Sequence record: KP085586
Length of the DNA: 50,109 nucleotides
Source of the DNA: Shigella phage pSf-2
Direction: 5' to 3' (one strand)
Numbering within the stretch: position 1 is the stretch's first letter; each line of letters starts with the position of its first letter. The position numbers and the translations under genes are program-made. This document shows, piece after piece, positions 1 through 50,109 of the stretch. Under the pieces are notes generated by a model. That model was not told where the DNA came from. It made no database searches and was given only the letters and a program-made list of their open reading frames with translations.

Positions 1-204
1 GATGTTATCACTGAGATCGCAAAGAAGAACAAAGGGCGCGCGCCTATTCATAGTATTGTTGCAAAGTGCCGGAACGTTACGCCGTTCAACGGTCAACAGA
101 AAGTATCTGAGCGAATCGACAGCCTTCTGATTACGCTCGAAGAGATGAACTACACTTGCCGCATTGATGATATTGTTTTCATCAATCCTCGACTGATGGG
201 TTAA
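1..204 (+). CDS. 3' end of a CDS entering from the window start (5' truncated); hypothetical, possibly the C-terminus of the P-loop protein at 48745..50109 if the molecule is circular
   Basis: Frame 1 open from nt 1 to TAA at 202-204 (...INPRLMG*); no start codon inside window. Confidence 0.4.
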   Translation, partial: DVITEIAKKNKGRAPIHSIVAKCRNVTPFNGQQKVSERIDSLLITLEEMNYTCRIDDIVFINPRLMG

Positions 205-208
205 TTAT

Positions 209-616
209 ATGCTTCTTCTTTTAGATCTGTTCAGGTTCTGCGAAGGTTACGACAAATACACTCGTCAGCACATAGCGAAATTTATATACGCCCACAAGGA
301 AAGTGAGCGATTTGCTAAGGCCGCCGGGATGACTCACCGTGAATTTACAAGCGCGCTATCTAAGGAGTTTTGCGCTCGTTGCGTTACTGATGGTTACTTG
401 GATCGTAAGGATGGATTTTACTGGTGCAAGGGAAAGATCAAGCGCCCGGTAATGATGAAGCTGATGTGTATTGATGGCTACAACAATCGATATACGTGGG
501 AAATGATGCATATTGGAGAAATGAGTGATGAGGAATTGTTTGGCGAACGTAGAAACGTTGATAGATCGGAACGTCGAATTGTGCGCAAGACTCCAGCTTA
601 CGAAAGAAGAATTTGA
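209..616 (+). CDS. hypothetical protein (3' part doubtful)
   Basis: 135-codon ORF; C-terminal 30 aa low complexity and overlapped by 528..728 in another frame. Confidence 0.3.
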   Translation: MLLLLDLFRFCEGYDKYTRQHIAKFIYAHKESERFAKAAGMTHREFTSALSKEFCARCVTDGYLDRKDGFYWCKGKIKRPVMMKLMCIDGYNNRYTWEMMHIGEMSDEELFGERRNVDRSERRIVRKTPAYERRI

Positions 617-728
617 ACAAGGATTGCTCAGTCTATTGCTTACTTCTATGAGGGCAAATAACGACAGTGAGCACAATCTTTGCGATCAGGAGGGCGAATT
701 ACTCCTCCATGTAAAAAGGCACAAATAA
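528..728 (+). CDS. hypothetical small protein
   Basis: ATG 528 with ggaga 8 nt upstream; ends at TAA just before terminator hairpin; overlaps 209..616. Confidence 0.35.
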   Translation: MRNCLANVETLIDRNVELCARLQLTKEEFEQGLLSLLLTSMRANNDSEHNLCDQEGELLLHVKRHK

Positions 729-731
729 GAA

Positions 732-754
732 AGGAGGCTAAGCCTCCTTTTTTT
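732..754. terminator. Rho-independent terminator (hairpin aggaggc-taa-gcctcct plus T8), between convergent genes
   Basis: 7-bp GC stem, 3-nt loop, T-run on + strand; stop of minus-strand spanin gene lies in the stem. Confidence 0.6.
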
Positions 755-1142
755 CGCCCTTACGAATTGAAAAATAAACCAGCAACAGACCAATGAGAAC
801 GAGGGTCCAACCAACTATAGGATCATACCAGTTTCCGGGCTTAGTCACAGTGATGCTTTCAGCGTTAACCGTGTTGGCCTGAATGGTTGACACTTCAATT
901 GACTTCTTCACGGAAGAGTCAACCTTTCCTACATTGGACTTTTCAACTTTAACATCTCGCTTATCTTCGGATTTTGCGGTTACTCCTGCTAATTGCTTTG
1001 TGTTCTCCTCCCCAATCTGTGCTGTAACTTCAGGCTTAGATCCTATTAAACCGCTCAGGGCAGATGCCGTCGAGCAACCTGATAGAGAAATAACACCAAC
1101 AGACACTACAATCGCAACGCACTTTTTCTTCAGTTTCATCAT
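738..1142 (-). CDS. unimolecular spanin-like lysis protein (OM lipoprotein with C-terminal TM anchor)
   Basis: N-terminal lipobox LSGC after signal peptide, C-terminal hydrophobic helix [13 protein letters not shown]; directly downstream of endolysin; architecture as in T1 u-spanin. Confidence 0.65.
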
Positions 1143-1627
1143 AATTCCTTAACGCAATACGCGTATTCTTCAGCGCGTCTGTTCTTGAGTCCTCTAGACA
1201 CTTCGCGCTTTTTGGTTTTTGGGTTGTAGTAGTATACCCATCGCCATAACTGATTGCACGCTTCCCTGTGCTTACCCTGATTTATTAGCTTAAGCATTGT
1301 AGAAGATCCGAACGCGCCAGTACCAACGTTGAAAGTAAAGCTATACAATGACGCGCGCATCGTTACAGGAATATCAACATTCACCTTTTTGTCTACGTAT
1401 CTCTGAGCAACGCCGATGTGTTTTATCAACAAAGCATCGCATTCTCGCTTAGTGTATTTCTTACCAGGTATGACGTCCGGCCCGGTTATTCCGCTGCATA
1501 CGGTAGGGACTCCGGCGATATCGTAATAAACCTCGTATTCTACACCTTCGATTCGTTCCAGTAGGGTAGGCGTCAACGTCAAAGCTGCCCCGATCGATGC
1601 GCCTATAACGTTATTTTTTAAACTCAT
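1139..1627 (-). CDS. endolysin, GH24 phage lysozyme (possible SAR type)
   Basis: Catalytic E-x8-D-x5-T pattern ([22 protein letters not shown]); hydrophobic N-terminus; ATGA overlap with spanin gene. Confidence 0.8.
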
Positions 1628-1842
1628 TATCTCCTCCTGATCTTAAGCGCCTTATTTAGATCGCCATCGTTTAACGCTTCCTGAATTGCCTTGCTATCGC
1701 GATACTTCCAGTACGCTCCCCAAGCGCCAAAAAGCAGAAAGCAAATGAATGTAGCGCCAGCAATATAAAGTTGACCTGTCGCCGCCCCCACCAACGAAGC
1801 ACCGCCCGTGCTTGACGTAGCTGCTGTTAAAAATTCTTTCAT
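1627..1842 (-). CDS. holin (start moved to internal ATG)
   Basis: 71 aa, one strong TM segment, charged C-terminus KALKIRRR; ggtgag SD 5 nt before ATG 1842; track start 1869 is TTG. Confidence 0.55.
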
Positions 1843-1979
1843 AATCTCACCATATATTTTTTTGAACAAGTGAGTCGATTTTAACCTTCAAATTTACTTG
1901 ATACAACGCAAAAAGGCCAGCATGTAAATCATGCCAGCCTGTAAGGTGATGAATGATATTGTTAATCTATCTCAATAAA

Positions 1980-2138
1980 TTACAGGTAGTAACCATTCAG
2001 AGGTGCTTGGATTACTGAGCCTCTACCGTCGTAAATCTCAAACAATCCCCAACCGAAATCATAACCAACACTATAGATCTGATTTACGCGGAATGGAAGT
2101 GTTTTGGAGTTATTTCGGATGCACTTAACTCGTTTCAT
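1980..2138 (-). CDS. hypothetical small protein (52 aa, not in ORF track)
   Basis: aaagagg SD before ATG 2138; sits 57 nt downstream of motif copy 2196..2213 with tatagt box. Confidence 0.35.
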   Translation of the reverse strand: MKRVKCIRNNSKTLPFRVNQIYSVGYDFGWGLFEIYDGRGSVIQAPLNGYYL

Positions 2139-2195
2139 GATATGTAGCCTCTTTGTTTTTGATGTTGTTACTATACCCGAATCCCTTCGGGCGTT

Positions 2196-2213
2196 TTTAT
2201 CAATTAGTGCGAT
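2196..2213 (-). promoter_or_regulatory. degenerate copy of 18-bp dyad motif (tttatcaattagtgcgat on + strand)
   Basis: 15/18 match to tttagcaattcgtgctat; tatagt 22 nt downstream on minus strand. Confidence 0.4.
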
Positions 2214-3355
2214 CCTGTCATTTCTGGACGGTAGATGAATCGACCTATCTCACCAAATTGCTTGTCGTAAACGATTACCGCCGCCTGACGATATGAGCGC
2301 CACCCGCCGCGCGCGGCGTATGCATCCTTCGCTCCTAACTGACCGTGAACCTCATCGATACCTAACGAGTGTTCAGTGATTGTCTGATGATGCCAGTGAC
2401 CGCTATGAGTATACACATACTTGCTCTCTCCGAAGTCTGCACGGAAGTCTGCCGCCATCGCTGCAAGTCGCGTGTCTGCCTTTTTCATAGTGTGCCCGTG
2501 AGTGTATCCCAATAAGGTGTTTCCCCATCGAGTCTTATGCAGAATCATAGGGCTAACGTCAACGAATACTCGCGGCTCGTCTTCATAATATGCCGACATT
2601 GCAGCACGTAGCCAAATCATCCCGGCCTGGTCGTGGTTCCCTTCAATAATCTGAACCTCGACTTCTTTGTGTTTCATAAGCATTTTGTCGATAGCGCGAC
2701 GCACAGAACGGATCGCAACATGCACCAATTTTGCGTATCGTGAATCCTGATCCAGAACGTGACCGCTTGCCGGGGTAACAGCATCAAGACCGTCCGAGTG
2801 AAGGAAGTCACCGCCAATTAACAGAACAGCCTTCTCTGCGTTAGGGGCAATATCGATCGCGTAATTGAAGAAGTCGCCAAGCACTTTTTCAGCTACGTCG
2901 GTAGAGTAGTTCTCTCCGCATTCATGCTTGTGAGCAAGCGCACCAATATGAAGATCGAATACCGGATAGAGTGCCAGCTTACCAATCTCTGTCGTAAGCC
3001 CTTGCGAGGTTAGTAGCTCGGTTGGCTTTGCTCGCGGCAGGTCTTCACAGAATGCAATACGCGCCGCTTCCATCATTGCCGCAATCTTCTCACGGTCCTG
3101 ATCGGTTTTTACCCAGCGCACTACCTCGGTCCCATCGCCGCGAATCATCGTCGACGTGCCTTTTACCATGAATCCCTCTGGCACGTTTTTAGCAACATGC
3201 TCGTTACCGTGAAAATGACCTTCTTTTGCCAGCTTTGCATGGCGCGCTTCAACAGTGCGAATGTGCATACCGTATTTTTCCGCGATTTCGCGAAGTGTTA
3301 GGCCGCTCATGCGCTCTTCAATAAGTTGCTCGGTGGTGATTTTAGCTTGTGACAT
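2204..3355 (-). CDS. HTH domain fused to calcineurin-like metallophosphoesterase
   Basis: N-terminal HTH (LTLREIAEKYGMHIRTV); phosphoesterase motifs FDLHIG, GGDFLHSDG, EGNHD, GYTHGH, HSGHWHH. Confidence 0.75.
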   Translation of the reverse strand: MSQAKITTEQLIEERMSGLTLREIAEKYGMHIRTVEARHAKLAKEGHFHGNEHVAKNVPEGFMVKGTSTMIRGDGTEVVRWVKTDQDREKIAAMMEAARIAFCEDLPRAKPTELLTSQGLTTEIGKLALYPVFDLHIGALAHKHECGENYSTDVAEKVLGDFFNYAIDIAPNAEKAVLLIGGDFLHSDGLDAVTPASGHVLDQDSRYAKLVHVAIRSVRRAIDKMLMKHKEVEVQIIEGNHDQAGMIWLRAAMSAYYEDEPRVFVDVSPMILHKTRWGNTLLGYTHGHTMKKADTRLAAMAADFRADFGESKYVYTHSGHWHHQTITEHSLGIDEVHGQLGAKDAYAARGGWRSYRQAAVIVYDKQFGEIGRFIYRPEMTGSH

Positions 3356-3433
3356 ATTTTAATCCTTACATGATAATGAAATACATTACTGAAAATGAAA
3401 TTAGCGGTGTTAATACTACAGCAAAATAAAGTT

Positions 3434-3835
3434 TCATGCCACAGCCTTTAACCAGAATCCTAGATCCGAAGATTTAAACTCAACAAGTTTTCCGTCAACC
3501 TCAAGCATCATACTGTTTCTGCCTGGTGAGTAGTAACCTATATGCAACTCCTGCTCAATGCCGATAGTGCAAAGCACATTAACAAAGTCAGGTGGCAACC
3601 AGTCAGAGAAAGGGATTTGTTTAACCTGCCTTTTCCCGATCCATATTGTCTGGTAGTAATCTGAGTTAATATTTAAGCCTGGAAGGCTTGTTGCTCTTTG
3701 CGTTCTTTCGTTCTCGCTCAATTCTCTTTCCTTCTTCACGATAAAACTCAAGTGACGGGGTTGCTGGCACTCTATGCATTTTTCTCGGCATATCTTCCAT
3801 AAATGAAATCTTTCCGTTTGATATAATGCTAACAT
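3434..3835 (-). CDS. hypothetical protein; likely 3' part of a gene split by a frameshift
   Basis: 133-codon ORF overlapping 3666..3938 by 170 nt in +1 frame; A/T homopolymer near 3779-3783. Confidence 0.3.
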   Translation of the reverse strand: MLALYQTERFHLWKICREKCIECQQPRHLSFIVKKERELSENERTQRATSLPGLNINSDYYQTIWIGKRQVKQIPFSDWLPPDFVNVLCTIGIEQELHIGYYSPGRNSMMLEVDGKLVEFKSSDLGFWLKAVA

Positions 3836-3938
3836 CCTTTATATCGAAATATTTTGCTATTAGTGCTATATCGTCTGATATTCCGCATTCCTTTGCGTGC
3901 TCCCAAACCTCTCGTTTACCTTGTTTTTTTATCAGCAT
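3666..3938 (-). CDS. hypothetical protein; likely 5' part of the same split gene
   Basis: 90-codon ORF; C-terminal half low complexity as expected after a frameshift. Confidence 0.3.
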   Translation of the reverse strand: MLIKKQGKREVWEHAKECGISDDIALIAKYFDIKDVSIISNGKISFMEDMPRKMHRVPATPSLEFYREEGKRIERERKNAKSNKPSRLKY

Positions 3939-4125
3939 TGGTTAGTTTCTCCACGCTTTCAATAAAACACTCAACATCTTTGACTGAGCATAGGTAATAA
4001 GCCATTTTAAGGAAGTTCATAGCAATATCCCAATCAAAGTTACCGCCTTTCTTGTTGGTGATATGAACAGCCATTTTTGCTGACTGTTGAGCGATATTGA
4101 AAAAGTTTGCGTTAATGCGTGACAT
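3916..4125 (-). CDS. hypothetical protein (start moved to internal ATG)
   Basis: aggaa SD 7 nt before ATG 4125; 59 nt downstream of motif 4184..4201. Confidence 0.45.
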   Translation of the reverse strand: MSRINANFFNIAQQSAKMAVHITNKKGGNFDWDIAMNFLKMAYYLCSVKDVECFIESVEKLTNADKKTR

Positions 4126-4183
4126 CTTTTTATTCCTCATCTTGTCTCAATGAAATAACTATACCCGACTTTCGCCGGGTATT

Positions 4184-4201
4184 TTTAGCAATTAGTGCTG
4201 A
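4184..4201 (-). promoter_or_regulatory. 18-bp dyad motif copy (tttagcaattagtgctga on + strand)
   Basis: Overlaps stop of 4192..4443; on minus strand followed after 22 nt by tatagt. Confidence 0.6.
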
Positions 4202-4443
4202 ACGATCGTATCTGCTTTAAGTTCCTCTACGTCTTTCTGGATAATTGAAGGCCAATTCTCGATATGTTCATTTTTTATCTCATCGAAAGACATATCAAGA
4301 GAACTAGTGAAATCCCACAGATCACAACCAATAACATCCTGAGTCAATCCGTTTCGCTCCATAATTTCGCAGCACGTAGCTCGATAAAGTAGCCATAAAC
4401 CTTGATCAGTTAACTTAACAGGAATCATTTTCTCGTTCATCAT
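4192..4443 (-). CDS. hypothetical protein
   Basis: 83-codon ORF, ATGA overlap with upstream methyltransferase gene. Confidence 0.5.
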   Translation of the reverse strand: MMNEKMIPVKLTDQGLWLLYRATCCEIMERNGLTQDVIGCDLWDFTSSLDMSFDEIKNEHIENWPSIIQKDVEELKADTIVQH

Positions 4444-5153
4444 ACTTTCCTTACTTTTGCGCGCTTGTTTTTAACCGAAGGGCAAATGCTTGTGATTGGG
4501 ATATAGTGAGTCTGTTGAACCTCACCCTCTTTCAGTTCGCGCATAATGAAAATTACCGAACCTTTGTTATTACCATCAACGGCCTTCCCGGTTTCACCTG
4601 ATATGAACGCCAGGCGACCGGATCGGGCGTACTCGTTCCCGTCGATATCCTCCGTCAAATCCGCTTCAATCCAGATAATCTCAGCCGCGTGCTGTCGCGC
4701 CTCAGTAAACCACGCTGTAGAATTATCGGCAGGCAACAGAATATCAATCTGGTTGTTGTGCTCCATTTGCTCGATCGCCTTCTTGACGAATATATCAGGT
4801 CGACTATAAGGAGGATTTAACCACACATGCTTATTTTTACCCCACCAACGTTTTAAGCAGTTTGTTTCCTGAGAATAGAACTTCTCGCAAACTTTATTTT
4901 CTTCACTTGCCGCAGCGTCGAGATCATATTTTCCATAGCGCCCCTCAAGGTATGCAATAACCTCTCGTGGAGTTGACCATAAATCACGAACTGCGTCAGG
5001 GGTATTTGTTCCCTTGTATCGACGCCCTGAAATCTCTTTGCAGGTTGGCGTTTTTAGCGCCTGATAATAACAGCCTGATGCTATTGCTTCGCGAGTGAAT
5101 GAGCAACCAGTATCTGCAAAGTCGATGGTTTCAATATCATTGAAGTCTTTCAT
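4440..5153 (-). CDS. DNA N6-adenine methyltransferase (Dam-like)
   Basis: NPPY catalytic motif (VWLNPPYSRPDIF); size and position as phage Dam. Confidence 0.8.
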   Translation of the reverse strand: MKDFNDIETIDFADTGCSFTREAIASGCYYQALKTPTCKEISGRRYKGTNTPDAVRDLWSTPREVIAYLEGRYGKYDLDAAASEENKVCEKFYSQETNCLKRWWGKNKHVWLNPPYSRPDIFVKKAIEQMEHNNQIDILLPADNSTAWFTEARQHAAEIIWIEADLTEDIDGNEYARSGRLAFISGETGKAVDGNNKGSVIFIMRELKEGEVQQTHYIPITSICPSVKNKRAKVRKV

Positions 5154-5206
5154 TTTTAGTCCTCTCGTTTTGGTGAAATAATAATGCCAGATTCCATTCC
5201 GGCAGT

Positions 5207-5224
5207 TTTAACAAAAAGTGCTAT
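5207..5224 (-). promoter_or_regulatory. 18-bp dyad motif copy (tttaacaaaaagtgctat on + strand)
   Basis: Overlaps TAG stop of 5221..5637; minus strand: 22 nt then cattat, then leader shared with copy at 45967. Confidence 0.65.
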
Positions 5225-5637
5225 TTCATCATTTCGTAAATTGCGATCTTGAATTGCTCAAATCCGTAAGCCACCGCAGAGAATCCACCGCGTTCGCGAA
5301 CCTTACGGAGAAATTCCTTTTGCTTATCGCTGACTGGCGATGCCTTTCCTTTGCCGGACTTATTACCCCGCTTGAGTTCTATTGCTGCAAACGGGTATCG
5401 TGAGTTGACACCAATCAGGATAACGAAGTCTGACACGCCTTTAAGTAATCCGGCTTGCTCATCCCTGAGCGCCGATGTGATTGTTTTTCCACCTTCATTG
5501 ACAGTGTGCCAAAATAGAAGGTGAGGAAAATTGTATTTCAGCCAGGACACGCAATCCACCTGATGAGCATCCTCCTTTCGAGTATCGCTGGGATCTCGCT
5601 CGTAAAACTCTAAATAATCACCTTTGTCTGTAATCAT
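5221..5637 (-). CDS. VRR-NUC domain nuclease
   Basis: C-terminal pattern DFVILIG...AIELKRG...SDKQKEFL typical of VRR-NUC fold. Confidence 0.7.
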   Translation of the reverse strand: MITDKGDYLEFYERDPSDTRKEDAHQVDCVSWLKYNFPHLLFWHTVNEGGKTITSALRDEQAGLLKGVSDFVILIGVNSRYPFAAIELKRGNKSGKGKASPVSDKQKEFLRKVRERGGFSAVAYGFEQFKIAIYEMMK

Positions 5638-7652
5638 TCCGGGATATCCTCCATACCGAAGTCTTTGCGTGAAATAATATCTTCTTTCTTCTGGTTGCGT
5701 CGATGAGTTACGCGCACCGGGTGAGCAATATGATGTGAGTACTGCACGATCTTGATTGCGTTCTTCATTCCGATAAAGTAGCGACGCATTTTAGGATCTG
5801 ACACATGAGGCAATACGCCCTTCGTTTTCCATAGCGTACCGCAAATCTTAGAGTCGGACTCAGGGAAGAATTTTTCATACGCCTTGAACTCATCACCATC
5901 ATCGTTAATCAGCGTGTATTTGTATATCACGCCCTTTTGGTTTTTGGTTAGCGTTACCTCAAAATTCTTGACCTCATACCAGTCATTCTTGGTGTACGCC
6001 TTGCCGGACAATTTCAGGTTAGGATCGACAAGTGACACATCACAGCAACGACAAACTCGGGCGACAACGTCATTCTCGGCACCACATCCTTTAACAAGAA
6101 TTTTCCCGGTTCGCTCATCAACCTGGTCCTCGCAAATCTGAGAAATCCAGAAGTGATCGCATCTCTCACCGTCTATAACGTTAACGCATCGGCGAGCGTA
6201 GAAGCTATTAACGCAACCACACTTAGGACACGTTTTCGGGTCTTTGCCGTTTTCAAAACGCTTCTGGAATTGCGCCTGCTCAAGTATCGGATCGAAATAA
6301 AGCTGACCCAACTCATCCATCGTACCTGCGAAATCCCATACCAGATGGTCCTGCTTAACCATTCCCTCAGCAACCTGCCAAGATTTAAGCAGACGCATAC
6401 CCCTACCCAAAAGTTGAATTAACAGTGTGAGCGACCCTATTTTGCGGAGTATGACACTGAAATCCCAATTTGGAACGTTAACACCAGTAGTGAGCGCCAT
6501 TACCTGAAAGGTGTATTTAATTTTTCCGGCCCTTACATCGTCAAGAATCTTCTTGCGCGCTTTGTTGTCTGTGTCGCCAGTGATGATTGCATAGGTACTT
6601 CCCGGAGGAAGTGCCGCCGCCGCCTCTTTGCAGTGACGCACCCCGGCGCATGTAATCAGTACCGCGTTACGCTCTTCAGCCTTTTTGGCAACCATTTGCA
6701 TGATTCGCTGAGTAAGAGATTTATCATGAAGGATCTCATCTTCCATTGCCTTCATATCTTTCTCTGTAAAGTCCTGTACCCCATCCTCGCTTGACGCCTT
6801 GAATTTATCAAGATCGTAGTGAACTCCGTCCGTCGAACCGAATATAGTCGGCACAACAGAACCGAACTCAATAAGATAATTTGTGTCAATATCAGTCACG
6901 CGCTCACGCCAGAATCCAAGCGCTTTCGGATTCTCTACCAGAATAGGAACTACGCCCCGAAATTCAGATCCAGTCATACCAAATATTCTGAGATCGTGAC
7001 CGTGAACCTTTTTACAGCGCCGCATCATTTCCATGATTACGATCGTGTACTGGCTTCGCTTAGTTCCAAGTAAAGGTTTCCCGTCATTACCAATCAGAGG
7101 AATATCCCCGTCCATAATAACTTTCCCTTTCTCGCCCTTCATCTGCTCCATCGTTTCCTTTCCTTCGATGGCTTGCGCAAGATCTTCCCAATCCACCTGG
7201 TGACATTCGTCGATCCCAATTACATGCGGGACAAAATCAGCCAACTCATTATCGAGGCCATTTGCAACCGTACCCTCAGAGCCAACCACGATCGGAAAAT
7301 AGCAGGACTTAATGCCCAATGAGGCTGAGAATATGGAGTTAGTTACCCCGAAATTGTCAATCTCCTCACTATCCTGATCGACAATCTCACCCTGGCGAGC
7401 CAGAACGAGCATTTTTAATCCCATTTTCTGACACTGCTTTGCAACCATAGCAAAAATGATAGTCTTACCAGCAGATACTGACGCTTTAACAAAGAATGGG
7501 TGCTCGTAATTTGATAGGCGTTTCGCGATCTCGGTATAAGCAACAACCTGGTACGGATAAGGAACAACCTCACCAACAGTAAATCGCTCCTGAGTTCGCT
7601 TTATGTAGTCCTCGCCAAGTAATGCAATCTGCTTTTTAATGTTCATTGTCAC
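5634..7652 (-). CDS. SF2 DEAD/DEAH-type DNA helicase with C-terminal Cys cluster
   Basis: Walker A SAGKTI, motif II GIDECHQ, motif VI-like LLGRGMRL, CPKCGC...C zinc cluster. Confidence 0.75.
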   Translation of the reverse strand: MTMNIKKQIALLGEDYIKRTQERFTVGEVVPYPYQVVAYTEIAKRLSNYEHPFFVKASVSAGKTIIFAMVAKQCQKMGLKMLVLARQGEIVDQDSEEIDNFGVTNSIFSASLGIKSCYFPIVVGSEGTVANGLDNELADFVPHVIGIDECHQVDWEDLAQAIEGKETMEQMKGEKGKVIMDGDIPLIGNDGKPLLGTKRSQYTIVIMEMMRRCKKVHGHDLRIFGMTGSEFRGVVPILVENPKALGFWRERVTDIDTNYLIEFGSVVPTIFGSTDGVHYDLDKFKASSEDGVQDFTEKDMKAMEDEILHDKSLTQRIMQMVAKKAEERNAVLITCAGVRHCKEAAAALPPGSTYAIITGDTDNKARKKILDDVRAGKIKYTFQVMALTTGVNVPNWDFSVILRKIGSLTLLIQLLGRGMRLLKSWQVAEGMVKQDHLVWDFAGTMDELGQLYFDPILEQAQFQKRFENGKDPKTCPKCGCVNSFYARRCVNVIDGERCDHFWISQICEDQVDERTGKILVKGCGAENDVVARVCRCCDVSLVDPNLKLSGKAYTKNDWYEVKNFEVTLTKNQKGVIYKYTLINDDGDEFKAYEKFFPESDSKICGTLWKTKGVLPHVSDPKMRRYFIGMKNAIKIVQYSHHIAHPVRVTHRRNQKKEDIISRKDFGMEDIPE

Positions 7653-7715
7653 GTCTATTAATCCTTTGAATCGTTGTAACGTTTACGCTATAATACACGG
7701 CATACAGTAAACGTT

Positions 7716-7733
7716 TTTAGCAAAAAGTGCTAT
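7716..7733 (-). promoter_or_regulatory. 18-bp dyad motif copy (tttagcaaaaagtgctat on + strand)
   Basis: Minus strand: 22 nt then tattat upstream of helicase start; abuts SD of + gene 7746. Confidence 0.65.
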
Positions 7734-7745
7734 AGGAGAATCAAG

Positions 7746-8198
7746 ATGAGTATTCAACGTATCGCAGAGTCAACTGGTGAAATCGATAAACGTCACATCA
7801 ATGGTAACAACGGAACACGACGCGGTAAAGACAAAAAGCCACGACAGCGCTGCGGCTTCTATATTCATAAAGAAGAAACACGCGCCGGATTGCGAGCGCG
7901 ACTTGATGCGCTTATCGAATATTATGGTGGCCCTGCGGCCTGCGCAAAAGCTCTAAAGGTTAGCAATCAGACGGTGCAAGGCTGGAAAGAACGCAACATG
8001 ATTTCGTGGCAAGGTGCTGAAGCTGCGCATCGTGCTTACCGACGACAGGGGTGTAAAGGATTTCGTGCCGCATGGTTGCGATTCGACCTGAAGTTTGACG
8101 GTAACGGCAAGTGCCTTGAGAAGCGATGCAAGAACAAGAAATTTATGCGCGTCGTGAAGAAGGAAGATATCGGGACGACCAATAGCATTTTTAGTTAA
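7746..8198 (+). CDS. HTH DNA-binding protein (candidate transcription regulator)
   Basis: aggaga SD; Cro/CI-like HTH segment CAKALKVSNQTVQGW; basic protein. Confidence 0.55.
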   Translation: MSIQRIAESTGEIDKRHINGNNGTRRGKDKKPRQRCGFYIHKEETRAGLRARLDALIEYYGGPAACAKALKVSNQTVQGWKERNMISWQGAEAAHRAYRRQGCKGFRAAWLRFDLKFDGNGKCLEKRCKNKKFMRVVKKEDIGTTNSIFS

Positions 8199-8199
8199 A
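8182..8199 (+). promoter_or_regulatory. degenerate copy of 18-bp dyad motif (atagcatttttagttaaa)
   Basis: Overlaps TAA stop of 7746..8198; no -10 at 22 bp. Confidence 0.3.
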
Positions 8200-8204
8200 A
8201 CAAA

Positions 8205-8247
8205 CGACGCGTAGCGGGTTAACATCCTTCTACGCGTTTTTTATTTT
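8205..8247 (+). terminator. Rho-independent terminator
   Basis: Stem gcgtag/ctacgc with long loop, then ttttttatttt. Confidence 0.5.
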
Positions 8248-8259
8248 GGAGATCTGGAA

Positions 8260-9195
8260 GTGAACGAAGAATTTATGATGTTTCAGAAAGAGGACGTTTT
8301 GCCGTACATGAAGGGGTTATGGCGCGAGGCTTTCCAATCAATCTGCGGATTGCCGAATGATGTTTTTAATAAGAAACACCAACCTTGCCCTAACTGCGGG
8401 GGTAAGGACCGCTTTCGCTGGACTGATAACCTTAACACTCCGGGCGACGGCGGTGCGATCTGCAACTCATGCGGTAACGACTCTGGAGTCGGTTGGTTGA
8501 TGAAATTAACTGGTATGCCGTACAGCGAATGTATAAATATCCTGGGAAGATTTCTCGGCAAGGTTCCGCAGGAATACATTGTCAAGGCCAACAAAAAAGC
8601 GCGAAGAACTCCGGTAGCTGGCGTCAATGTTATGATGGCAGAACACGAGGCAGTGATGAAAGTTATGGAGCGCACAGAGAAGCGCATAAACACACCTCTA
8701 AGCATGTTTGAGTCGCTACCTACTGAATCATTCGACGTTGGCGTAAAACGTCGAGAGGATGGCGGCGAGAGTGTATTTCACGCCATACCATGTCAACTTG
8801 TACACGAGGACGGTCTTGATGAAGAGTTTTGCAATATTTTGATTATTGATGAGGAGGGTAGGGAGTCATTTTATGCAAAGAAATACACAAGTTGCTCGGT
8901 TGCCGTGACTGGTAAAACTGAAAAAGCGATCTACTTATGCCTTAATTGGATTGATGCTCAGCATATTGCATTTCACACAAAGCAAGAGGTATGGGCCTGC
9001 TTCACTCCTGAAAATCTAGAAATGGTTGCGTACAGATACAAGGGAGATCGGGAGGTAAGGGTGGCGTGCGAACCATCTGATAAAGAAACTTTATACATGG
9101 CAGACGACAGACAATTAAAAATAATCATCCCGAATCAGGGAGGATACCGCTCAGGAATGCAAGCTAAGTTATTCTCAGCAAGTGATCTACTATAA
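8260..9195 (+). CDS. primase-type zinc-ribbon protein (putative DNA primase)
   Basis: CPNCGGKDRFRW...CNSCGN Zn ribbon as in P4/T7-type primases; start may be ATG 8275 not GTG 8260. Confidence 0.5.
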   Translation: MNEEFMMFQKEDVLPYMKGLWREAFQSICGLPNDVFNKKHQPCPNCGGKDRFRWTDNLNTPGDGGAICNSCGNDSGVGWLMKLTGMPYSECINILGRFLGKVPQEYIVKANKKARRTPVAGVNVMMAEHEAVMKVMERTEKRINTPLSMFESLPTESFDVGVKRREDGGESVFHAIPCQLVHEDGLDEEFCNILIIDEEGRESFYAKKYTSCSVAVTGKTEKAIYLCLNWIDAQHIAFHTKQEVWACFTPENLEMVAYRYKGDREVRVACEPSDKETLYMADDRQLKIIIPNQGGYRSGMQAKLFSASDLL

Positions 9196-9217
9196 CCGCC
9201 TTCGGGCGGTTTTTTAT
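9196..9217 (+). terminator. Rho-independent terminator
   Basis: ccgcc-ttcg-ggcgg hairpin followed by ttttttatt. Confidence 0.65.
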
Positions 9218-9223
9218 TGCCCG

Positions 9224-9252
9224 TTGCAAGACTCATGGCGCGATGATAAAAT
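9224..9252 (+). promoter_or_regulatory. sigma70-like promoter for tail-fibre gene (TTGCAA-17-TAAAAT)
   Basis: Near-consensus hexamers with 17-bp spacer, 44 nt before ATG 9296. Confidence 0.5.
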
Positions 9253-9257
9253 CTGTG

Positions 9258-9275
9258 TTTAGCAATTCGTGCTAT
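9258..9275 (-). promoter_or_regulatory. 18-bp dyad motif copy (tttagcaattcgtgctat) in operator-like position
   Basis: Lies 6-23 nt downstream of the -10 above and 20 nt before ATG 9296. Confidence 0.65.
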
Positions 9276-9295
9276 TTACTTAAGGAGTTTATATT

Positions 9296-11080
9296 ATGGC
9301 TTTATATCGACGCGGTACTGCATCAATGGATGCAGACGGAACGGTTCGCGGAACCGATACAAAATGGAAGGATCAGCTTGCTCTGATTCGAGTAGGTGCA
9401 ACTATCGTATTCCTGGAACAACCGATAAAGCTGGCTGTAATCAGCGATATCGTGAGCGACACTGAGTTAAAGGCTATCTCTACTGATGGTCAGACTGCCG
9501 CTGACGGTAAGTATGTGATCCTGCTTAACGATTCACTGACTGTTAACGGATTAGCTCAAAACGTTGCTGAGACGCTTCGATACTATCAAAGCAAAGAGAC
9601 TGAGATTGCGGCATCTATAGATCTGATAAATCAGCTTGATATGAATAAACTTGAGCAAATAGTTGCTGATGTGAATCAGGCGAAATCTGATTCTCAAGCT
9701 GCGCAAAATCAGGCTGAATTAGCGCGTGACGCAGCCAACGCTGCACGCGATGAAACTAACTCAATCAAGAATCAGACGCAACAGATTGTTGACGGTGCTG
9801 TCGGTAGCATCAATGCGGCGAAGGATCAGGCTATAACCGATGTGCAGCAAAAAGAAAATTCATCCATCACTCACATTGACTCAGAAGAAGCGGCGGCGAT
9901 TCAGGCAATTAATGACGCAAAAGGCGATCTGTCAGGTTACGTTAATGACGCTCAGACGGCAGCACAAACGGCGACCTCTGCAAAAAACGACGCTCAGGCA
10001 GCGCGTGACGATGCGGTAAGCTCAAAAGATGCGGCTGCGGTAAGTGCTCAAGAAGCAAAAGACGCAGCTAACAGCATCAATGCTGAAAATCTTTTAACTA
10101 AGGATGGCAATCTAGCTGGTCTTGAGGATAAAAAAGAGTCAAGAAAAAATATTGGGTTAGGTGAAAATGATGCTGTTAACTTTCTTACTATTAACACCAC
10201 TGGCGCTATAGGTGCAGGAAGGAATTCATGGGACGGTTCTAGCTGGGGTAGTCAGTCCATATTGTCATCATTGATGATTATGTCACCTGATGGAATATCT
10301 ACGCCAGGTATTTACGTCAGAAAAGAACGTAGCGATAATGGTTATGCTGGGGCTTTATTATTTTATGAGGGGGCAAACTACTTCGAGACTAACAATAGAT
10401 TCAGGGCCAATCAGTTTTTATGCCAGAAAACAGCTATGGGTTATAACCAGATGTGGTCTGCTTCATGCTTCCAGGGTAATGCTTACACCGCTGATAGTGG
10501 TGCTGAAAACTATCAATCACTTATTGCTGGATCGTGTGACACCAGAGGTCAGGGATACGCTGGCGGCGTAGCATTTGGCATGATGACTACGGGTAATCCT
10601 GAATGGCCCAGGGCACAAATATCAGTAGGCGCTCAAGATAGGGATGGAGTAGGCAATATTGGTCTGCAAATGCATTTCAGGTTTATGGCTTCAGGGCAAA
10701 TATCTTACGCTGGACCGCAAGTGGCTGGAAGTTTCCAACAGGTTCCGGCATCTGACAGAAATATAAAGCACAGCATAAAGGATGATGAATCAAGCATTGC
10801 ATACAACAACATAAAATCAATGAGATTTAGGAACTTTATATTTAACGATGATGAGCAAGAAAGGGTAAGGAGAGGTGTTATAGCTCAGGAGATAGAAGAG
10901 ATCGACAATCTATATGTTAAGAGAAGGGTGTATGAGAGCCACGAGCTAAACGGGCCAAAAGTTGAAAGGCTTGAGCTTGATACAACTCCTTTATTGCTTG
11001 ACACTATGAGAGCTTTACAGGATACAATAAAGAAAGTTGAAGAGTTACAAGAAGAGATAAAAATGTTGAAGTCCAAATGA
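9296..11080 (+). CDS. tail fibre protein with C-terminal intramolecular chaperone (peptidase S74-like) domain
   Basis: Ala/Gln-rich coiled N-part; C-terminal SDRNIKHSIK...GVIAQEIEEI autoproteolytic chaperone signature. Confidence 0.8.
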   Translation: MALYRRGTASMDADGTVRGTDTKWKDQLALIRVGATIVFLEQPIKLAVISDIVSDTELKAISTDGQTAADGKYVILLNDSLTVNGLAQNVAETLRYYQSKETEIAASIDLINQLDMNKLEQIVADVNQAKSDSQAAQNQAELARDAANAARDETNSIKNQTQQIVDGAVGSINAAKDQAITDVQQKENSSITHIDSEEAAAIQAINDAKGDLSGYVNDAQTAAQTATSAKNDAQAARDDAVSSKDAAAVSAQEAKDAANSINAENLLTKDGNLAGLEDKKESRKNIGLGENDAVNFLTINTTGAIGAGRNSWDGSSWGSQSILSSLMIMSPDGISTPGIYVRKERSDNGYAGALLFYEGANYFETNNRFRANQFLCQKTAMGYNQMWSASCFQGNAYTADSGAENYQSLIAGSCDTRGQGYAGGVAFGMMTTGNPEWPRAQISVGAQDRDGVGNIGLQMHFRFMASGQISYAGPQVAGSFQQVPASDRNIKHSIKDDESSIAYNNIKSMRFRNFIFNDDEQERVRRGVIAQEIEEIDNLYVKRRVYESHELNGPKVERLELDTTPLLLDTMRALQDTIKKVEELQEEIKMLKSK

Positions 11081-11083
11081 TAA

Positions 11084-11110
11084 AAGCCCCGCAATGCGGG
11101 GCTTTTCTTA
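11084..11110. terminator. bidirectional Rho-independent terminator between convergent genes
   Basis: aagccccgc-aat-gcggggctt hairpin with T-runs on both strands. Confidence 0.6.
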
Positions 11111-11527
11111 TCAGAATGGGATATCATCGTCAAATGTTGACTGAGGGTTCGGTTGTGGTTGTTGTTGAGTTCGCTGTTGTTGCTGAGGCGATCGCTGTTG
11201 TTGATTGCTTTGTCCTCGTTGACTGAATATCAACTTAGGGAAATCAGCAGCCTGCAATGAATTGTAAGTCGTTCCGTTGTGCTCACGGGATGAGATCTTC
11301 AACGTTTCGCATGATACAGATATAACTCGACCAACCTGGAACGCTTCACGATACCAGTCAGCAAGGCCAGGCTTTCCACCATCACTAAAAAAGAATGTGT
11401 AGTTGGTGTATTCTCGATCGCCATCACGAGGTTTATAGCTTTCTGCCAGTTCGATGATATAAGTATTGCCGCCGTTACGTTCCAGAATCTTTGGTTCTTT
11501 GCGGATCTCGCCAGTGATAATATGCAT
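11111..11527 (-). CDS. ssb: single-stranded DNA-binding protein
   Basis: OB-fold N-part, Gln/Pro-rich linker, acidic tail ending DDDIPF. Confidence 0.8.
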   Translation of the reverse strand: MHIITGEIRKEPKILERNGGNTYIIELAESYKPRDGDREYTNYTFFFSDGGKPGLADWYREAFQVGRVISVSCETLKISSREHNGTTYNSLQAADFPKLIFSQRGQSNQQQRSPQQQQRTQQQPQPNPQSTFDDDIPF

Positions 11528-11573
11528 TATTTTCTCCCATAAAATTTATGGGCGACCGAAGCCGCCCGGGTGA

Positions 11574-12221
11574 TTATTCGAAGTTGGTGATTGATTGAGA
11601 TTGTACAGGCTTCGCGCTCGTTGCTTCAACCTGTTTTTTCTGTTCCGGTTGCGCCGGGCGAATACCACGAGCTTTACCGATCTCAAACTTAGCCTTAAGT
11701 GCGTTGTAGTGATCCTGAATGATTGACTTGCTTGCCGTGTCAGTCTGGCGGTAAGCGTTAGCCCATACCTCTTTCAGTGATTCGATATCTTCACACGCAT
11801 CAAGTTCTTTTTTCCAGTCCTTGACAGATTTTACTGCAAGCTGAGCATCGTCATCACTCTGGCTAATCCCCAGCGCCGCAGCGAGTGAGTAACGTCGTGC
11901 ATAAGTCATCGCTGAGCCTACACCTTGAGGATCGCGCTTTGCAATAGGCATCATCATGAAGAATTTGGCCCACTGCCCGGATTTGTGAATCAGCATCGTT
12001 TCAAGATGGAAGGTTGTTTCCGTGCTGGTGTCCAGCATTGATTGCAGGATCATAATATCGTTGTCGGTTAGCGCCGGGCTTACTGCCGCCATCATTGCAT
12101 CAAGAGTTGCGTATGAATTTTTCAGGTGATTGTTTTTAGCGTCCTTCTTTGCTTTCGCGAATTTGTTGCGAGCATTGAACAGTGCAGGAAGGATTTCGTT
12201 TGTTTCTGGTGATAATTGCAT
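11574..12221 (-). CDS. single-strand annealing recombination protein (Erf-like candidate)
   Basis: GSAMTYARRYSLAAALGI segment; between SSB and exonuclease; start moved to ATG 12221 with accaatcaggag SD. Confidence 0.5.
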   Translation of the reverse strand: MQLSPETNEILPALFNARNKFAKAKKDAKNNHLKNSYATLDAMMAAVSPALTDNDIMILQSMLDTSTETTFHLETMLIHKSGQWAKFFMMMPIAKRDPQGVGSAMTYARRYSLAAALGISQSDDDAQLAVKSVKDWKKELDACEDIESLKEVWANAYRQTDTASKSIIQDHYNALKAKFEIGKARGIRPAQPEQKKQVEATSAKPVQSQSITNFE

Positions 12222-12277
12222 CTTAACTTCTCCTGATTGGTGTATGAGGTGCATTATAACACCTCATTAATTATTTG

Positions 12278-12295
12278 TTTAGCTATTTGTGCCGT
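12278..12295 (-). promoter_or_regulatory. degenerate copy of 18-bp dyad motif upstream of TATAAT box for Erf-like gene
   Basis: 14/18 match; minus strand has tataat about 21 nt downstream inside an 8-bp inverted repeat. Confidence 0.3.
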
Positions 12296-13360
12296 TTACT
12301 TATTTTGGTAACGCACCCATGATGGCGTTTCAAGTTCGATCTCGCTTGCGTCGCCAGCGTACCCAGGCCAAACATCCATTTCAGAGCAAGCCTTGTAAGT
12401 GTGGACTACGCTAATGTACTGGTTACGACCGATCCTGATTTGCTCCATAGTCATACGGTAAGCCAGTGCGATATAAGGCTCTTTTTTCTCCTGCGCAAGC
12501 AATCGAACTACGATCGGAATATCTTCCGGGAAGTTTCCTTCAAAAGCGCCAGCCTGGATTGCGCGACGTAGCAGGTCATGCTGCAATGCCATCTTCAGGT
12601 AATAGCCGTGATTGTATGCCAGTCTCGGGAACTCTAACGGGTTGGCGCTCATCGTAGTTTTGAAATCTGTGATAATCAGTGCTTCCGGGAAAATTACGTC
12701 TTCAAATACCGGATCACCATTCTCATCATAACCAGTCAGTACACGACCTGGTACATTCTCTTTGTAGTCCAGATGATCTAGTCGAACCTTAACCTTGACG
12801 CCGGATATTTCACCGAAGATTGAGATTTCACGCTGCGCTGTTTCGCTGTTGATGCACGCTTCATGATCGGGGTTCTGTTCAAGTATAGCTCTCATCTTCA
12901 TGCAGGCGTCGTATTTATCAGCGTCGACGAGTTTCTTTCCTTCAGCGCGCGCCTCAGCTTCTGCGATCAGTTCAATCAGGTATTGAACGTTAAGGTCTTC
13001 GCCACAATCAACCATCATTTTGATGAGGTCCGGGTACTGCTTACCGGATGTACCTTTCAGGCCAAAAGATTTTAATTTTGCTGCCAGCGCTGCCTGAGAA
13101 GTAATGAGATCTTTAAACTCTGCCGGAGCCGGACAACGCGCATACGATGCAGTAAACAGATCTCGGCTCTCAAAGTTGGTGTGCGACTGAGTGCCAAACT
13201 CCAGCGCTTTAGTCGTCTCGTTCTTCTTGAATCGCCAGTTAGCCGGGCAAGTCTGATAAATTTCTGCAAGGCTCGAACCGCTTACATACTCTGCCGCCCA
13301 ACCTTCGTTGCTATGATACTCGTCATTAGAAAGCTGACTTGATGTGAATACTTGGAACAT
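12296..13360 (-). CDS. PD-(D/E)XK family exonuclease (recombination exonuclease)
   Basis: VRLDHLD and IITDFKTT motifs; first gene of recombination operon. Confidence 0.55.
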   Translation of the reverse strand: MFQVFTSSQLSNDEYHSNEGWAAEYVSGSSLAEIYQTCPANWRFKKNETTKALEFGTQSHTNFESRDLFTASYARCPAPAEFKDLITSQAALAAKLKSFGLKGTSGKQYPDLIKMMVDCGEDLNVQYLIELIAEAEARAEGKKLVDADKYDACMKMRAILEQNPDHEACINSETAQREISIFGEISGVKVKVRLDHLDYKENVPGRVLTGYDENGDPVFEDVIFPEALIITDFKTTMSANPLEFPRLAYNHGYYLKMALQHDLLRRAIQAGAFEGNFPEDIPIVVRLLAQEKKEPYIALAYRMTMEQIRIGRNQYISVVHTYKACSEMDVWPGYAGDASEIELETPSWVRYQNK

Positions 13361-13391
13361 TGCGTTTATCTCCTTCGTTTACGATGAATCC

Positions 13392-13419
13392 ATTATAGCC
13401 ATTAACAGCGTTTAGTCAA
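13392..13419 (-). promoter_or_regulatory. sigma70-like promoter (TTGACT-16-TATAAT) for recombination operon
   Basis: Near-consensus hexamers 31 nt upstream of ATG 13360. Confidence 0.5.
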
Positions 13420-13639
13420 TCGGATACATGTAATTGGTGTGTAATAGCGTGTCTATATCGCTCAAGTTACAACCAGCATTAACGGAATCAATGGCTTAAG
13501 TCTATTTTTATGTGATGTCTACTGTGTAATACTTGTAACCGCTTTTTCTTAGAAATACAGGGATAGCTACAAGTAGAATCCATATTGATTAAATTTTGAA
13601 CATATATGATAGAAATTTGACGAATCAATCAAATCACCA

Positions 13640-13810
13640 GTTACACGATAGACAACTGTTACACAACAATAATTATATATATAAAGCTAAAATTAAATAT
13701 TATCTATCTATATATATTATATATAGTTTTTATCATATCCCTCTGCGGTCGGGTAGGGTGGATTTTGTAACACCCGTTCCGGTTACAAAAATAGACACCT
13801 GTTACACGAA
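13640..13810. repeat. AT-rich divergent control region with direct repeats TAGACAnCTGTTACAC (x2) and inverted repeat TTTTGTAAC-N10-GTTACAAAA
   Basis: Repeats at about 13644-13660 and 13790-13806; palindrome at about 13765-13792; (TA)n tract 13700-13725. Confidence 0.45.
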
Positions 13811-13828
13811 AAAATTGTAATCGCACTA

Positions 13829-13857
13829 TTGCAATAAAAGTAAATGCGACATACAAT
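13829..13857 (+). promoter_or_regulatory. sigma70-like promoter (TTGCAA-17-TACAAT) for lipoprotein gene
   Basis: Hexamers with 17-bp spacer, 29 nt before ATG 13887. Confidence 0.45.
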
Positions 13858-13886
13858 GCAATCACACTAACGACGAGGACATACAA

Positions 13887-14117
13887 ATGAAAAAGTTAAT
13901 CACCATTATCACCGCTGCATTCATCCTGACTGGTTGTGCTCAGAATCTTAAAAATGGCGACTGCGTTACTTACGCGTACGGCTCTTGCATGATGCGATTC
14001 GTTGATGGTAAAAAGGTTCCGGCTGGCGAAATTGACATGCGATTCAAAGGTCTGTCATCCGACGACGATCAGGGTAACTTTAGCGGCAAGGTATCAATCA
14101 AAACTAAAGAGTGGTAA
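13887..14117 (+). CDS. small lipoprotein, Cor-like superinfection-exclusion candidate
   Basis: Signal peptide with lipobox LTGC; 76 aa; lies next to J gene on opposite strand as cor does in FhuA-dependent phages. Confidence 0.55.
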   Translation: MKKLITIITAAFILTGCAQNLKNGDCVTYAYGSCMMRFVDGKKVPAGEIDMRFKGLSSDDDQGNFSGKVSIKTKEW

Positions 14118-14119
14118 TT

Positions 14120-15076
14120 ATGGGGCAAGGAATATACATAAATCTAAATGACGGTCGCCCGGCAATGGAGATAACTTCAGGGCTTCGCGCCCCGTCATGG
14201 TGCGGACCTATACAGGCTGACGGGGTTGATTCATCTGGATCGGTTTTTGATTTTGGTTTGCAAATGAGTCCAGGGTCTACTGCTTTTTGCCTTCCATCTC
14301 AGGCTATCTACATAGACGATATGGATTACATCCCGGAGGTGTATTATTTGACCAGTTTTCAGAAGGTCAATGATTCAACCGGACGAATAACGGTAGGTAA
14401 TTTTAACGGGCACGGTGGAAGGAGGATGAGATTTTATGGCAACTGTTACGAAATCCTCCCCGCTCAGGCTGGAAGTCAGGGGATACTTGTTAACGATTCA
14501 ACGAACTTCGCAGCGATACCGAATAACGCCAGATTGATGAGCGCTGCATTTGTTGGGGGTATTCAGGTTAACGGTCAGGCTCAGTTGCCAGTACAGGGCG
14601 TTCCTTTCGGTATGTGGGATAATCCAAACGTAACACTTGAATCTGACGGCAATACAATATGGTGCAGGGATGCAAACTATAACGGGATTGATGACGTTGG
14701 CGCGAGCGTATACGTTCAACTCGTAATATTTAATAACACCCCACCACCTCCCGGCCCTGGAATCACTATGAGCAATCCTGCTGGTCAGATCGTTTTCTCA
14801 AGCGTTCGACGTCCTTTTGTTCTCGGCGGGACTATGGCGATAAATGACGGGTGGCAGTGGTGCGGTGGATTTTTCCCAATACTGAGAACAGGTACGATAT
14901 GCAGAGTTACAGGTGGATATAATAACATTCGATACAAGGGCGTTTGCATGAGCGGCGGTAACGTGAGAAGCACACCCGGAACAAGGGTGGGTAACTATTC
15001 AACCCAAAGCGGAGCGCAATTCCCTTTCAATATAAACATTTCAATGCCAATTCCTTTCACTCCAAACATGTATTAA
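14120..15076 (+). CDS. hypothetical protein co-transcribed with lipoprotein (Gly/Asn-rich, PPPPGPG linker)
   Basis: ATG 14120 three nt after upstream TAA; track start 14111 is GTG; followed by bidirectional terminator. Confidence 0.55.
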   Translation: MGQGIYINLNDGRPAMEITSGLRAPSWCGPIQADGVDSSGSVFDFGLQMSPGSTAFCLPSQAIYIDDMDYIPEVYYLTSFQKVNDSTGRITVGNFNGHGGRRMRFYGNCYEILPAQAGSQGILVNDSTNFAAIPNNARLMSAAFVGGIQVNGQAQLPVQGVPFGMWDNPNVTLESDGNTIWCRDANYNGIDDVGASVYVQLVIFNNTPPPPGPGITMSNPAGQIVFSSVRRPFVLGGTMAINDGWQWCGGFFPILRTGTICRVTGGYNNIRYKGVCMSGGNVRSTPGTRVGNYSTQSGAQFPFNINISMPIPFTPNMY

Positions 15077-15100
15077 AAAAGGGGCCAATCGGCCCCTTTC
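15077..15100. terminator. bidirectional Rho-independent terminator
   Basis: aggggcc-aatc-ggcccct hairpin flanked by A-run and T-run. Confidence 0.6.
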
Positions 15101-15102
15101 TG

Positions 15103-18100
15103 TTACCAGACACCAACAACCACTCGACCACCGTTAGGTAGGTTAACCGTGATCCCGTTATTGTTTATCTGAACTGTGTTATTTGTTCCGTTAAATGCAA
15201 ACTCTCCGTTATTTGCGTAAATTCTACCCCTCACTGTTGCATTCATGAATGAAGCGTCGCCATTCTTGTTTATGGCCCATCCATTATTCCCATCCCAATT
15301 GTTAGATTGAATCCAGTTTCCAATCATGGCATTAGTAATAAATCCATCCTTGATGATCGCGCTACTTAAAATAACCTGACCATTCTCAACAACAAAAGGA
15401 TATTGAGTCTGACCATTCATTCCTGTCATGATGGCAAATCGTGACGCCTCGAATAAGATTTGCGCCTTAACCACAGCGCCTGAACCAATCAGAGACATAG
15501 CCATACCAGCACTGTATTCTTGGCCGTTATACTTCAGACCGAGCTTGACTCCGTACATTGCACCAGTCGAATCCGCATTGCTCCACGAATCAAGTTTTTG
15601 AGAAAGTGCCGCCTCATTATTCCCAAGCCTCGCGCTTAATGACAAGTCAGCTTGCGTTCTCGCCTCAGTCTCGTTTGCTATAGCCTCTCTGATATCAGTC
15701 AAACTTGCCTGAATATCATCACCAATCTCTGCCCTGAGTTGGTCAATTTCACGCGATAGCGCTCCGGTTTCAGTTGCGATAACTTCACGCAATTCGCTAT
15801 TGCTTGCGCTAATCTGATCACCAAAACTTGCCCTTAACTGCTCAACTGCTGTTACTCGCGCCTCAGTCTCATCAGCAATTAGCTTCAGTGATTTGGTGTA
15901 CTCTGCTTTTCGTTTTCCGTTCTCCTTCTTCATGTAGATCGCGTCTTTGTCATTAGCTAGAGCGTTCTCAATTGCTGCCTCTGCGTTCGCTGCGTTCTGC
16001 GCCGCGTTGTCGGTTGCGTTATCAACAAGCCACTCGTAACCCGGCGAGTTTTCGATATCGACAGAAATCTCTCCAATGATATCGTCAACGTTTGTTGATG
16101 CCATGCCTCTGACAAAATCAGTCCACTGAGACGCGTTACCGATCCTGTCAACCGTCCTTACCCGATACCACACAATATTCCCTCCCGGCATCGGTGAGTG
16201 ATAATACTCATGCTGCGGATACGGAATCAAAGAAAGCAAACTTGCGTTATCCACTGTTCCATCCGGTGACTGCTGCAACTCCGTATAGGCCGTATCTCCA
16301 GAACCATCAGAGAACCCCCATTTTGTACGGATACCAAAAACAACATCATCCGTAGCTGTAAGGTTAATCGGTCGGCCCGGTTCACCCTGTTTACCCGTCA
16401 ACGTTGCCGCGACGATATTTGACCAGCCTGAAGTTGTGCCAGAACCAGCGACGGAGCGCACGCGAACCTGATAGTTGCCAGCGTAAATCCCTTCAACATA
16501 AACCTCCTTGTTTGCCGTCTGCGGGACGTTCTGCCAGTTGCCGTTATCCTTTCGCCACTGGACGTCATAGAAAACTGCGTACGGTACTTTATCCCAGCTA
16601 ACAATCATCGTTTCTACGCTCATCCCCTGGACGATTCGTGACTCTGAGGACACTTGCACGTTTTCCGGTCTAGGGATCTGATCTGGTTCAACGATGCTCG
16701 TCGGTCGGTCGTCGATATTAACTCCGTAATCAATCTCATCGTACTTGTTAGGATCGTACTCCACCGCCGTTATTTTGTAGGTAAATTCCTCATCATCATC
16801 GCCCTTGTCGATTTTTGTCACGACGTACTGCTGTAACGCAATGTCGGTGCGGTCGATAGCGAATACCGTGTTAGGCTTCACAGGAAAGCCAAAGCCAATG
16901 TTAACCTCTATAGTCTTACCATCCGCACTAACACTTGATATTGTGCGCTTCACGGGCTTGCCATCTGGCTTATTTACGATAATAAAGTCACCCGCGCGTG
17001 CATCCACCCGGAACGGCAAGAAAATCTGACTACCGGATACTTCGAGCAAGCGCCCTGATAGGTTCATCGTCAAGTTACTTGACCAGAAGTTATCAGCTAT
17101 TGCCACAACATCTCCGATTGTCGGGATCATACCCTCAAGTCCGGTAGCGAAGTTTACCGTAGTGCTGCGGAGGTTAGTTTTCAGAATCCATCTCCCGCGT
17201 CGGTTGGCCTCGCTTCGACGTGTGCAGCCGATCGCTGTAATGCTCGTTACGTTGTTCCCGAACCGTAGAGTAGCCTCACGATCGAATACTGGCTCAACGT
17301 CCTGCTGATACATGTTTTGCTCGTCGTCAAACATCACATTACACGTCGTGTACATGCTCTTTTCGCTTGCAAACGTGTAGGAGAAGTCACCATTAACCAC
17401 GTTGTCGTTAGTGAAGATGTACGCAGGCTCACGCGGCCTATCGATGATTACCGAAATGCTTTCGCCATTCCAAAAGCTCATACCTCGAAAGATTGAGCAA
17501 ATATCTCGAATAACCTTGTAAGCGTCAGTCTGAGACTGGATTATCACGTCGCAAAGGTATCGAGGTTCCGTCCCGCCCTTCCCATCAGGAACCATCTGAT
17601 CGCAATATTGCGCAGCCTCGTAGAGCGCCCATTTATCGACAGCGATACCAAGCTCTTTCTGATCCAAGCCGTAACGCTGATTAATCATCAGGTCATAAAG
17701 AACCCACGCAGGATTATTCGTCCATGCTTTTTTGAAAGTGCCATCCCAATTGCCGTTGTATGTTCGCGATTCTGGGTCGTAGTTCGACGGAACGCTTACA
17801 ATCTTCCAGCGCTTACGAATTGAGATCGTAGGTAACTGGTTTGGGAACATCTTCGAATCGAACTCTACGAAAAGAAGACCAGTCAGAGGATATCGGAATT
17901 TGGCATCAATGACCTCGGCATAGCTTCTTACCTGGATTGCATCAACGACATTCGAGTCATTGGAATCAGGCGTCTTTCGAACAACTCTGAATATTACCTG
18001 ATTGTTGAAGTTAGGCAGGTTTACGCGACGGCTTCGATCATAACCTGACATTGTTTTACCTTCGATTACGTCAGTAAGAACAGTCTCAAACGAACCGCCA

Positions 18101-18552
18101 TCAACCGCTTGCTGCACCTCGTACTCAACTCGAACGCCGTTTTTATCACCATTGCTTTCAATTCGTACACCTCGAGGCATAAACATTTTGATGCGTATTG
18201 CCGATAGTGTTTTATTGGTTACTGAGATCGTGTATGGGTTATCGGTAGTAACCTCACGATTTACAGTTACCTCACTTGAGCTATCTTCCATGCCCTTGAT
18301 GTATTCCTGCGTCTGAGTTCCCGGCCTGAACTCAGCCCTTACCCCTTCGAAGTTGAATGATCCATCCTCGTTTTGCACCGGAACTGAGTTAAACATCAAC
18401 TGCTTTAGGCTGAATGTTTCGTCAATTTCACCATCAGATACAGCTAACAGGATCTTGATTTTGTTGATTGAGATTAGATTGTCCTCCATCTCAACTGGGT
18501 TATGAGGCTTCTGTGACCCACCTTTAGATCCGCTTATCACTTTTTTAATCAT
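15103..18552 (-). CDS. host specificity / central tail fibre protein (lambda J-like)
   Basis: 1149 aa, last gene of I-K-L-M tail-tip cluster, FN3-like segment, beta-rich C-terminus. Confidence 0.85.
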   Translation of the reverse strand: MIKKVISGSKGGSQKPHNPVEMEDNLISINKIKILLAVSDGEIDETFSLKQLMFNSVPVQNEDGSFNFEGVRAEFRPGTQTQEYIKGMEDSSSEVTVNREVTTDNPYTISVTNKTLSAIRIKMFMPRGVRIESNGDKNGVRVEYEVQQAVDGGSFETVLTDVIEGKTMSGYDRSRRVNLPNFNNQVIFRVVRKTPDSNDSNVVDAIQVRSYAEVIDAKFRYPLTGLLFVEFDSKMFPNQLPTISIRKRWKIVSVPSNYDPESRTYNGNWDGTFKKAWTNNPAWVLYDLMINQRYGLDQKELGIAVDKWALYEAAQYCDQMVPDGKGGTEPRYLCDVIIQSQTDAYKVIRDICSIFRGMSFWNGESISVIIDRPREPAYIFTNDNVVNGDFSYTFASEKSMYTTCNVMFDDEQNMYQQDVEPVFDREATLRFGNNVTSITAIGCTRRSEANRRGRWILKTNLRSTTVNFATGLEGMIPTIGDVVAIADNFWSSNLTMNLSGRLLEVSGSQIFLPFRVDARAGDFIIVNKPDGKPVKRTISSVSADGKTIEVNIGFGFPVKPNTVFAIDRTDIALQQYVVTKIDKGDDDEEFTYKITAVEYDPNKYDEIDYGVNIDDRPTSIVEPDQIPRPENVQVSSESRIVQGMSVETMIVSWDKVPYAVFYDVQWRKDNGNWQNVPQTANKEVYVEGIYAGNYQVRVRSVAGSGTTSGWSNIVAATLTGKQGEPGRPINLTATDDVVFGIRTKWGFSDGSGDTAYTELQQSPDGTVDNASLLSLIPYPQHEYYHSPMPGGNIVWYRVRTVDRIGNASQWTDFVRGMASTNVDDIIGEISVDIENSPGYEWLVDNATDNAAQNAANAEAAIENALANDKDAIYMKKENGKRKAEYTKSLKLIADETEARVTAVEQLRASFGDQISASNSELREVIATETGALSREIDQLRAEIGDDIQASLTDIREAIANETEARTQADLSLSARLGNNEAALSQKLDSWSNADSTGAMYGVKLGLKYNGQEYSAGMAMSLIGSGAVVKAQILFEASRFAIMTGMNGQTQYPFVVENGQVILSSAIIKDGFITNAMIGNWIQSNNWDGNNGWAINKNGDASFMNATVRGRIYANNGEFAFNGTNNTVQINNNGITVNLPNGGRVVVGVW

Positions 18553-18598
18553 GATGTTTACCTTTTTGTGCTATTTATCTGTGGACTCATTATACAGG

Positions 18599-18626
18599 CG
18601 AAAAAAAACCCGCGCAAGGCGGGTTA
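18599..18626 (-). terminator. intra-operon terminator/attenuator between I-like and J-like genes
   Basis: acccgc-gcaag-gcgggt hairpin followed on minus strand by T8; same stem-loop as at 20788. Confidence 0.5.
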
Positions 18627-18629
18627 ATT

Positions 18630-19229
18630 TTAACTCATATCCTCGGCATAAGAACCTGCTGAGAAAGTTGCGCCACCTCCGGCGCGATATCCATACGGGA
18701 CCGGGAGAGGGTATCCCGCCGCCGTCGTATTGACAGCACCGCCGAACGCGTACGAAGGTTTATTCTTGCTTGATTGAACTTCAAAGTTTGCGCCACCCGG
18801 CTGCGGTGAAATCATCTGCATTACGCCGCCCAGCACCATAGCGCCGCCCATCATAAACAGAGACGAGGACATTGTGCCCATTAAAGCCAGAGACGCGCCG
18901 CCAGTATAGAATGCTGCAACCATTATTGCCGCGCCCAATACAACCTGGAATAGACCTCCCGTCTTAGAACCAGTGGGGATCGGTACGATTCTTATCTCTT
19001 TCGCGCACTTGAATTTTTCCTCTTCATGGTGTCCCACGTTAACGCCATCCACAAATATTGCAAACTTGCTACGTGATCCGACTTCACTCTGCATGTATTC
19101 TTTAAACCCGTCCACCTGACTGGATAGCGCACGGATAGCTTCCGGGTAAGAGTCAACAGCAAATCGGTGAAAGACGCCAAAGCGCCTTCCAAGTGAACCT
19201 GATAATTTGATTACTTTTACATCATTCAT
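18630..19229 (-). CDS. tail assembly protein (lambda I-like)
   Basis: 199 aa between K-like and J-like genes; Gly-rich hydrophobic C-terminus. Confidence 0.7.
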   Translation of the reverse strand: MNDVKVIKLSGSLGRRFGVFHRFAVDSYPEAIRALSSQVDGFKEYMQSEVGSRSKFAIFVDGVNVGHHEEEKFKCAKEIRIVPIPTGSKTGGLFQVVLGAAIMVAAFYTGGASLALMGTMSSSLFMMGGAMVLGGVMQMISPQPGGANFEVQSSKNKPSYAFGGAVNTTAAGYPLPVPYGYRAGGGATFSAGSYAEDMS

Positions 19230-19993
19230 AATTTGAGATCCTTATGGCGAACAATTAAAACAGTGTGTTCCTGATACCAGCCTGAATAAATATCACGTCG
19301 CGACAGCTTACCGAAGGCGTGATGCAAGATCTGATTATCACCCAGGTAAATCCCTGCGTGATTCCATACCGGAACATTTTGCCCTATTTGCATGATTACC
19401 ATATCACCAAATGAAGGCTGATTCTGATCTGGAATCTCAACGAATCCATCTTGCTTGTAATAATCCTGATAGAGATTTATTCCATACTCCGGTTTCCACC
19501 ATTCAAAATTCAATCGCCGATCGCGTAATTCTACGCCGTGCTCTTTGTGCCACGCCATAACAAGACCGTAACAGTCGAATGATCCTAATGACCACGGACG
19601 ACCAATCAGAGGTAATTTCTCCGGCTTCACAAATCGCATATCTCCTTCCGGCACGCTAACAATAATCCAGGTAACTTCCATCTCGTTGCACATGCACGTA
19701 TCGTGAGCGCTTGGTAGAGTTGTAGCCCCATCTCCGGTGTGGCTGTGAACAATTGCGATCGTAGTTGATTCCGAATCGTCCTCAATACATGCGTATTGCA
19801 CTGCGTCCATCATGAAGTGATTTTCAGGATCACGGTGTACATTATCAACGCGATGGTATTTTTGCACGCGGCCCTTTTGGGTGACTACCCCGCAGCATTC
19901 GCGGGGGTATTCTTCCTGAGCGTGAGTCATAATTTCAAGTTTAATTTTTGCACTAATCATTGATTTTTCCTCTGTAGTGAAGCGACAGCGCAA
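19226..19993 (-). CDS. tail assembly protein (lambda K-like; MPN/JAB plus NlpC/P60-like domains)
   Basis: HSHTG metal-binding motif and Cys/His residues; position after L-like gene. Confidence 0.8.
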   Translation of the reverse strand: MRCRFTTEEKSMISAKIKLEIMTHAQEEYPRECCGVVTQKGRVQKYHRVDNVHRDPENHFMMDAVQYACIEDDSESTTIAIVHSHTGDGATTLPSAHDTCMCNEMEVTWIIVSVPEGDMRFVKPEKLPLIGRPWSLGSFDCYGLVMAWHKEHGVELRDRRLNFEWWKPEYGINLYQDYYKQDGFVEIPDQNQPSFGDMVIMQIGQNVPVWNHAGIYLGDNQILHHAFGKLSRRDIYSGWYQEHTVLIVRHKDLKL

Positions 19994-20739
19994 CCGCCAA
20001 AATCCAATTCATTGTTTGCACCGAATCTCAGGCGGCAGGCCGTTACTGTTCCTGGGCAAAAATCCAGCGAAGGATCGTCTACCGGATTATTGTCTTTATC
20101 GAAGTAACCATTTTGCCCGTTGTATCCGCACCCTTTCCCGGTTTTATACCATCCCCTCTGCGCCCAATAGCAGACACTTTGTGTGAGTCTGGACGGGATC
20201 ATGATGCCGTCCATATCGTAAGGTGACGTTAGATCGAACCGCGCAATGCTTTTATCAACATAGTTCGGACGCTCGATATAGTATACCAGTTTGCGGTAAG
20301 CTCCGTCAGCGATTGAGCCATCAGATTGAATCAAGTCCTTTTGAGTTATCCAGATTGTCACCTTCGCCTGCATCAATCCGTTATATGCGCGAATCATTGC
20401 AGACACTCGACTGTCAATGTTTGCCACTGTCAATTGTGGCTTTGTGGCCTTGCCGGAACTGTCGAACGAGATCCCGGATATACCGAAAGGTCGCGCGCCG
20501 TATTGCTCGCCACGGAAGGTGATTTCTTTCGGCGGTAGCGTTCCGGTTTGCTGGGCCTGCATGATTTCTTCTGGAGTGTACTGGATATTCTCACCGTGGA
20601 ATCGGTACACCTGAGCGCCGAACTTACTACCATCAACTTCAATGAGAGTGATTATCTCTCCCGGATATAGTGATTGAAGGCAGTTGTGAAACAGGCTCTT
20701 TCCGCTTTCTTCATCATAAAGTTTTTTGTTTTCGCTCAT
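19957..20739 (-). CDS. minor tail protein (lambda L-like)
   Basis: 260 aa between M-like and K-like genes; C-terminal Cys cluster. Confidence 0.8.
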   Translation of the reverse strand: MSENKKLYDEESGKSLFHNCLQSLYPGEIITLIEVDGSKFGAQVYRFHGENIQYTPEEIMQAQQTGTLPPKEITFRGEQYGARPFGISGISFDSSGKATKPQLTVANIDSRVSAMIRAYNGLMQAKVTIWITQKDLIQSDGSIADGAYRKLVYYIERPNYVDKSIARFDLTSPYDMDGIMIPSRLTQSVCYWAQRGWYKTGKGCGYNGQNGYFDKDNNPVDDPSLDFCPGTVTACRLRFGANNELDFGGCAVASLQRKNQ

Positions 20740-20779
20740 TTATTTTTCCTCTTGTTTACCTGCAACCATTCTACAGCTA

Positions 20780-20810
20780 CAAAAAAACCCGCGCAAGGCG
20801 GGCTTTTGTT
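20780..20810. terminator. terminator-like hairpin between M-like and L-like genes
   Basis: cccgc-gcaag-gcggg stem-loop flanked by A7 and T-run; near-identical to hairpin at 18608. Confidence 0.5.
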
Positions 20811-20818
20811 ATATGGCG

Positions 20819-21172
20819 TTACTCCATAGATGTAAACTGCTCCATAAACGTAACGTTAATTTCCATCACGTCGCGTGATACTGGCTTAGCTCCCAGGCTG
20901 TTAGGCTTTACAACCCATATTCCGATCTTCCCGTCCGGCGGCGTCCATGCGAACGGTTTAATTCTGTGAGAATCGCAGAAGTTGTAAACAGCCATGAAAT
21001 CCTCACCAGCGTAGACAATCGAATACTCGCGTCTCGTGGTGTTGAATCCAGAAGATGCAAGCTGCATGTAGCCGTTGCCAAACTGTATGGATCTGTCATT
21101 ATTGGTAGTGGTAAGGGAGCCGCCGCCCCCTTGAACCTGCGTACACCAACCGAAAGTGTCAAGTGCAGCCAT
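20819..21172 (-). CDS. minor tail protein (lambda M-like)
   Basis: FGNGYMQ...YS...WTPP pattern matching lambda gpM; directly downstream of tape measure. Confidence 0.85.
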   Translation of the reverse strand: MAALDTFGWCTQVQGGGGSLTTTNNDRSIQFGNGYMQLASSGFNTTRREYSIVYAGEDFMAVYNFCDSHRIKPFAWTPPDGKIGIWVVKPNSLGAKPVSRDVMEINVTFMEQFTSME

Positions 21173-21239
21173 TATTAGCCTCCTGTTTTTTCCTGAATGT
21201 AATTGTAAACCTCACCGCCCTGTGAACAAGACTCTCGAA

Positions 21240-24047
21240 TCATTTTTTGAACATCATTTCTACGCCCTGAGAAATTCCTCTCGGATCTGAACCGTTGTCA
21301 ACTTTAACCTCCATACCCCTAACATCAACGACCGTCCCGCCTGCTGATTGGTTCACTGCCTTCGGTGCGGATTTAGATGCGTTAAATCCAGATGTTGCAA
21401 CACTACCCGCAGCGGCAGCAAGCGAGGTAACAGCGACGCCTGAAGATAAAGACCTAAAACCAGAGACGGCAGGCGTAGGAGTTTCCTGTGATACCGCAGA
21501 AGCACCAGGCGACACCCCTCCAGCAAAGCTCCACGTCTTACCGCCCATCATGCCTGAGATCGTATTGAAGATTACCATTTGAGCAATCATCTTGATAATC
21601 ATGCTAATGATGTTTTTCGCAAAGTCCTCAAAATTTGCCTTACCTGTAGTCAGGAATTGGGTCATCATGTCACTCATTCCGTTAAGTGAACTTGACGCGA
21701 TATCATACACGTTGCCGTACATATCCATTGCAGAATCGCCGTAATCTGCAAATGCACTTTCAGCACCTGCTAACCAGTCAGAACGCTTGGCATCTTCCGC
21801 AGCATAGTAATCATTTTGTGCCTTGATCATGTTCTGGAGTTTTTCATCTCCTTCGCTGCCACCTGCATTAATATAATCAGTAGTGATCTTAGCCAACTCA
21901 GCTTGTCTTTCCATTTCTCGGGTGCTCATCCCTCGAGACGCGTTTAGCTGTTCTGTAGCTGCCGTCAAATCATTGACAAATTTCAGTGATTTATCGGTAA
22001 GAGCGTTCAGCTGCTGCTGCTTAACAATCTGATCGCCAATCTCAGCCTTTTGTTTCGCAAGCTCTAAAACCTTCTCTTGGTTTGCAAGTAGTGCTTTTTC
22101 TTCCGCAGATAGCTGACGCTTAGAACTAGCTTCTCGAAGAACAGCAATTGTAGCCTCAGTCGTAAACAGCGCCTTTCTCTGTGCTGATATTTTTTGCCCG
22201 ATCTCCTTGTGCTCCTGCAAAACCTTAAGCTGCGCTTTGAGTGAAATTAACTCCTTATCGAATTGCTCTGTAGGTGAGCGTAAAATTTTCGACTGCTTAT
22301 TTCGTTCACGGTTTCGCTTTTCGATCTCTTTAGCTTCTTCCTTGATAGCGTCCTTAGTTTCCTGGCTATACTGCTTTTCAAGAGTACGGCGCTGCTTCAT
22401 TGCTTCAATGTATCCCATCTCACCTTTTTCAACACGGGCGTTAATGGCATCAAGCTCTGAAGCTAACTGATCGTAGTTGTCACGAGAACTTTTTACAATA
22501 TTCTCCTGTTCCTTTAGTACATCAGCACCAAAATCACTCATGCCAGGCAGGGACTGTGTAGCCTTAATTGCAGATGCGATAAAGTTTGAGATGTACTCAT
22601 CACCCTTAGCAAGAATCATTTTCACCTGAATTACTGTACCTTGAACTACGTCAATAATCAGGTTTAACGCTCCGAGCGTATGATCCCCAACCCATCCCCA
22701 CGCATCAGAAGCCCACTGCTTAATATCGTTCCACATTTTTTCAAGAGGTGTGGCATTGTCTGCGATCGACTTCATTCGTTTTTCCATTACATCGGCGAAT
22801 AATTTCGTGGCTTCAGACACTGCCTCCGTTTCACCCTTAGTACGGCTTAGAGTATCGATGTATGTCAGCTGTCCTTTTTCTAAAAAATTGTATTGCTCGT
22901 TAAGTTTAGCTAAACCCTTTACAGGATCGCTTGCGATTTTATCGAACTCAGCGATGATTTTACTTGCTGATTTTCCGGTTGCTGTCGACCACTCAGCGGT
23001 AGCTTTTGTGATGTTCTGAATCTGCTCTCGCGTATACTTCCCCGTACTGGCAAGTTCAGTAACAATATCACGAATACTTCCAACGGTTGAGTTACTTGTC
23101 TGCGCAACCTTTTTAGCAACCAAATCAAGATCATCAGCCGTAACTCCAGCATAACCTCCAGTCTCAATAAGTGCATTCTGCATATCAGTTATTGACTTGT
23201 AAGAGTCATAACCAGCTTTCGCAAGAAGACCTAAAGAACCGACAAGAACACCAACGCCAACTGTGACCGGATTAATATAACTTAGCAATACCTTAAACGT
23301 ATTCCCGATCCCGCCGAACGAGTCCTTGATTTGACCGCCTTGCTGGATGGCAACCATCCAAACTGGCATACCGGACGCAAGAGATGTAACGACGTCGGTA
23401 ATCTGTGCAGGAAGCATTCGCATTGCCTGCCTATATTGCCCTGCGCTAATACCTGCGGCATTCATGGCTCGACCCTGTTCTTTCAGTTTTGCGATCAGGG
23501 GCGCTGCTTCATTTGATAGTCCAAGCTGAGCCGCTTTCAGTTCCATTAACTCTGCGTGAGTTTTGCCAATGGCGTTAACCTGACTATTCAGGGAATCCAT
23601 GAACGCTTTGTTTTTCGCTGCCGCCTGCTCTTTTGCTTTCGCCTCCTGCAATGCTGCCTGACCTTCTTCTGTAAGCATGGCCCGGCTGCGAGCAAGTTTT
23701 GCGTTTTGCATATCCAGCATTTCACCTAACCGGAAAAATGTTTCATCTGGAACGACGCCCTTTTGCCAGAGCTTGTCAAGCTGCTGAGATGCAATCTTCA
23801 GCCTTTCCATTTTTGATACTGTAGGATCGATTGCCTTTTCTACAGCCTCGTACTCTTTTCGCTGGCGCTTAAGTTGCTCAGCGTGTTCTTTAGCCTTCTG
23901 TTTTGCAACCTCAGCCTCATTGATTAAAGACCCCATAGAGTCAGCGGCTTGGTCGTTAGCTTTTGAAAACTCTTTCAATGACTTGACGGCGCGCTCCACT
24001 GTCGACACATCAACGTCAAGCGATAGACCTGCTACCTTATCAACCAT
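21240..24047 (-). CDS. tail tape measure protein
   Basis: 935 aa, coiled-coil rich, Gly/Ser C-terminal region, between chaperones and M-like gene. Confidence 0.85.
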
Positions 24048-24062
24048 ATAACCCCCTTATAT

Positions 24063-24086
24063 ACAAAAAAACCGCCAAACGGCGGC
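24063..24086 (-). terminator. terminator/attenuator hairpin
   Basis: ccgcc-gttt-ggcgg followed by T7 on minus strand, overlapping stop of 24087 ORF. Confidence 0.45.
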
Positions 24087-24413
24087 TTAGTTATTCTGCT
24101 TAGCAATCATTTCGAGCGCTTTCGCTTCCATGATCCTAACGTCCTGCAATGCCAGTTCTTCATCCTCTATTTTATAGATTTTAAACAACATAGGCAAAAC
24201 ATTATAATCAAGACCGTAAGCGCCAGCGCCTGAACTTCTCCACTGAGTGAGCATTGATGTAAAAACATTCCAAGCCTTCAACATTTCAGCGTCGCCAATT
24301 ATCGTTTCCGGTTCCTCGTCTTCATAGTCAGAAAGACTTAAACCAACCGATCGCAATTGTTCCTCTGTTGGCGGCTTCTGATATAACAGATAGACCGCCT
24401 TTTTTAGTTTTTT
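24087..24413 (-). CDS. T-like extension of tail assembly chaperone, expressed by -1 frameshift from 24404..24721
   Basis: -1 frame is open from the slippery heptamer to stop at 24087; no ATG (track start is TTG); position before tape measure. Confidence 0.6.
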   Translation of the reverse strand, partial: KKLKKAVYLLYQKPPTEEQLRSVGLSLSDYEDEEPETIIGDAEMLKAWNVFTSMLTQWRSSGAGAYGLDYNVLPMLFKIYKIEDEELALQDVRIMEAKALEMIAKQNN

Positions 24414-24721
24414 GCGCGGTGTCCGGCAAGCGCCTTGATGTAAGTCGCTGTCAGGTTGTACGCTGCGGAAGGATAATACTGAACCAGTTTTCGTGAATTT
24501 TCTTCGTTAAATTCTTCTTCAAGGTTCCATCCTGACGCGATCTTGGTAATGAACTCGCTGTCGTTCATTTCTCCCTGGTTAGCATACATGTCCTGAACTT
24601 CTTTACTGGAAAGGTGTCGCACAGTGAAAATGATCGTTGCATCTTCACCGTTAGGCATGGTGAAGGTAACTGGAAGTTTGAAGTCTGGAAGTTGACCAAG
24701 AACGAAATTAAATTTAGCCAT
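24404..24721 (-). CDS. tail assembly chaperone (lambda G-like)
   Basis: 105 aa, acidic; ends GCA AAA AAC TAA so a slippery heptamer precedes the stop. Confidence 0.65.
   Translation of the reverse strand: MAKFNFVLGQLPDFKLPVTFTMPNGEDATIIFTVRHLSSKEVQDMYANQGEMNDSEFITKIASGWNLEEEFNEENSRKLVQYYPSAAYNLTATYIKALAGHRAKN
24407..24413 (-). other. -1 programmed frameshift slippery heptamer A AAA AAC
   Basis: X XXY YYZ heptamer in zero frame of G-like ORF immediately before its stop. Confidence 0.6.
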
Positions 24722-24742
24722 GATATTTCTCCTGATTGGTTA

Positions 24743-24760
24743 ATAGCACTTTTTGTTAAA
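24743..24760 (+). promoter_or_regulatory. 18-bp dyad motif copy (atagcactttttgttaaa), opposite orientation to flanking late genes
   Basis: 21 nt upstream of G-like start 24721 on other strand; followed by accaatcaggag leader. Confidence 0.55.
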
Positions 24761-24792
24761 AGCAAAGAGTGCAAAGTTGATACGATGATTTT

Positions 24793-24823
24793 ACAGAAAT
24801 GAAGAAGGGGGCGCAAGCCCCCT
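24793..24823 (-). terminator. terminator-like hairpin after major tail gene
   Basis: aggggg-cgcaag-ccccct hairpin, modest T-rich tract. Confidence 0.35.
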
Positions 24824-24834
24824 GTGGATATGAT

Positions 24835-25503
24835 TTAGGCACCAGGTGATGCCAGAGCGGATGAAACGAAAGTGAAATCACCCTTCAGGGATACGGCGAG
24901 TTGTACCGTTTCCATTTCGTTTACTTGCGTAGATGGAATGTCGTTAAAAGACAAGATACCAGCCCACATGCGCATCTCGTTCGCTTTTGGAACATACATC
25001 CGAACCGCAGTTACCTGACCAGAAGAATCCAGCTTACGCAGAATAGGATAGATAGGGTTATCAAATTCGTGCGCGAAGGTGTACGTTAGCGAGATTGCAG
25101 ACTTAAACGTCGGGATCTGCTGCTCTTTATCGTCAGACAAACACTGATAAGTGTAATACTGCTGCTCGCCGCCGTCCTGACCAATCTCCTGTACGCAAGG
25201 GATCTCAGTCCAGCCAGTAATTTTTGCAAAGCTCATTGTACCGCCAGCCGGGAAAACAAGAGCATCAGTAGTGTCAATCCCAGCAAGAGTAATGCTTGTT
25301 TCTTGGGCGTCAGTAACAATTAGTACTCGACTAACCATCTTAGCCCAAGTTGACTGAGTTACAATAACGTAATCACCTTTCGCCAAGTCGCCCTTAGATG
25401 CAACTGTAGCAACAGGATTTTTTGCGTTAGTGACAGCGGTCGCCTCGATCTCTTCTCCGCGAGAGGTTTCCACGAAAATTTGCGCGCCATTTGGTAAGTG
25501 CAT
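24835..25503 (-). CDS. major tail protein
   Basis: 222 aa, beta-rich, directly upstream of chaperone pair. Confidence 0.55.
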   Translation of the reverse strand: MHLPNGAQIFVETSRGEEIEATAVTNAKNPVATVASKGDLAKGDYVIVTQSTWAKMVSRVLIVTDAQETSITLAGIDTTDALVFPAGGTMSFAKITGWTEIPCVQEIGQDGGEQQYYTYQCLSDDKEQQIPTFKSAISLTYTFAHEFDNPIYPILRKLDSSGQVTAVRMYVPKANEMRMWAGILSFNDIPSTQVNEMETVQLAVSLKGDFTFVSSALASPGA

Positions 25504-25504
25504 A

Positions 25505-25903
25505 TTAAGTCTCCTTTGTGTCTACTCGTACTGTAAAGCGAACCGGAATCATCCACCCGCTTTCGTGTTTAACAATTTGATGCACGATTGCACCCTCGAA
25601 AATATAACCAACGTTAAGCATTTTACCATCTTTGAAAAAATCAGCAATCTCTTTTGCTTTCAATCTTGCCTCGTCAACCCCTGATCCTGGAGGGAAAACC
25701 ACTCCAATTTGCACGATAGCAATGTAAGACTTGCATTTTCTGTCAATGGATAGATAACGTGTATCGCCTTCTATGTAATTAAATCTAAGCCACATACCGC
25801 CATCCTTCGGTGGTGTGAAGTTGCGGTTTTCCATGTAGTGAGGAAAATCTCTGTACTTTGACAGAAATGCGGCTCTAGCCGCCGCTGATAACTCATAGTG
25901 CAT
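25505..25903 (-). CDS. tail terminator / tail completion protein candidate
   Basis: 132 aa, position between head-tail joining genes and major tail. Confidence 0.4.
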   Translation of the reverse strand: MHYELSAAARAAFLSKYRDFPHYMENRNFTPPKDGGMWLRFNYIEGDTRYLSIDRKCKSYIAIVQIGVVFPPGSGVDEARLKAKEIADFFKDGKMLNVGYIFEGAIVHQIVKHESGWMIPVRFTVRVDTKET

Positions 25904-26336
25904 TTTGTTGTCTCCTTGCTTGCTTTATTGCACCAGACATATACGATCGCAGCCTCAACGCCACCAATCCTACTACGCCGCTTGGCGCTTGCTGTGAGTG
26001 ACCGTATTCAAGGGCGTTTGCATAAATTAACATATTTGAAAAGTGAACTGAGGTTATCGCGCCTCCACGGCTGAACATGCCATAAGTTTTGGCCTGTTCC
26101 TCACCTCTGACGACACCGCCAGTTTTATCGTATCGGTTTAATGCGTGGTTAGGGATTTCGTTAAAAGTTATCTGCCAGTTACCTTTAAATCTCCCTGTGT
26201 CGACAGGAGAACGGCTAACGAGCGCATCATGAACATCCCTCACGAATATCTCAATGGCATGTTCTAACGTGCTTTCAGCGGCCTTAATCCACGCATCAAT
26301 ATCGCCTTGAAATCTACGAATCTGATAATTAGCCAC
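25893..26336 (-). CDS. head-tail joining protein candidate
   Basis: 147 aa, synteny only. Confidence 0.4.
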   Translation of the reverse strand: MANYQIRRFQGDIDAWIKAAESTLEHAIEIFVRDVHDALVSRSPVDTGRFKGNWQITFNEIPNHALNRYDKTGGVVRGEEQAKTYGMFSRGGAITSVHFSNMLIYANALEYGHSQQAPSGVVGLVALRLRSYMSGAIKQARRQQNAL

Positions 26337-26709
26337 CGACTGATACCCTCCGCAATACTGGACGATAGGCGACAGGTTCTAATGACGCCTGAACCGGGCG
26401 AGCGTCAACTACAACATGACGAACACCGTCAATCTCTATATAGTCGCCTTCGTTTATTTCATGATCATTATTGAAGATCCCCAAAAGGTCGGAGGCGCGT
26501 ATTGTTTCTCCGTCAACCTCCCGAGAATTTGGTCTGCGAGTGGCTCCAGATATTGGAATAACCTGTTCCATCGGTGGAATCTCGAATCCGTTTTCATCAT
26601 ATCCGTATTCACCTTGCTTTATCAGGTTCATAGGTCTTGACGGATCGGTGAAGAAAGCCACACCTTTGCGAGCCATCCTTTCAATCTGTGAGTAGTTCAT
26701 TAGTGGCAT
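26329..26709 (-). CDS. head-tail adaptor / head closure protein candidate
   Basis: 126 aa, synteny only. Confidence 0.4.
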   Translation of the reverse strand: MPLMNYSQIERMARKGVAFFTDPSRPMNLIKQGEYGYDENGFEIPPMEQVIPISGATRRPNSREVDGETIRASDLLGIFNNDHEINEGDYIEIDGVRHVVVDARPVQASLEPVAYRPVLRRVSVGG

Positions 26710-27110
26710 CCTCCACGGAGTCCTGTCATTAATGCGAATCGACCACGGCGTCGCGCTTTAAGCTGTTCGAACATCTTACCCCACGGCGTCGAAAGCATCA
26801 TGTTCCCTGACTGGTTCTTTGTAACCTCTCCGAAAGTCTGGCTAAATTCACCGCTCAGGGAGAATGACGTAACTCGTCGTGAGTACGATTCCAGATCCTC
26901 ATCTTCACCTTTTAGCGCCCCGTCAAGGAAAGCAAGGTGCAATGCATAAAGAGCGAGCGCTTTTACGTATGCGTCTTTAAAGGTCTTCTGGCATACAAAA
27001 AGCTCAGCCATTTCTACCCACGCATAAAGCGTTTCGTCTGGAACCTTACGAAGTGCCGGAACCAGCTTTCGCATTTGCTCAACAACTGCAATTAAAGTTT
27101 CTTGATTCAT
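26700..27110 (-). CDS. head-tail connector protein candidate
   Basis: 136 aa, helical, synteny only. Confidence 0.4.
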   Translation of the reverse strand: MNQETLIAVVEQMRKLVPALRKVPDETLYAWVEMAELFVCQKTFKDAYVKALALYALHLAFLDGALKGEDEDLESYSRRVTSFSLSGEFSQTFGEVTKNQSGNMMLSTPWGKMFEQLKARRRGRFALMTGLRGGCH

Positions 27111-27121
27111 AATTTACCACC

Positions 27122-27148
27122 ATAAAAAAAAGGCGCTACATGAGCGCC
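27122..27148 (-). terminator. terminator-like hairpin
   Basis: aggcgct-acatg-agcgcct followed by T8 on minus strand. Confidence 0.45.
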
Positions 27149-27155
27149 TTGATGA

Positions 27156-27443
27156 TTAATATTCGCCGCCGTCCTCAAGCTCTTTAACGCTTTTGCTATC
27201 CCACGGATCTGGCTTAGTGATCTTTGCCATTTCAGCGCGGATTTTGCGGTTGGTTGCACTGTCGTCTTTAACTTCGATTTCTTCGCGAGCAATTAAGCAA
27301 CGCAGGCCAGGCAAATCAAGAACGGACGCCGGAAGCGTGACCTCTTTATCTGGAAGAACTTTAGCAAAGGAACCATCTTCAAGACGGAACATCTGAAGAG
27401 CTACACCAACGTTTACGATAACAACAGTTTTTTCTTTAGCCAT
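27156..27443 (-). CDS. hypothetical structural-module protein
   Basis: 95 aa, ggaga SD. Confidence 0.4.
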   Translation of the reverse strand: MAKEKTVVIVNVGVALQMFRLEDGSFAKVLPDKEVTLPASVLDLPGLRCLIAREEIEVKDDSATNRKIRAEMAKITKPDPWDSKSVKELEDGGEY

Positions 27444-27458
27444 TTTGATTTCTCCAAT

Positions 27459-27488
27459 AAAAAAAGGGACTAACTAAGTTAGCCCCTA
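27459..27488 (-). terminator. Rho-independent terminator after major capsid gene
   Basis: About 9-bp stem gggactaac/gttagcccc, T7 on minus strand. Confidence 0.55.
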
Positions 27489-27493
27489 TAATA

Positions 27494-28453
27494 TTACACG
27501 CCAGTGATTAAGACAATAGTCATCGGGCGATAAATTGTAAGACCAGTACACTTAGAGGTGCAAGGCACTTTAAAGTGCAAGTCTTTCGGTTGTGCTGGCA
27601 GCATGTTAAATGCTTCCGGGATCTCGATGGACATGTTCATCGGATTCTTTTCGTACACCAGTACGCCTTTGGTGCCTGCGCCGTCAATATCCTCAAGCTC
27701 TGCGATAGAGTCGATTTCGATACCTGAGTTCTGAGACTTGAAATAGTCCAGATAAGACATGGTAGTCTCAGGCATACGAATCGCCAGCACCTTACGCATG
27801 GACGGCGGGATCAGAATGTTGGTAGCTCGGTGCTGGCCTCGAGTAATCGTCTCGATGGTTTCGATCGCCTGAGTCAATTCCGCTTCAGCCGTTTCCGGTT
27901 TCTGAGTTGCGCCATCCATCCACTTACCGGAGGTAATTTTGGTGATGTTCGGATGATTGAACACGGACACAATCTTGTGCGGCGCGGAACCTTTGAACAC
28001 CAGGCGGTTAACAAGCTGATCATGAGCCAACTGGCACGCACTTGCCTTACGGGTTGACAGTGGACGACCAGTTGCCTGACCTGCTTTGATTTCGTCGATT
28101 GAGATCAGATACGCGTTACCAAGACGGAACACCTTGCCAAACTCAGAAGTACCCAGGGCGTCAACCAGCGGAAGATCGTCGGTGTAGTCTGCGATAATCT
28201 GAGCCGTACCAACCTTGTCAAAGGTCATGTATTCAAACGTCTTATCAGTCGGAGAAAGATCGGTTGTAACCGGGAATACGCGTAGAGCGGAGCCGACCGG
28301 GTAGTCTTCTTCATAGGACTGGCTTTTAATGCGGTGTAGTTCCTGAGCGGTCCAGATACCCATTGTTGCGGCTGCATCCTGTTTTACGCCAGCCTGGATC
28401 AGATACATTTCAACATTGCTTTTATCTGCTTCATCAAATTTTTTAGTAGTCAT
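27494..28453 (-). CDS. major capsid protein
   Basis: 319 aa, in capsid position downstream of scaffold and decoration-like genes, followed by strong terminator. Confidence 0.75.
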   Translation of the reverse strand: MTTKKFDEADKSNVEMYLIQAGVKQDAAATMGIWTAQELHRIKSQSYEEDYPVGSALRVFPVTTDLSPTDKTFEYMTFDKVGTAQIIADYTDDLPLVDALGTSEFGKVFRLGNAYLISIDEIKAGQATGRPLSTRKASACQLAHDQLVNRLVFKGSAPHKIVSVFNHPNITKITSGKWMDGATQKPETAEAELTQAIETIETITRGQHRATNILIPPSMRKVLAIRMPETTMSYLDYFKSQNSGIEIDSIAELEDIDGAGTKGVLVYEKNPMNMSIEIPEAFNMLPAQPKDLHFKVPCTSKCTGLTIYRPMTIVLITGV

Positions 28454-28472
28454 GATTACTTCTCCGTAGTTA

Positions 28473-28499
28473 ATAAAAAAGCCGTGATTATGTTCACGA
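28473..28499 (-). terminator. short hairpin plus T-run between promoter-like element and capsid gene
   Basis: cgtga-ttatgt-tcacg then T6 on minus strand. Confidence 0.35.
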
Positions 28500-28507
28500 C
28501 TTCAATA

Positions 28508-28525
28508 ATAGCACTTTTTGTTAAA
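28508..28525 (+). promoter_or_regulatory. 18-bp dyad motif copy (atagcactttttgttaaa) inside a minus-strand TTGACG-16-TATTAT element
   Basis: Motif occupies spacer of sigma70-like hexamers 28527-28532 and 28505-28510. Confidence 0.5.
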
Positions 28526-28544
28526 GCGTCAAAGTGTTTTTATG

Positions 28545-29312
28545 TTATGCATCAACCTCTGGCTCTGGCACTGCTTCTACGCGATAAGCAATGGTTGCCG
28601 TCGTCTTGCTGGCATCGTTAGCCGTCCATGTGATATTGAAATCACCGACAGATTCTCCACCAGCAGGAGTTACAAGACCTGAGTCAGGATCGATAGTAGC
28701 GATATTGGTAGCGTCTATTGACCACTTGCCAGTCTTATCAGTTGCATTAGCTGGAATAACATTAGCTACACACTGGATCGTAACGTTGTTTGGCTGAGGG
28801 CTTTCCTTGTCAGTGGTGATTGTAGCGGACTCAACAAGAACGACAGGGGGCGGCGGCGGTGGAACGATGAAAGCATTTTGTTTCACCTGAACCTCAATAA
28901 TGTAGCCATCTTCATGCTTAACAAAGCCGCCAGCAAAGGTCCATCCTGCGGAACCAGACCAACCAGTAACAACTCCACCAGATCCAAACTGCAACTTTGA
29001 GAACAAGCCGGGAGCCTCATCAAGAGAAGTAAGCGCCCACATGCGACCGTGAGAAACGACGTTGCAAACTTCGCCGTCGAGAATTTTACCGCTCAGGTGT
29101 TCATATTGAGAACGGAAAGCGATACCGTAAGGAGTCCCGCCATCAGAAAGTACTTTGACGACTTTTACACCATCAACGATGCCGACAACCTGAACCGCCG
29201 CGCCGAACTCAATGTCACCTTGAGCCACACAAGCGCCATCAATATTGTAGGTTGAAGTATCAGAAAGATTTCCCGGACACGCCGGGCGCAACATTAAATT
29301 TTCGTAAGCCAT
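28545..29312 (-). CDS. capsid-associated protein, paralog of 29374..29850 with poly-Pro linker and Ig-like C-terminal domain
   Basis: Shared N-terminal YNIDGACV...GAAVQVV...TPYG block; PPPPPPP linker. Confidence 0.5.
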   Translation of the reverse strand: MAYENLMLRPACPGNLSDTSTYNIDGACVAQGDIEFGAAVQVVGIVDGVKVVKVLSDGGTPYGIAFRSQYEHLSGKILDGEVCNVVSHGRMWALTSLDEAPGLFSKLQFGSGGVVTGWSGSAGWTFAGGFVKHEDGYIIEVQVKQNAFIVPPPPPPVVLVESATITTDKESPQPNNVTIQCVANVIPANATDKTGKWSIDATNIATIDPDSGLVTPAGGESVGDFNITWTANDASKTTATIAYRVEAVPEPEVDA

Positions 29313-29325
29313 AATGATTTCTCCA

Positions 29326-29358
29326 TAAAAAAAGGACTATCCAAAAAAGGATAGTCCC
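29326..29358 (-). terminator. Rho-independent terminator
   Basis: ggactatcc-aaaaaa-ggatagtcc hairpin, T7 on minus strand. Confidence 0.5.
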
Positions 29359-29373
29359 CATATTAAACGCTAA

Positions 29374-29850
29374 TTACAGTTGATGCAACTGAACCTCAAC
29401 AAGCTGAATATCTTTGTATTTAGTCCAACCGCCAGCGTAGGTCCAGGTTGTTTCGATCGTGCCATCAGATTTTTCCTGACCATCAACATCAAGTTTAACG
29501 GCAGAGCCGAAAGTTGGTGCTTCGGTGGATTTGGAAAGCATCCATACTCGGCCTGAAGTCATCACGTTGATAGCGCCGCCATCTTCGTAAATCATCTGAT
29601 TTTGAGCGTTAACAGTCTGCCAGTGAGATCGGATTGCCACGCCGTAAGGAGTGGTTCCGGTAGTAAGAGCCTTAACCAACTTATGACCATCAACCGCCTG
29701 AGATTGAACAACTTGTACGGCAGCGCCAACAAGAACATCACCTTCATTAACGACACAAGCGCCGTCAATATTGTACTTTGAAGTGTCCGCAACCATACCC
29801 GGAAGCGCAATCGCCATATCTCGCTGATAAGATGCATTAATTTGTGCCAT
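29374..29850 (-). CDS. capsid-associated protein (decoration-like candidate)
   Basis: 158 aa, paralogous to N-terminal domain of 28545..29312. Confidence 0.5.
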   Translation of the reverse strand: MAQINASYQRDMAIALPGMVADTSKYNIDGACVVNEGDVLVGAAVQVVQSQAVDGHKLVKALTTGTTPYGVAIRSHWQTVNAQNQMIYEDGGAINVMTSGRVWMLSKSTEAPTFGSAVKLDVDGQEKSDGTIETTWTYAGGWTKYKDIQLVEVQLHQL

Positions 29851-29861
29851 GATATTTCCCC

Positions 29862-30974
29862 TTACATTACTTTGCTTAAACGTGAATTTGGCGTAACAGG
29901 CGCGGCGTCGTTTTTCTCTTCCGGCTTACCGCCTTCGATAGAGTCGCCTTTTACTGCTTTACGCTGAATAGCCATGATATCAGAATCTTTAGCAACATCA
30001 AACATAGCGTCGATATATGCGTCTGATTTTTCACTAACATCTTTATCAAGCATGGCTTTAACTACGGCAATCTTGACGTCTTTGATATCAAGACCATCAT
30101 GTTTGACGCCTGCGGTTTCTGCTACTGCGGTAACTTCTGCGCGTGCGGCGGCATCGGCTTTTTGCTTCTCTACCTCGGCCTTCACAAGTTCCGGCAGAGA
30201 GTCAACCTTAACCTTCAGCGCATCGCGCTCAGCTTCGAAGCCATCAGCTTTGCCCTGAATGGTAGCAATCTGCGCGGTTAATTTTTCGATATGGTTCGCA
30301 ACTTCTTCGGTTACTTCCACATCAACTGAGTCGATCTTAATTTTTTTCATTTGCTTGTCCTCGTTAGTTAATTGAACGTTATTATCATACGGGAACTCCT
30401 GTTCGGCATCAAGATTTAATTTAGCAATTCCCGCACGACCTTTGAAAACAAGTGCAATATGGTTGACCTTGATATTAGTCTGTACCGCGTCAAATTTCAC
30501 CCAGCCTTCAGGTGGCGCTTCGTCCTGTTTCATATCCTCTTCGAAGATATATTCTCCAGTCTCATTTGAACCCCATCCCGGTTTATCAATATCTACTGAC
30601 GTGTAGCCAACAGATAATTCACCAGCTTCTTTTGCTTTAGCCTTGCTGATCGCGTAGTCGCTGTAAATGCTCAAAGGGACTTCAACTCCAACACCTGAAG
30701 CAATACCAGCGCCAGCGCACGATCCTACAACAACGTCCTTAGCATTCTGCGGAGTTACCGTTACGTGACCGACAGTAATTGGCTTCCCCGCAAAACTTTG
30801 CAAGGAGTCTTGCTTGAAAACTTCGGACGCCGGACGGAACTCAACTCGATCGCCGTGCGGCGTTTTGTAAACCTGAGCGCCGATTCGCGCCACGATTGGG
30901 CGGTCAACTAAAAAACCGTTATCATCAAAGTGCGCCTTGATTTTTACTGAATCGAATCTTTGCTTTGCCTTCAT
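29862..30974 (-). CDS. capsid scaffolding protein (possible protease-scaffold fusion)
   Basis: Coiled-coil, Ala/Lys/Glu-rich C-half; aggag SD before ATG 30974. Confidence 0.5.
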   Translation of the reverse strand: MKAKQRFDSVKIKAHFDDNGFLVDRPIVARIGAQVYKTPHGDRVEFRPASEVFKQDSLQSFAGKPITVGHVTVTPQNAKDVVVGSCAGAGIASGVGVEVPLSIYSDYAISKAKAKEAGELSVGYTSVDIDKPGWGSNETGEYIFEEDMKQDEAPPEGWVKFDAVQTNIKVNHIALVFKGRAGIAKLNLDAEQEFPYDNNVQLTNEDKQMKKIKIDSVDVEVTEEVANHIEKLTAQIATIQGKADGFEAERDALKVKVDSLPELVKAEVEKQKADAAARAEVTAVAETAGVKHDGLDIKDVKIAVVKAMLDKDVSEKSDAYIDAMFDVAKDSDIMAIQRKAVKGDSIEGGKPEEKNDAAPVTPNSRLSKVM

Positions 30975-30976
30975 TT

Positions 30977-31738
30977 TTAATCTCCTGTAGAAAAGTCTGG
31001 AACAGCCCAACAGCGGCAATTGTATTCCTCACCCGGGAATACGTGATCGGAATCTACCGCTATGCGCTTACCTTCCCATCTTACATGTTTTTCACGTTCA
31101 CGTAAATCCATCACCCCACGCCAGAAATAGTAAGAGACTCCAGCGTCTTTTATGCGCTGACGCATTAGTCTACTGTTCCAAGTTCCAACAATTCCCGACG
31201 CTCTATTTTTGGCCCAATTCCGGTAAACACCAAATCGCTCATTAGCAAGTTCAACAACAAAATCCTTGCTTTTACCCTGACCGGATGCAGCACGAAGTTT
31301 ATCAGTGAAATCAGTAACCATGTTGGCAGCAAATTTCCTGATAGAAGTAGTCACCTGCGATCGCCACAGATTATATTGTCCTGAGTACCAGCTTTCGGCA
31401 GCGGCAGGACCAATCAGGGCAAGTAGCATAACAGCTTGATTCTTCTTACCTCCAGCATTGCGAGCGATACGCAGCCACTGCTTAGAGTTGAATTTATAGA
31501 TCGTGAGCGCAACGGATGATAGAGAACCAATAATCGGAGCGATGAGTGATTCGACGTAATCAAGCAATGACCTTTCTGTCTGATCTATCTCTTCGTCGGT
31601 AGCATCAAATTTCATCGGCTTTAATTCGTCACGCATTTTTTCAGTTAGTTTGGCTGCAACATCCTGTAGGGAGCGCGACATTGCGCGCTCGCTCATTTCA
31701 GGATAGCGCCACTGTGTTGCAACGCCATTAATTTTCAT
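30977..31738 (-). CDS. head morphogenesis / minor capsid protein
   Basis: 253 aa immediately downstream of portal with overlapping start. Confidence 0.5.
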   Translation of the reverse strand: MKINGVATQWRYPEMSERAMSRSLQDVAAKLTEKMRDELKPMKFDATDEEIDQTERSLLDYVESLIAPIIGSLSSVALTIYKFNSKQWLRIARNAGGKKNQAVMLLALIGPAAAESWYSGQYNLWRSQVTTSIRKFAANMVTDFTDKLRAASGQGKSKDFVVELANERFGVYRNWAKNRASGIVGTWNSRLMRQRIKDAGVSYYFWRGVMDLREREKHVRWEGKRIAVDSDHVFPGEEYNCRCWAVPDFSTGD

Positions 31739-33011
31739 CTTCTAACTTCTCCCCTAATCCCGGTTCCGGTTCGGTTGTTTCTTCCGGTTCGCGAATGTTG
31801 ATGTTATTACCATCCTTGAGTTTGAACTCAGGGGCAATGGATCGCAACGTGTCGCGAGCTTCTTCCAGATCGATGATTTGCTCAGTGATAGCCTTCGTGA
31901 CTGACTCAACGTTATTCTTCGTGATCTCTGATTCCTCTTTCTTACTCGGAACAGACAAAGGCTCAAACTCGATCGACCACTCTTCCTCATCAACAATGAA
32001 CGGCAACAAGAACTCAAGAAGCGGCCTGTAATCTTCCTCGCGCTTGCGATCGACTAGCTTATAGAATGTCTCAAGCGCTGTGTTTTGGCTCGCTGATACG
32101 CCGCCTACGTTCTTATTCTTGATGATAATCTCATGAATCCCGGATAGGGAGACGATGCGGTCCATCTTGCTTGATAAGAACTCAGGAACTCCGCTGATAT
32201 CAGAGTTGAGAACGTCATATTCCTCAGTCTCAGCATCGATACCGATCGCACGGCCTACGCCGGAGTTATCATCAACCTGAGCAAGTCGCAGGCGCGCGGC
32301 ATACTGAGCATCATCATCATCACACATTTCGGCAAGACCTTTGACCTTCCATACAGCCTGTTGCTTACGTCGCAAGATCTGAGTAGCCAGGGATTCACAG
32401 TAATCATAGTCACAGATTGCATCAATCAGTGACTTGTTCAATACCGACGCTCCCCATCCTTGATTCTGCTTTCTTGCCTGTTGCGTTACTCGTTCACCAT
32501 CAGCAATAAAGACTCTTGAGTGATGAATCAGATACGGCTGCATATTGTCGCCAGGGGATACCTTGTAAATTTCAGGCTCACCATAGCGAGGGGATCTTGC
32601 ATTGGTGACTCGCTTTTCAACAGTGATAGCAAATCGATCGTAAACTCGGACGCCTTCAAGTTTAGCTCCAGGCCTTGCCTGACTGGTTAACATCCGGTTG
32701 TCGTTGATGATTGCCACCATCGCCGCGCCGCCGTAAAGTCGCGCCCAACAAAGAAGATCCACCAGACTTGAATCAAGTTTGTAGCTATCCCATAAAGACT
32801 TGAACTCTTTTTCATCCTTAACGCCTGACATTTTAAAACCAGCCGTCACCATCTCTTCCGGGATAACATCCACAATTCTCTTCGCGGTTGCGTTGTCGTT
32901 GTAGAAAGATCCTACGTGATATGATGCATCAGACATAAAGAATGGCTTAGGAGATCCGTCTGCACCGCCGTTAAAGATATCGTTATATCCATCATGCTTA
33001 ACAATTTTCAT
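31728..33011 (-). CDS. portal protein (start moved to internal ATG)
   Basis: 427 aa downstream of TerL; ggagg SD before ATG 33011; track start 33062 lies inside terminator hairpin. Confidence 0.75.
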   Translation of the reverse strand: MKIVKHDGYNDIFNGGADGSPKPFFMSDASYHVGSFYNDNATAKRIVDVIPEEMVTAGFKMSGVKDEKEFKSLWDSYKLDSSLVDLLCWARLYGGAAMVAIINDNRMLTSQARPGAKLEGVRVYDRFAITVEKRVTNARSPRYGEPEIYKVSPGDNMQPYLIHHSRVFIADGERVTQQARKQNQGWGASVLNKSLIDAICDYDYCESLATQILRRKQQAVWKVKGLAEMCDDDDAQYAARLRLAQVDDNSGVGRAIGIDAETEEYDVLNSDISGVPEFLSSKMDRIVSLSGIHEIIIKNKNVGGVSASQNTALETFYKLVDRKREEDYRPLLEFLLPFIVDEEEWSIEFEPLSVPSKKEESEITKNNVESVTKAITEQIIDLEEARDTLRSIAPEFKLKDGNNINIREPEETTEPEPGLGEKLEDEN

Positions 33012-33019
33012 GTTTCCTC

Positions 33020-33052
33020 CAATAAAAAAGGCCGTCAATTGACAGCCTTGAT
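33020..33052 (-). terminator. palindromic hairpin plus T-run between TerL and portal
   Basis: ggctgtcaa/ttgacggcc stem followed by T6. Confidence 0.4.
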
Positions 33053-33065
33053 TATATCTCATTTA

Positions 33066-34634
33066 TTACCGCTTAACCATCCCGGCGAGCCGCTTCATTC
33101 TCTCGATAGGATCATCAATGGTCAGCAATTCGATGTTCGCCGCATCCATGAAGTTATCGACGATATCATCATGCGGATGTGTGTCATCGTAAGTGAAGGC
33201 GCTGTGTTCAGCGATAATTTCAGCAAGCATAGGGTGCTCTTCTGGCAGAACCACACGCCCGGCTTTAATAACTGGCTGAGCATCCATAGCTCGGGTAACT
33301 TTGTCTTTGTTACGCTGCAACGGAGTGATAGAGATCGGAGTCTTTTTCCTGAGGTTCTGGATAAGGCCCGTACCGCTCGCTTTATCTTCCACGTAGATTT
33401 TTCGAAGCACGCCCATTGATTTATTGTGTCTCCATGCCTGATTAACGAAAGCGGTAAATTGTTTCTCCATATCCGGCGCTTCCCACTTACCGCGAATGCC
33501 GTCAATAAAGTAAACCTTATCGTTCTTCTTACCCCACAAGCAAAAGACTGTGTAGTCGTTTAGCTCGCCTGTCTTCTGAGCGGTATCGGCAGTGATGAAA
33601 CGGTAGTCGTACTTACCCGGATCTGGTTCGTCAGCGTCAAGGCTGCTGCCGTAATAAGTCCACCATTCCGAGTTAAACACGGAGCCACCAAGCGCGATCG
33701 GCTTCTGCTGATACTGAGAGTCAAAGGTGTACTGGTCAGCTTCGCGAAGCGCTAACAGGTCATGTACACTCTCCTTACTGGGCCAGAACGAGTAATGCTT
33801 GACGCCATCAAGTTCGACATACTCAGACGATAAAACGTCGCGCTCGAAGTAAGGTTGTAACCAGTCAGGAAGCGTCTTTCCGTATTCTTCCGTAACCAGC
33901 GCCGGGATTGAGATCTGGTCAAACTCAATACCCATCCCGCCATTCATCATGAACCATGTTGAATCCTGCGCGTGCAGCCTCTGCTGAATCGCAATAATTG
34001 GCGTCTCGTTGTGCATACGACGCGATCGAATGGTGTTCTTCAGTAGCATATGAGTACGCTCACGCTTAACCTTTGAGAACATATCATCAGGCTTATCGAT
34101 ATCGTCGAGCATCACCATACCGGAGAATCCCGGCATCATGTAGCCACCACGCGAACCAGTAATACGACCGCCAGCCGCTGCGGATATTAGCTCAAACCAA
34201 ACCTTTCCATCGCTATTAAGGACTTGCATCTCTTCGTCCTTCGACGTGCCGAATTTGCAGGGCCATAATTCTTGGAACTCGTTGCTGCTGATAATCTCAC
34301 GCACGCGCTTACTGTTACGCTTAACCAGACTGTCGGCAAACGACACGTTAAGGTTTCGCACCTTCTTACACTTGAGCATCGCGTACACCGGGAGATGTAT
34401 TGAGAACACCTCGGTTTTACCGGAGCCTGGCGTAACGTTAAAGATAGTATTACCGCGTCGGCCTGCAATAATTTCCTCCACTTCGTGGCAGAGGTAAAGG
34501 TGATGCCAGTTAGGCTGGAACTGCTGAGCCTGCATAAGCTGGAACCAGATCCGAATCATTTTTTCGAAATTGGCCTCGCTCATTTTCTTGATCGCTAACT
34601 TCTGAGTTGCGTCGAGTTCTTCCCATTGAATCAT
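33066..34634 (-). CDS. terminase large subunit
   Basis: 522 aa; ATPase N-domain, acidic nuclease-type motifs in C-half; upstream of portal. Confidence 0.85.
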   Translation of the reverse strand: MIQWEELDATQKLAIKKMSEANFEKMIRIWFQLMQAQQFQPNWHHLYLCHEVEEIIAGRRGNTIFNVTPGSGKTEVFSIHLPVYAMLKCKKVRNLNVSFADSLVKRNSKRVREIISSNEFQELWPCKFGTSKDEEMQVLNSDGKVWFELISAAAGGRITGSRGGYMMPGFSGMVMLDDIDKPDDMFSKVKRERTHMLLKNTIRSRRMHNETPIIAIQQRLHAQDSTWFMMNGGMGIEFDQISIPALVTEEYGKTLPDWLQPYFERDVLSSEYVELDGVKHYSFWPSKESVHDLLALREADQYTFDSQYQQKPIALGGSVFNSEWWTYYGSSLDADEPDPGKYDYRFITADTAQKTGELNDYTVFCLWGKKNDKVYFIDGIRGKWEAPDMEKQFTAFVNQAWRHNKSMGVLRKIYVEDKASGTGLIQNLRKKTPISITPLQRNKDKVTRAMDAQPVIKAGRVVLPEEHPMLAEIIAEHSAFTYDDTHPHDDIVDNFMDAANIELLTIDDPIERMKRLAGMVKR

Positions 34635-34672
34635 ATCAATTCTCCTGTATGGGCGCTTGCGCGCCCTTAACG

Positions 34673-35197
34673 TTAAAGCATGTCAAGAATACTGTTTACA
34701 GCCTCTTTCATTGCGTCCTCAGTGGTGGCGACTACTGTCGATGCGGAAGCTGCCGAGTTTTCGATATTGATTGAGGCTGGCTTATCGATTCCGAGATCCT
34801 TACCGATAAAGGAGGCGTTAATAACACCGTTGGCGGCAAGCTGGAATTTTTGCTCATTTATTACCGACTCAACAAACTCCATAACCTCACTGTATTCTTC
34901 CTCTCGCTTCCACTTAATGATTGCGGCCTCGCTTGCACCGATAAATAGTCGGTATCCGGTCCAGGTGAAGACGCGCGGCTTATGAACTAGCGATTCATAA
35001 ACGCCACCCTGAAAGCTGGCTGATTCTGACGCCTTGATTGCGTTGTCCTCGGCCCATTCGAAATACTTCACTGAAAGATCGAATAGTTGCTCTGGCGTCA
35101 TCGCTCTGTTTTTCGCGAGTACAGTGCCGAATTTTTTCTTGTATAGCTCTTTGAAATTACCTCCCTGGACTACGGGAGCGTTCTTAGGTTCACTCAT
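34673..35197 (-). CDS. terminase small subunit candidate (start moved to internal ATG)
   Basis: Upstream of TerL; aaagagga SD before ATG 35197. Confidence 0.5.
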   Translation of the reverse strand: MSEPKNAPVVQGGNFKELYKKKFGTVLAKNRAMTPEQLFDLSVKYFEWAEDNAIKASESASFQGGVYESLVHKPRVFTWTGYRLFIGASEAAIIKWKREEEYSEVMEFVESVINEQKFQLAANGVINASFIGKDLGIDKPASINIENSAASASTVVATTEDAMKEAVNSILDML

Positions 35198-35249
35198 AAA
35201 TAAATCCTCTTTGTTTAACATTTAGTGTTATTTTACCATATTGCAGGCA

Positions 35250-35273
35250 TAAAAAAACCCGCCGAAGCGGGTT
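35250..35273 (-). terminator. Rho-independent terminator upstream of terminase genes
   Basis: acccgc-cgaa-gcgggt hairpin, T7 on minus strand; extended -10 tggtaaaat follows. Confidence 0.5.
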
Positions 35274-35281
35274 AGTATTTA

Positions 35282-35509
35282 TCACGATAATAGTCGTTTA
35301 ATGCCTTTAGGGTGGGCCTGAGCTTTAGAGTAGCAGTGAGCAAGGTCGCCAGTCATTTCCCATTGGTCCTTCTTGGGCGAGTAGGTCAGCCATACACCAG
35401 TTTTATTCTTCGCGTCCAACGCAATTGCTGCCGCCGCAAGTGCGAAGCCAGAAAATAAACCAGCACCAAAAATAACGATACCAGCGATAATCCATAAAAA
35501 AATTTCCAT
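35282..35509 (-). CDS. small membrane protein
   Basis: N-terminal TM helix IFLWIIAGIVIFGAGLFSGFALAAAAIAL. Confidence 0.45.
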   Translation of the reverse strand: MEIFLWIIAGIVIFGAGLFSGFALAAAAIALDAKNKTGVWLTYSPKKDQWEMTGDLAHCYSKAQAHPKGIKRLLS

Positions 35510-35510
35510 G

Positions 35511-35696
35511 TTAGATCTCCTTAATTAATTCAATGTTTATTTTGTGAGTGTCAAGGTTTGCGCCGGAAAGTTTTTTTGCTTTCGCGATGGCTTCTGCCTG
35601 ACTGGTTGCCGATAATTCAGTCTCGAAAGATTGTTTGCATGATTGGCAAAACATACCCATCTTTCGAATGATTAATTTAACTTTGAATCGCTTCAT
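35511..35696 (-). CDS. hypothetical small protein
   Basis: 61-codon ORF. Confidence 0.4.
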   Translation of the reverse strand: MKRFKVKLIIRKMGMFCQSCKQSFETELSATSQAEAIAKAKKLSGANLDTHKINIELIKEI

Positions 35697-35838
35697 CTTC
35701 TTGCGCCTTAATCATAACGCCATCGATGCGACCAATAACGGCCTCTCCAGGATTTAACCGCTTTTTATAACGAGTTGTTTTGCCGTTGCGAGTTACTTTA
35801 ATTTCGATTTTGACTGATTCGTTTTTGATATTTTGCAT
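35677..35838 (-). CDS. hypothetical small protein (53 aa, not in ORF track)
   Basis: aagagg SD 8 nt before ATG; overlaps next gene start by 20 nt; coordinates +/-1. Confidence 0.3.
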   Translation of the reverse strand: MQNIKNESVKIEIKVTRNGKTTRYKKRLNPGEAVIGRIDGVMIKAQEDEAIQS

Positions 35839-36002
35839 TACGCAATCCTCTTGAATTGTTGCCGCTTACGGGTCTGCGGCGTTGCTTAACCACTATGCAA
35901 CCGAGCTTGTTAGCTGGAAGTGTGAGAATCGTCTCACGCGTTGCGCTTATTTGCGCCTCGTCTGTCTACGGGATTAATACTATCACCGCTCAGAGATTCA
36001 GG

Positions 36003-36206
36003 TCAATCATTAATTTCAAATTGGCCCTTAGTAATATCCTGCGGGTAGTCAATCTCATGAATATTTCCATCGTCTCCGTATACAAATACGAGTCTCTTTG
36101 CTTTACTTACTCTTTCAACGTCATACAAGCATCCAGCTGAGAAAGCATCACCATTGCGTGATGTAACACATCGAACCTGATCGCCTTTCTTCGGTAAATT
36201 GGCCAT
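36003..36206 (-). CDS. hypothetical protein
   Basis: 67-codon ORF in tightly coupled operon. Confidence 0.5.
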   Translation of the reverse strand: MANLPKKGDQVRCVTSRNGDAFSAGCLYDVERVSKAKRLVFVYGDDGNIHEIDYPQDITKGQFEIND

Positions 36207-36436
36207 TATTCGTAATCCCCTTCTTTGTTACCTACGCGCCCGGCAATGTACCCGGCAGTCCAGACAAATTTGTAGCGGTCGATGAGTAGCTCGACCTTTT
36301 TGTGGTGAGCCGAGATTACATCAATCATGATCTTGTCATTTTTACGATCTTCTTTTTTCATGCCGCTGACGAATTTATTCAGTTCCTTCGCCGCGCGCTT
36401 TACTACGTTCCATTCTGCTTCACTTAAACCGAACAT
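36206..36436 (-). CDS. hypothetical protein
   Basis: 76-codon ORF, overlapping stop/start with neighbours. Confidence 0.5.
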   Translation of the reverse strand: MFGLSEAEWNVVKRAAKELNKFVSGMKKEDRKNDKIMIDVISAHHKKVELLIDRYKFVWTAGYIAGRVGNKEGDYE

Positions 36437-36780
36437 TATTTATCACCTTTGAATGAAAAGCATACACCTAAAACCTGATTGCAAACTGATTCCATGTATC
36501 GCAACTGGTATTGAGCAACCTTTGAAGGACTTAATTCATCGGCAAATAAATCCTCAACATTTATTTCTTTTTTATGCTTGCGCTTCCATGCCTTGATAAT
36601 ATTCGGCGTAATGCGTTCGCTTTTCCATGCTGCGAACTCAGCTTGATTCGTCGACACAGGGGTTAGCTGTCTTTCGATCTGGTTAAGCAGCTCAGCGGTA
36701 GCGCCTTTGATGTGTAATTGATCGCCAATCGTATCAAGGATCTCACGCGCTTGTTCATCTGACAGGTTAATCGTGATCAT
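36436..36780 (-). CDS. hypothetical protein
   Basis: 114-codon ORF, ATGA overlap with upstream gene. Confidence 0.5.
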   Translation of the reverse strand: MITINLSDEQAREILDTIGDQLHIKGATAELLNQIERQLTPVSTNQAEFAAWKSERITPNIIKAWKRKHKKEINVEDLFADELSPSKVAQYQLRYMESVCNQVLGVCFSFKGDK

Positions 36781-36986
36781 GCCTCATCTCCTTCTTCTTC
36801 GATCGGGGTAAAAAACTGAGTGTTCACTGCCGGGTTATAATAAACTCCGTCGTCATAGTCGCTTTCTTTCACTTCAATAAAAGCGTCACAACCGTCATGC
36901 ATGAAATCACCATTATCAGTATGAACCAGTTCGAATACTTCAGAAGTTTTAGTGCAAGTGAAAAACTTATCAGTTGATACCATCAT
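36777..36986 (-). CDS. hypothetical acidic protein
   Basis: 69-codon ORF, first gene after motif/promoter at 37045. Confidence 0.5.
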   Translation of the reverse strand: MMVSTDKFFTCTKTSEVFELVHTDNGDFMHDGCDAFIEVKESDYDDGVYYNPAVNTQFFTPIEEEGDEA

Positions 36987-37044
36987 TTCGATTTTCTCTC
37001 TTCGTTGTCGATGAGGTAACTATATCAAATCACCCCACCGACGT

Positions 37045-37062
37045 TTTAGCAATTCGTGCTAT
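37045..37062 (-). promoter_or_regulatory. 18-bp dyad motif copy (tttagcaattcgtgctat)
   Basis: Overlaps TAG stop of kinase gene; minus strand: 22 nt then tatagt (37019-37024). Confidence 0.7.
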
Positions 37063-37631
37063 TTGTTGATGAACGTGGCGGCTATGTGCTGAGCGGTAAT
37101 TTCTGGATGACCTTCGACAGAAAAGAAGTCACACTCATGATAACCGTTGACACCGATCATATCGTCAAGATAGATATAGTCGCGGCTGTCGTTGTCAAAG
37201 TTGCAACCGTTGCGATGGATTCGACACAGCTTGACCTGGATGTCACCTTCAATCATCTGCAAGATCTCGTCTTTGAATCCACCGTCAGTAAATACCGAAA
37301 GTGAATGCGACTCTTTCACCTTGCTTTCCGCTCGCATACCGAAGAAGCGATTTCCGAACTGCGGCTTGATGACCTCCTCGCTAATCCAGATCATAAACTG
37401 GCGCGGGCTTTTACCGTTCAGGATTGATGCTGGCTCTTCTTTATATCGACGGTCCTCATACAAGAACATGAAATACTCGTAGTTAGCTTCACCCAGGATT
37501 GCCCGGGCAATCTCAAACATTGGCGCTTTGAAGCTGCGTAGCGCTACATGATCGTAAGTGTCAGCCAGGATGCATCCGATAGTGTCCTTTCCTGCGCCAG
37601 GCGCGCCGTTTAAAATGATAGCTGTTTTCAT
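37059..37631 (-). CDS. P-loop kinase (dNMP kinase / polynucleotide kinase-like)
   Basis: N-terminal Walker A MKTAIILNGAPGAGKDT resembling T4 dNMP kinase / Pnk kinase domain. Confidence 0.6.
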   Translation of the reverse strand: MKTAIILNGAPGAGKDTIGCILADTYDHVALRSFKAPMFEIARAILGEANYEYFMFLYEDRRYKEEPASILNGKSPRQFMIWISEEVIKPQFGNRFFGMRAESKVKESHSLSVFTDGGFKDEILQMIEGDIQVKLCRIHRNGCNFDNDSRDYIYLDDMIGVNGYHECDFFSVEGHPEITAQHIAATFINK

Positions 37632-37632
37632 G

Positions 37633-37743
37633 TTAGCATCTCCCTAAAAATAATTTTGCCATATTGATGATAGTGTGATTGATGATTAACAGGATGATAA
37701 CCGTCAATACCGGATGTGCTGCAATAAATTCGTACAGGTTCAT
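37633..37743 (-). CDS. small hydrophobic protein (36 aa, not in ORF track)
   Basis: ATGA overlap with HAD gene stop, TAA 1 nt before kinase ATG; TM segment PVLTVIILLII. Confidence 0.3.
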   Translation of the reverse strand: MNLYEFIAAHPVLTVIILLIINHTIINMAKLFLGRC

Positions 37744-38273
37744 TCATCTACCCCGTGAGATTTTAAATGATTGTGAACGTTATCGCCATAGTCAACTACA
37801 GCGTAAGTGGTTATCCCAAGCGATCGGAATAATGGAATAATTTGCGGCGAGTCATCCCAGGCCGCCAGAATGTTCTCAATACCGATAGCGCGCACCGCCT
37901 CCTCTTTCATCACCGTATCTTTCCGGTTATCGGTGTGCGGACGCATAATCAGGTAATCATATCGCGCACCGTAGCGCTTTAACCATAACTTTGATTCGTG
38001 ACGCACCTCATCACTACGTCCGGTTAAGATAATGACGTGATAACCCGCAGCAAATAATGAGTTCATCACCTCAATAGTGCTCTGAATAGGATCGTCATGA
38101 TTTGCTGCACGGTTAAATTCAGACCAACTTTCCGTAAGGTGCAAATCATTTGTCGGTAGCAAGTGGAGGCGCTTTGAGCCATCGCTAAGCGTTCCGTCAA
38201 AGTCAAAGATTGCTACGCGGCGCGCGCCGAGAAACAGGTTGATTGTCTGGCCCCAAATTGTGATTTTATCCAT
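37740..38273 (-). CDS. HAD-superfamily phosphatase (Pnk 3'-phosphatase / 5'-nucleotidase-like)
   Basis: DxDGT motif FDFDGTL near N-terminus; HAD-like spacing of later Asp residues. Confidence 0.6.
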   Translation of the reverse strand: MDKITIWGQTINLFLGARRVAIFDFDGTLSDGSKRLHLLPTNDLHLTESWSEFNRAANHDDPIQSTIEVMNSLFAAGYHVIILTGRSDEVRHESKLWLKRYGARYDYLIMRPHTDNRKDTVMKEEAVRAIGIENILAAWDDSPQIIPLFRSLGITTYAVVDYGDNVHNHLKSHGVDE

Positions 38274-38476
38274 TATGCTTTCTCCTGTACGCGAATGATT
38301 TTGATGGTTAATTCTTCTTCAACAATTTTGTAGCCGGATGATTCAAATTTACTCTCACGAGTCTGATTGCATGAATCAATAACGACCTGGCTATTCTGAA
38401 TATCGTCAGCCATGCCGATTAGCATGCTAACGATCTGCGTTCTCGTTTCGTTGCTCATTCCGGTAATAGTTTTCAT
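38273..38476 (-). CDS. hypothetical protein (start moved to internal ATG)
   Basis: acgaggaag SD before ATG 38476; track start 38518 lies inside promoter hairpin. Confidence 0.45.
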   Translation of the reverse strand: MKTITGMSNETRTQIVSMLIGMADDIQNSQVVIDSCNQTRESKFESSGYKIVEEELTIKIIRVQEKA

Positions 38477-38532
38477 GATCGCTTCCTCGTTTGTTGGCGT
38501 AGGGGAATCATAGCGCATTCCCCTTGATAGGT

Positions 38533-38550
38533 TTTAGCAATTCGTGCTAT
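38533..38550 (-). promoter_or_regulatory. 18-bp dyad motif copy (tttagcaattcgtgctat)
   Basis: Minus strand: 22 nt then tatgat inside 8-bp inverted repeat aggggaat/attcccct. Confidence 0.7.
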
Positions 38551-38752
38551 TCGTTTTAATGGTGATGCAAAAATAATTTTTTAAGCACGTCACCACGCGC
38601 GCCGAATCGACTTGTGGGAGCCTTAAAATTTCGTGGACCAATTGCACTGCCGAAACCTCAGATTTGTAGTAGTGTGCGATTCTGGAGCTATTTGGGAGCA
38701 TTCCTTCCACTGCATCGCGTGCTGCATCTTCTGCTGTCATGATGGTAGCCAT
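38534..38752 (-). CDS. hypothetical protein; C-terminus encoded by the motif
   Basis: 72-codon ORF ending ...NSTNC* across the motif. Confidence 0.35.
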   Translation of the reverse strand: MATIMTAEDAARDAVEGMLPNSSRIAHYYKSEVSAVQLVHEILRLPQVDSARVVTCLKNYFCITIKTNSTNC

Positions 38753-38855
38753 AAAACACCCTTAAGAGATAATGTCAGGATCAGTAGGCAAAATAGCAAC
38801 TCCTGAAATGATGGCGGCTCGTTATTCCAGTTAGAAAAGTCTGGCATAGTGTTTT

Positions 38856-38893
38856 CTCCAAAAGAAAGGGGAACCGTTCAGAGCCGATTCCCC
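38856..38893 (-). terminator. Rho-independent terminator
   Basis: ggggaa/ttcccc stem with 14-nt loop followed by T-rich run on minus strand. Confidence 0.45.
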
Positions 38894-38900
38894 ATTAGCA

Positions 38901-39539
38901 TTACATGATGAACAACAGCGAAATCGAAGCGACCAAGAGAACAAGAGCGATAGCCAAACCAGACAAATCTGCCTTCTCTTCAAACTTCAGCGCTGGCTTA
39001 CGGTCAACTTCCGACGGCTTGACGTTGTGGATCTTGTTAGCTGCAACATTGCCATTGACGCTGAAAGTGCGCTTGCGCTTCTTGCCGAACGTTGCGAACT
39101 TAGTGCCGCCGCTGTTCCAGCGAAGGCCTTCGCCATTGTGAGTTACGGTTGCAATTCGGTGGCGGCCCGTGTCATCGGTCAGCGCTACAGTGTGCTTTGC
39201 GTGCTCAGTAGGCACGTCGTAGATTTTGCCAACAGTAAATTTTTTGGTGTTATCGCTGATACATTCGAATTTCATAAATTTTACCTCTTTATTATGCAGT
39301 TGGTTGATTGCTTCGATTACGTCGTTAAATTTAACACCATCCACGATCCGATGAAAGATATATTTTGAACTACCGCCATACGGAAGGAAAATTTCCTGAT
39401 ATTCGCGACGACGGACAATGTTCACGTTACTACCGTGCTCATCAGTAATGATGAAGCTGTCATCATTTACGCGAACACCTTTGTAAGTTTTTCCCCACTT
39501 AAAACCAGATCCGCTACTTGATACGCATTCAAATTTCAT
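38901..39539 (-). CDS. tail-anchored membrane protein with two tandem copies of a small Cys-containing domain
   Basis: Repeats MKFECVSSSGSGFKWGKTYKGV and MKFECISDNTKKFTVGKIYDV; C-terminal TM LAIALVLLVASISLLFI. Confidence 0.55.
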   Translation of the reverse strand: MKFECVSSSGSGFKWGKTYKGVRVNDDSFIITDEHGSNVNIVRRREYQEIFLPYGGSSKYIFHRIVDGVKFNDVIEAINQLHNKEVKFMKFECISDNTKKFTVGKIYDVPTEHAKHTVALTDDTGRHRIATVTHNGEGLRWNSGGTKFATFGKKRKRTFSVNGNVAANKIHNVKPSEVDRKPALKFEEKADLSGLAIALVLLVASISLLFIM

Positions 39540-39823
39540 GGTCTAACCTTCCTGTAAGGTTTGATTGATAACATCACGTACTGCGTGAAGTAGCATTCTT
39601 GCTCGTCATACCCGCGATTGATGTATGGCGTCACATCAGTAACATCAGATACCCTGGCGTGAACTTCCCACCCGGTAAACTCATCGCGATCGAACTCGCA
39701 TAGCTCCAGGATATCGCCAGGCTGGAAGTTTCGGTCATTGACGCGGAACTCTGCCGTTTTGGTTCCGTTCATTACTCCGATGAAATGTACCGGGGCGATT
39801 TTTAACTTATGAGTTTTGCTCAT
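39536..39823 (-). CDS. ASCH/DUF3850-like PUA-fold protein
   Basis: N-terminal KLKIAPVHF...GTKTAEFRVNDRNFQPGDIL pattern. Confidence 0.5.
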   Translation of the reverse strand: MSKTHKLKIAPVHFIGVMNGTKTAEFRVNDRNFQPGDILELCEFDRDEFTGWEVHARVSDVTDVTPYINRGYDEQECYFTQYVMLSIKPYRKVRP

Positions 39824-40013
39824 CTTTCTTTACCTCGAATGTCACGTTCCAGAATTTATTGCCGCATGAATGATAGATTACGTCCTGAGACGTGAGTTCG
39901 TGCAATGCGTGCCCGATAATCTCCATTCTGTCGTTCGGTGTCAATCCGCGAAGTGATTCGCGTATGCGTGATGCCTTGTCGTAAATCTGCCACTGAGTGA
40001 GTCGTGTAGCCAT
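39807..40013 (-). CDS. hypothetical protein (start moved to internal ATG)
   Basis: Track start 40055 lies inside promoter hairpin; ATG 40013 follows aaccaatcagag leader. Confidence 0.4.
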   Translation of the reverse strand: MATRLTQWQIYDKASRIRESLRGLTPNDRMEIIGHALHELTSQDVIYHSCGNKFWNVTFEVKKDEQNS

Positions 40014-40079
40014 AGCTGATTTCTCTGATTGGTTGCCGTGCTTCAATAAGGCCACTATATCAAATGGCCTTGCGGAAGG

Positions 40080-40097
40080 TTTAGCAATTCGTGCTAT
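40080..40097 (-). promoter_or_regulatory. 18-bp dyad motif copy (tttagcaattcgtgctat)
   Basis: Minus strand: 22 nt then tatagt inside inverted repeat aaggcca/tggcctt. Confidence 0.7.
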
Positions 40098-40243
40098 CGT
40101 TTAACGCACATCGTTTTTACTTCATATCCGAACGGCTTATTCTCTGCAATTACTTCCCGAGCCTTGTTGCATGATTGCTCACTTTCCATGTATACGTGAT
40201 CCGGCCCAGTGCCCATTAAGATAATCAAAACCCATGCAGCCAT
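40094..40243 (-). CDS. small hydrophobic-N-terminus protein (49 aa, not in ORF track)
   Basis: gaggtg SD; TAATG overlap with upstream gene; TAG stop inside motif. Confidence 0.35.
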   Translation of the reverse strand: MAAWVLIILMGTGPDHVYMESEQSCNKAREVIAENKPFGYEVKTMCVKR

Positions 40244-40749
40244 TATTTCACCTCATAGCGTACAAGTGTTCCGCGCTTAATGCTGATTTCACCTGATACA
40301 GTCTTGTTCTTAAAGCCGCCGTAATGCAACAGGAGAATCACTACGTCATCGTGTACCTCAATAGTTTTAGGCGTTGCGGTAATGTCGGCCCAGGATTCGC
40401 TATCAAGCTGGACACCCTTTAGCGTCGCGCTCAATGGCATGTTCTCGATCTGAGTGCACTGTAGCATTGGCTTGATTTCTGGCTTTGCAGCTTTGAATAT
40501 TGAGCCTTCAATCTTCCAGCTATCATACAAGCTGTAAGCATTCTGATTGCCACTCATAATGTAGTGGTAGTCCTTATTTGGTGAATTTTCTTTATTCACT
40601 TCGTTATGTCTGGCTATAAACCATTCCAGCTTAAGCTGCGACACCTCATCGGTGGCCCACGTACCCTTATCTTCATCGGTGAACGTAATTTCACCACATC
40701 CCAGACTGATAAATTTGATCGGGAATTTGACGTCTTCTAATTTCAACAT
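40243..40749 (-). CDS. hypothetical protein
   Basis: 168-codon ORF, aagagga SD, first gene after promoter at 40806. Confidence 0.55.
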   Translation of the reverse strand: MLKLEDVKFPIKFISLGCGEITFTDEDKGTWATDEVSQLKLEWFIARHNEVNKENSPNKDYHYIMSGNQNAYSLYDSWKIEGSIFKAAKPEIKPMLQCTQIENMPLSATLKGVQLDSESWADITATPKTIEVHDDVVILLLHYGGFKNKTVSGEISIKRGTLVRYEVK

Positions 40750-40805
40750 AACTCTTTCCTCTTAGTTGTTGGCGTGGGGATTATACCAGTCAGGACAAAT
40801 CCCCT

Positions 40806-40823
40806 TTTAACAATTCGTGCTTA
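40806..40823 (-). promoter_or_regulatory. 18-bp dyad motif copy, variant (tttaacaattcgtgctta)
   Basis: Minus strand: 22 nt then consensus tataat inside inverted repeat ggggatt/aatcccc. Confidence 0.7.
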
Positions 40824-41309
40824 GTAAACTAACTCGCACTCAATATCGAACGGCTCGGCGTTACAGTGGAAGAAGCAAAGTGCCTCTTTATTCATCCCGC
40901 CGACAAATCCAACGGCTCGCAACTGCTCATCGTTAACGTATGCCAGGTTGCCAGTAATTCTTTCAAAGTCCACAATAACTGGGAACGTGCGGTTCTCATA
41001 ACCTGGTCGCATCGGGTAGCCGCCATTGTTGAGAAGTCGAACCTTGCGCGGCTTAGGATTTGCTTGGACTTCCCATCCGAAGAAGAACATCGTTCCGTCA
41101 TTCTCGTTAAGGTCAGCCGGACCAAATACAGGGCTAACCGAAAGTCCATAGTCCAGATCGTACACTCCAGCTTTAACCAGATCGTCAACCTTAACGCGGT
41201 AGCCTCCAGTGCTGGAATCGCATTTAACCGCATCAACCACGATAGGGTCTGCTTCCAGGTTTCGGGTAAAGCCTTTGTAACCGCCAGTGCAAAGTAATTT
41301 GATTTTCAT
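40821..41309 (-). CDS. hypothetical protein
   Basis: 162-codon ORF downstream of promoter at 41367. Confidence 0.55.
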   Translation of the reverse strand: MKIKLLCTGGYKGFTRNLEADPIVVDAVKCDSSTGGYRVKVDDLVKAGVYDLDYGLSVSPVFGPADLNENDGTMFFFGWEVQANPKPRKVRLLNNGGYPMRPGYENRTFPVIVDFERITGNLAYVNDEQLRAVGFVGGMNKEALCFFHCNAEPFDIECELVY

Positions 41310-41366
41310 GTTTGTATCCTCGTTCGTTGTCGATGGGGTTACTATATCGCAACCCCGATATTGTGT

Positions 41367-41384
41367 TTTAACAAAAAGTGCTAT
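41367..41384 (-). promoter_or_regulatory. 18-bp dyad motif copy (tttaacaaaaagtgctat)
   Basis: Overlaps TAG stop of 41381..41572; minus strand: 22 nt then tatagt. Confidence 0.7.
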
Positions 41385-41572
41385 TCTTTAATCTCGAAGC
41401 AATCAGTATCTTCGTCGAATATCCAGGGATCGCCATTATCATCAAGCAATGAGATATTCCCGAAGCTGGTTAGTGACGCGTTATAAGGCTTGTTAACGGT
41501 AAAGCACCCTTTAACTTCCTCATCATCACTGCCTTTGAATACTGCAATCATTTGGTGCATAAAATCAGCCAT
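41381..41572 (-). CDS. hypothetical acidic small protein
   Basis: 63-codon ORF, aggat SD. Confidence 0.45.
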   Translation of the reverse strand: MADFMHQMIAVFKGSDDEEVKGCFTVNKPYNASLTSFGNISLLDDNGDPWIFDEDTDCFEIKE

Positions 41573-41581
41573 TGTTAAATC

Positions 41582-41752
41582 CTATTCGCAAGTAATTTCA
41601 TTTGATGTGATTGGTAGCAATACGTTGCCGACCATCATGAACGTAGTAACCTGGTTTCCGGTTTCATGGCATCGCTCTTTTACCTCTCCACAACCGGACA
41701 CCACAAGGATAGCCAGGGCGACCGCCGCCATCATGCAAATAAGAATACGCAT
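41582..41752 (-). CDS. small lipoprotein candidate (start moved to internal ATG)
   Basis: Signal peptide with lipobox VVSGC; track start 41773 is GTG; TGATG coupling with upstream small ORF. Confidence 0.4.
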   Translation of the reverse strand: MRILICMMAAVALAILVVSGCGEVKERCHETGNQVTTFMMVGNVLLPITSNEITCE

Positions 41753-41862
41753 CATTCGAACGCTCCAGCACACAGTAGTAACATGATTACGATCCCGTCA
41801 ATGGCATGACCCATGCAGAAGAACCAGACGGCAGACCATAAGGCAATTGTATTGAAGTTCAT
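41752..41862 (-). CDS. small hydrophobic protein (36 aa, not in ORF track)
   Basis: gaggtg SD, ATGA overlap with upstream gene; hydrophobic LWSAVWFFCMG...IVIMLLLCAGA. Confidence 0.3.
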   Translation of the reverse strand: MNFNTIALWSAVWFFCMGHAIDGIVIMLLLCAGAFE

Positions 41863-42086
41863 TTCAGCACCTCGATCTTGTTGTCACCGATTGAGTTTTC
41901 TACTACCGATTGCGGGTCATCGCCAGGAACGCGCATGTAGAAATTACTAACCGCCGTGAAGTTCCATTGACCGCGCCACTTGAAATAGACTCCGTGCTTT
42001 GCGCCCATGGCGTAGTGAGTTGATTTTGCCGGGATCATGTGCCCGTTGACTCGGGTTAGTTGAGTTAGGTTGCTGTAACGTGGCAT
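41859..42086 (-). CDS. hypothetical protein
   Basis: 75-codon ORF in coupled operon. Confidence 0.5.
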   Translation of the reverse strand: MPRYSNLTQLTRVNGHMIPAKSTHYAMGAKHGVYFKWRGQWNFTAVSNFYMRVPGDDPQSVVENSIGDNKIEVLK

Positions 42087-42091
42087 GATTA

Positions 42092-42322
42092 TTACTCCTC
42101 AATTAAAGTGCTGATATCGTCAAAGCCCTGGAGGTCTGCGTTCCAGACTAGGAAGTTTGCAAGGTTTTCGCACCACACCCATTTCCCGTTATCCTCCATG
42201 TATGTTTTGTGCCCACCCGGTACGGCACTGACAGCAAATCGCTTGTTGTCGCGAGTGATGAAAATAGCAAAGCGGTTGTGGCTGGTTGAGTCGATGGCTT
42301 GCTGGTTCTTGACGATTGACAT
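42092..42322 (-). CDS. hypothetical protein
   Basis: 76-codon ORF; accaatcagagg leader before ATG 42322. Confidence 0.5.
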   Translation of the reverse strand: MSIVKNQQAIDSTSHNRFAIFITRDNKRFAVSAVPGGHKTYMEDNGKWVWCENLANFLVWNADLQGFDDISTLIEE

Positions 42323-42386
42323 GGTGATTCCTCTGATTGGTATCTCGTTTCGATGGGGTAACTATATCAAGATACCCCGATTCGTT

Positions 42387-42404
42387 TTTAACAATTCGTG
42401 CTAT
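42387..42404 (-). promoter_or_regulatory. 18-bp dyad motif copy (tttaacaattcgtgctat)
   Basis: Overlaps TAG stop of 42401..42871; minus strand: 22 nt then tatagt flanked by ggggta/tacccc. Confidence 0.7.
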
Positions 42405-42871
42405 TTGGTGAGATATTTCACACAGCTTCCGGCAGTCTCATTCCAGCCATCCTCAAAGAATACGCCATAGCAAGTTGTCGAACGCTGGCGAACCTTCGAC
42501 ACAGTGCGCCACACTTTACGGCCCGAGTAACCAGTCAGCACACGCATCCCCGGCAACAACTCACCAGCCTTTCTCACCTCAATGGTCACATCAGAACCAA
42601 GCTCGAAAGACTCAAGGAAAACCGGGTCAATCATATCACACATGCGGCGCTCTTCATGCCCATCGTGCCACTCGCCACCATCTCTTAATTTAACATGCTC
42701 AATAAATCGACTAAGTTTTTCAGTGATCGAGTCGCAGGCGTAGGAGTTGATATCGATAACCGTGTAGCGACTGTACATATGCCAGTGCGATCCGGTTTTA
42801 TGCTCGAACGCGAATAATGACATAGCGCCGTCAACATTATCTTTAGCAAGAAATACGGTAATGGTCGCCAT
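42401..42871 (-). CDS. hypothetical protein
   Basis: 156-codon ORF, agagg SD. Confidence 0.55.
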   Translation of the reverse strand: MATITVFLAKDNVDGAMSLFAFEHKTGSHWHMYSRYTVIDINSYACDSITEKLSRFIEHVKLRDGGEWHDGHEERRMCDMIDPVFLESFELGSDVTIEVRKAGELLPGMRVLTGYSGRKVWRTVSKVRQRSTTCYGVFFEDGWNETAGSCVKYLTK

Positions 42872-42873
42872 GA

Positions 42874-43068
42874 TTAAGCCTCTGCAAAGTAAGTGTTAAA
42901 GCCTTTGAGTTTGTAGTCGCTACCTACGCGCACAACATTCCAGGTAAGGCCAGAGTGATACGCCACCATATCTTCCAGGTCGATTGTGATTTCAGTTCCT
43001 TTCTTGAACAGACCCTTTTCATGGGTTGAGTCCCGCTGAACAACCACTACGTCAATTTGCGTTTCCAT
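42874..43068 (-). CDS. hypothetical protein (start moved to internal ATG)
   Basis: agagga SD before ATG 43068; track start 43134 lies inside the motif. Confidence 0.45.
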   Translation of the reverse strand: METQIDVVVVQRDSTHEKGLFKKGTEITIDLEDMVAYHSGLTWNVVRVGSDYKLKGFNTYFAEA

Positions 43069-43126
43069 CTTTGTTTCCTCTGTATCGTTTCGATGATAAG
43101 ATAATACCCGATCCGCTAGACCGGGC

Positions 43127-43144
43127 TTTAACAAAAAGTGCTAT
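43127..43144 (-). promoter_or_regulatory. 18-bp dyad motif copy (tttaacaaaaagtgctat)
   Basis: Overlaps TAG stop of 43141..43461; minus strand: 22 nt then tattat. Confidence 0.7.
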
Positions 43145-43461
43145 TCTACGGTAAACTCGACGTCGGTGATTTTCCACCCCTCAGTCTTGGGAGTGGTGAG
43201 GTTCTCAATTTCAAGAATGTTACCCTCAACCTTGAGGAATTTTAGATCTTGCCCACTTATTTCACGCAACTTACCTACGAGCATTCCAGCGTTTAGTCTT
43301 ACGACGCTCTCATCGAATCCTTTTGTGAAGTATCCTGGGCCAACGGTATCAAGGTTTATCTTGATTGACCTCTTACCAATCAGTGCGTCAGCTATCTTCT
43401 TGATGTTTTCCTTCTGCTTACCAATTACCTTACGCCCTTCTTCTGTTAACGGTTTAAACAT
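43141..43461 (-). CDS. hypothetical protein
   Basis: 106-codon ORF. Confidence 0.5.
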   Translation of the reverse strand: MFKPLTEEGRKVIGKQKENIKKIADALIGKRSIKINLDTVGPGYFTKGFDESVVRLNAGMLVGKLREISGQDLKFLKVEGNILEIENLTTPKTEGWKITDVEFTVE

Positions 43462-43473
43462 AGTAATTTCTCC

Positions 43474-43989
43474 TCACAGTCCGCACTTTTCGATATGCGC
43501 TTTCATCTGGCGAACCAGGTCGCGCACGGTGCTTACAGCCACGTCACCTTTCTCAAGGTCATCAATATCAGGAACAAACGAGTCCAGGCAGTCGGACAGG
43601 CTAACTTTTTTCCGGCTACGGCGCTTCTTCACCGGAACCTCTTCATCAGTAACGGTAACGGTTATCATTGTGATTGCCGACTCATTCCGGCCCACCTTCA
43701 CCTTTGCCATCTTGCCGTACTTGCAGAAGTGCCGGGTAATAATCGGAGTGATGAAAGCAGACTTAAATCGCTTCTCCACCTCCTTCCCGTTCGAGGTCAA
43801 CCATGTTGATACACCTCGCTCAATCTCTTCCTCTGTAATATCCCGATCTCGGAAGTAAAATTTTACCGCCTCTCTCGCCATATCATCAGCCAAGAAAGAG
43901 AACTCGGTCATGCCTTTGTCGCGATACATTGCGTCGCAGGTTAGGCGAATCATGTCGGTGATTTTTAATTCCTGACTGGTATTGCTCAT
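43474..43989 (-). CDS. hypothetical protein, first gene of leftward early operon
   Basis: 171-codon ORF, basic patch KKRRSRKK. Confidence 0.55.
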   Translation of the reverse strand: MSNTSQELKITDMIRLTCDAMYRDKGMTEFSFLADDMAREAVKFYFRDRDITEEEIERGVSTWLTSNGKEVEKRFKSAFITPIITRHFCKYGKMAKVKVGRNESAITMITVTVTDEEVPVKKRRSRKKVSLSDCLDSFVPDIDDLEKGDVAVSTVRDLVRQMKAHIEKCGL

Positions 43990-44047
43990 AATATATCCTC
44001 TTTGTCTATTCGCGTGTAAATGGTGTCATAATGTGTCAACAATTGCC

Positions 44048-44076
44048 ATTGTGACATCTCGATGTAGAGCTGTCAA
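44048..44076 (-). promoter_or_regulatory. sigma70-like promoter candidate (TTGACA-17-CACAAT) for leftward early operon
   Basis: Consensus -35 with 17-bp spacer, 58 nt upstream of ATG 43989; TGTCA/TGACA inverted repeats nearby. Confidence 0.4.
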
Positions 44077-44129
44077 TGCCTGCGAGCCAATTTTAAGCCG
44101 TGTAACATTTGTCTAGCTGTCTATAGCCA

Positions 44130-44390
44130 CTATAGAAATATATGGCTCTCAAAAAAAGTACTGTATATATAAACACTCAGATAGAAATATGCCAACAGTA
44201 CGCTAGACAATGTAAGACAGCTATACACAACTATTACAATATAATTATCTATATATATAAATAAAAAAAACACTATATATATTATATATATACATATATC
44301 TATATGTATATTGTGAGGCGTCACAGTGTGTATTTTTGTCACAAGTGCGATTCTAGACAAATATTACAGTCGTGACAAGTTAAAGTGTAA
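44130..44390. repeat. AT-rich tract with (TA)n/ATATA runs and TAGACA / GTCACAAG repeats; candidate origin or early control region
   Basis: Long ATATATA-type tracts at 44160-44320; repeated ctagacaa, gtcacaag/gtgacaag words. Confidence 0.45.
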
Positions 44391-44393
44391 TCG

Positions 44394-44411
44394 ATAGCAC
44401 TTTTTGCTAAA
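44394..44411 (+). promoter_or_regulatory. 18-bp dyad motif copy (atagcactttttgctaaa)
   Basis: First rightward copy; no clear -10 at 22 bp. Confidence 0.5.
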
Positions 44412-44598
44412 AATGGAGATGAATGCCAGGCGAACCGGGTAACACCAATTCCTCCCTCTCACAATCATTGCATTCTCAGCAACAAATCAACCAACTGTTG
44501 CACACCATGCAATAATCACGTTTCATCATTCGTAATCAATAACAATCAAGATTATTCCACCTATTCCAGTATTGATTGAATAATGAGCAATTATTGGA

Positions 44599-44616
44599 AT
44601 AGCATTTTTTGCTAAC
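44599..44616 (+). promoter_or_regulatory. 18-bp dyad motif copy, variant (atagcattttttgctaac)
   Basis: tatgat about 23 nt downstream, then caaccaatcaggag leader to ATG 44675. Confidence 0.6.
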
Positions 44617-44674
44617 GACTTAGCAAGGCCGATTGGGTATGATTCATCACATCAACCAATCAGGAGCAATCGAC

Positions 44675-44818
44675 ATGACAACTGCAAACATCAACGCAAC
44701 AATTAATCGTTACGAACACATCTATCGCGTAGCGCTGTTCTCTGACATGGCGTTAGCTAACAAGGCGAAGTTAATAATCGACAAACTGAATCACTACAAA
44801 AAGGAGATCGAAAAATGA
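44675..44818 (+). CDS. hypothetical small protein (start moved to internal ATG)
   Basis: aggag SD 8 nt before ATG 44675; track start 44633. Confidence 0.4.
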   Translation: MTTANINATINRYEHIYRVALFSDMALANKAKLIIDKLNHYKKEIEK

Positions 44819-45519
44819 AGTTGATTTGGTCGCTATTCGACGGTTCCGGCCTGGCAGGTCATGAACTGGCAAAGCAAGGTCATAAGGTGATGTGCTTCAA
44901 CTTTGACGGGGCAGATCACGGAGATTACGCAAAGTACAATGCCCGGGTAGAGCATCCGAACATTGAGTATGTGAACGTCTTCATTGATGAGAAGTTCGAA
45001 CGTGATGCGATCGCTGGTGTGTATGGCAAACCTGATTTCATCATGGCTTTCCCACCATGCACTGACCTAGCTGTTAGTGGTGCTCGCCATTTTGCCAGCA
45101 AGCGTGAACGTGATCCGTTATTCCATGAGAAGGCTGTTGCCACCGCTCGGATTGCTGCTAATATTGGCGAAGCTATGGGCGTGACGTACATCATTGAGAA
45201 TCCGGTTAGCGTCCTGTCATCTGCCTGGAGAAAACCAGATCACTCCTTTAATCCCTGGGAGTATGGCGGCTATCTTCCTGAGAATGACTCACATCCCTGG
45301 TTCCCGATGTATATTGCGCCGCGCGATGCTTACCCTAAGAAGACGTGTCTTTGGACCTCGGACGATTTTGTCATGCCGGAGAGAAATCCAGTAAGCCTGC
45401 CTGACGGGTACTCTGCACAGCAAAACAAGCTGGGCGGCAAGTCTGCCAAAACTAAGCTGATACGATCCCTGTCGCCGCGTGGATTTTTCAAAGCGATCGC
45501 AAATAGCACTTTTTGTTAA
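44815..45519 (+). CDS. minimal C5-cytosine methyltransferase-like protein
   Basis: Motif I-like LFDGSGLAG, PC motif FPPCTDLAVSG, ENV-like IIENPVS with canonical spacing; only 234 aa; aaggag SD. Confidence 0.5.
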   Translation: MKLIWSLFDGSGLAGHELAKQGHKVMCFNFDGADHGDYAKYNARVEHPNIEYVNVFIDEKFERDAIAGVYGKPDFIMAFPPCTDLAVSGARHFASKRERDPLFHEKAVATARIAANIGEAMGVTYIIENPVSVLSSAWRKPDHSFNPWEYGGYLPENDSHPWFPMYIAPRDAYPKKTCLWTSDDFVMPERNPVSLPDGYSAQQNKLGGKSAKTKLIRSLSPRGFFKAIANSTFC

Positions 45520-45520
45520 A
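45503..45520 (+). promoter_or_regulatory. 18-bp dyad motif copy (atagcactttttgttaaa)
   Basis: Encodes C-terminal ...NSTFC* of upstream gene; 22 nt then cataat. Confidence 0.7.
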
Positions 45521-45579
45521 ACTCGATCGGTGTGATTTGGCATAATTACCTCATCGAAACGAGATTGAGGAAAAACAAA

Positions 45580-45765
45580 ATGGCACGTCGCATCACTAAA
45601 GACCTTAAAGTCCTGAACAAAGAAAACGTAGTTAAAATTCTGGTTATTTGGGGTTACAACGAAGAATCAGCAAAGCATAAGGTAGAAGCGGGTTACGACC
45701 TGGCTGTCAAGGCAATGCCTAACGACGACGCCAAAGGCATTGTAAACTATGTAGCATTCTTTTAA
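45580..45765 (+). CDS. hypothetical small protein (start moved to internal ATG)
   Basis: gagga SD before ATG 45580. Confidence 0.45.
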   Translation: MARRITKDLKVLNKENVVKILVIWGYNEESAKHKVEAGYDLAVKAMPNDDAKGIVNYVAFF

Positions 45766-45780
45766 TTAACGGGCTAACAA

Positions 45781-45966
45781 ATGAAAACGAAATTAGTGCA
45801 TAAATCAGAAATCAAGATCGGCGATACTGTGATTCACAACGGAGAGCTTAGAACAGTTGGTAAGGAGTCAATAAGCAGAGATGAATTTATGGGGTTATTG
45901 TTGTTCGGCGACTCCTATCGCCTGGGGTGCAAAATGGTTGAGCTTGTTGAGGAAGTAAAATTCTAA
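45781..45966 (+). CDS. hypothetical small protein
   Basis: 61-codon ORF, weak SD. Confidence 0.4.
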   Translation: MKTKLVHKSEIKIGDTVIHNGELRTVGKESISRDEFMGLLLFGDSYRLGCKMVELVEEVKF

Positions 45967-45984
45967 ATAGCACGAATTGCTAAA
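45967..45984 (+). promoter_or_regulatory. 18-bp dyad motif copy (atagcacgaattgctaaa)
   Basis: Starts right after TAA of upstream gene; 22 nt then cattat; leader shared with copy at 5207. Confidence 0.7.
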
Positions 45985-46048
45985 CATGCCGGAATGGAAT
46001 CTGGCATTATTACTTCATCGAAACGAAACATCAAAACAGGAATCGGAA

Positions 46049-46231
46049 ATGAAAAAGTTAACATCAAACACAAAATATGAAATTATTGACGGTGAAGCTA
46101 TTATTTATGCTCGCGCGAAAGGATCAAATAAACTAACAGCCGCATTCAAATGCCACCCAGCGACAATTGATCTCATCAAAGAGTATGGATTCAAGTCGGC
46201 TATAAGCAAGTCGTTATTATGCAAGGCTTAA
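46049..46231 (+). CDS. hypothetical small protein (start moved to internal ATG)
   Basis: aggaa SD before ATG 46049; track start 45977 lies inside motif. Confidence 0.45.
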   Translation: MKKLTSNTKYEIIDGEAIIYARAKGSNKLTAAFKCHPATIDLIKEYGFKSAISKSLLCKA

Positions 46232-46300
46232 CGCTTTGGGTAAAAATATAAACAATGACACACAATACTATAAGTGGGATCTCGTAAAATATTTATCAAA

Positions 46301-46318
46301 ATAGCACGAATTGCTAAA
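46301..46318 (+). promoter_or_regulatory. 18-bp dyad motif copy (atagcacgaattgctaaa)
   Basis: 22 nt (with hairpin ccccga/tcgggg) then tatagt; caaccaatcaggag leader to ATG 46377. Confidence 0.7.
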
Positions 46319-46376
46319 CGCCCCGAAGGGAATCGGGGTATAGTAAACAACATCAACCAATCAGGAGAATCGCCAG

Positions 46377-46607
46377 ATGGCAATCAAACATCCCGGATTA
46401 AAGAAAGCAATCCAGCGAGCCAATGACGAGGGATTTATTGTATATCGAACACATTACGGTCACATGGGTGGACTTAAAGAGCATCATACAAAGGTTGAGC
46501 TTGTGGACTTATGGGAGGATTACGATACATTCCAGTACATCGCCACGTCTGACGTAGAGGCGCAAGTGAAATACATCAATGACACTATTGATAGCTTCAG
46601 AGGGTAA
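46377..46607 (+). CDS. hypothetical protein
   Basis: 76-codon ORF with aggag SD. Confidence 0.5.
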   Translation: MAIKHPGLKKAIQRANDEGFIVYRTHYGHMGGLKEHHTKVELVDLWEDYDTFQYIATSDVEAQVKYINDTIDSFRG

Positions 46608-46611
46608 TTAT

Positions 46612-46983
46612 ATGTTTAAGCAGTTCACAGATCTGGACTTCTCAGCCAGCACGGCAATCAAGACTGACGAGAAAGAAAGCGTAGCGATCGAGAACATCGC
46701 GCGCAAGATTTACAACAAGCAAGAGAAGGCCGTTAGAGCCGCTCTGAGCGCTTATTACGGTGTAAGTGATGCAATGGAGTGTGTTAGCAGGGTAACGCGC
46801 GTAGTGGACAGTTCTGGCGCGCCTCGTTTCGTAGATGACGATACTGGCGAGACAATCATTCAACTTAACAATCCATCCATGCGCACAGAGTTAGGAAACG
46901 TCGCATTGTGGGGCGTGGCTAACTACTCAATCACCGTCAATTCCTGCATTGCGCACCGTGTTAAGGAGGCATTGTATGAGTGA
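46612..46983 (+). CDS. hypothetical protein (start moved to internal ATG)
   Basis: ATG 46612 five nt after upstream TAA; track start 46579. Confidence 0.5.
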   Translation: MFKQFTDLDFSASTAIKTDEKESVAIENIARKIYNKQEKAVRAALSAYYGVSDAMECVSRVTRVVDSSGAPRFVDDDTGETIIQLNNPSMRTELGNVALWGVANYSITVNSCIAHRVKEALYE

Positions 46984-47176
46984 TAATATTTACCGCGTAG
47001 TGGCGATCTCACGCAAGACGCAAAAGAGCGTAGTTGCCTACATGGGAAATAGCGCCATTGAGGCAACAGACGACTTCGAGCTACTGAAGAATAACGAAGG
47101 ATTTATGAACACGTTCCGCGTTCGACTTGAGCGTCTCGAACCTGTTATAATTGATGAAGCGCGAAAGCTATCCTGA
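46976..47176 (+). CDS. hypothetical small protein (start moved to internal ATG)
   Basis: aaggagg SD before ATG 46976; overlaps upstream TGA. Confidence 0.45.
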   Translation: MSDNIYRVVAISRKTQKSVVAYMGNSAIEATDDFELLKNNEGFMNTFRVRLERLEPVIIDEARKLS

Positions 47177-47192
47177 CTGGTTAGGGGGAATA

Positions 47193-47513
47193 ATGAACCA
47201 CACTTATAAAATCACAACGAAATCACCGAAGATTAACGGAAGCACGGTCGCGGCATTGAATAACGCGGCAGCAATCCACGAAAAAAACATCATGGAGCGC
47301 GTGAAGGCGGCAGTAGGCCGATTCTATGGAATCAACGCTGATATTGCCGACAGCAAGCGACTGTTCAAATACGTGCCAGGTCATCCATATAGCCGGATGA
47401 TCGATATTAAGCATGATAAAGAACTGGTTCGAATCGGATCGCTTAGCATTGACGAGTTCGACCATAGCATTAACCTTGTGACGGCGTATCAAACATGGGA
47501 CGGTAAAAAATGA
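47193..47513 (+). CDS. hypothetical protein (start moved to internal ATG)
   Basis: aggggg SD before ATG 47193. Confidence 0.5.
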   Translation: MNHTYKITTKSPKINGSTVAALNNAAAIHEKNIMERVKAAVGRFYGINADIADSKRLFKYVPGHPYSRMIDIKHDKELVRIGSLSIDEFDHSINLVTAYQTWDGKK

Positions 47514-47653
47514 TTTATATTCACACTTTCTATACTGGCAAATTTAACAGCGTAAAAAATGTTCGCGTTTACGATAGCCACCAAAAAGCAATGATGCAGA
47601 AAGTAGTTCTAGGTGGAACAATCAAAGAGTGTAAAGTAATTTCCGAGTACTGA
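47510..47653 (+). CDS. hypothetical small protein (47 aa, not in ORF track)
   Basis: ATGA overlap with upstream stop; TGA merges into next motif copy. Confidence 0.3.
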   Translation: MIYIHTFYTGKFNSVKNVRVYDSHQKAMMQKVVLGGTIKECKVISEY

Positions 47654-47670
47654 TAGCACTAATTGCTAAA
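47653..47670 (+). promoter_or_regulatory. 18-bp dyad motif copy (atagcactaattgctaaa)
   Basis: -10-like gtatat/tatatt at 22-23 nt; 60 nt upstream of ATG 47731. Confidence 0.6.
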
Positions 47671-47730
47671 GACAATAAATAGGGAGTAAGGTATATTACT
47701 CCAACACCAAACGAAATAAAGGAATTAAAA

Positions 47731-47955
47731 ATGAGTATTAAAGTTGAGAATATCATCAAGCATCTGAACGCGAAAGGACGTGTAGTTATCAAAATGGATA
47801 AGTCTTCCGGTTTTGTTTCAATGACGGTAACTAAGGCTCGGAACGGTAATAACGTTATTGGCAGCACACCAGGATCGCGCTTAGTAAATGCAACAGATGC
47901 GGATGTTCGCGCAACGCTTGAGGCTAACTCGATTTACATTAATTCATGGGGCTAA
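47731..47955 (+). CDS. hypothetical small protein
   Basis: 74-codon ORF with aaggaa SD. Confidence 0.5.
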   Translation: MSIKVENIIKHLNAKGRVVIKMDKSSGFVSMTVTKARNGNNVIGSTPGSRLVNATDADVRATLEANSIYINSWG

Positions 47956-47958
47956 TTA

Positions 47959-48171
47959 ATGGAACAGGATAATTTCTGGACTCGTTATTTTGCCGCGCTC
48001 GATGCCGGGCTTAGTGCGGAATGGTGTATCAAGGTTGCATATAAAGAAATTACGCTTGACGACGCACTAGGGAATATGGATATGGACGCAGAAAGTGAAT
48101 ATAATCCCGACTTCGAGATGCCCGGCGATGATATTGGTGATAATGACGACGACGATTATATTCCCTGGTAA
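47959..48171 (+). CDS. small highly acidic protein (DNA-mimic candidate)
   Basis: C-terminal third about 50 percent Asp/Glu (DFEMPGDDIGDNDDDDYIPW). Confidence 0.45.
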   Translation: MEQDNFWTRYFAALDAGLSAEWCIKVAYKEITLDDALGNMDMDAESEYNPDFEMPGDDIGDNDDDDYIPW

Positions 48172-48189
48172 ATAGCACGATTTGTTAAT
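48172..48189 (+). promoter_or_regulatory. 18-bp dyad motif copy, variant (atagcacgatttgttaat)
   Basis: Starts right after TAA of upstream gene; 22 nt then taaagt; aaccaatcaggag leader. Confidence 0.6.
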
Positions 48190-48251
48190 ATTGCCGTAAG
48201 GTCATTTGATAAAGTGGCCTTATTCAAGATAACCAATCAGGAGTGAACGCA

Positions 48252-48668
48252 ATGAAATCCATCAAACTTAAATGTACTTCCGCAGACAAAATCACAGGAT
48301 TTGAAGTTAACAACCTTTACAAAGGTCGAGAGCGCTACGATGGAACTCGTGAGGTTAAGTTAAAGTGCGGTAAGTATTTAAAACTTGATAAGCATGATGA
48401 ATTACAGATTCACGGATCTGATGAAATCTTCTTCGCAAAATTCACTGAACTTAAAACCAAAACACTCAAGTGTACCGGGCTTGACCATCGCAACACAATG
48501 AAAAAATCATTCAAAGTTGGCAAGCGTTACCAGGTGGAAAGCGGTCGTGCTCTCGGTGGAGTGGCTGGTTACATCTTTGATGAGGACGGTTGCCGCTGGA
48601 CATTATTCCGCGAAGAGGTTGGTTTTAGTATTGCTGACGGCACAACCTTTGAGGCCAAATACTTATAA
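48252..48668 (+). CDS. protein with tandem small Cys-containing repeats (start moved to ATG 48252)
   Basis: aggag SD; track start 48243 is GTG; repeats KLKCTSADKITGFEV / TLKCTGLDHRNTMKKSFKVGKRY resemble those in 38901..39539. Confidence 0.5.
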   Translation: MKSIKLKCTSADKITGFEVNNLYKGRERYDGTREVKLKCGKYLKLDKHDELQIHGSDEIFFAKFTELKTKTLKCTGLDHRNTMKKSFKVGKRYQVESGRALGGVAGYIFDEDGCRWTLFREEVGFSIADGTTFEAKYL

Positions 48669-48671
48669 CCA

Positions 48672-48689
48672 ATAGCACTTTTTGCAAAA
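48672..48689 (+). promoter_or_regulatory. 18-bp dyad motif copy (atagcactttttgcaaaa)
   Basis: 22 nt then tatcat (48710-48715); aaggag SD and ATG 48745 follow. Confidence 0.65.
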
Positions 48690-48744
48690 CGCGTGTACCA
48701 TTGGCGGTGTATCATTCACACCGTCAACTAAGGAGTTTATTGTG

Positions 48745-50109
48745 ATGTTTAATATTAAGCCAAAGCTGAATTACCAACAGATTATTGAGATCGCAAATAG
48801 CACTGGAGTGAATCCGGTGGCGATCGCAATTCGTGAAAACAGTTACGGGGATTCAGTTTCTTTTTGGCAAGATCCGATCGATATCAACAGCGGAAACGAT
48901 AAGTTCCCTCTGATTTCGTTAGGTGGCGATAACCTGGTATTCGAATATGCAAAAGCAAAAGCTGAATCAGTCCAGTTCCCGGTTTCATCCGCGTATGCTC
49001 ATTTTATCGGTTGCATCTCAGCCGCGATGCTCGGGAAGTTTTGGGTGCAATATCATGGAGAAGAACAGCCGACAGCGCTTTACATGGTAATCAGTCAGCC
49101 ACCATCAACAGGTAAATCAGCGATTAACTCAGCGGCGATTACACCTATGCGTGCGGAGATTCAGCGACTGAATGAAGAGCGCAAAAAGGAACGTATCCGT
49201 TTAACCAGTCAGCTACGTCAGGTCGAGAAGGAAATAAAAAACGATCCGAAGGGTAACACGACGGCGGCTCTGTACGAGGACAAAGAAAAACTGGAAGAGA
49301 AGATCAAGAAGATGGCTGATATTGTTTTCGCGGTATCAGATCCTACACCTGAAGGTCTTGCGAAAGTGGCGGCAGTGCAAGGTCACTTTTCCGTAATATC
49401 TGACGAGGCAACGGCAATCAATACATTGCTCGGGCTTACGTATGGCGGTTCAGATAAGAAATCTAACAGTGAGCTTATCCTTAAGGCGTGGGATAAAAAC
49501 CATATGGAGGTCGCGCGTTCAAATCAGGACAACAACTTATCTCTTTGCCCGGTCGGTTCGATCTGCGTCATTGCGCAGGATGAAACAATCAAGGGTATCA
49601 TGGATGCAGGCCAGCGAGGTATCGGTGTGTCCGAACGTTTCCTGTTGGTTCGCGAGGAGCCGCTTTTAGGTACTCGTATTCTTTGCGATGAAAATGGCGA
49701 TGCGCTGTATAAGGAAGTCGATCGAGGATTGGTTAGTAAATATTATCGACTCGTTCACAACATCATGAAGGAGGACAACGTTGTTCTCTCTGTGAGCCGT
49801 AATGCTATGCGTGAATTAAACCTTGCGCGCCAGGCGATGGAGCCTGATTTCGCCGCCGGGGGGAAATACTCTCACTCAATGCTTCGCGGTCATCTCGGCA
49901 AGTTCGATAAGCACGCTTTGCGTATTGCTTCAGTTCTACACACGATCAAGAATTGGGAGGGTGAATCACCGAACCGTTCCAACCGTGAGATTGACCTTGA
50001 AACAATGCAGGAAGCGATCATGATCTTCAATGAGCTTTCCAAGACTTATCTGTCGTCTGCCAGCGCTGCCGGGTATGCTGGTGATGAGGCTGAATCTCGT
50101 AAGCTGATT
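48745..50109 (+). CDS. P-loop NTPase, replication helicase/primase-associated ATPase candidate (3' truncated at window end)
   Basis: aaggag SD before ATG 48745; frame open to the last base; Walker A QPPSTGKS, Walker B-like ICVIAQDE. Confidence 0.6.
   Translation, partial: MFNIKPKLNYQQIIEIANSTGVNPVAIAIRENSYGDSVSFWQDPIDINSGNDKFPLISLGGDNLVFEYAKAKAESVQFPVSSAYAHFIGCISAAMLGKFWVQYHGEEQPTALYMVISQPPSTGKSAINSAAITPMRAEIQRLNEERKKERIRLTSQLRQVEKEIKNDPKGNTTAALYEDKEKLEEKIKKMADIVFAVSDPTPEGLAKVAAVQGHFSVISDEATAINTLLGLTYGGSDKKSNSELILKAWDKNHMEVARSNQDNNLSLCPVGSICVIAQDETIKGIMDAGQRGIGVSERFLLVREEPLLGTRILCDENGDALYKEVDRGLVSKYYRLVHNIMKEDNVVLSVSRNAMRELNLARQAMEPDFAAGGKYSHSMLRGHLGKFDKHALRIASVLHTIKNWEGESPNRSNREIDLETMQEAIMIFNELSKTYLSSASAAGYAGDEAESRKLI

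Follow-up and report, generated by a model that had tools for sequence, protein, structure and literature searches.

The three minus-strand genes between positions 738 and 1842 of the Shigella phage pSf-2 sequence very probably constitute a late lysis cassette of the pinholin, SAR endolysin and u-spanin type, as annotated in phage T1. The window analysed is the whole stretch of DNA in record KP085586 (50,109 nt), which to judge by its sequence is a complete Tunavirus genome, that is, the genome of a T1-like siphophage of Escherichia and Shigella. A three-gene lysis cassette had been predicted at 738-1842, and all three open reading frames were recovered at exactly these coordinates from the six-frame ORF list and the raw sequence. 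They lie on the minus strand and are read from 1842 to 738, a strand assignment absent from the original prediction. The features of the region are the following:

730..750, minus strand: terminator-like hairpin covering the spanin stop codon (9 pairs, 5 of them GC; T-rich tail)
738..1139, minus strand: putative u-spanin gene, 133 aa (134 aa from the ATG at 1142)
1139..1627, minus strand: endolysin (lysozyme) gene, 162 aa
1627..1842, minus strand: holin gene, 71 aa, ATG at 1842 and stop at 1627
1914..1940, minus strand: terminator-like hairpin upstream of the holin gene (11 pairs, 6 of them GC; TTTTTG tail)
1980..2138, minus strand: DUF7244 (SH3-clan) gene (PF23896, E = 5.2e-23; 88% identical to T1 orf14)

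Cassette layout and relationship to phage T1

The closest relatives of the cassette are found among the T1-like phages. Between positions 600 and 2000 the DNA shares 98.9% identity with Shigella phage phiL, 98.0% with Shfl1 and 89% with T1, bearing out the T1-like assignment made previously, and phiL, ISF002 and Shfl1, all Tunavirus in the family Drexlerviridae, align over the entire first 25 kb of the window at approximately 93% identity. BLASTP comparison with the curated T1 record (AY216660) matched the holin to gp13 (70/71 residues identical, 99%; E = 5e-51), the endolysin to gp12 (157/162, 97%; E = 3e-122) and the third protein to gp11 (104/133, 78%, with no gaps; E = 2e-77), which are annotated in T1 as a class 2 pinholin, a SAR endolysin and a u-spanin, respectively. 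Gene order and flanking terminators are likewise the same as in AY216660, and the three cassette genes are the orthologues, in this order, of T1 genes 13, 12 and 11. Profile searches gave a compatible picture, with PHROGs assigning the first protein to the holin family phrog_2877 (E = 1.7e-38), the second to the endolysin family phrog_7 (E = 1.8e-51) and the third protein to phrog_1804, Rz-like spanin (E = 4e-45), while Pfam recognised only the lysozyme among the three (PF00959, E = 8.8e-34). One difference from T1 was seen nearby, where the HNH endonuclease gene that T1 carries between its exonuclease and DUF7244 genes is absent from both pSf-2 and phiL.

The genes are tightly packed, with a 1-nt overlap at each of the two junctions (TAATG and TGATG) that suggests translational coupling. 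The sequence GGTGAG precedes the holin ATG at 1842; an upstream in-frame TTG at 1869 was considered as an antiholin start and rejected, as no SD-like sequence stands before it. At the start of the spanin gene, an additional ATG in frame at 1142-1140 would lengthen the protein by one Met. T1 has the second ATG only (ATAATGAAA, versus ATGATGAAA in pSf-2), and we therefore take 1139 as the conserved start. Neither a two-component spanin nor an embedded Rz1-like reading frame was found among the cassette ORFs. The only other overlapping ORFs on the same strand, 686-814 and 1671-1802, were discarded, being short and out of frame, with no supporting evidence found for either.

Both flanks of the cassette carry terminator-like hairpins. 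The upstream one (1914-1940), which stands between the cassette and the DUF7244 gene, has the same sequence in T1 and phiL, and the T1 record lists it as a terminator. The downstream one (730-750) reads AAAGGAGGCTAAGCCTCCTTTTTTTT on the plus strand and occupies the place of an annotated rho-independent terminator in T1. Since it forms a hairpin followed by a T-run on both strands, it probably also ends the convergent plus-strand gene at 209-616. A sigma-70 promoter scan from the upstream terminator to the holin gene returned no minus-strand match.

The cassette is already known, in that nearly identical genes have been described in T1 and Shfl1. Most close relatives label these genes "hypothetical protein" or "Rz-like spanin", and the value of the comparison lies in annotation: the genes can be named as a predicted pinholin, a predicted SAR endolysin and a u-spanin. 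The result confirms the placement in Tunavirus and raises no new biological question.

The third protein and the T1 gp11 family

The third gene had been predicted to encode a single protein combining an outer-membrane lipoprotein signal with a C-terminal transmembrane helix, the u-spanin architecture defined for T1 gp11, and each element of that description is present. In its 133-aa form the protein divides into a predicted signal peptide (residues 1-21), the lipobox cysteine (Cys22), a periplasmic domain (23-106), a transmembrane domain (TMD; 107-125) and a basic tail (126-133) with the sequence RKGEKKEA. The n-region MKLKKK contains four K/R and is followed by a 14-residue hydrophobic core and then by LSGC, which with Cys22 matches a PROSITE PS51257-type pattern. 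The TMD has a mean Kyte-Doolittle hydropathy (KD) of 2.20. The periplasmic segment spans 84 residues with a net charge of 0 and no Cys, the only cysteines of the protein being Cys22 and one within the signal peptide, at position 7.

The residues following the lipobox cysteine bear on where the lipoprotein would be sorted. In the Lol pathway, Asp at position +2 acts as an avoidance signal, and its absence leads to sorting of lipoproteins to the outer membrane. Position +2 is Ser in the pSf-2 protein and +3 is Thr, so outer-membrane sorting is expected.

We gauged how often the pairing of a lipobox with a C-terminal TMD occurs by applying a crude filter for both features to all ORFs of 60 aa or more in the six frames (167 in total), and one ORF other than the spanin gene passed. 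That ORF is implausible, as it needs an internal Met to pass and is without a PHROG match; the pairing is thus not a background feature of the sequence.

Less can be said from structure prediction and profile databases. No match was obtained with Pfam or NCBIfam, and a sequence search of the PDB returned nothing at E values up to 1. A single-sequence AlphaFold2 model (mean pLDDT 56) placed helices at residues 4-20 and 107-130, the latter with a pLDDT of 70-87, and fell below a pLDDT of 50 over most of residues 19-88, where no strands were assigned. The hallmark expected of the periplasmic domain in the T1gp11 family is a short helix ahead of four or more beta strands. Alternating runs of hydrophobic and polar residues are visible in the periplasmic sequence. 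For the Shfl1 u-spanin, Jpred predicts 5 helical and 26 extended residues among the 85 of the periplasmic domain (PMC6139136).

Homologues of the protein were found by tblastn in 1146 phage records. For a family comparison we selected ten members with 32-78% identity to the pSf-2 protein, drawn from Drexlerviridae (Tunavirus, Hanrivervirus, Tlsvirus, Braunvirinae and Webervirus) and from Autographiviridae (T7-like phages of Klebsiella, Pectobacterium and Pantoea). The Gly-Cys of the lipobox is invariant in all ten, position +2 is Ser or Ala in every member, and periplasmic Cys is lacking throughout. In 10/10 members the C-terminus also carries a hydrophobic window (KD 1.67-2.97) with basic residues behind it, with no conservation of the segment sequence itself. 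The same defining features were given for the T1gp11 family by Kongari et al. 2018 (PMC6139136). With 78% identity to T1 gp11 over 133/133 residues and 96% to the Shfl1 homologue, the pSf-2 protein belongs to this family, whose members are grouped at ≥40% identity over ≥40% of length (PMC6139136). The u-spanins of Shfl1 and phiL are at least 96% identical to the pSf-2 protein, and that of Shfl1 is tabulated in a published spanin database as a 133-aa u-spanin (PMC6139136). The position of the gene at the end of the holin-endolysin cassette is shared with T1, JLBYU41, slyngel, CF1, 2725-N35 and RAD2.

T1 gp11 is the prototype u-spanin, and gene 11 complements the lysis defect of lambda RzRz1 in a lipobox-dependent manner; the wild-type lipobox is LSGC, a replacement by AWAC is functional, and an AWAS variant was tested in parallel (PMC6139136). 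We infer the pSf-2 third protein to be a u-spanin by orthology to T1 gp11. The two proteins share a length of 133 aa, the LSGC lipobox with Cys22, Ser at +2, a TMD at 107-125, a tail of the form RKxEKKEA and the lack of periplasmic Cys, and both are encoded by the last gene of the cassette with a 1-nt overlap with the endolysin stop. They differ at 29/133 positions, including 17/84 in the periplasmic domain and 7/19 in the TMD. The pSf-2 TMD is without Cys110 (VVCWILVF in T1, IVGWTLVL in pSf-2) and is less hydrophobic (KD 2.20 versus 2.97), and the pSf-2 gene has the extra upstream ATG noted above.

Inhibitory internal translation products have reportedly been described in the J Virol 2018 paper on T1 gp11. 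No inner in-frame ATG, GTG or TTG preceded by an SD-like sequence was found in the spanin gene of either pSf-2 or T1.

Like lambda Rz/Rz1, the pSf-2 protein would link the inner and outer membranes and disrupt the outer membrane once the murein has been degraded. It differs from the lambda pair in being one polypeptide rather than two and in lacking both sequence similarity and periplasmic Cys; furthermore, the periplasmic domain of the T1gp11 type is predicted to be beta-rich (Jpred for Shfl1) and not coiled-coil. To the question of how u-spanins disrupt the outer membrane, the pSf-2 orthologue offers no access beyond that already given by T1 gp11.

An envelope lipoprotein encoded by a phage could in principle serve another purpose, such as Cor-like superinfection exclusion or a membrane tether. 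The third protein matches no Pfam or NCBIfam model and has no solved structure, and the window encodes other small non-lysis lipoproteins, for example at 13887-14117, which has a weak Cor match. We nevertheless regard such a role as extremely improbable, given the full-length identity to a protein with demonstrated RzRz1 complementation, the retention of lipobox and C-terminal TMD down to 32% identity, and the location of the gene at the end of a lysis cassette, translationally coupled to the endolysin.

Holin topology and the endolysin N-terminus

The 71-aa holin opens with a 42-residue uncharged stretch (residues 4-45) that could hold two helices. Its second half is a clear TMD (residues 25-45, KD 1.53; best 19-residue window 1.81 at 25-43), whereas the first is weak (residues 4-24, KD 0.63) and rich in small residues, with G/A/S/T at 16/21 positions. 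A basic C-terminal tail follows, containing 8 K/R against 4 D/E. Pfam returned only a sub-threshold match to DUF3262 and NCBIfam no usable match. Accounts of the T1 orthologue are at odds on topology: the note in AY216660 gives one TMD, N-out and C-in, whereas the T1 holin has elsewhere been described as a class II holin with two TMDs (PMC11447400). We found no hole-size data for T1 gp13. The designation pinholin is a prediction for both the pSf-2 holin and T1 gp13, and is a reasonable one in view of the pairing with a SAR-type endolysin encoded by an overlapping gene.

Seven Drexlerviridae holins of 51-99% identity all share, without change, G13, G14, G19, T22 and G23 in the weak segment and F38, G39, G42 and A43 in the TMD. 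It is conceivable, although doubtful, that segment 4-24, the weakly hydrophobic and best-conserved part of the holin, is a releasable glycine-zipper helix of SAR type that gates the pinholes. If so, T1-type holins would be a second, sequence-unrelated example of the dynamic topology of phage 21 S21 68. The two holins resemble one another in length (about 70 aa), in their SAR endolysin partner, and in having a G/A/S/T-rich first segment, a more hydrophobic TMD after it and a C-terminus that is basic. They differ in that sequence homology of S21 68 to the pSf-2 holin is not demonstrated and the number of TMDs of the T1 type is disputed.

The second gene had been predicted to encode a lysozyme whose hydrophobic N-terminus may act as a signal-anchor-release domain. 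The lysozyme identity is secure from the PF00959 match and the near-identity to T1 gp12, and the N-terminal composition is indeed SAR-like; release from the membrane stands as a prediction. The catalytic triad is E27-x8-D36-x5-T42. Ahead of it, residues 5-23 form a 19-residue uncharged stretch that lacks Cys, averages a KD of 1.13 and has G/A/S/T at 9/19 positions; a single basic residue (K4) precedes it. SAR domains are defined by weak hydrophobicity and enrichment in G/A/S/T, typically with 2-3 basic residues in front (PMC9239132). The pSf-2 N-terminus thus fits the predicted SAR type in all but the number of preceding basic residues. An uncharged N-terminal stretch of 15-19 residues before the catalytic Glu was kept in every Drexlerviridae endolysin examined.

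The best PDB matches of the endolysin were 3hde, 3hdf and 4zpu (RrrD), with E values of 1e-33 to 1e-34 (best phmmer E = 1.6e-34), and the alignment starts at residue 11, inside the N-terminal segment. The first two presumably represent the SAR endolysin of phage 21 in its inactive (3HDE) and active (3HDF) states. With R21 and DLP12 RrrD the pSf-2 enzyme shares the PF00959 fold, the E-x8-D-x5-T arrangement and a weakly hydrophobic, Cys-free segment before the catalytic Glu; it differs from R21 in being a homologue and not an orthologue, and in its single basic residue before the SAR-like segment. The first Cys is C44, residues 1-43 being free of it, in contrast to P1 Lyz with its SAR-domain Cys. 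Because the segment lacks Cys, refolding control of the phage 21 R type would be expected rather than the disulfide switch of P1 Lyz.

The same measurements can be read differently, as a canonical large-hole pathway in which a class III-like holin with a single TMD acts together with a lysozyme whose N-terminus is not a releasable SAR anchor but an ordinary signal, cleaved or uncleaved, or part of the fold. Only one holin segment reaches conventional TMD hydropathy, in keeping with the one-TMD note in the curated T1 record, the N-terminal stretch of the endolysin contains no 19-residue window with a KD of 1.6 or above, and for T1 gp12 a SAR function is a prediction. The definitive assay asks whether depolarisation or a pinholin frees the enzyme from the inner membrane (PMC9239132), and T1 Gp12 is itself referred to as "a predicted SAR endolysin" (PMC11447400). 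Set against this, low hydropathy with abundant G/A/S/T is what distinguishes SAR domains, the sequence alignment to the solved phage 21 enzyme extends into the N-terminal segment, that segment stays uncharged across the Drexlerviridae endolysins examined, and AY216660, despite its one-TMD note, still names a pinholin and a SAR endolysin. In addition, T1gp11-family spanins surveyed previously all occur in pinholin/SAR-endolysin cassettes, with the exceptions of J8-65 and Limezero (PMC6139136). On balance we consider the large-hole pathway quite unlikely and favour the pinholin and SAR endolysin combination.

Proposed lysis pathway and the adjacent DUF7244 gene

Gene identity, order, motifs and orthology are established by the sequence, and from them we infer the following pathway, including release of the SAR endolysin, the small size of the holes and fusion of the membranes. 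The holin would build up in the inner membrane until it triggers at a set time and depolarises the membrane, probably via small pinholes. Meanwhile the lysozyme would be exported by Sec and held inactive, tethered to the inner membrane through its SAR segment; depolarisation would then free it into the periplasm, where it would refold and cleave the peptidoglycan. The u-spanin would be lipoylated at Cys22 with removal of its signal peptide, its N-terminus moving to the outer membrane, as expected with Ser at +2, and its C-terminal helix staying in the inner membrane. With its ends in two membranes, the single chain would have to pass through the murein. After murein degradation it would cluster and collapse, fusing or disrupting both membranes and freeing the progeny.

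The gene on the far side of the upstream hairpin raises the question of whether the module extends to a fourth member. A DUF7244/SH3 protein was proposed as an accessory fourth lysis-module gene product in KanT1 and T1 on the basis of co-localisation, in a 2026 paper that reports the order exonuclease-SH3-holin-endolysin-spanin as conserved in 39/42 Tunavirus genomes (PMC13164509). By extension to pSf-2, the SH3-like protein might modulate the endolysin and be weakened here by a premature stop. Codon 53 of the pSf-2 gene is TAA in place of GAA, a change unique to pSf-2 among nine sequences (GAA in 8/8 relatives), and the nonsense codon shortens the protein to 52 aa from 58, with loss of the last six residues. 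The strong profile match (E = 5e-23), the conserved gene order and the singular nonsense codon are compatible with a four-gene module. We think it unlikely, as the proposal is based on co-localisation only, the protein is without a signal sequence, a conserved terminator hairpin parts its gene from the holin gene, and the gene is present in only 188/522 Drexlerviridae (PMC13164509). The pinholin, SAR endolysin and u-spanin cassette of three genes is therefore the reading we retain. As for the truncation itself, the shortened DUF7244 protein still matches positions 1-51 of the 57-position profile.

Spanin start and holin N-terminal segment

The spanin gene opens with two tandem in-frame ATG codons (ATGATGAAA; 1137-1142, minus strand), a pair shared with the Shigella phage phiL, whereas T1 has only the second (ATAATGAAA). 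The mature lipoprotein would be identical from either start once the signal peptide is cleaved.

1780-1833, minus strand: holin residues 4-24, its N-terminal segment, which is weakly hydrophobic

This segment is the most conserved part of the protein among seven Drexlerviridae holins (51-99% identity), with G13, G14, G19, T22 and G23 invariant in all seven; published annotations conflict over its status as a transmembrane helix.

Genes and signals flanking the lysis cassette

On its two sides, the cassette is bordered by the following features.

209-616, plus strand: convergent gene, phrog_2794, whose T1 annotation is HTH-domain protein
729-755, both strands: hairpin set between an A-run and a T-run, terminator-like in either direction
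1980-2138, minus strand: DUF7244/SH3-like gene adjoining the cassette, with a nonsense codon at 1980-1982
2204-3355, minus strand: SbcD-like exonuclease gene, directly next to the DUF7244 gene

The hairpin lies between the convergent gene and the spanin gene, overlaps the last spanin codons and stop, and reads as a terminator on the plus and minus strands alike. The DUF7244/SH3-like protein has 52 rather than 58 residues, six codons being lost through a GAA to TAA substitution at a site where GAA is kept in all eight relatives compared (T1, phiL, Shfl1 and five more). The early stop could be a genuine truncated allele or a sequencing error. Between the exonuclease and DUF7244 genes T1 carries an HNH homing-endonuclease gene (3040-3666 in L001, the T1 sequence compared), which is missing from the window at 2139-2203. 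The same direct arrangement is found in phiL, and has also been reported for KanT1 (PMC13164509).

Small lipoprotein candidates outside the cassette

13887-14117, plus strand: 76-aa ORF whose lipoprotein signal, MKKLITIITAAFILTGC, is clean
41582-41773, minus strand: 63-aa ORF with lipobox …VALAILVVSGC

The first hits phrog_4281, a family of unknown function, at E 6e-37; its match to phrog_1119, the Cor superinfection-exclusion family, is weak (E 3e-5). The other, a candidate second small lipoprotein with no relation to the lysis cassette, hits phrog_8628 at E 9e-30, also a family of unknown function.

Follow-up and report, generated by a model that had tools for sequence, protein, structure and literature searches.

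The class II promoters of Escherichia coli (archetype micF; also sodA, fumC, lpxC P2, and lpxL P1) carry a marbox in forward orientation, which overlaps the -35 position and is centered between -36 and -55 (PMC12052159). The marbox is read by a monomeric AraC/XylS-type activator using 2 HTH motifs (PMC12052159; PMC9178005). In the micF activation complex, Rob contacts the bases at -47 and -45, occludes sigma R4 from the -35 element, and recruits host RNA polymerase (PMC9178005). Among phages, a repeat has been published for TLS, T1, Rtp, and Rogue1, which in TLS is a 21-nt direct repeat (aaATAGCACnnnTTGnTAAAA); the paper did not decide among a stoperator, an enhancer site, and a UP element as its function, and only 3 sigma-70-like promoters were reported (PMC11447400). 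The PeSLs of T4-like phages comprise a stop codon, a promoter, a stem-loop between or over the promoter boxes, a Shine-Dalgarno sequence, and a start codon, are enriched beside genes that are small and variable, and may serve as linkers in modular shuffling, all of which they have in common with the repeat described here (PMC2839356, PMC4122927).

We analyzed a 50,109-nt stretch of Shigella phage pSf-2 (KP085586), hereafter the window, which is from a T1-like phage (Drexlerviridae, Tunavirus). The repeat in the window is the same element as that of TLS, with a shared orientation rule and a distance of ~76 nt to start codons. All 24 positions at which the original prediction had placed a copy hold one (~0.03 expected by chance). 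In the window, exact TAGCA-N5-TGCTA occurs 10 times (0.04 expected), and the words ATAGCACGAATTGCTAAA and ATAGCACTTTTTGTTAAA, at 3 or fewer mismatches, occur 15 and 14 times (0.02 and 0.03 expected, respectively); the motif counts in shuffled sequence were nowhere near those observed. The copy at 12278 was found only when 4 mismatches to the predicted word were allowed, and weaker additional copies are present at 3852, 18557, and 35214. All 24 copies are located at gene junctions. In 12 copies, the motif contains the stop codon of the upstream gene (TAG at motif positions 2–4; TAA at 1–3, 8–10, or 15–17), as had been proposed, and in 5 further copies this codon is within 5 nt 5′ of the motif. 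The C-terminal peptides NSTFC and NSTNC, thought to be fixed by this overlap, do exist but are limited to 2–3 genes. The orientation of the copies follows transcription polarity in 20 cases, the exceptions being the copies at 9258, 24743, and 28508, which are antisense to their neighbors, and that at 44394, which is oriented away from every nearby gene.

Judged by its sequence, the 18-bp word is the E. coli marbox, the site of the host stress activators MarA, SoxS, and Rob. Motif positions 4–18 are identical to the consensus gcactaattgctaaa, which was derived from ChIP-seq (PMC5684230), or differ from it by 1–3 central bases: the exact consensus is found at 47653 and 4184, and the 2 main variants are 1 and 3 central bases away. 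The degenerate definition gcannwwntgnnaaa (PMC12052159) has 20 exact matches in the window against 0.94 expected, every one of which is a site of the repeat. The classical 19-nt consensus with at most 1 mismatch has 21 matches against 1.17 expected, and the divergent 12278 copy matches it without mismatch. Among 57 modules from 5 genomes, variation of the motif is confined to positions 8, 9, 10, 14, and 19–20, which are the n, W, and Y positions of the marbox. Many transcription-factor consensuses were compared with the motif before the marbox match emerged, and this multiple testing is small relative to the ~22-bit fit plus the exact spacing described below. The word had been regarded as phage-specific, a view that we abandon because it is the host's own marbox consensus and the whole cassette also exists in unrelated phages. 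Host marboxes are degenerate and single, whereas this virulent phage has ~20 near-consensus boxes in 50 kb, which are also more uniform than those of the host (ATA at positions 1–3 and TT at 11–12 are near-invariant); this uniformity could reflect an extra constraint or homogenization via recombination. In Klebsiella and other genera, the corresponding activator is RamA.

The promoter geometry is likewise that of class II host promoters, with which the phage copies share (i) an asymmetric box with GCAC distal and AAA proximal; (ii) a -10 located 17–19 bp from the 20-bp box; (iii) the lack of a usable -35; and (iv) GCAC at the positions contacted by Rob in the micF activation complex. A -10-like hexamer lies 19–21 nt past the AAA in 21 of the 24 copies and exactly 20 nt past it in 17 (P ~1e-22). 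The E. coli K-12 micF promoter reads AcaGCACTGAATGTCAAAac, then the identical 20-nt gap, then TAGAAT; the 20-bp box is 18 nt from the -10 in sodA and 17 nt in fumC. When the conserved C-A is taken as the predicted +1, the G of GCAC is at -47, its A at -45, and the box center at ~-40. A canonical sigma-70 scan detected no -35 at 16–18 bp from the module -10s, many of which are TG-extended. The copy at 44394, whose minus strand reads TTTAGCAAAAAGTGCTAT-15 nt-TTGTCA-17-TAGAAT, is placed like the class I marbox of the mar promoter (TTTAGCAAAACGTGGCAT-16 nt-TTGACT-17-TATTAT). The 2 boxes are identical at 16 of 18 bases and have the same reversed orientation, and they differ in the distance to the canonical -35 (15 versus 16 nt); this is the single such phage copy. 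Three other reversed copies overlap canonical sigma-70 promoters.

Table 1. Marbox copies and associated promoters in the window. Module, class II-type marbox promoter, spanning from the marbox to the predicted +1.
Feature	Position	Strand	Elements and context
Module	2163..2213	(-)	Marbox ATCGCACTAATTGATAAA; -10 TATAGT 2170-2175; spacer hairpin; stop codon of 2204..3355 inside motif
Extra weak copy	3852..3869	(-)	ATAGCACTAATAGCAAAA; TGtTAGCAT at class II distance; within overlapping small ORFs
Module	4151..4201	(-)	Marbox with exact consensus GCACTAATTGCTAAA; -10 TATAGT 4158-4163; spacer hairpin
Module	5174..5224	(-)	Upstream of Dam methylase gene; extended -10 TGgCATTAT, 5181-5186; spacer hairpin
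Canonical sigma-70-like promoter	7666..7694	(+)	HTH regulator gene 7746..8198; TTGAAT-17-TATAAT; faces 7716 module
Module	7683..7733	(-)	For helicase gene 5634..7652; -10 TATTAT 7690-7695; 7716 marbox also downstream (~+15..+32) of the regulator gene's opposing canonical promoter
Degenerate marbox	8182..8232	(+)	ATAGCATTTTTAGTTAAA; upstream of primase gene; overlaps stop codon of 7746..8198; -10-like TAACAT inside loop of true terminator hairpin (ACGCGTAG..CTACGCGT plus T-run)
Rightward promoter of tail-fibre gene	9224..9252	(+)	TTGCAA-17-TAAAAT
Reversed marbox, no own -10	9256..9275	(-)	At ~+1..+18 of the rightward promoter of tail-fibre gene
Module	12246..12295	(-)	Divergent marbox ACGGCACAAATAGCTAAAC; -10 TATAAT 12253-12258, in hairpin loop
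Extra weak copy	18557..18574	(-)	ATAGCACAAAAAGGTAAA; directly upstream of 1149-aa tail gene start; no -10 at class II distance
Marbox antisense to tail genes	24743..24793	(+)	TGaTACGAT at class II distance (24781-24786); no hairpin; may be an antisense promoter
Reversed marbox	28508..28527	(+)	Occupies spacer and first half of -10 of strong leftward promoter
Strong leftward promoter	28532..28505	(-)	TTGACG-16-TGcTATTAT; upstream of 27494..28453 (319 aa), a gene at the T1 major head protein position
Extra weak copy	35214..35231	(-)	ATAACACTAAATGTTAAA; upstream of gene 34673..35221 (T1 small terminase subunit position); no -10 at class II distance
Module	37012..37062	(-)	TGaTATAGT 37019-37024; -10 in loop of 15-bp hairpin
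Module	38500..38550	(-)	-10 TATGAT 38507-38512, enclosed by hairpin GGGGAAT/ATTCCCC
Module	40047..40097	(-)	TGaTATAGT 40054-40059; -10 enclosed by hairpin AAGGCCA/TGGCCTT
Module	40773..40823	(-)	Marbox TAAGCACGAATTGTTAAA; TGgTATAAT 40780-40785; -10 enclosed by hairpin
Module	41334..41384	(-)	-10 TATAGT 41341-41346, enclosed by hairpin GGGGTT/AACCCC
Module	42354..42404	(-)	TGaTATAGT 42361-42366; -10 enclosed by hairpin GGGGTA/TACCCC
Module	43094..43144	(-)	-10 TATTAT 43101-43106; spacer hairpin with T-rich tail, terminator-like
Further canonical leftward promoters	44310..44281; 44076..44048	(-)	
Canonical sigma-70-like promoter	44350..44378	(-)	Paired with 44394 marbox; TTGTCA-17-TAGAAT
Marbox, no own -10	44394..44413	(+)	Reversed; center ~-61 of leftward canonical promoter; class I geometry
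Module	44599..44650	(+)	Weaker marbox ATAGCATTTTTTGCTAAC; -10 TATGAT 44638-44643 (gap 21); first of rightward arm
Module	45503..45553	(+)	Overlaps stop codon of Dcm-like methylase gene (product ending in ANSTFC); TGgCATAAT 45541-45546
Module	45967..46017	(+)	TGgCATTAT 46005-46010; terminator-like spacer hairpin
Module	46301..46351	(+)	-10 TATAGT 46339-46344; spacer hairpin CCCCGA/TCGGGG
Module	47653..47704	(+)	Marbox with exact GCACTAATTGCTAAA; -10 TATATT 47692-47697 (gap 21), in hairpin loop
Module	48172..48222	(+)	Marbox ATAGCACGATTTGTTAAT; TGaTAAAGT 48210-48215; -10 enclosed by hairpin
Module	48672..48722	(+)	Marbox ATAGCACTTTTTGCAAAA; -10 TATCAT 48710-48715, in hairpin loop; upstream of 456-aa reading frame starting 48742 (T1 ST9 position, annotated DNA helicase)

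The words are probably promoter cassettes dependent on host MarA, SoxS, or Rob. About 20 copies would be class II activator-dependent sigma-70 promoters, in which GCAC occupies ~-47 to -44, the TTGYTAAA half lies over the place of the would-be -35, and beyond the 20-bp box come a free spacer of 18 bp, a good -10 that is often TG-extended, and the predicted C-A start. The box-bound host activator would touch sigma R4 and alpha-CTD, recruit host RNA polymerase, and thereby substitute for the contact of sigma region 4 with the -35, as at micF. The 44394 copy would act as a class I marbox serving its canonical promoter, and the same activator, bound at the 3 reversed copies, would presumably impede transcription. 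Unlike the boxes of the host, those of the phage abut the stop codon of the previous gene and are accompanied by a GC-rich hairpin, which fills the free spacer or surrounds the -10 in 19 of the 24 modules. In read-through sense RNA, this hairpin most likely attenuates, terminates, or stabilizes the upstream transcript. Because the upstream stop codon lies in or beside the box and is combined with the hairpin, each junction may be viewed as a compact terminator-plus-promoter cassette.

The word was found in 1173 phage records, whose hosts are almost all Enterobacterales. Seven complete cassettes are present in the unrelated P22-like podovirus Skarpretter, which has only replication and methylase genes in common with pSf-2. 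The cassette is also present in T4-like Slopekvirus/Pseudotevenvirus phages, including KP27, in which one copy is annotated as a "putative middle promoter". The few cassette-bearing records naming non-enteric hosts are those of Xanthomonas phage DIBBI, "Pseudomonas" phage PsgS01F, and "Campylobacter" phages, some of which may be mis-assigned T1-like contaminants. The cassette is missing from a Vibrio phage having related replication genes, and no MarA homologue was found in the window, T1, a Webervirus, a Braunvirinae phage, or Skarpretter. The absence of a MarA homologue from these phages, the cassettes in Skarpretter and KP27, and their absence from the Vibrio phage together argue for a host rather than a phage factor. 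Like the repeat, the T4 middle promoters (MotA box) and the mycobacteriophage L5 stoperators are oriented words, recurring across a phage genome, that take the place of promoter elements or stand beside them. The MotA box is nearer to the -10 and requires phage MotA/AsiA, and the stoperators require the repressor of a temperate phage; neither type of protein is known from the pSf-2 window.

The original prediction regarded the word as a dyad site of a dimeric protein and named the products of 2204..3355 and 7746..8198 as candidate HTH binders. A protein-binding promoter element that defines a regulon of ~20 transcription units is supported by the sequence, far above chance. That the reader is a dimeric phage regulator, such as the 150-aa product of 7746..8198, which activates or represses a phage-specific regulon, is by contrast quite improbable. 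The dyad TAGCA-N5-TGCTA is perfect in 10 of the 24 copies, and its center falls at ~-42, where dimeric class II activators can bind; the 7746..8198 product has a weak Cro-like HTH and is a member of a "transcriptional regulator" family, and its gene is flanked by 2 copies and occurs in 823 records, essentially of Drexlerviridae. However, the other 14 copies break the dyad, and the conservation is asymmetric: the left half ATAGCAC scarcely varies, position 14 can be C or T, and the motif has one orientation and a fixed distance relative to the -10 hexamer downstream of it. These properties fit the non-palindromic marbox, and the exact fit to this host site makes the half-dyad a by-product. Early promoters would, moreover, require a protein still unmade. 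Skarpretter, with its 7 cassettes, has no detectable homologue of 7746..8198, and the T4-like carriers such as KP27 lack this HTH protein. The other named binder, 2204..3355, encodes an exonuclease of DNA repair (phrog_704, E 1e-156) rather than an HTH protein. It is also unlikely that host RNA polymerase alone reads the word, as a UP-like or displaced -35-like element bound by alpha-CTD or sigma R4 that boosts an extended -10 without an activator. The A/T-rich blocks in phase at ~-52, -42, and -33, the many TG-extended -10s, the success of the phage in unstressed cells, and the UP elements proposed by the TLS authors (PMC11447400) are consistent with such a role, but invariance is found at GCAC and TTG rather than at A-tracts, TTGYTA is 22 bp from the -10, ~5 bp beyond the canonical 16–18 bp spacer, and the base-for-base and spacing match to the marbox would be left unaccounted for.

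The cassette could instead be mainly a recombination linker similar to the PeSLs, for which there is experimental support (PMC2839356), its uniformity being a product of recombination and not of protein binding. Consistent with this, cassettes lie beside small ORFs in the variable arms, stop codons fall within the word, and a cassette-adjacent gene of KP27 is 66% identical to a cassette-adjacent homologue in a Klebsiella T1-like phage. Recombination alone, however, does not explain why exactly the marbox-informative bases are invariant or why the -10 distance is kept across subfamilies at ~50–60% protein identity. We consider this very unlikely as the main role, and it is compatible with the marbox reading as a secondary function. 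PeSL promoters themselves are near-consensus (TTGACA-N17-TATAAT) and activator-free, whereas the phage cassette has a marbox in place of a -35 at 16–18 bp. There is only a slight chance that the word acts in RNA, where the 3′ end of the upstream gene would carry either a small UAGCA..UGYUA hairpin or a linear site recognized by a nuclease or an RNA-binding protein. The word is transcribed within upstream mRNAs, the C/T swap at position 14 leaves pairing intact as G-C or G-U, and the larger hairpins nearby have G-U-tolerant substitutions in the sense strand; however, the A/U-rich 5-bp stem is very weak, no Rfam family matched anywhere in the window, and the fixed spacing to a DNA -10 and the conserved start favor a function in DNA. 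Recognition by the host regulator Lrp is scarcely credible: the arms agree with its consensus yAGhAwATTwTdCTr (TAGCACTTTTTGCTA fits at 13 of 15 positions by our count), but the center misfits in the GAA variants, and T replaces the required C in half of the copies. In addition, Lrp recognizes degenerate, symmetric sites, whereas the phage motif has an orientation and hardly varies beyond the Lrp core.

The reading as host-activator-dependent cassettes goes beyond the description of the repeat in TLS (PMC11447400) in linking it to the marbox and to a fixed -10. A T1-like virus seemingly has ~20 promoters wired to a regulator of its host, not to one that the phage encodes itself. In laboratory cultures without stress, T1-like phages multiply very rapidly, and the promoters may therefore fire without the activator, through their good, often extended, -10s.

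Alignment of the copies of the 18-bp word revealed a promoter-like module of fixed register, in which the word is followed by exactly 20 nt without sequence conservation and then by a -10-like hexamer. In each of the hexamers (TATAGT, TATAAT, CATTAT, TATTAT, and similar) the second base is A and the sixth is T, and TG often precedes them. The hexamer lies 19–21 nt after the word in 21 of the 24 copies and exactly 20 nt after it in 17 (chance P ~1e-22). A conserved C-A is located seven bases past the hexamer and is followed by a conserved leader, and, counted from where the word starts, the Shine-Dalgarno sequence and start codon lie 70–84 nt downstream. In 57 modules drawn from five genomes, A1 T2 A3 G4 C5 A6 C7, T11 T12 G13, T15, and A16 A17 A18 are nearly invariant, and positions 8–10 (T/G, W, W), 14 (C/T), and 19 (A/C) vary. 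The leader, which reads CATCGAAACGA or, ahead of the start codon, AACCAATCAGGAG, is common to the cassettes of the P22-like podovirus Skarpretter, the T4-like phage KP27, and a Webervirus; it could serve as an initial transcribed sequence, as a translation enhancer, or in processing.

The copies are named by their start coordinates, and all 24 that had been predicted are present in the sequence, far above chance. The core TAGCA-N5-TGCTA had 10 exact matches in the window (0.04 expected), and, at up to 3 mismatches, ATAGCACGAATTGCTAAA had 15 matches (0.02 expected) and ATAGCACTTTTTGTTAAA had 14 (0.03 expected), which combined recover 23 of the 24 sites; the remaining copy, at 12278, needed 4 mismatches. 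Three weaker copies (3852, 18557, and 35214) extend the set. Every copy is located at a gene junction, as had been described. The reported overlap with upstream stop codons holds for 12 copies, in which the stop lies inside the word, and becomes proximity (no more than 5 nt) in 5 more. The reported orientation with the flanking genes was found for 20 copies; those at 9258, 24743, and 28508 run antisense, and no gene lies downstream of 44394. The window belongs to a T1-like phage (Drexlerviridae, genus Tunavirus) with ~90% identity to IME18 and SA30RD and a helicase 98.8% identical to that of phage Lg3. The repeat itself had been observed before: when phage TLS was re-annotated in 2024, a 21-nt direct repeat, aaATAGCACnnnTTGnTAAAA, was described in 21 copies that are oriented with transcription ~76 nt upstream of start codons and that also occur in T1, Rtp, and Rogue1. 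The authors suggested a stoperator, an enhancer site, or an UP element, left the function open, and could find only three sigma-70-like promoters in TLS (PMC11447400).

The best-supported reading of the modules is that they are putative marbox promoters served by host activators of the MarA/SoxS/Rob type, most of them of class II, one of class I, and a few with reversed boxes placed where repression would be expected. The marbox is the site of the Escherichia coli activators MarA, SoxS, and Rob. Its fit to the repeat was recognized after several other consensus sequences had been rejected, and was then checked against papers and the sequence. The classical 19-nt form, AYnGCACnnWnnRYYAAAY, which reportedly goes back to Martin and colleagues in 1999, has 21 sites in the window at no more than 1 mismatch (1.17 expected); the divergent copy 12278 matches it with 0 mismatches and departs from the originally predicted word only at positions that are degenerate in the marbox. 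The ChIP-seq consensus 5'-gcactaattgctaaa-3' (Sharma et al., PMC5684230) occurs as an exact 15-mer at two sites of the window, 47653 and 4184; compared with it, GCACGAATTGCTAAA is off by one base and GCACTTTTTGTTAAA is off at three central bases. The degenerate definition from the same group, gcannwwntgnnaaa (PMC12052159), is matched without mismatch at 20 sites of the window against 0.94 expected, every one of them among the 24 copies. The repeat matches the asymmetric 15–20 bp box of class II marbox promoters (gcannwwntgnnaaa / AYnGCACnnWnnRYYAAAYn). Among open-access papers and preprints, we found none linking the marbox to phage genomes.

The geometry of the modules also corresponds to that of host promoters. 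In a class II marbox promoter, a forward box lies over the -35 region with its centre between -36 and -55 (PMC12052159). With the conserved C-A as the predicted start, the centre of the phage box is at ~-40 and its orientation is that of micF, as in class II. The 20-bp box keeps a fixed distance from the -10: 17 copies have a gap of 18 bp, 1 has 17 bp, and 2–3 have 19 bp; the same gap is 18 bp in micF, 18 bp in sodA, and 17 bp in fumC. In micF, the archetypal class II promoter, the E. coli K-12 sequence reads AcaGCACTGAATGTCAAAac with TAGAAT 20 nt after the AAA, a gap identical to that of the phage modules. In the cryo-EM structure of the Rob–micF activation complex, the A site is GCAC and the B site is CAAA over the -35, and Rob contacts G-47 and A-45 and holds sigma region 4 off the -35 (PMC9178005); when the C-A is numbered from its predicted +1, -47 is occupied by G4 of the phage box and -45 by A6. 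The host fumC promoter resembles the phage cassettes in layout. In the fumA–fumC intergenic region, the upstream gene has an intrinsic terminator, the marbox starts 2 nt beyond it, and the -10 comes next.

Several copies have exceptional settings, and canonical promoters accompany some of them (see the table). The counterpart of the 44394 copy is the E. coli mar promoter (TTTAGCAAAACGTGGCAT, 16 nt, TTGACT-17-TATTAT), in which the box is separated from the -35 by one nucleotide more; the definition of a class I marbox was taken from PMC12052159. We infer that promoters with a box over their core elements would probably be hindered by it. The tandem promoters between the two early arms are reminiscent of T7, with its row of early promoters at the genome end, and are likely to be activator-independent entry points.

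Copies of the word with exceptional settings, canonical promoters, and other features with coordinates
Feature	Coordinates (strand)	Elements	Setting and reading
Word copy	44394	Lacks its own -10; the opposite strand reads TTTAGCAAAAAGTGCTAT, 15 nt, TTGTCA-17-TAGAAT	Predicted class I geometry: reversed, centre near -61 or -62
Word copy	28508	Covers the spacer and the first part of the -10 in a strong leftward TTGACG-16-TGcTATTAT	Promoter upstream of the gene at the position of the T1 major head protein
Word copy	9258	~+1 to +18 of TTGCAA-17-TAAAAT	Ahead of the tail-fibre gene
Word copy	7716	A short way downstream of TTGAAT-17-TATAAT (HTH regulator promoter)	Also the module of the helicase gene
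Word copy	24743	TGaTACGAT at class II distance	May drive an antisense transcript
Tandem sigma-70-like promoters	44048-44378 (-)	TTGTCA-17-TAGAAT; TATACA-18-TATAAT; TTGACA-17-CACAAT with TG	All leftward, in a 640-bp non-coding stretch between two divergent early arms
Capsid-position promoter	28478-28532 (-)	Directly followed by a terminator-like hairpin and T-run (28503..28478), before the Shine-Dalgarno sequence	An odd layout for a promoter, whose transcripts would meet a terminator at once; hairpin may be that of the upstream gene or a leader attenuator
HTH gene	7746-8198 (+)	Framed by two boxes, one in the 5' leader and one over the stop codon	Its canonical promoter faces the helicase module; their -10 elements overlap
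Leaders	37012-36986, 45553-45580 (examples)	+1 to ~+30	Conserved in most modules
Hairpin	8182	Full intrinsic terminator	
Cassette in Xanthomonas phage DIBBI	151-200	Complete cassette	One of 2 in this myovirus
Small gene in KP27	324-602	Adjoins the cassette	66% identical to the cp2 gene in the next row
Small gene in Webervirus cp2	396-632	Beside a cassette	

The original prediction regarded the word as the dyad site of a dimeric phage protein, with the products of 7746..8198 and 2204..3355 as candidate binders. Dyad symmetry is perfect in only 10 of the 24 copies, and the half-sites are not conserved alike: positions 1, 7, 11, and 17 are asymmetric, and position 14 accepts C or T, whereas G4, the base opposite it in the dyad, does not vary. 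With its halves unequally conserved and the word apparently functional in one orientation only, the dyad is probably incidental, and a dyad site for a phage dimer is not supported. The 2204..3355 product turned out to be a DNA repair exonuclease (phrog_704, E 1e-156) with no Pfam match to an HTH. The 150-aa protein of 7746..8198 does carry a sub-threshold Cro-like HTH and falls in a 'transcriptional regulator' family; no solved homologue was found for it beyond the marginal Cro match. Its role as the binder is contradicted by Skarpretter, which has 7 cassettes and no detectable homologue of this protein, and KP27 also has a cassette; a cognate phage protein is therefore not found wherever the site is used. 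The family of the 7746..8198 protein is specific to the phage family (823 records), and its distribution is uninformative on binding because it equals that of the phage family. The protein may well be a regulator of something, and is not needed to explain the repeat.

Other known elements were also compared with the word. As a canonical sigma-70 promoter, TTGCTA/TTGYTA would be a -35 located 22 bp from the -10, which is too far, and a consensus scan detects none of the modules. Sigma-54 promoters have GG and GC elements at a fixed -24/-12 spacing (TGGCAC-N5-TTGC); the TAGCAC-N3-TTGC of the word is two bases too short and has no GG. UP elements consist of A/T-rich alpha-CTD subsites at ~-40 to -60 without specific G/C, whereas G4 C5 A6 C7 and T12 G13 are invariant here. 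None of the consensuses for sigma-54, IHF, Fis, CRP/FNR, ArgR, PurR, DnaA, ArcA, and NtrC fits both sequence and spacing, and Lrp, whose consensus was checked in the literature, fits in the arms only. Antitermination of the N-utilisation type would take the word and hairpin together as its signal; ~20 copies, each at a fixed distance from a -10, speak against it. No start sites or transcriptomes for T1-like phages were found in open-access papers and preprints.

The distribution of the cassettes bears on whether a host or a phage factor serves the putative marbox promoters. Searches with E. coli MarA (tblastn and phmmer) found no MarA homologue in the window, T1, a Webervirus, a Braunvirinae phage, or Skarpretter. 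Exact matches to the pattern number 20 in T1, 14 in the Klebsiella Webervirus cp2, 13 in the Braunvirinae phage, and 8 in Skarpretter, where 7 of the 8 have a -10-like hexamer at class II distance; the genes that Skarpretter shares with the window are those for replication, recombination, and methylase only. KP27 has a complete cassette and a related Enterobacter phage has two. A Vibrio phage with related replication genes has two pattern matches, which is chance level, and neither is followed by a -10. The word occurs in 1173 records of a phage collection, the hosts of which are almost all Klebsiella, Escherichia, Shigella, Salmonella, Enterobacter, Citrobacter, Cronobacter, and Yersinia. The common denominator of the cassette-bearing phages is the host. 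This test of a host-restricted distribution is blurred because some records name Pseudomonas, Campylobacter, or Xanthomonas hosts: DIBBI and the T1-like phage PsgS01F, recorded on Pseudomonas syringae (12 boxes), have complete cassettes, and 'Campylobacter' phage records also carry the word. Either the host names in these records are wrong or the cassette also functions outside Enterobacterales. The homologous small genes beside the cassettes of KP27 and cp2 suggest cassette-flanked gene exchange between phage families, and hint that the cassettes may also act as exchange points.

A GC-rich hairpin (z < -2; mean z -3.0) is present in 19 of the 24 modules, and either ends at the -10 or holds the -10 within its loop. 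The hairpin can occupy the spacer because the class II architecture leaves these 18 bp free of sequence constraint. The stems vary from module to module (GGGGTT/AACCCC, GGGGTA/TACCCC, AAGGCCA/TGGCCTT, GGAGTAA/TTACTCC), a few hairpins besides that at 8182 have T-rich tails, and Rfam gave no family match in the window. In close orthologues, stem substitutions appear several-fold rarer than unpaired ones (a rough estimate, with two mismatched pairings set aside), and most stem changes preserve a G-U pair on the sense strand, which points to a role in the sense RNA read through from the upstream gene. A strict covariation test, for which only close orthologues could be paired, revealed this substitution deficit and G-U-compatible single changes, and no double compensatory changes. 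The modules resemble the PeSLs of T4-like phages, which likewise combine an intergenic promoter with a stem-loop, placed after the stop codon of one gene and ahead of the start codon of the following one (PMC2839356, PMC4122927); by contrast, PeSLs have ordinary near-consensus sigma-70 promoters with the -35 and -10 ~17 bp apart. For another property of PeSLs, recombination with formation of mini-circles, the homologous genes beside the cassettes of KP27 and cp2 give a hint. Public annotation of these elements is inconsistent: the equivalent hairpins in SA30RD are labelled 'rho-independent terminator', and the part of the KP27 cassette from TTGCTAAA to the -10 is labelled 'putative middle promoter'.

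The main doubt about the marbox reading is that T1-like phages thrive in unstressed cells. MarA and SoxS are low in such cells. Rob is reported to be largely sequestered in them (PMC5684230). A wider proposal, that a single family of host activators serves a family of virulent phages as its developmental clock, seems to us improbable. According to this proposal, MarA, SoxS, or Rob, acting at class II and class I boxes, would activate ~20 early and middle promoters, and the reversed boxes in or just downstream of the strong canonical capsid, tail-fibre, and HTH-regulator promoters would hold transcription down. As phage DNA replicates, it would titrate the activator away and so bring about release; alternatively, the unstable MarA and SoxS could decay after host shut-off. 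Phage growth would then be coupled to the antibiotic, oxidative, or bile stress of the host, a state that induces efflux components, among them TolC, which the relative TLS uses as its receptor. Hairpins with the -10 in the single-stranded loop might additionally aid promoter opening.

To our knowledge, T1-like phages have neither an RNA polymerase nor a sigma factor of their own, and conventional scans detect almost no promoters in them; their transcription programme has been a question since the T1 genome paper. The marbox reading would answer it with a main promoter class built for the host activators MarA, SoxS, Rob, and RamA, and is cheap to test; if these activators are dispensable, what remains is a well-conserved repeat that had been published before. 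If the marbox reading is true, these would be virulent phages that, unusually, depend on a host stress-response transcription factor. They would provide a set of compact, insulated, activator-dependent promoter cassettes, and would exemplify mobile promoter cassettes across families, in T1-like, P22-like, and T4-like phages. Infection efficiency would be tied to the multidrug-resistance state (mar/sox/rob, ramA) of Escherichia, Klebsiella, and Salmonella, a link that would matter for phage therapy combined with antibiotics.

Follow-up and report, generated by a model that had tools for sequence, protein, structure and literature searches.

A reversed near-consensus marbox at the tail-fibre promoter of Shigella phage pSf-2, a candidate operator for host MarA, SoxS and Rob

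The lateral tail-fibre gene of Shigella phage pSf-2 is preceded by a sigma-70 promoter whose predicted start lies inside a near-consensus marbox, turned against the gene. We infer, with a probability of roughly 55%, that this marbox, at positions 9256–9275 of the window (the whole 50,109-nt stretch of record KP085586 analysed here), is an operator that host MarA, SoxS or Rob would bind and through which they would repress the tail-fibre gene. The repeat to which the site belongs and the marbox have each been described before; what would be new is connecting the two. No paper joining the repeat to the marbox, or marboxes to the promoters of this phage family, was found in the literature searched, outside which lay the 2004 T1 genome paper (Virology).

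The tail-fibre locus

The region around the site is 90–97% identical to Tunavirus genomes (the phage T1 group of the Drexlerviridae), and its gene order is collinear with that of Shigella phage ISF002 (Table 1). The primase gene upstream ends in an intrinsic terminator whose hairpin is kept in 13 Tunavirus sequences, and a terminator stands upstream of the tail-fibre promoter at the equivalent place in every lineage examined. The promoter itself reads TTGCAA, 17 nt, TAAAAT and matches nine of 12 consensus positions in the promoter scan. Its −10 element counts as an extended −10 because a TG dinucleotide precedes TAAAAT, and together with the −35-like hexamer at 17 bp it conforms to the sigma-70 extended −10 pattern (TGnTAnnnT). 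Five nucleotides, CTGTG, separate the −10 from the repeat copy TTTAGCAATTCGTGCTAT at 9258–9275, and a further 20 nt lead from there to the tail-fibre ATG. An earlier note on this DNA had described the promoter at 9224–9252, the perfect motif copy behind it and the 20-nt distance to the ATG, and every one of its coordinates is exact. Neither start-site nor RNA-seq data for T1-like phages were found in the literature searched; the start used here is the one predicted from the −10.

Table 1. Features of the window referred to in the text, numbered from its first nucleotide
Feature	Position	Strand	Details
Regulator Pir, 150 aa	7746–8198	+	
Marbox at the helicase/pir divergent promoters	7716–7733	−	Forward for the leftward helicase promoter, reversed for pir
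Primase	8260–9195	+	
Intrinsic terminator 3′ of the primase gene	9194–9217 (hairpin 9194–9211 plus T run)	+	Hairpin AACCGCCTTCGGGCGGTT; terminator scan
−35 hexamer TTGCAA, tail-fibre promoter	9224–9229	+	Promoter scan
Extended −10 TGATAAAAT	9244–9252	+	TG at 9244–9245, TAAAAT at 9247–9252; promoter scan
Near-consensus marbox, reversed with respect to the tail-fibre gene	9256–9275	−	20-mer ATAGCACGAATTGCTAAACA; 15-bp core GCACGAATTGCTAAA at 9258–9272
Predicted transcription start, tail fibre	9259	+	Inferred from the −10 position (7 nt downstream)
Shine-Dalgarno AAGGAG, tail-fibre gene	9282–9287	+	Invariant among the Tunavirus sequences compared
Lateral tail-fibre gene, 594 aa	9296–11080	+	Open reading frame; phrog_1980, E = 1.7e-98; Peptidase_S74 chaperone domain; tail fibre annotated in relatives
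Marbox copy 24743–24760, reversed with respect to the tail-assembly-chaperone gene	24743–24786	+	Directly before the Shine-Dalgarno of that gene
Major-capsid promoter TTGACG-16-TATTAT	28505–28532	−	Reversed marbox 28508–28525 in the spacer
Canonical forward (class II-type) marbox promoter	46301–46344	+	ATAGCACGAATTGCTAAA, 20 nt, TATAGT; one of about 19

The repeat core is a marbox sequence

The motif at the tail-fibre promoter recurs through the window. Its core, TAGCA-N5-TGCTA, has 21 matches at no more than one mismatch where 1.6 are expected, and the 18-mer has 15 matches at no more than three mismatches where 0.07 are expected. A pattern search for ATAGCACnnnTTGyTAAA finds 16 perfect copies in the window, and the same 18-mer occurs essentially unchanged 17–23 times in each of T1, TLS, Rogue1, PsgS01F and Klebsiella phage KpCol1. 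It is the same element as the 21-nt direct repeat already published for T1-like phages. In TLS, Kropinski and co-workers (2024, PMC11447400) counted 21 copies of aaATAGCACnnnTTGnTAAAA, and they noted repeats resembling it in T1, Rtp and Rogue1. They left its function open and suggested stoperators, enhancer sites or UP-like elements (PMC11447400).

By its letters, the core of this repeat is a marbox sequence. Marboxes are asymmetric 20-bp sites bound by the monomeric AraC-family proteins MarA, SoxS and Rob, and by RamA in Klebsiella and Salmonella. The 20-bp asymmetric consensus that Martin et al. reportedly gave in 1999 is AYnGCACnnWnnRYYAAAYn, which the tail-fibre 20-mer fits at all specified positions but the last Y. 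A more recent consensus is 5′-gcactaattgctaaa-3′ (Sharma et al. 2017, PMC5684230), and the MarA ChIP-seq sites of the same study include gcactaattgctaaa at yneO, gcattaattgctaaa at grxA/ybjC, ccacgttttgctaaa at marRAB and gcattttttgctaaa at ypeC. The repeat copy at 47656–47670 matches the consensus marbox at 15 of 15 positions and the tail-fibre core at 14 of 15; the latter has the full marbox layout, with a GCAC element, a 7-bp A/T-rich spacer and a TAAA element.

Scores from a weight matrix with no input other than the 27 E. coli MarA ChIP-seq sites point the same way. Phage copies score 17–19.9 bits and the tail-fibre copy 19.2 bits; the E. coli sites themselves go up to 19.9, with 14.0 as their median, and only nine of them reach 16 bits. 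The window holds 22 matches of at least 16 bits (0.18 expected on a uniform background), and each of five other Drexlerviridae genomes holds 15–19. The earlier note had taken the motif for a dyad, but it is not a dyad of the dimer type: the C at position 7 of the 18-mer and the TAAA tail are invariant across the family, which fits an asymmetric site, and the copies are oriented systematically.

Forward copies and class II promoter geometry

Most perfect copies have TATAGT, TATAAT or TATTAT at a fixed offset behind them, and beyond it a conserved leader and a gene that runs the same way. About 19 forward copies have a −10-like hexamer at this offset and lack a −35, and for 17 of them, among 26 strong marboxes in all, the −10 begins exactly 20 nt after the final AAA in the forward direction. 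The 15-bp core of the forward copies thereby spans about −47 to −33. The activator-type position that the earlier note had ascribed to copies elsewhere in the genome is thus upheld for about 19 of them, with the centre at about −40 rather than at the −42 it had named.

Host promoters of the mar/sox/rob type fall into two classes. Class I promoters have the marbox reversed and lying upstream of the −35, at a distance from the start given as 53–73 bp (PMC10268841) or as −56 to −85 (PMC12052159). In class II promoters it is forward and overlaps the −35, usually in the absence of a recognisable −35 hexamer. We retrieved the E. coli micF promoter by BLAST of the micF RNA sequence; it reads GCACTGAATGTCAAA, 20 nt, TAGAAT, 7 nt, then the micF 5′ end, and in the RamA-polymerase structure the activator lies at about −41 on micF. 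The 20-nt spacing from marbox to −10 is common to micF and the phage forward promoters, and on this ground about 19 phage promoters have class II marbox architecture.

The tail-fibre copy in an operator-type position

If transcription starts 7 nt past the −10, the tail-fibre marbox spans about −3 to +17, which agrees with the overlap of site and expected start proposed in the earlier note, and its centre at about 9266 falls at about +7.5 (range about +7 to +12). The site has neither activating geometry. It is reversed and lies 3′ of the −10, unlike a class II marbox. Its orientation would suit class I, but the start would then fall at about 9319–9351, inside the tail-fibre reading frame, and it is therefore not a class I site. 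The Grainger laboratory used a window of −35 to +25 for possible repressing marboxes (PMC12052159), and with the predicted start the site is centred within it, on a promoter of a kind expected to be active without a regulator. Given that start, its position supports the view that the site would lie within the region that RNA polymerase covers in the open complex.

Three other readings of the same letters were discarded. A leftward promoter driven from the copy at 9258 would need a −10 at the canonical 20 nt, where the hexamer in the copy's own forward direction is CATGAG; a TATAGT farther on, overlapping the primase stop, is not conserved. A sigma-54-like element (TGGCAC-N5-TTGC) would have a spacing 2 nt too short and AG in place of GG. 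Finally, TTGCTA within the motif would make a −35 with a spacer of 22 nt to the −10.

Other reversed copies

Reversed marboxes also stand at other promoters in the window. At the divergent helicase and pir promoters one marbox serves two orientations. The helicase −10, TATTAT, is the reverse complement of 7690–7695, and the rightward pir promoter (TTGAAT at 7666–7671, 17 nt, TATAAT at 7689–7694) has a −10 that overlaps it. The marbox lies at about +15 to +32 of the pir promoter, 12 nt before the pir ATG. This arrangement is kept in T1, TLS, Rogue1, PsgS01F and KpCol1, and the pir promoter has been reported to be negatively regulated (PMC6737242).

In the major-capsid promoter the reversed marbox fills the spacer and reaches into the −10, whose first 3 nt belong to it. 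T1 has the same 28 nt at 15062–15089, where its annotation marks a promoter, and the design is kept in TLS and KpCol1. The TLS repeat DR7, listed on the negative strand in PMC11447400, lies reversed inside the capsid promoter, a placement on which that paper does not remark.

The copy at 24743–24760 is reversed with respect to the tail-assembly-chaperone gene. Read in its own direction, this copy shows class II geometry, with 20 nt to TACGAT, the last 3 of them TGA, giving TGATACGAT; the equivalent T1 element is TGATAAGAT. Its forward direction is antisense and leads into the major-tail-protein gene.

Among the near-consensus promoters identified (tail fibre, pir, capsid and recE), all but recE carry a reversed marbox. 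The copies thus follow an orientation rule: forward at candidate activated promoters, and reversed at every operator-like position.

Which protein reads the site

The factor that reads the site is probably host MarA, SoxS or Rob, and not a phage regulator. A search of 51 small or early reading frames against Pfam (E up to 0.05) gave no match to an AraC-type helix-turn-helix (HTH), and the curated T1 annotation contains no AraC-type protein. The earlier note had looked to candidate phage regulators, a suggestion that loses ground to the host proteins on the evidence that follows.

The principal phage candidate is Pir, which in the window is 99.3% identical to T1 orf23 (Pir of Laganenka et al. 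2019, PMC6737242). Under this alternative, Pir or another early protein would be an activator when bound at about −40 and a repressor at the promoters of the tail-fibre, capsid and pir genes, and the likeness to a marbox would be mimicry or coincidence. Pir is conserved in all five genomes compared, and a motif copy always adjoins its gene. Published reporter data show that some promoters carrying the motif respond to Pir and Orf65: the dam promoter, with its forward motif, is activated by Pir, and the pir promoter, where the motif lies downstream, is repressed by it (PMC6737242). These effects do not track the motif, however. The T1 reporters that respond to Pir comprise two of the three with a motif and both of those without. 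The orf65 promoter carries a perfect forward copy and is unaffected by Pir, whereas hol is activated and recE repressed by it (PMC6737242), although neither has a motif copy within the 150 bp cloned.

The predicted reading head of Pir argues against it as well. Pir has a single Cro/C2-like HTH, and its predicted recognition helix differs among orthologues (VSNQTVQGW, VNLKTVWGW, VTRQAVEEW, VSIQVVQQW), with N/L/R/P/I, Q/K and G/E/Q at the positions expected to contact bases, while the 18-mer is invariant. Moreover, a dimer of one such HTH would leave the C at position 7, the TAAA tail and the strict orientation unexplained. We therefore consider a phage-encoded reader unlikely.

Other phage proteins fare no better. 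The published effects of T1 Orf65, activation of its own promoter and repression of pir, would fit a general binder of the motif, but neither the window nor Rogue1 has a homologue, and we rejected it as such. Alignments of the Orf10 and Orf7 families revealed no clearly invariant reading head, and profile searches matched neither to a solved structure. A phage factor may act at or near the motif, but a host factor is the simpler reading, and it would account as well for a site that stayed the same as phage proteins drew apart to about 50% identity.

Conservation of the tail-fibre arrangement

Across the 13 Tunavirus sequences the elements of the promoter are held constant and the bases between them are not. 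All 13 share TTGCAAG, TGATAAAATC and TTAGCAATTnGTGCTATTTAC without change; nine of 12 columns vary in the spacer after TTGCAAG, as do four of the five bases between −10 and site, and the marbox is invariant save for its central base.

To look farther afield we collected 80 tail-fibre loci through alignment of tail-fibre N-termini. Other lineages have TGnTAnAAT elements at the equivalent place, and in about ten diverged lineages, whose flanks can no longer be aligned, a reversed marbox lies between the −10 and the Shine-Dalgarno. The distance from −10 to site is 4–5 nt in Tunavirus, L045, L047, L054/L074, L087, L090 and PsgS01F, 10 nt in the L052 group and L073, and 13 nt in L034. A marbox scoring 13 bits or more occurs in reversed orientation in 24 of 60 distinct upstream regions of 65 nt, and in forward orientation in no region. 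Among the lineages compared, the TLS-like and Webervirus lineages lack the tail-fibre site. These patterns support purifying selection on the placement of the site at the tail-fibre promoter, and the same placement is found again in diverged lineages.

The same comparisons bear on the suggestion that the site is non-regulatory here, either what is left of a promoter module in inverted orientation or a short conserved sequence that aids recombinational exchange of a mosaic tail-fibre gene. Read leftward, the locus does resemble a canonical module of marbox, A run, hairpin and TATAGT that has gained an insertion of about 41 nt. The tail-fibre gene is indeed mosaic, with breaks of coverage and identity inside the gene in relatives; T1-like phages encode RecE- and Erf-type recombinases, and some lineages do without the site. 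But the leftward TATAGT is replaced by TTAGAGT in most relatives, and neither a relic nor an exchange point accounts for flanking bases that vary on both sides of a constant site in Tunavirus, for constant orientation and set distances to the −10 in lineages with unalignable flanks, or for the parallel reversed copies in the capsid promoter of three subfamilies. We regard a non-regulatory site as quite improbable.

An effect of the motif in RNA is more improbable still. Here, a 5′-terminal stem-loop (UAGCA-AUUCG-UGCUA) would shield the tail-fibre mRNA from 5′-end-dependent decay; on its own the 18-mer has a folding energy of −3.8 kcal/mol (z = −3.2), and a start near 9259 would make the hairpin 5′-terminal. 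Within the 43-nt leader, however, the minimum-energy fold does not use the hairpin and is no better than shuffles (z = −0.14). The arms are conserved as sequence, with no compensatory changes, and the L052 group site, ATTAACAAAACGTGCTAT, has an A-C mismatch that breaks the mRNA-sense stem, yet is a normal marbox.

Lastly, Lrp is scarcely credible as the host factor in place of MarA, SoxS or Rob: its SELEX consensus yAGhAwATTwTdCTr (quoted in PMC5554404) is matched at 13 of 15 positions by the TTT-subtype core, but at only 11 of 15 by the tail-fibre copy, which does not qualify as an Lrp site, the invariant C after TAGCA contradicts position W6, the TAAA tail, strict orientation and fixed 20-nt distance to the −10 find no reason in Lrp, and the marbox, unlike the Lrp site, fits all 15 positions and the geometry.

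Proposed mechanism

We return to the reading of the tail-fibre site as an operator for host MarA, SoxS or Rob. The reversed near-consensus marbox would sit on the start of a strong, activator-independent extended −10 sigma-70 promoter. Acting by the class II route, host MarA, SoxS and Rob, or RamA in other hosts, would switch on the promoters that have a forward marbox, an expectation that follows from the geometry these promoters share with host class II promoters such as micF. At the tail-fibre site, the same protein would cover DNA on which RNA polymerase depends to form the open complex, so tail-fibre transcription would be lowered or delayed. The same block may operate at the capsid promoter, with its marbox-filled spacer, and at the pir promoter.

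In the characterised E. coli cases of repression the marbox lies over the −35 or in the spacer. To our knowledge no repressing marbox centred near +8 has been characterised. Further E. coli core promoters with marbox-mediated repression are those of rob, purA and hdeA. The best comparison is pbpG, which has a marbox in the promoter spacer and is directly repressed by MarA and SoxS; more generally, marbox-binding proteins activate from forward sites overlapping the −35 and repress from sites in the core promoter (PMC12052159). As at pbpG, a single marbox would lie over the core promoter and a bound monomer would compete with RNA polymerase, and as with MarA, SoxS and Rob in the host, one protein would both repress here and activate other promoters from forward marboxes, a dual role of the kind the earlier note had proposed for a factor that could activate early genes and repress or time this one. 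The marbox-in-spacer layout of pbpG is shared by the phage capsid promoter. The tail-fibre site differs in lying 3′ of the −10 and over the start, in being viral and of consensus strength, and in that its effect is predicted.

Two considerations bound the model. MarA and SoxS are scarce in unstressed laboratory cultures. Rob is largely sequestered (PMC12052159). T1 grows very well despite this, so dependence on the host regulators may be partial. In addition, an activator of other genes that also represses structural genes calls for a relief mechanism; since structural genes must eventually be expressed, repression would have to be partial or relieved. Relief might come, speculatively, from titration of the regulator by replicating phage DNA.

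More tentatively, and with the odds against it, these pieces could belong to a Drexlerviridae transcription programme built on a host stress-regulator site. In such a programme about 20 forward marboxes would form class II promoters of early, replication and lysis genes, reversed marboxes would serve as operators at the few promoters independent of an activator (capsid, tail fibre and pir), and one copy would drive antisense transcription into the tail operon. Occupancy by Rob, MarA or SoxS would set the balance between non-structural and structural genes, and titration over about 24 strong sites per genome copy would act as a replication-coupled early-to-late switch, tying phage development to the bile, oxidants and phenolics of the gut.

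Implications and comparison with known systems

T1-like phages lack a polymerase or sigma factor of their own, and the marbox reading offers a concrete hypothesis on how their transcription is controlled. It predicts effects of rob, marA, soxS and ramA and of bile salts, dipyridyl, salicylate and paraquat, with opposite signs for forward and reversed sites. It would tie the intrinsic antibiotic resistance regulon to a family of phages that are common in the gut, often turn up as laboratory contaminants and are candidates for therapy (Klebsiella Webervirus), and it suggests that host physiology could set the amount of the host-range-determining lateral fibre per virion.

The arrangement resembles several known systems in part. 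The lac operator O1 is centred at about +8 to +12 and is likewise expected to act by steric block; it is, however, a dyad with a dedicated tetrameric repressor, whereas the phage site is asymmetric and common to some 20 activating sites. T4 middle promoters (MotA box plus AsiA) likewise retain the host sigma-70 −10 and have an activator site in place of the −35. The activator there comes from T4 itself, which also remodels sigma-70; in the present phage the searches described above detected no phage-encoded activator, and the site is that of host regulators. The TLS 21-nt repeats, in contrast to the tail-fibre copy, were described as following the transcriptional direction (PMC11447400); TLS has no tail-fibre copy. 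Host class II promoters (micF, lpxC P2, lpxL P1 and rfaY P1) resemble about 19 phage promoters, though not that of the tail-fibre gene: in these the marbox is forward, a good or extended −10 follows after 20 nt, just as in micF, and a recognisable −35 is lacking. The phage sites are nearer to consensus than most chromosomal sites and often have an inverted repeat between marbox and start.

Inverted repeats at forward-marbox promoters

Forward-marbox promoters carry a marbox, the asymmetric site of host MarA, SoxS and Rob, typically 20 nt upstream of a -10 hexamer, without a -35. At 16 of the 19 in the window, the 36 nt 3′ of the marbox fold far better than shuffled sequences (mean z -3.2). This segment contains a GC-rich inverted repeat in one of two arrangements. 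In the first, the repeat occupies the spacer between marbox and -10, and its opposite strand resembles a hairpin followed by a T run; in the second, the -10 sits within the loop. The arms vary from promoter to promoter while pairing is maintained, and paired arms of differing sequence likewise occur in the related phages T1, TLS, Rogue1 and KpCol1.

Features discussed in this section
Feature	Position in window	Strand	Detail
36-nt segments folding better than shuffles (examples)	46319-46354; 41331-41366; 40044-40079	+; -; -	
Divergent pir/helicase promoters	7666-7733		-10s overlap: TATAAT 7689-7694 (+), TATTAT 7690-7695 (-)
Weaker forward marbox	8182-8199	+	ATAGCATTTTTAGTTAAA; between pir and primase gene
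Forward marbox with class II geometry	24743-24795		followed by TGATACGAT
Major-capsid promoter	28505-28532	-	TTGACG-16-TATTAT; reversed marbox in spacer
Long (TA)n-rich tract	44250-44320		large divergent gap between two early-gene arms
Leaders with shared element (examples)	46345-46365; 24722-24742; 48213-48235	; -; 	

Marboxes in other settings

The divergent promoters of the helicase gene and pir, a regulator gene, have overlapping -10 hexamers, so that polymerase can occupy only one of them at any time. The marbox in this region would favor the leftward promoter, and pir would thereby be repressed through competition. Downstream of pir, the weaker forward marbox is followed by a terminator-like hairpin that holds the would-be -10, a layout also seen in TLS (35223-35240), T1, and KpCol1.

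The forward marbox with class II geometry faces antisense to the late operon, in the direction of the final part of the major-tail-protein gene. The gene strand carries a -10-like element, TGTAAAAT, ∼30 nt upstream of the marbox, which is reversed in that orientation. At the major-capsid promoter, the predicted start is followed immediately by a terminator hairpin; transcripts may therefore begin within the hairpin and thus escape termination.

Beside the (TA)n-rich tract is an orphan perfect marbox (44394-44411) that lacks a -10 at the customary spacing. A marbox is absent from the recE promoter (TTGACT-16-TATAAT). A 525-nt gap (13361-13886) separates recE from a cor-like lipoprotein gene and contains at least four copies, in both orientations, of an iteron-like GTGTAAYAGnTGTCTAT, together with a pure A/T block. 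This gap is probably a replication origin.

Comparison with other phages and shared leaders

T1 Orf65 has been reported as a transcription regulator. No homolog was detectable in pSf-2 (37743-38518 (-) versus T1 4418-4864), where the equivalent marbox promoter (38533-38550) precedes a different gene. In Pseudomonas phage PsgS01F (PP134917), the gene order resembles that of Rogue1, 19 marboxes of the enterobacterial type are present, and the G+C content is 44.4%. The G+C content of Pseudomonas syringae is far higher, which makes the host stated in the record surprising.

Many gene leaders in the window share ATCGAAACGA or ACCAATCAGGAG immediately 5′ of the start codon, possibly as a common element for initiating translation or for processing.

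Follow-up and report, generated by a model that had tools for sequence, protein, structure and literature searches.

What larger element do the short strings that recur ahead of start codons in Shigella phage pSf-2 belong to? The window, i.e. the whole stretch analysed (50,109 nucleotides, KP085586), is a complete T1-like (Drexlerviridae) genome. A preliminary description had defined two such strings, motif 1 (AACCAATCAGGAG) and motif 2 (TTACCYCATCGA(A/C)AACGA), as a conserved leader element. Both are 5′ leader sequence in the sense that a -10 box precedes and a start codon follows them, but of a larger, family-wide unit just the downstream third had been seen: the two motifs are the transcribed ends of a single, recurring promoter cassette. 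We put the probability of the whole explanation, a promoter cassette with a marbox plus a separate dispersed word, at about 0.7.

The cassette is about 95 nt long and is present in about 19 copies in the window. T1, TLS, KP36 and Rtp carry 17-20 copies per genome, with the same architecture in TLS, KP36 and Rtp. It starts with a 20-bp box in forward orientation, ATAGCAC(GAA/TTT)TTG(C/T)TAAAAC, also written aATAGCAC(T/G)WWTTG(C/T)TAAAac, followed by an 18-bp spacer in which a G+C-rich hairpin lies either whole or with its 5′ half. The -10 hexamer (TATAGT, CATAAT or TATTAT), mostly with G at -14 and without a -35 hexamer, is followed by a C-rich discriminator, typically TACCCC. Then come a predicted +1 A, an A/C-rich, G/U-poor 5′UTR of 21-34 nt, which usually begins with AUCGAAACGA or AUCAAC, a Shine-Dalgarno (SD) sequence and ATG. 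All +1 positions are predictions from the placement of the -10.

Judged by its sequence, the 20-bp box is a consensus marbox, the site type of the host stress regulators MarA, SoxS and Rob (RamA in Klebsiella), which are AraC-family activators. It matches every specified position of the E. coli consensus, 5′-GCAnnWWnTGnnAAA-3′ (PMC12052159); the E. coli mar box sequence is ATGCCACGTTTTGCTAAATC. The window and T1 have 20 exact consensus matches each, TLS has 19, and KP36 and Rtp have 14 each; shuffled sequences have about one. A class II marbox is in forward orientation and overlaps the -35 (PMC12052159), and the class II site of micF is at about -41 (PMC8811837). Direct comparison showed the same orientation and 18-bp spacing in the micF promoter as in the phage cassette: in E. 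coli K-12, ACAGCACTGAATGTCAAAAC is followed by 18 bp, TAGAAT, 7 nt and the annotated micF 5′ end. In E. coli fumC the spacing is 18-19 bp. The box had already been published, as a "21-nt direct repeat" without an assigned function (PMC11447400); we found no paper linking this repeat to the marbox.

The spacing is tightly kept. In the five genomes 92 marboxes have a -10 at 17-19 bp, 81 of them at exactly 18 bp, and [T/C]AnnnT stands exactly 18 bp downstream of 67 of the 85 exact-consensus boxes, compared with 0-9 at every other spacing from 8 to 32. In the logo of the 92 cassettes, A at -11 and T at -7 are invariant (92/92), G occupies -14 in 76 (83%), and the predicted +1 is A in 74.

On the minus strand, the cassette at 2136-2213 (marbox 2213-2194, TATAGT 2175-2170, predicted +1 2163, ATG 2138) has a terminator-type hairpin, GCCCGAA/TTCGGGT, ahead of its -10, and the T1 orthologue of the hairpin in the cassette at 4123-4201 (marbox 4201-4182, TATAGT 4163-4158, predicted +1 4151, ATG 4125) is annotated as a terminator. 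The Dam methylase gene is preceded by the cassette at 5151-5224 (marbox 5224-5205, TGgCATTAT with the -10 at 5186-5181, predicted +1 5174, ATG 5153), a helicase gene by that at 7650-7733 (marbox 7733-7714, TATTAT 7695-7690, GTG 7652). In the cassette of the Erf-like gene (12219-12295; marbox 12295-12276, 17-bp spacing, TGtTATAAT 12258-12253, ATG 12221) the hairpin ATGAGGTG/CACCTCAT flanks the -10. Further copies lie at 36984-37062 (marbox 37062-37043, TGaTATAGT 37024-37019, predicted +1 37012, ATG 36986) and at 38474-38550 (marbox 38550-38531, ATG 38476), where TATGAT (38512-38507) is in the loop of AGGGGAAT/ATTCCCCT. The -10 is likewise in a loop at 40011-40097 (marbox 40097-40078, TGaTATAGT 40059-40054 within AAGGCCA/TGGCCTT, predicted +1 40047, ATG 40013), at 41307-41384 (marbox 41384-41365, TATAGT 41346-41341 within GGGGTT/AACCCC, predicted +1 41334, ATG 41309) and at 42320-42404 (marbox 42404-42385, TGaTATAGT 42366-42361 within GGGGTA/TACCCC, predicted +1 42354, ATG 42322). 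The spacer of the cassette at 40747-40823 (marbox 40823-40804, TGgTATAAT 40785-40780, ATG 40749) holds CCTGACTGG, the complement of the dispersed word described below. At 43066-43144 (marbox 43144-43125, TATTAT 43106-43101, ATG 43068) a terminator-type hairpin spans 43126-43106.

Plus-strand copies lie at 44599-44677 (marbox 44599-44618, 19-bp spacing, TATGAT 44638-44643, ATG 44675), 45503-45582 (marbox 45503-45522, TGgCATAAT 45541-45546, predicted +1 45553, ATG 45580) and 45967-46051 (marbox 45967-45986, terminator-type hairpin 45986-46007, TGgCATTAT 46005-46010, ATG 46049). The copy at 46301-46379 (marbox 46301-46320, TATAGT 46339-46344, ATG 46377) has the hairpin GCCCCGA/TCGGGGT; in that at 47653-47733 (marbox 47653-47672, 19-bp spacing, ATG 47731) TATATT (47692-47697) is in the loop of GGAGTAA/TTACTCC. 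In the cassette at 48172-48254 (marbox 48172-48191, TGaTAAAGT 48210-48215, predicted +1 48222, ATG 48252) the -10 is in an AAGGTCA/TGGCCTT loop with one G.U pair. The copy at 48672-48747 (marbox 48672-48691, TATCAT 48710-48715, ATG 48745) precedes a helicase gene running off the window end. Homology to T1 breaks inside two cassettes, at 40029 (40011-40097, minus strand) and at 44656 (44599-44677, plus strand).

The hairpins carry the signature of sense-strand RNA. Stems of at least 6 bp are formed in 49% of the cassettes, as opposed to 9% after swapping arms between cassettes, internal non-Watson-Crick pairs are G.T in 20 cases and A.C in one, and the mean folding z-score is -3.1. The T1 and KP36 annotations list hairpins of the type located ahead of the -10 as terminators; those enclosing the -10 lack a U tract. 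The hairpin would act in readthrough RNA coming from the gene upstream, probably as a terminator if a T-rich -10 follows and otherwise as a 3′-end structure.

With such a cassette the phage would divide the expression of its early and DNA-metabolism genes among many short transcription units. Host sigma-70 RNA polymerase would start at these -35-less promoters with a monomeric activator of the MarA/SoxS/Rob type occupying a site at about -42, the arrangement of the class II micF promoter, and the short unstructured leader would favour efficient translation. Dependence of early genes on MarA, SoxS or Rob, if true, would be unusual for a virulent phage. Unstressed cells contain little MarA or SoxS, and their Rob is for the most part inactive, which counts against activator dependence; the extended -10 may suffice by itself.

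The box could also be the target of a dedicated phage protein, because it is conserved beyond what the marbox consensus needs (ATA at positions 1-3, TT at 11-12) and is partly palindromic (TAGCA-N5-TGCTA). A tblastn search with MarA revealed no phage-encoded MarA-type activator (E ≥ 0.35), and the phage's own regulator matches a Cro-type HTH weakly, under the Pfam cut-off. Activation from a marbox, the reading we prefer, does not cover eight box copies, in the late region and before the primase gene, which are reversed or have no -10 at 18 bp.

Copies outside standard cassettes are found at 3850-3869 (minus strand), with a weak -10 (TAGCAT) 18 bp downstream, and at 8182-8201 (plus strand), at the 3′ end of the Cro-like regulator gene, where a strong terminator, the primase SD and GTG 8260 follow. 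The copy at 9256-9275 (minus strand), in the primase/tail-fibre intergenic region, has no clear -10. No -10 accompanies the copies at 18555-18574 (minus strand; ending 4 nt ahead of ATG 18552 of a tail protein), at 35212-35231 (minus strand; marbox-like, ATAACAC..., 14 nt ahead of the small terminase ATG 35197) and at 44394-44413 (plus strand; in the divergent control region and conserved in T1). Upstream of the capsid gene, a TTGACG-N16-TATTAT promoter has a reversed marbox within its spacer, at 28508-28527 (plus strand). The copy facing the plus strand at 24743-24762 is followed, after 18 bp, by TGaTACGAT (24781-24786); by sequence the two form a conserved predicted antisense promoter aimed at the major-tail terminator.

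Motif 2 had been placed after the -10 boxes of several early promoters, and all copies listed for it indeed begin at the last base of the -10 hexamer. TTACCYCATCGAMAACGA matches at 37002-37019 and 41324-41341 (both minus strand); one-base-shorter variants (TTACCCCATCGAAACGA and similar) are at 42345-42361 and 43085-43100 (minus strand) and at 45546-45562 and 46010-46026 (plus strand). At 37002-37019 the last T of the -10 and the discriminator TACCTC are followed by ATCGACAACGA from the predicted +1, and at 41324-41341 TAACCCC is followed by ATCGACAACGA. ATCGAAACGA comes after TTACCCC at 42345-42361, CTTATC at 43085-43100, TTACCTC at 45546-45562 and TTACTTC at 46010-46026. Motif 2 thus combines the promoter discriminator with the initial 10 bases of the transcript, the start being predicted. 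Calling it a leader leaves out the discriminator and the 3′ arm of the hairpin, for which its TTACCCC doubles; the 5′ arm precedes the predicted transcription start.

Motif 1 (AACCAATCAGGAG with up to two mismatches) has 11 matches against 1.23 expected, a number reached in none of 100 shuffles. It precedes, in gene sense, all seven ATGs named for it: CACCAATCAGGAG at 12230-12242 (minus strand, 8 nt ahead of ATG 12221), AACCAATCAGAGA at 40022-40034 (minus strand, ATG 40013), TACCAATCAGAGG at 42330-42342 (minus strand, ATG 42322), and AACCAATCAGGAG at 44654-44666, 46355-46367 and 48231-48243 (plus strand; 8, 9 and 8 nt ahead of ATGs 44675, 46377 and 48252) and at 24729-24741 (minus strand, 7 nt ahead of ATG 24721 of the tail-chaperone gene). 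The last copy has no promoter, a reversed marbox lies directly upstream of it, and orthologous copies occur in T1, KP36 and TLS. Between GGAG (or GAGG) and ATG lie 6-9 nt, in most cases 7-8; the earlier figure of 7-11 nt came from a slightly different measure. In T1, TLS, KP36 and Rtp the exact 13-mer always stands 7-8 nt ahead of an annotated ATG.

Motif 1 is an SD (GGAG) fused to ACCAATCAG, a copy of a dispersed word, which explains it in part; in UTRs the placement of the word would let its 3′ end provide the SD. Since this word, ACCARTCAG, is dispersed genome-wide, the conserved non-SD part of motif 1 (ACCAATC) is not leader-specific. The genome has 29 copies of the word (both strands) where 0.56 would be expected; no other 9-mer is as frequent in pSf-2, and the word ranks first among 9-mers in four genomes. 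It occurs across the phage family, also in the broader form CC-RR/GC-TCAG, with A and G interchanging at orthologous sites. Most copies are within coding sequence, and every permitted codon phase is used; sense and antisense are equal, at 16 each. With 29 copies, half of them antisense and most intragenic, an mRNA role alone cannot explain the conservation; ACCARTCAG is a separate family-wide DNA word, selected at the DNA level genome-wide.

Intragenic antisense copies on the plus strand are ACCAGTCAG at 3598-3606, 11353-11361, 12731-12739, 17878-17886 (conserved in T1 and TLS) and 42530-42538, and ACCAATCAG at 5410-5418 (conserved in T1 and KP36), 7089-7097, 15484-15492, 19601-19609 (conserved in KP36, where the alignment has 66% identity) and 31409-31417. 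ACCAGTCAG is also antisense at 13926-13934 and 47173-47181 (minus strand), at 21773-21781 (plus strand; ACCAATCAG at the aligned TLS site) and in the large terminase gene at 33860-33868 (plus strand; A/G interchange across T1, TLS and KP36). Intragenic sense copies are ACCAATCAG at 21344-21352 and ACCAGTCAG at 26807-26815, 32679-32687, 35598-35606 (conserved in Rtp) and 43972-43980 (all minus strand), and ACCAGTCAG at 49204-49212 (plus strand). ACCAATCAG at 43375-43383 (plus strand) is antisense by gene block, the local genes being on the minus strand; the sense/antisense count scored it against a longer plus-strand ORF. The copy ACCAGTCAG at 40785-40793 (plus strand) is non-coding, on the opposite strand of the spacer of the cassette starting at 40823.

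The remark that longest-ORF starts are too long was correct but trivial: they are artefacts, because the ORF list was built mechanically, by taking the first start codon to follow a stop. When all gene-sense ORFs were scanned, at least 13 early or middle genes turned out to have an ATG with a proper SD downstream of the first ATG, GTG or TTG that follows a stop. The long/short start pairs are 1869/1842, 4140/4125, 12254/12221, 38518/38476, 40055/40013, 41773/41755, 43134/43068, 44633/44675, 45532/45580, 45977/46049, 46579/46612, 46949/46976 and 48243/48252. In 8 of the 13 the long start is within the marbox, -10 box or hairpin, upstream of the predicted transcription start; 38518 is inside a -10, and the TTG at 43134 inside a marbox. 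The TLS, KP36 and Rtp homologues of the Erf-like gene start where its short form (12221) starts.

Megablast placed the window among the T1-like siphoviruses (Drexlerviridae, Tunavirus group), with 89-94% identity to Shigella phage phiL and the ISF001/SH2/ADB-2 group. In the alignment with T1 (NC_005833) window position 1 corresponded to T1 44720 and window position 50109 to T1 44721. Because the two ends adjoin in T1 and fall within one and the same helicase gene, the orthologue of T1 ST9, the window represents a complete, circularly permuted genome; the helicase gene is absent from the mechanical ORF list. T1, TLS, KP36 and Rtp, representatives of four subfamilies or genera, served as comparison genomes. 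All known hosts of the phage family are Enterobacteriaceae.

The preliminary description had reported two leader strings and start codons placed systematically too far upstream in the ORF list. The first string, AACCAATCAGGAG, was indeed recurrent: with up to two mismatches it had 11 matches in the window, against 1.2 expected. Seven copies lie in gene sense directly upstream of ATGs, at 12221, 24721, 40013 and 42322 on the minus strand and at 44675, 46377 and 48252 on the plus strand, with 6-9 nt between GGAG or GAGG and the ATG. All seven ATGs are thus preceded by AGGAG or AGAGG/CAGAG at a distance within the 5-10 nt used to define a Shine-Dalgarno (SD) sequence. The exact 13-mer was also found in T1 (two copies), TLS (one), KP36 (four) and Rtp (one), always 7-8 nt upstream of an annotated ATG. 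The second string was located at 37002-37019 and 41324-41341, with variants one base shorter at four further promoters. A scan of all gene-sense ORFs revealed at least 13 early or middle genes in which an SD-preceded ATG is located downstream of the longest start, and eight of these over-long starts fall within the upstream box, the -10 element or the hairpin described below. The excess length results from the way the ORF list is defined. The conserved leaders and the over-long starts were thus correctly seen, but only the tail of a larger cassette had been read.

The gene of the Erf-like protein illustrates the start codon problem. Its TLS, KP36 and Rtp homologues begin at the short-form start (12221 in the window), whereas in the RefSeq annotation of T1 the ATG of the corresponding protein ST28 (NC_005833, 31484-32164; 226 aa) lies inside the TATAATG -10 box. 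The homologues align with a start 11 codons downstream of this ATG; judged from the alignment, the T1 RefSeq protein appears to be 11 codons too long.

Repeat finding and pattern scans showed that the two strings are downstream parts of a cassette of approximately 95 nt, consisting of a 20-bp box, an 18-bp spacer, a -10 hexamer, a discriminator, a predicted +1 A, a 5′UTR, an SD sequence and the ATG. There are 19 cassettes in the window, upstream of early genes (36-50 kb) and of DNA-metabolism genes (2-12.3 kb), and the same architecture occurs 17-20 times in each of T1, TLS, KP36 and Rtp. In the logo of 92 cassettes the box reads aATAGCAC(T/G)WWTTG(C/T)TAAA(a)(c) and is followed by 18 bp with G at -14 in 76 cassettes. 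In the -10 hexamer (TATAGT, CATAAT or TATTAT) A2 and T6 are invariant. The discriminator is C-rich, typically TACCCC; the predicted +1 position is occupied by A in 74 of the 92 cassettes, and TCGAAAC(G)A comes next. The predicted 5′UTRs, of 21-34 nt, are A/C-rich. The second leader string corresponds to the discriminator plus the first ten transcribed bases, as counted from the predicted +1. The first lies at the other end of the UTR, where it is anchored to the ATG, its distance from the -10 hexamer varying between 11 and 22 nt. In the 19 window cassettes the first base of the box is 71-84 nt from the ATG.

Several conventional assignments did not fit the cassette. The TTGCTA of the box, if taken as a -35 hexamer, is 22 bp from the -10 hexamer, and there is no -10-like hexamer 17 bp downstream of it. 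Inspection of the logo excluded a sigma-54 promoter, whose GG-N10-GC register is not present. An IHF site (WATCARNNNNTTR) in the first leader string was rejected upon inspection of the copies, which lack the TTR part; the AGTCAG variant is a further misfit.

The upstream box had been noticed before. The re-annotation of TLS described a 21-nt direct repeat, aaATAGCACnnnTTGnTAAAA, oriented along the direction of transcription approximately 76 nt upstream of start codons and found also in T1, Rtp and Rogue1; stoperators, enhancer sites or UP-like elements were suggested as roles and the function was left open (PMC11447400). The box in the window is the same element, in the same orientation and at a matching distance from the start codons. 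Only three sigma-70 promoters were found in TLS, a low number attributable to the search pattern, TTGACA-N15-19-TATAAT (PMC11447400). What our analysis adds to that description is a match to the marbox, a fixed 18-bp link to the -10 hexamer, the discriminator with the initial transcribed sequence, and the leader motifs.

The box matches the marbox, the binding site of MarA, SoxS and Rob, at every specified position. Martin et al. reportedly gave the marbox consensus in 1999 as AYnGCACnnWnnRYYAAAYn; 21 boxes in the window are within one mismatch of this sequence, and the same holds in the four other genomes. A non-palindromic form of the site, 5′-GCAnnWWnTGnnAAA-3′, has also been described, and class II sites are defined by a forward orientation and by overlap with the -35 position (PMC12052159). 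Exact matches to this form numbered 20 in the window, 20 in T1, 19 in TLS, 14 in KP36 and 14 in Rtp, against approximately one in shuffled sequences (1.25 for the window). The phage boxes are in the forward orientation, with GCAC distal and AAA proximal. In the five phages a [T/C]AnnnT hexamer stands exactly 18 bp downstream of 67 of 85 exact boxes, compared with 0-9 at any other spacing between 8 and 32 bp.

The chromosomal counterparts have the same geometry. In E. coli K-12 DNA the mar box reads ATGCCACGTTTTGCTAAATC, and at micF, whose class II site is at about -41 (PMC8811837), ACAGCACTGAATGTCAAAAC is followed by 18 bp, TAGAAT, 7 nt and the annotated micF 5′ end. At fumC the marbox is 18-19 bp from the -10 hexamer. 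The phage cassettes share with micF and fumC a forward, consensus-matching 20-bp marbox over the -35 position, a site centre near -42 and the lack of a good -35 hexamer. Orientation, -35 overlap and -10 register thus make the arrangement identical to that of the structurally characterised class II promoter. Unlike chromosomal class II sites, the phage boxes are present in approximately 19 near-consensus copies on a virulent genome, each before a phage gene; they are closer to the consensus, have extra conserved bases and are paired with a hairpin in the upstream message.

On their anatomy the cassettes would be extended -10 promoters that lack a -35 element, begin with a consensus class II marbox and give rise to a short leader without structure. 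This is the best-supported account of the repeat: anatomy and geometry are directly visible, and from them we infer that MarA, SoxS or Rob would bind the box and that the promoters would depend on an activator. The extended -10 might also work alone, without an activator. The gene marA is present in E. coli K-12. No MarA-like ORF was detected in the five phage genomes (tblastn E ≥ 0.35), and a phage-encoded AraC/MarA homologue as box activator was rejected. The annotated phage regulators include at most a Cro-type HTH protein, with a weak Pfam hit below the curated cut-off. Literature searches with the motifs, with marbox and phage, and with Drexlerviridae and SoxS returned nothing relevant linking marboxes with T1-family phages.

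Many cassettes also carry a hairpin. A Watson-Crick stem of at least 6 bp was found in 64 of the 92 cassettes, enclosing the -10 hexamer in 44 and lying between the box and the -10 hexamer in 20. When the 5′ arms were swapped between cassettes, the frequency of stems of at least 6 bp fell from 49% to 9%. The mean folding z-score was -3.1, and the internal non-canonical pairs were G.T in 20 cases and A.C in one. The arm swap, the folding score and the G.T excess argue that complementarity is selected in the sense strand, as RNA. The 5′ arm of the hairpin precedes the predicted start, so that the structure can form only in read-through RNA coming from the preceding gene. The 20 hairpins located upstream of the -10 hexamer are followed by the T-rich -10 and discriminator; a terminator scanner flagged two of them, and the annotations of T1 and KP36 list hairpins of this type as rho-independent terminators. 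The 44 hairpins enclosing the -10 hexamer have 6-12-nt loops and no U tract, and might shield a 3′ end or induce pausing.

The cassettes also coincide with sites of gene exchange. In the comparison between the window and T1, 10 of 30 HSP ends fell within cassettes (1.2 expected), and two alignment breakpoints, 40029 and 44656, map within ACCAATCAG itself. The genes that follow identical cassettes in the two phages are unrelated. In this respect they resemble the PeSL cassettes of T4-type phages (PMC2839356, PMC4122927): both are composite terminator/promoter modules between small early genes, with an early promoter and a stem-loop in intergenic repeats, and both stand at the boundaries of insertions, deletions and gene replacements between related phages. 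PeSL cassettes belong to another phage family and differ in sequence, so that the likeness is architectural only; the T1-family cassette, unlike PeSL, adds a host-activator box and a conserved 5′UTR.

The non-SD part of the first leader string overlaps a 9-base word, ACCARTCAG, which is dispersed over the whole genome. The window contains 29 copies, whereas 0.56 were expected and the maximum in 100 shuffles was four. When 9-mers are ranked by frequency, ACCAGTCAG and ACCAATCAG take the first two places in both the window and T1, and ACCAATCAG comes first in TLS and KP36. Per genome, CCAATCAG and CCAGTCAG have 6-23 copies each, where chance would give about 1.5-2. The 32 window copies of the shorter form CCARTCAG are distributed 19 to 13 between the plus and the minus strand and 16 to 16 between sense and antisense; they are mostly intragenic and occupy all codon phases in which no stop arises. 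A peptide or codon origin of the word was rejected, as all three sense phases and both stop-free antisense phases are occupied. Regular spacing could not be established either (coefficient of variation 0.76 versus 0.96 for random positions, P = 0.08, not significant).

At orthologous sites A and G interchange, the word is kept in alignments of 65-76% identity, and each genome has private copies in addition. A copy in the large terminase gene terL, at window 33860-33868 on the plus strand and antisense to the gene, is kept with A/G interchange at TLS 10098-10106, T1 9725-9733 and Rtp 7643-7651; as a consequence, the terL message contains a nearly perfect complement to the leader motif. The preferred middle dinucleotide is AA in TLS, AA and AG (plus GC) in T1 and the window, and GG in KP36, Rtp and one IMG/VR relative. 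This dependence on lineage suggests, at the level of sequence comparison, that the word is read by a co-evolving phage factor rather than by a fixed host one. The leader copies stand apart from the others: all of them are in sense, A occupies the variable position in 20 of 22 (55 to 55 among intragenic copies), and their position makes ...CAGGAG the SD sequence, which the word thereby provides before seven ATGs.

Chi (GCTGGTGG) and the stoperators of mycobacteriophage L5 are known dispersed genome words. Like them, ACCARTCAG is short, non-palindromic and many-fold over-represented genome-wide, also inside genes. It differs from Chi in sequence, has no strand or transcription-direction bias, and shifts its preferred variant between lineages (AA/AG, GG, GC). 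Identity with host Chi was rejected, the window containing a single GCTGGTGG. The word may be bound by a DNA-binding protein of the phage, may act on a phage helicase-nuclease as a Chi-like or self-marking signal, or may signal priming. In a scan of IMG/VR for the word beyond the family, multi-copy loci were found only on Drexlerviridae-looking contigs of about 50 kb, single matches elsewhere being due to chance. A primase-based locus search returned one distant relative (33% identity) with no copies of the word and no marbox, and a relative with 63% primase identity (L140, IMG/VR 3300048919_000084, a 20.9-kb locus), in which the top word is the variant CCGGTCAG. Over the whole locus of L140 TGGGACAAAT / ATTTGTCCC are also among the most frequent 9-mers. 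Our search found no literature on the word.

Other explanations had to be weighed against the marbox promoter. The upstream box might be an operator of a phage protein, such as the Cro-like regulator (7746-8198), acting as repressor, 'stoperator' or activator, its resemblance to the marbox being coincidence or mimicry. We regard this as doubtful, though it is the most credible of the alternatives. The partial dyad TAGCA-N5-TGCTA, a conservation that exceeds the marbox consensus, and box copies flanking the regulator gene (7733 and 8182) would all suit an operator; boxes lacking a -10 hexamer, or reversed in a late promoter spacer, would suit repression, and stoperator or enhancer roles were proposed by the TLS authors (PMC11447400). 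The dyad is, however, broken at position 14, where C (53 copies) alternates with T (36 copies), and C7 faces T11 instead of G and so lacks a mirror partner; this asymmetry argues against a dimeric operator. Moreover, a shut-off operator would require neither the fixed 18-bp register to the -10 hexamer nor the absence of a -35 element, whereas the box matches all specified marbox positions with a spacing equal to that of micF.

Two further explanations concern the leader rather than the box. AACCAATCAGGAG could be an RNA-level control element coordinating the translation of a gene set, either as an enhancer or as an operator for a phage or host factor in the style of a translational repressor. 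Such a role would agree with the fixed spacing to the ATG combined with the variable distance from the -10 hexamer, with the conservation of the exact 13-mer in four subfamilies, and with the preference for A that sets leader copies apart from intragenic ones. We nevertheless consider it improbable: the same 9-mer is equally common within genes and on the antisense strand, most cassette genes have other A/C-rich leaders, there is no conserved structure, and Rfam contains no known RNA family for the motif. Pairing with 16S rRNA beyond the SD sequence was within chance, the best match being a 7-nt stretch at position 1019, and an extended anti-SD or other 16S pairing of AACCAATC was rejected on the same ground. 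Finally, the similarity of the leaders might reflect shared ancestry only, functionless strings being carried along in mobile PeSL-like modules that spread by duplication and recombination. The breakpoints inside cassettes and the exchange of downstream genes speak for such spreading. As a full explanation it is less probable still, since the motifs are intact in subfamilies whose flanks are only 65-80% identical or unalignable, and position-specific conservation (the +1 A, the discriminator, the SD spacing) indicates selection. Spread as modules is compatible with the marbox-promoter account and does not replace it.

Taken jointly, the marbox promoters and the dispersed word lead to a reading to which we assign a probability of roughly 0.35: T1-family phages would have approximately 20 early/middle promoters per genome wired to host MarA/SoxS/Rob/RamA, and would carry throughout the genome, 5′UTRs included, an 8-9-base mark, the word CC-RR-TCAG, which is particular to the lineage and recognised by a phage protein that evolves with it. 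If this is true, the state of the infected cell with respect to antibiotics, oxidative stress or bile salts would modulate phage expression, and CC-RR-TCAG would be a self, recombination, priming or nuclease-control signal of an undescribed kind. A large group of coliphages and Klebsiella phages in therapeutic use would then couple its early programme to the multidrug-resistance regulators MarA, SoxS, Rob and RamA, with bearing on phage-antibiotic combinations and on phage behaviour in the bile-rich gut. If the repeat is taken to be a class II marbox linked to a fixed -10 hexamer, the positions of approximately 19 promoters per genome are explained, and a simple testable prediction follows. 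The cassettes furthermore provide a start-codon correction rule for hundreds of deposited Drexlerviridae genomes and explain the mosaic gene exchange in early regions. The word itself is a strong signal that deserves experiment.

Marboxes were also present outside the standard cassettes. At window 24743-24786 (plus strand; T1 18850-18807, minus strand) the strand opposite to that of the late genes carries a forward marbox and, 18 bp further on, TGaTACGAT (TAAGAT in T1). By its sequence and its conservation in T1, the site looks like a conserved antisense promoter that reads into the 3′ end of the gene of the major tail protein and into its terminator, and this putative promoter could produce a short antisense RNA. 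Upstream of the major capsid gene (28453-28545, minus strand) a TTGACG-N16-TGcTATTAT promoter of canonical appearance has a reversed marbox as its spacer, and a strong hairpin with T6 then precedes the SD sequence. A protein binding to this box would be expected to block rather than activate the capsid promoter.

At 8182-8262 (plus strand) a marbox at the 3′ end of the gene of the Cro-like regulator is followed by a strong terminator, ACGCGTAG...CTACGCGT plus T7. The SD sequence and the GTG with which the primase gene starts come immediately afterwards, and no promoter is evident in the interval. T1, TLS, KP36 and Rtp have the same arrangement; read-through and antitermination are possibilities for primase expression. 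The region 44130-44630, where the leftward and rightward early gene blocks diverge, contains TATATATA-rich repeats (44233-44299), a marbox without -10 hexamer (44394) and then a conserved non-coding stretch of approximately 100 nt common to T1; it may be an origin or encode a non-coding RNA. In the late region a family of terminators sharing AAAAAAACCCGCGCAAGGCGGG and its flanks was found at 18588-18632, 20767-20811, 24062-24085 and 35237-35281 (repeat families D6 and D7); these are distinct from the early cassettes.

Follow-up and report, generated by a model that had tools for sequence, protein, structure and literature searches.

[quoted passage not shown] The window analyzed here (KP085586, 50,109 nucleotides) is the complete genome of a T1-like (Tunavirus) phage. 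The gap, region 1 (13361-13886), lies between a recE-like exonuclease gene (12296..13360, minus strand; PDDEXK/DUF3799; T1 Orf29, 'exodeoxyribonuclease VIII') and the cor lipoprotein gene (13887..14117, plus strand; PF24052 phage lipoprotein; T1 Cor). Phage T1 belongs to the classic set of seven T phages; phages like it have a bad name as contaminants and are often considered for therapy. Thus far, no origin has been found for the T1 phage family (PMC11447400, PMC7718038), and a literature search for an origin or a transcript map of T1, Rtp, or TLS found none. The first-pass annotation had described region 1 as resembling an origin of replication or an operator array of the repressor/IHF type. 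The present analysis suggests that it might be one of two paralogous origin modules, each made of iterons plus an unwinding element and located between divergent promoters; the probability of this reading is put a little below even.

Short repeats and the TA tract of region 1

The direct repeats, the TA tract, and the inverted repeat reported earlier between the exonuclease and lipoprotein genes were all found at the positions given for them. The two direct repeats, TAGACAACTGTTACAC (13649-13664) and TAGACACCTGTTACAC (13792-13807), are 143 bp apart. They belong to arrays of three or four NNNACA hexamers (GTTACA, ATTACA, and TAGACA), which are phased at 9-10 bp and flank the TA tract on both sides. 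The arrays form a cluster of six or more short repeats, with about 15 hexamers within 13427-13821. The further GTTACA words noted earlier are also well above chance: 7 of the 26 genomic copies of GTTACA/TGTAAC fall inside 13361-13886, where the genome-wide rate predicts 0.27 and a set of 2000 dinucleotide-preserving shuffles of region 1 predicts 0.51 (maximum 4, none at 7). The composite box TAGACA-NN-TRTTACA (TAGACANNTRTTACA, up to 1 mismatch) has 5 matches in the genome versus 0.09 expected. All five are confined to region 1 and a second locus, region 2, and none of 100 shuffles reached 5.

On the exonuclease side, a distal minus-strand triplet (TAGACA-cgct-ATTACA-cacca-ATTACA, 13427..13455) has core bases conserved in 14 Tunavirus sequences. 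It is followed by a lone plus-strand GTTACA word (13466..13471), invariant in the 14 sequences, and by a minus-strand triplet with 9-bp spacing (GTTACA-agt-ATTACA-cag-TAGACA, 13516..13539), which is likewise conserved in them. A conserved central block (13582..13639) contains ATAGAAAT, which is shared with region 2; 8 of its 58 columns vary among 14 phages. The plus-strand triplet GTTACAC-ga-TAGACA-ac-TGTTACAC (13640..13665) adjoins the TA tract, holds the first of the two direct repeats, and is nearly invariant among the 14 sequences. Beyond the tract lies the inverted repeat TTTTGTAAC-N10-GTTACAAAA (13763..13790), which is perfect over 9 bp, as had been claimed; its arms (13763-13771 and 13782-13790) are invariant and its 10-nt spacer is variable in 14 phages. 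The repeat and hexamer searches placed a further plus-strand triplet, GTTACA-aaaa-TAGACA-cct-GTTACAC, at 13782..13807; it holds the second direct repeat. The array ends in a minus-strand TGTAAT word (13816..13821). The left flank carries three plus-strand sites, and the right flank one minus-strand, three plus-strand, and one minus-strand site; these orientation calls are soft, since TGTnACA is near-palindromic.

The (TA)n tract itself spans 13668-13735 with 9% G+C, in agreement with the earlier description, and is a candidate DNA-unwinding element. Among all 80-bp duplex windows of the genome, it ranks second for low stability (z = 5.7; next unrelated window, z = 3.25). The AT-rich segment is central to the repeats, with the 13640-13665 triplet on its left and the sites of 13766-13821 on its right. 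The cruciform or hairpin potential of the TA tracts of both regions showed no excess over shuffles (z from +1.1 to -1.2). Conservation of the region 1 tract extends to individual bases, more than low stability alone would require, which argues against the origin reading.

The sister module and its relatives

A second, collinear copy of the module is found at about 44100-44420 (region 2). Positions 13648-13846 align collinearly and on the same strand with 44223-44421 (65% over 212 columns), and the two modules share the order and orientation of their sites. Region 2 has a minus-strand triplet (TAGACA-gc-TAGACA-aat-GTTACAC, 44101..44123), located by the box and hexamer searches. Four phased plus-strand hexamers (TAGACA, AAGACA, TACACA, and ATTACA; 44204..44238), identified by the hexamer search and the alignment, adjoin a TA tract (44236..44314; 10% G+C) that has the lowest duplex stability of any window in the genome (z = 6.35) and is conserved in 8 Tunavirus sequences. 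To its right, a palindromic TTGTCACAA, the triplet TAGACA-aat-ATTACA-gtc-GTGACA, and a TGTAAT word (44337..44391, plus strand) are collinear with 13763-13821. In each of three genomes (pSf-2, T1, and TLS), no 80-bp windows are less stable than those of the two TA tracts (z = 5.0-6.4; next 3.2-3.5).

Among the 14 Tunavirus sequences, 9 of 94 box columns and 3 of 68 TA tract columns are variable, compared with 96 of 307 other intergenic columns and 165 of 300 third codon (synonymous) positions of the exonuclease gene. The differences from the other intergenic positions are significant for the boxes (Fisher, p = 1e-5) and the TA tract (p = 6e-7). By this measure, purifying selection within Tunavirus is strong on both the boxes and the TA tract.

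Outside the genus, in Sertoctavirus, BLAST aligned only the first ~85 nt of region 1, which contain the exonuclease promoter; the distant comparisons therefore rest on architecture and not on alignment. A pure A/T run occurs 288-357 nt upstream of the exonuclease start in 44 of 45 exonuclease loci, together with lineage-specific enriched words: TTACA/TAGAC in Tunavirus, GATTA and TTACA in SRT8, GAACA/AACAA in TLS-type phages, and GTTAC and GTATA in L047. The layout is thus kept across the Drexlerviridae with a repeated word that differs by lineage. TLS also has two paralogous copies of the module, one upstream of recE and one at the ends of the TLS record. The T1-, SRT8-, and TLS-type phages all infect E. 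coli, so the change of the repeated word among them favors a phage-encoded, co-evolving binder.

The word enrichment, the purifying selection, the paralogous copy, and the conservation of architecture while the word changes all suggest a functional array of protein-binding sites coupled to a tract that is prone to unwind. To that extent the earlier alternative, origin or repressor/IHF-type operator array, is upheld in part; the computed features fit either half of it.

Promoters and alternative readings

Both sides of region 1 had been credited with strong outward promoters. This fits the exonuclease side, where the predicted sigma70-type promoter of the exonuclease-recombinase-SSB operon, P_exo (TTGACT-16-TATAAT, 13392..13419, minus strand), matches the consensus at 11 of 12 positions. 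It is invariant in 14 Tunavirus sequences, and TTGACT-16-TATAAT or TAGAAT occurs in SRT8 and TLS-type phages. On the cor side, the predicted P_cor (TTGCAA-17-TACAAT, 13829..13857, plus strand) is of moderate quality (9 of 12) and is conserved in 14 Tunavirus sequences. The number of promoter-like matches in region 1 is not above that in shuffles (4 vs 3.9). The divergent arrangement holds in pSf-2 but is not an essential trait, since TLS retains the distal boxes and the TA tract with no cor gene or rightward promoter there.

P_cor is a degenerate form of a family-wide ATAGCAC-type promoter element, and aligns with the ATAGCAC element of region 2. A 21-nt intergenic direct repeat of the Drexlerviridae, aaATAGCACnnnTTGnTAAAA, has been described (PMC11447400). 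It resembles the boxes in being intergenic and transcription-oriented in the same phage family, and one copy closes each module: the element at 44394 in region 2, and a degenerate copy at 13822-13840 in region 1, which overlaps P_cor. The boxes differ from it in their word (TAGACA-NN-TRTTACA), in their two loci versus about 25, and in flanking a TA tract. They do not match the repeat (ATAGCAC-N3-TTGnTAAAA), which has about 25 true copies elsewhere, and the identification of the boxes with it was rejected.

The position of the boxes relative to the promoters bears on the best-surviving alternative, that both regions are transcriptional control arrays only. The triplets would then be operator or activator sites for a phage regulator (Orf23 or a RipR-like HTH protein) that times the divergent early promoters, and the TA tract would be a UP-like, bent, or insulating spacer. 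This is possible, though on balance rather unlikely. The distal triplet begins 36 nt upstream of the -35 hexamer of P_exo, the TAGACA of the 13782-13807 triplet begins 37 nt upstream of that of P_cor, and the minus-strand triplet of region 2 precedes the -35 of a leftward promoter (TTGACA-17-CACAAT) by 39 nt. These three composite boxes are oriented with transcription, as activator sites would be, which argues against the origin reading. So does the rightward promoter at the end of each module. Among the products of the phage are several HTH proteins, including RipR-like ones (one of them of 138 aa), and one GTTACA occurs in the 94-bp divergent region adjoining the Orf23 gene. However, the distal boxes and TA tract of TLS persist where that side has no promoter; ~400 bp with ~15 sites is far above the needs of two promoters; and a control array leaves unexplained why, in three genomes, the lowest duplex stability falls at just these two loci. 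Operators of the Cro/CI type are palindromes of 14-18 bp that overlap the -35/-10 hexamers. The sites found here are instead direct repeats phased at 9-10 bp upstream of the -35, and the sole perfect inverted repeat has arms 19 bp apart from centre to centre, so an operator array of this type was rejected.

Sites of host proteins (DnaA, OmpR- or ArcA-type response regulators, IHF, Fis, or H-NS) borrowed by the phage are an improbable explanation. With their spacing of about one helical turn, the tandem NNNACA half-sites presumably resemble OmpR-type tandem boxes, and AT-rich TA steps are typical targets of H-NS and Fis. There is also one putative IHF site in region 1, the core consensus AATCAATGGCTTA (13486..13498, plus strand), of which there are 6 genome-wide; its specified positions are conserved and its N positions variable among 14 Tunavirus sequences. 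A host protein would hardly account for a repeated word that differs among T1-, SRT8-, and TLS-type phages, all phages of E. coli. The DnaA box (TTATNCACA, up to 1 mismatch) is absent from region 1 and found once in region 2, and GATC, with 250 copies in the genome, is absent from both regions. A DnaA-dependent origin of the oriC type was ruled out, as there is neither a DnaA-box cluster nor a GATC cluster.

It is quite improbable that the regions are packaging modules (pac, recognized by the terminase small subunit), in which short-repeat clusters surround a central segment as in the pac of phage P1. The T1, JMPW1, and JMPW2 records all begin at the equivalent of 44513, ~200 bp from the TA tract of region 2. 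The start of the TLS record coincides with the pac end located by restriction mapping, with a HindIII site at 5876 and a pac-HindIII fragment of ~5882 bp (PMC11447400). The conserved block around the genome end (44420-44600), however, occurs in region 2 alone and is not part of the duplicated module. Region 1, 30 kb from the end, has nothing comparable nearby, no second pac end has been reported, and the module position is tied to the exonuclease promoter family-wide.

A gene within region 1 is very improbable, whether as a 46-codon ORF (13488..13628, minus strand), annotated in T1 as CPTT1_049 and open in 14 of 14 Tunavirus sequences but starting with TTG and lacking a coding signature (variable columns by codon position 8/13/12 vs 16/6/165 in the exonuclease), or as a short RNA that crosses the TA tract and reaches the hairpin at 13739-13760, which was called terminator-like at 13741-13758 but has 0 compensatory pairs in 12 distinct sequences (RNAalifold), with no Rfam match in 12800-14400 at E up to 1.

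Candidate readers and known replication systems

The anatomy of the modules and the presence of an MCM-like helicase with a predicted winged helix appear to match an origin best, and this is the best reading of the sequence evidence; origin and transcriptional array are not exclusive. Under the origin reading, a phage-encoded protein would bind the hexamers cooperatively along the helix. The first-choice binder would be the MCM-like DUF3987 helicase, acting through its C-terminal winged helix as the Rep helicases of SaPI and SCCmec do; the Cro/C2-like Orf23 protein (gene at 7746..8198) or small HTH proteins are alternative candidates. The bound protein might melt the TA tract and load the helicase, and a DnaG-type primase would then prime synthesis. 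Outward transcription from P_exo and P_cor may add negative supercoiling and help opening, and the same bound protein may feed back on both promoters. Cumulative GC skew carries no origin signal; it tracks gene orientation and transcription only, and so gives the origin reading no support.

The candidate initiator-helicase is a phage-encoded AAA+ ring helicase. Its N-terminal 455 codons lie at 48745..50109 (plus strand), and the gene runs on at position 1, where 1..201 (plus strand) encodes the C-terminal 66 codons with the predicted winged-helix domain, plus the stop. The DUF3987 proteins have been described as replicative helicases of SF6 that carry a C-terminal winged helix (PMC4889955); helicase activity has been demonstrated for one of them (PMC11724360). 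Several features argue against the origin reading. Neither module adjoins the helicase gene, which is 4.3 kb away from region 2 and ~13 kb away from region 1. The winged helix has an acidic and hydrophobic helix 3 and is closest in fold to the C-terminal winged helix of MCM. As the MCM domain is not a sequence-specific reader, this speaks against reading of the hexamers by the DUF3987 winged helix. Sequence and profile searches of PDB sequences with the helicase, a 135-aa HTH protein (209..616), and Orf23 found nothing significant.

A close parallel is with the SaPI/SCCmec origins, which have 6-12 short (5-6 nt) iterons split around an AT-rich region, some in opposite orientation. The SaPI Reps recognize these iterons on both sides of the AT-rich region via a winged-helix domain and load themselves (PMC9371898). 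The enzymes are also alike, being AAA+ ring helicases with a C-terminal winged helix, of the SF6/MCM-like type for SaPIbov1 Rep and Cch. There are differences as well. The SaPI ori is directly downstream of rep, whereas the pSf-2 modules are away from the helicase gene, occur twice per genome, and are embedded between promoters. The pSf-2 hexamers are of two word types, GTTACA and TAGACA, grouped in triplets with 9-bp phasing, and the candidate binder, a DUF3987 helicase, has no detectable sequence similarity to the solved Reps.

By extension, the Drexlerviridae might use a pair of sister origins of the SaPI/SCCmec kind, in which 6-nt iterons, set in 9-bp-phased triplets on the flanks of a conserved TA-rich unwinding element, are read by a self-loading DUF3987 helicase without host DnaA, DnaB, or DnaC, and specificity has co-evolved (TTACA/AGACA in the T1 type, GAACA in the TLS type); this wider proposal is conceivable but doubtful. 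What was a vague repeat-rich spacer is now a precise pair of loci, with defined sites, a segment predicted to unwind, and a few candidate binders. If the proposal is true, these would be the first origin defined for the T1 phage family and the first cognate origin or DNA site for the DUF3987 (MCM-like) phage helicases, and would place SaPI-like self-loading logic in a virulent coliphage. They might then serve as a handle for the engineering of T1-like phages, for example in origin-dependent plasmids or replication-targeted defence studies. If the boxes are regulator sites instead, they would define the early switch of the family.

The lambda ori has four iterons and an AT-rich region inside the O gene, and is activated by pR transcription. 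The pSf-2 modules resemble it in their tandem initiator sites beside an AT-rich unwinding region and, as proposed here, in the help of nearby transcription. Lambda-type iterons were sought in TLS and none were found (PMC11447400). A lambda-type origin was rejected for T1-type phages, since the repeats are intergenic 6-mers rather than iterons of ~19 bp in an initiator gene, and the T1 annotation holds no O/P homologues, nor are any reported for TLS (PMC11447400).

Repeat arrays at two distant places are found in other phages. In SPP1, oriL and oriR contain composite boxes that are bound by G38P and adjoin an AT-rich segment, and the initiator is a separate protein. In P4, type I iterons in ori and crr are bound by the winged helix of the alpha protein. 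This origin-binding domain is cited in PMC4889955. The modules share with SPP1 and P4 the two distant initiator-binding repeat arrays per genome and the adjoining AT-rich segment, and with P4 the origin binding via a helicase-fused winged helix that is proposed here for T1-type phages. They differ in carrying promoters and in having no sequence relationship to either system. The P4 alpha origin-binding domain, sought as a possible relative of the helicase winged helix, was absent from the Foldseek matches of the latter. The TLS word GTGAACA is one that we take to resemble the P4 iteron TGTTCACC.

Hexamer arrays and TA tracts in two divergent regions

The window (50,109 bp) holds one complete genome of the T1 type in circularly permuted form. 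Region 1 (13361-13886, 526 bp) is flanked by a recE-like exonuclease gene (12296..13360, minus strand; T1 Orf29, PDDEXK/DUF3799), the first gene of an exonuclease-recombinase-SSB operon, and by a cor-type lipoprotein gene (13887..14117, plus strand; T1 Orf30, PF24052). It matched 59 phage records (at least 80% of the length covered, 90-98% identity), all from T1-like phages (Tunavirus, Drexlerviridae); phage T1 shares 93% identity.

The first-pass annotation had proposed a TA tract, paired repeats and an inverted repeat in this region, and all three were found. The TA tract occupies 13668-13735 (9% G+C). The two TAGACA(A/C)CTGTTACAC copies, claimed to be about 145 bp apart, are located at 13649 and 13792, a distance of 143 bp. 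The perfect 9-bp inverted repeat, TTTTGTAAC-N10-GTTACAAAA, spans 13763-13790. The further GTTACA words claimed are also present: region 1 contains 7 of the 26 genomic GTTACA/TGTAAC words, against 0.27 expected from the genome rate or 0.51 from 2000 dinucleotide-preserving shuffles of region 1 itself (maximum 4). Strong outward promoters had been assigned to both sides; this holds for the leftward promoter of the exonuclease operon (P_exo, TTGACT-16-TATAAT, 11/12), whereas the rightward promoter of the lipoprotein gene (P_cor, TTGCAA-17-TACAAT, 9/12) is only moderate.

The basic unit is an NNNACA hexamer (GTTACA, ATTACA, TAGACA, GTGACA), which occurs in sets of three or four spaced 9-10 bp apart. 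The composite pattern TAGACANNTRTTACA, with at most one mismatch, has five matches in the genome versus 0.09 expected, and none of 100 shuffles gave five or more. A sixth copy, one spacer base longer, was found on the minus strand (13440-13455). The composite boxes outside region 1 all fall within a large divergent non-coding region, 43990-44632. Here, 44223-44421 aligns collinearly and on the same strand with 13648-13846 (65% identity, 212 columns). Both modules contain, in the same order, a plus-oriented hexamer run abutting the TA tract, a short spacer richer in G+C, a palindromic or minus-oriented site, a plus-oriented triplet, a TGTAAT word, and a rightward promoter of the ATAGCAC type of the phage family. 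Some 100 bp leftward of the plus array, each module also has a minus-oriented triplet with an adjoining leftward promoter.

When duplex stability was computed from nearest-neighbour stacking energies in 80-bp windows, the two TA tracts ranked lowest in the whole genome (z = 6.35 and 5.66; next unrelated window, 3.25). The TA tracts of T1 and of TLS, a distant relative, also rank lowest in their genomes. Neither tract showed excess potential for hairpins or cruciforms. Among 14 distinct Tunavirus sequences, variable columns amounted to 9/94 at hexamer positions, 3/68 in the TA tract and 3/57 in the two promoters, versus 96/307 at the remaining intergenic positions (Fisher p = 1e-5 for hexamers, 6e-7 for the TA tract). 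At third codon positions of the adjacent exonuclease gene, 165/300 were variable (12 sequences). In the 9-bp inverted repeat, the arms are invariant among the 14 sequences and the 10-nt spacer is variable, a classic protein-site footprint. Region 2 has the same conservation pattern (8 Tunavirus sequences). Phased hexamer arrays flank the most meltable segment of the genome, and both are under purifying selection.

Conservation of the module beyond Tunavirus

Outside Tunavirus, region 1 could not be aligned except at P_exo. Forty-five loci were gathered through the exonuclease protein (42-100% identity), and in 44 of them the exonuclease start is preceded, at a distance of 288-357 nt, by an uninterrupted A/T run of 11-24 nt. 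The over-represented word differs by lineage. In SRT8 (Sertoctavirus), four (G/A/C)TTACA words spaced 9-11 bp apart adjoin the TA tract, whose other side carries TAGACA-aaaa-ATTACAC-ag-ATTACAC. The TLS-type phages have GAACA/AACAA words and composite boxes such as GTGAACA-atg-GAACAC; another lineage (L047) has GTTACA together with GTATAC. TLS itself contains two paralogous module copies, one upstream of recE and the other at the record ends. The recE copy has neither a cor gene nor a rightward promoter; its TA tract and distal boxes are kept, directly after the tail-fibre gene terminator. The module is present in two copies per genome, with a layout kept family-wide and a lineage-specific word. 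Because the word varies by phage lineage though all these phages infect E. coli, the sequence comparison points to a reader encoded by the phage, not to a host factor.

Possible origin and regulatory functions of the arrays

Replication proteins annotated in T1 comprise a DnaG-type primase, an SF2 helicase, an SSB, an Erf-type recombinase and a 'putative ATPase'. The last is a DUF3987 protein (PF13148, E = 2.5e-42; PHROG 'DNA helicase'), whose gene is cut by the window ends (48745..50109 plus 1..201). In its AlphaFold model (75 homologues, pLDDT 90.7), an AAA+ core stands between a three-helix bundle at the N-terminus and a winged helix at the C-terminus, and the top 50 Foldseek matches were MCM subunits only. 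The last 66 residues form the winged helix (H-S-H-H-S-S, pLDDT 85), with the archaeal MCM C-terminal winged helix as best match (TM-score 0.71). Kazlauskas et al. place DUF3987 proteins, with their C-terminal winged helix, among the SF6 replicative helicases (PMC4889955), and one such protein has been demonstrated to be an active helicase (PMC11724360). The model agrees with both; the phage encodes an MCM-like helicase with a winged helix.

SaPI helicases of the same general class also act as self-loading initiators; their winged helix reads six to twelve iterons of 5-6 nt on both sides of an AT-rich region (PMC9371898). The pSf-2 module shares this anatomy, with short repeats likewise on both sides of an AT-rich segment. 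In the most likely mechanism, a phage protein would coat the hexamer arrays and open the TA tract, admitting helicase and primase. Outward transcription from the flanking promoters would add negative supercoiling, and the coating protein may also modulate these promoters. The acidic and hydrophobic character of helix 3 in the DUF3987 winged helix is not usual for a sequence reader. Other candidate readers are the N-terminal bundle of the helicase, Orf23 (Cro/C2-like, next to the primase), and two small HTH proteins. The gene of a 135-aa HTH protein (209..616) follows the helicase gene. The SF2 helicase gene and the gene of the Cro/C2-like regulator (7746..8198) diverge from a 94-bp region that contains a lone GTTACA (7675-7680); this word is downstream of the helicase promoter.

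The main rival explanation is that the arrays are purely regulatory. Three composite boxes, all oriented with transcription, begin upstream of a -35 element, at 36 nt for P_exo, 37 nt for P_cor and 39 nt for the leftward promoter of region 2. Class-I-type activator sites occupy such positions, and therefore the arrays could be purely regulatory. Against such a role speak the TLS distal boxes, which are present without a promoter, the number of the sites, their head-to-tail phasing, and their coincidence with the duplex stability minima. Origin and regulatory functions can also coexist, as replication and regulation do in many iteron replicons.

According to the accessible literature, no origin has been identified in TLS or SU57 (PMC11447400, PMC7718038). 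No paper on these boxes or paired TA tracts was found there. The kind of element itself is well known: iterons with an unwinding element, and two-site phage origins such as SPP1 oriL/oriR and P4 ori/crr.

Packaging and other sequence signals

Position 1 of the T1, JMPW1 and JMPW2 GenBank records corresponds to 44513, inside a small inverted repeat (TTGCA-cacca-TGCAA, 44498-44513). For TLS, the record begins at the pac end known from restriction mapping (PMC11447400). The record end is some 200 bp away from the TA tract of region 2 and falls within a conserved block (44420-44600), a candidate pac region. Since this block has no counterpart in region 1, pac was treated as a separate element neighbouring the region-2 module.

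Several other readings of region 1 were rejected. It is not a known RNA family in Rfam, and an RNA hairpin after the TA tract showed no covariation. A 46-codon ORF (13488-13628, minus strand; hypothetical protein CPTT1_049 of the re-annotated T1 record) has no coding signature: its substitutions by codon position are 8/13/12 versus 16/6/165 in the exonuclease. It overlaps two hexamer sites and is probably an over-annotation. No DnaA box with at most one mismatch was found in region 1, and GC skew tracks transcription only. GATC is absent from 13361-13886 and 43990-44632, versus 250 sites genome-wide, though pSf-2 encodes a Dam methylase.

In region 2, a LexA-box-like site, TACTGTATATATAAACAC (CTG-N10-CAC, 44159-44176), has an invariant core and variable flanks among 8 Tunavirus sequences; its second arm is CAC or CAT, not CAG. 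At the equivalent of 44095-44125, the T1 sub-lineage (L003) has three tandem 9-bp repeats, GTTAATCGT, and the window phage has TGTAACATTTGTCTAGCTGTCTA, a different word with the same 9-bp period.

The boxes are also different from the known 21-nt Drexlerviridae repeat (ATAGCAC-N3-TTGnTAAAA), which is found in about 25 copies before gene clusters elsewhere and was described in the TLS paper with its function given as unknown (PMC11447400). In pSf-2 this repeat appears as ATAGCAC-N3-TTGyTAAA, about 25 times genome-wide, for example at 37062(-), 38550(-), 40097(-), 41384(-), 42404(-), 44394(+), 45503(+), 45967(+) and 46301(+). A TATAGT- or TATTAT-like -10 hexamer, often TGn-extended, follows each copy about 22 nt downstream, and a short G+C-rich palindrome is frequent in between. 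Because of this spacing, the repeat is placed at about -50 to -32, which would suit an activator or contact by alpha-CTD (the RNA polymerase alpha-subunit C-terminal domain) rather than a normal -35. The intergenic 21-nt copies of the TLS paper are all oriented with transcription (PMC11447400); in pSf-2, ATAGCAC-type elements at 24743(+) and 28508(+) point against the flanking minus-strand late genes.
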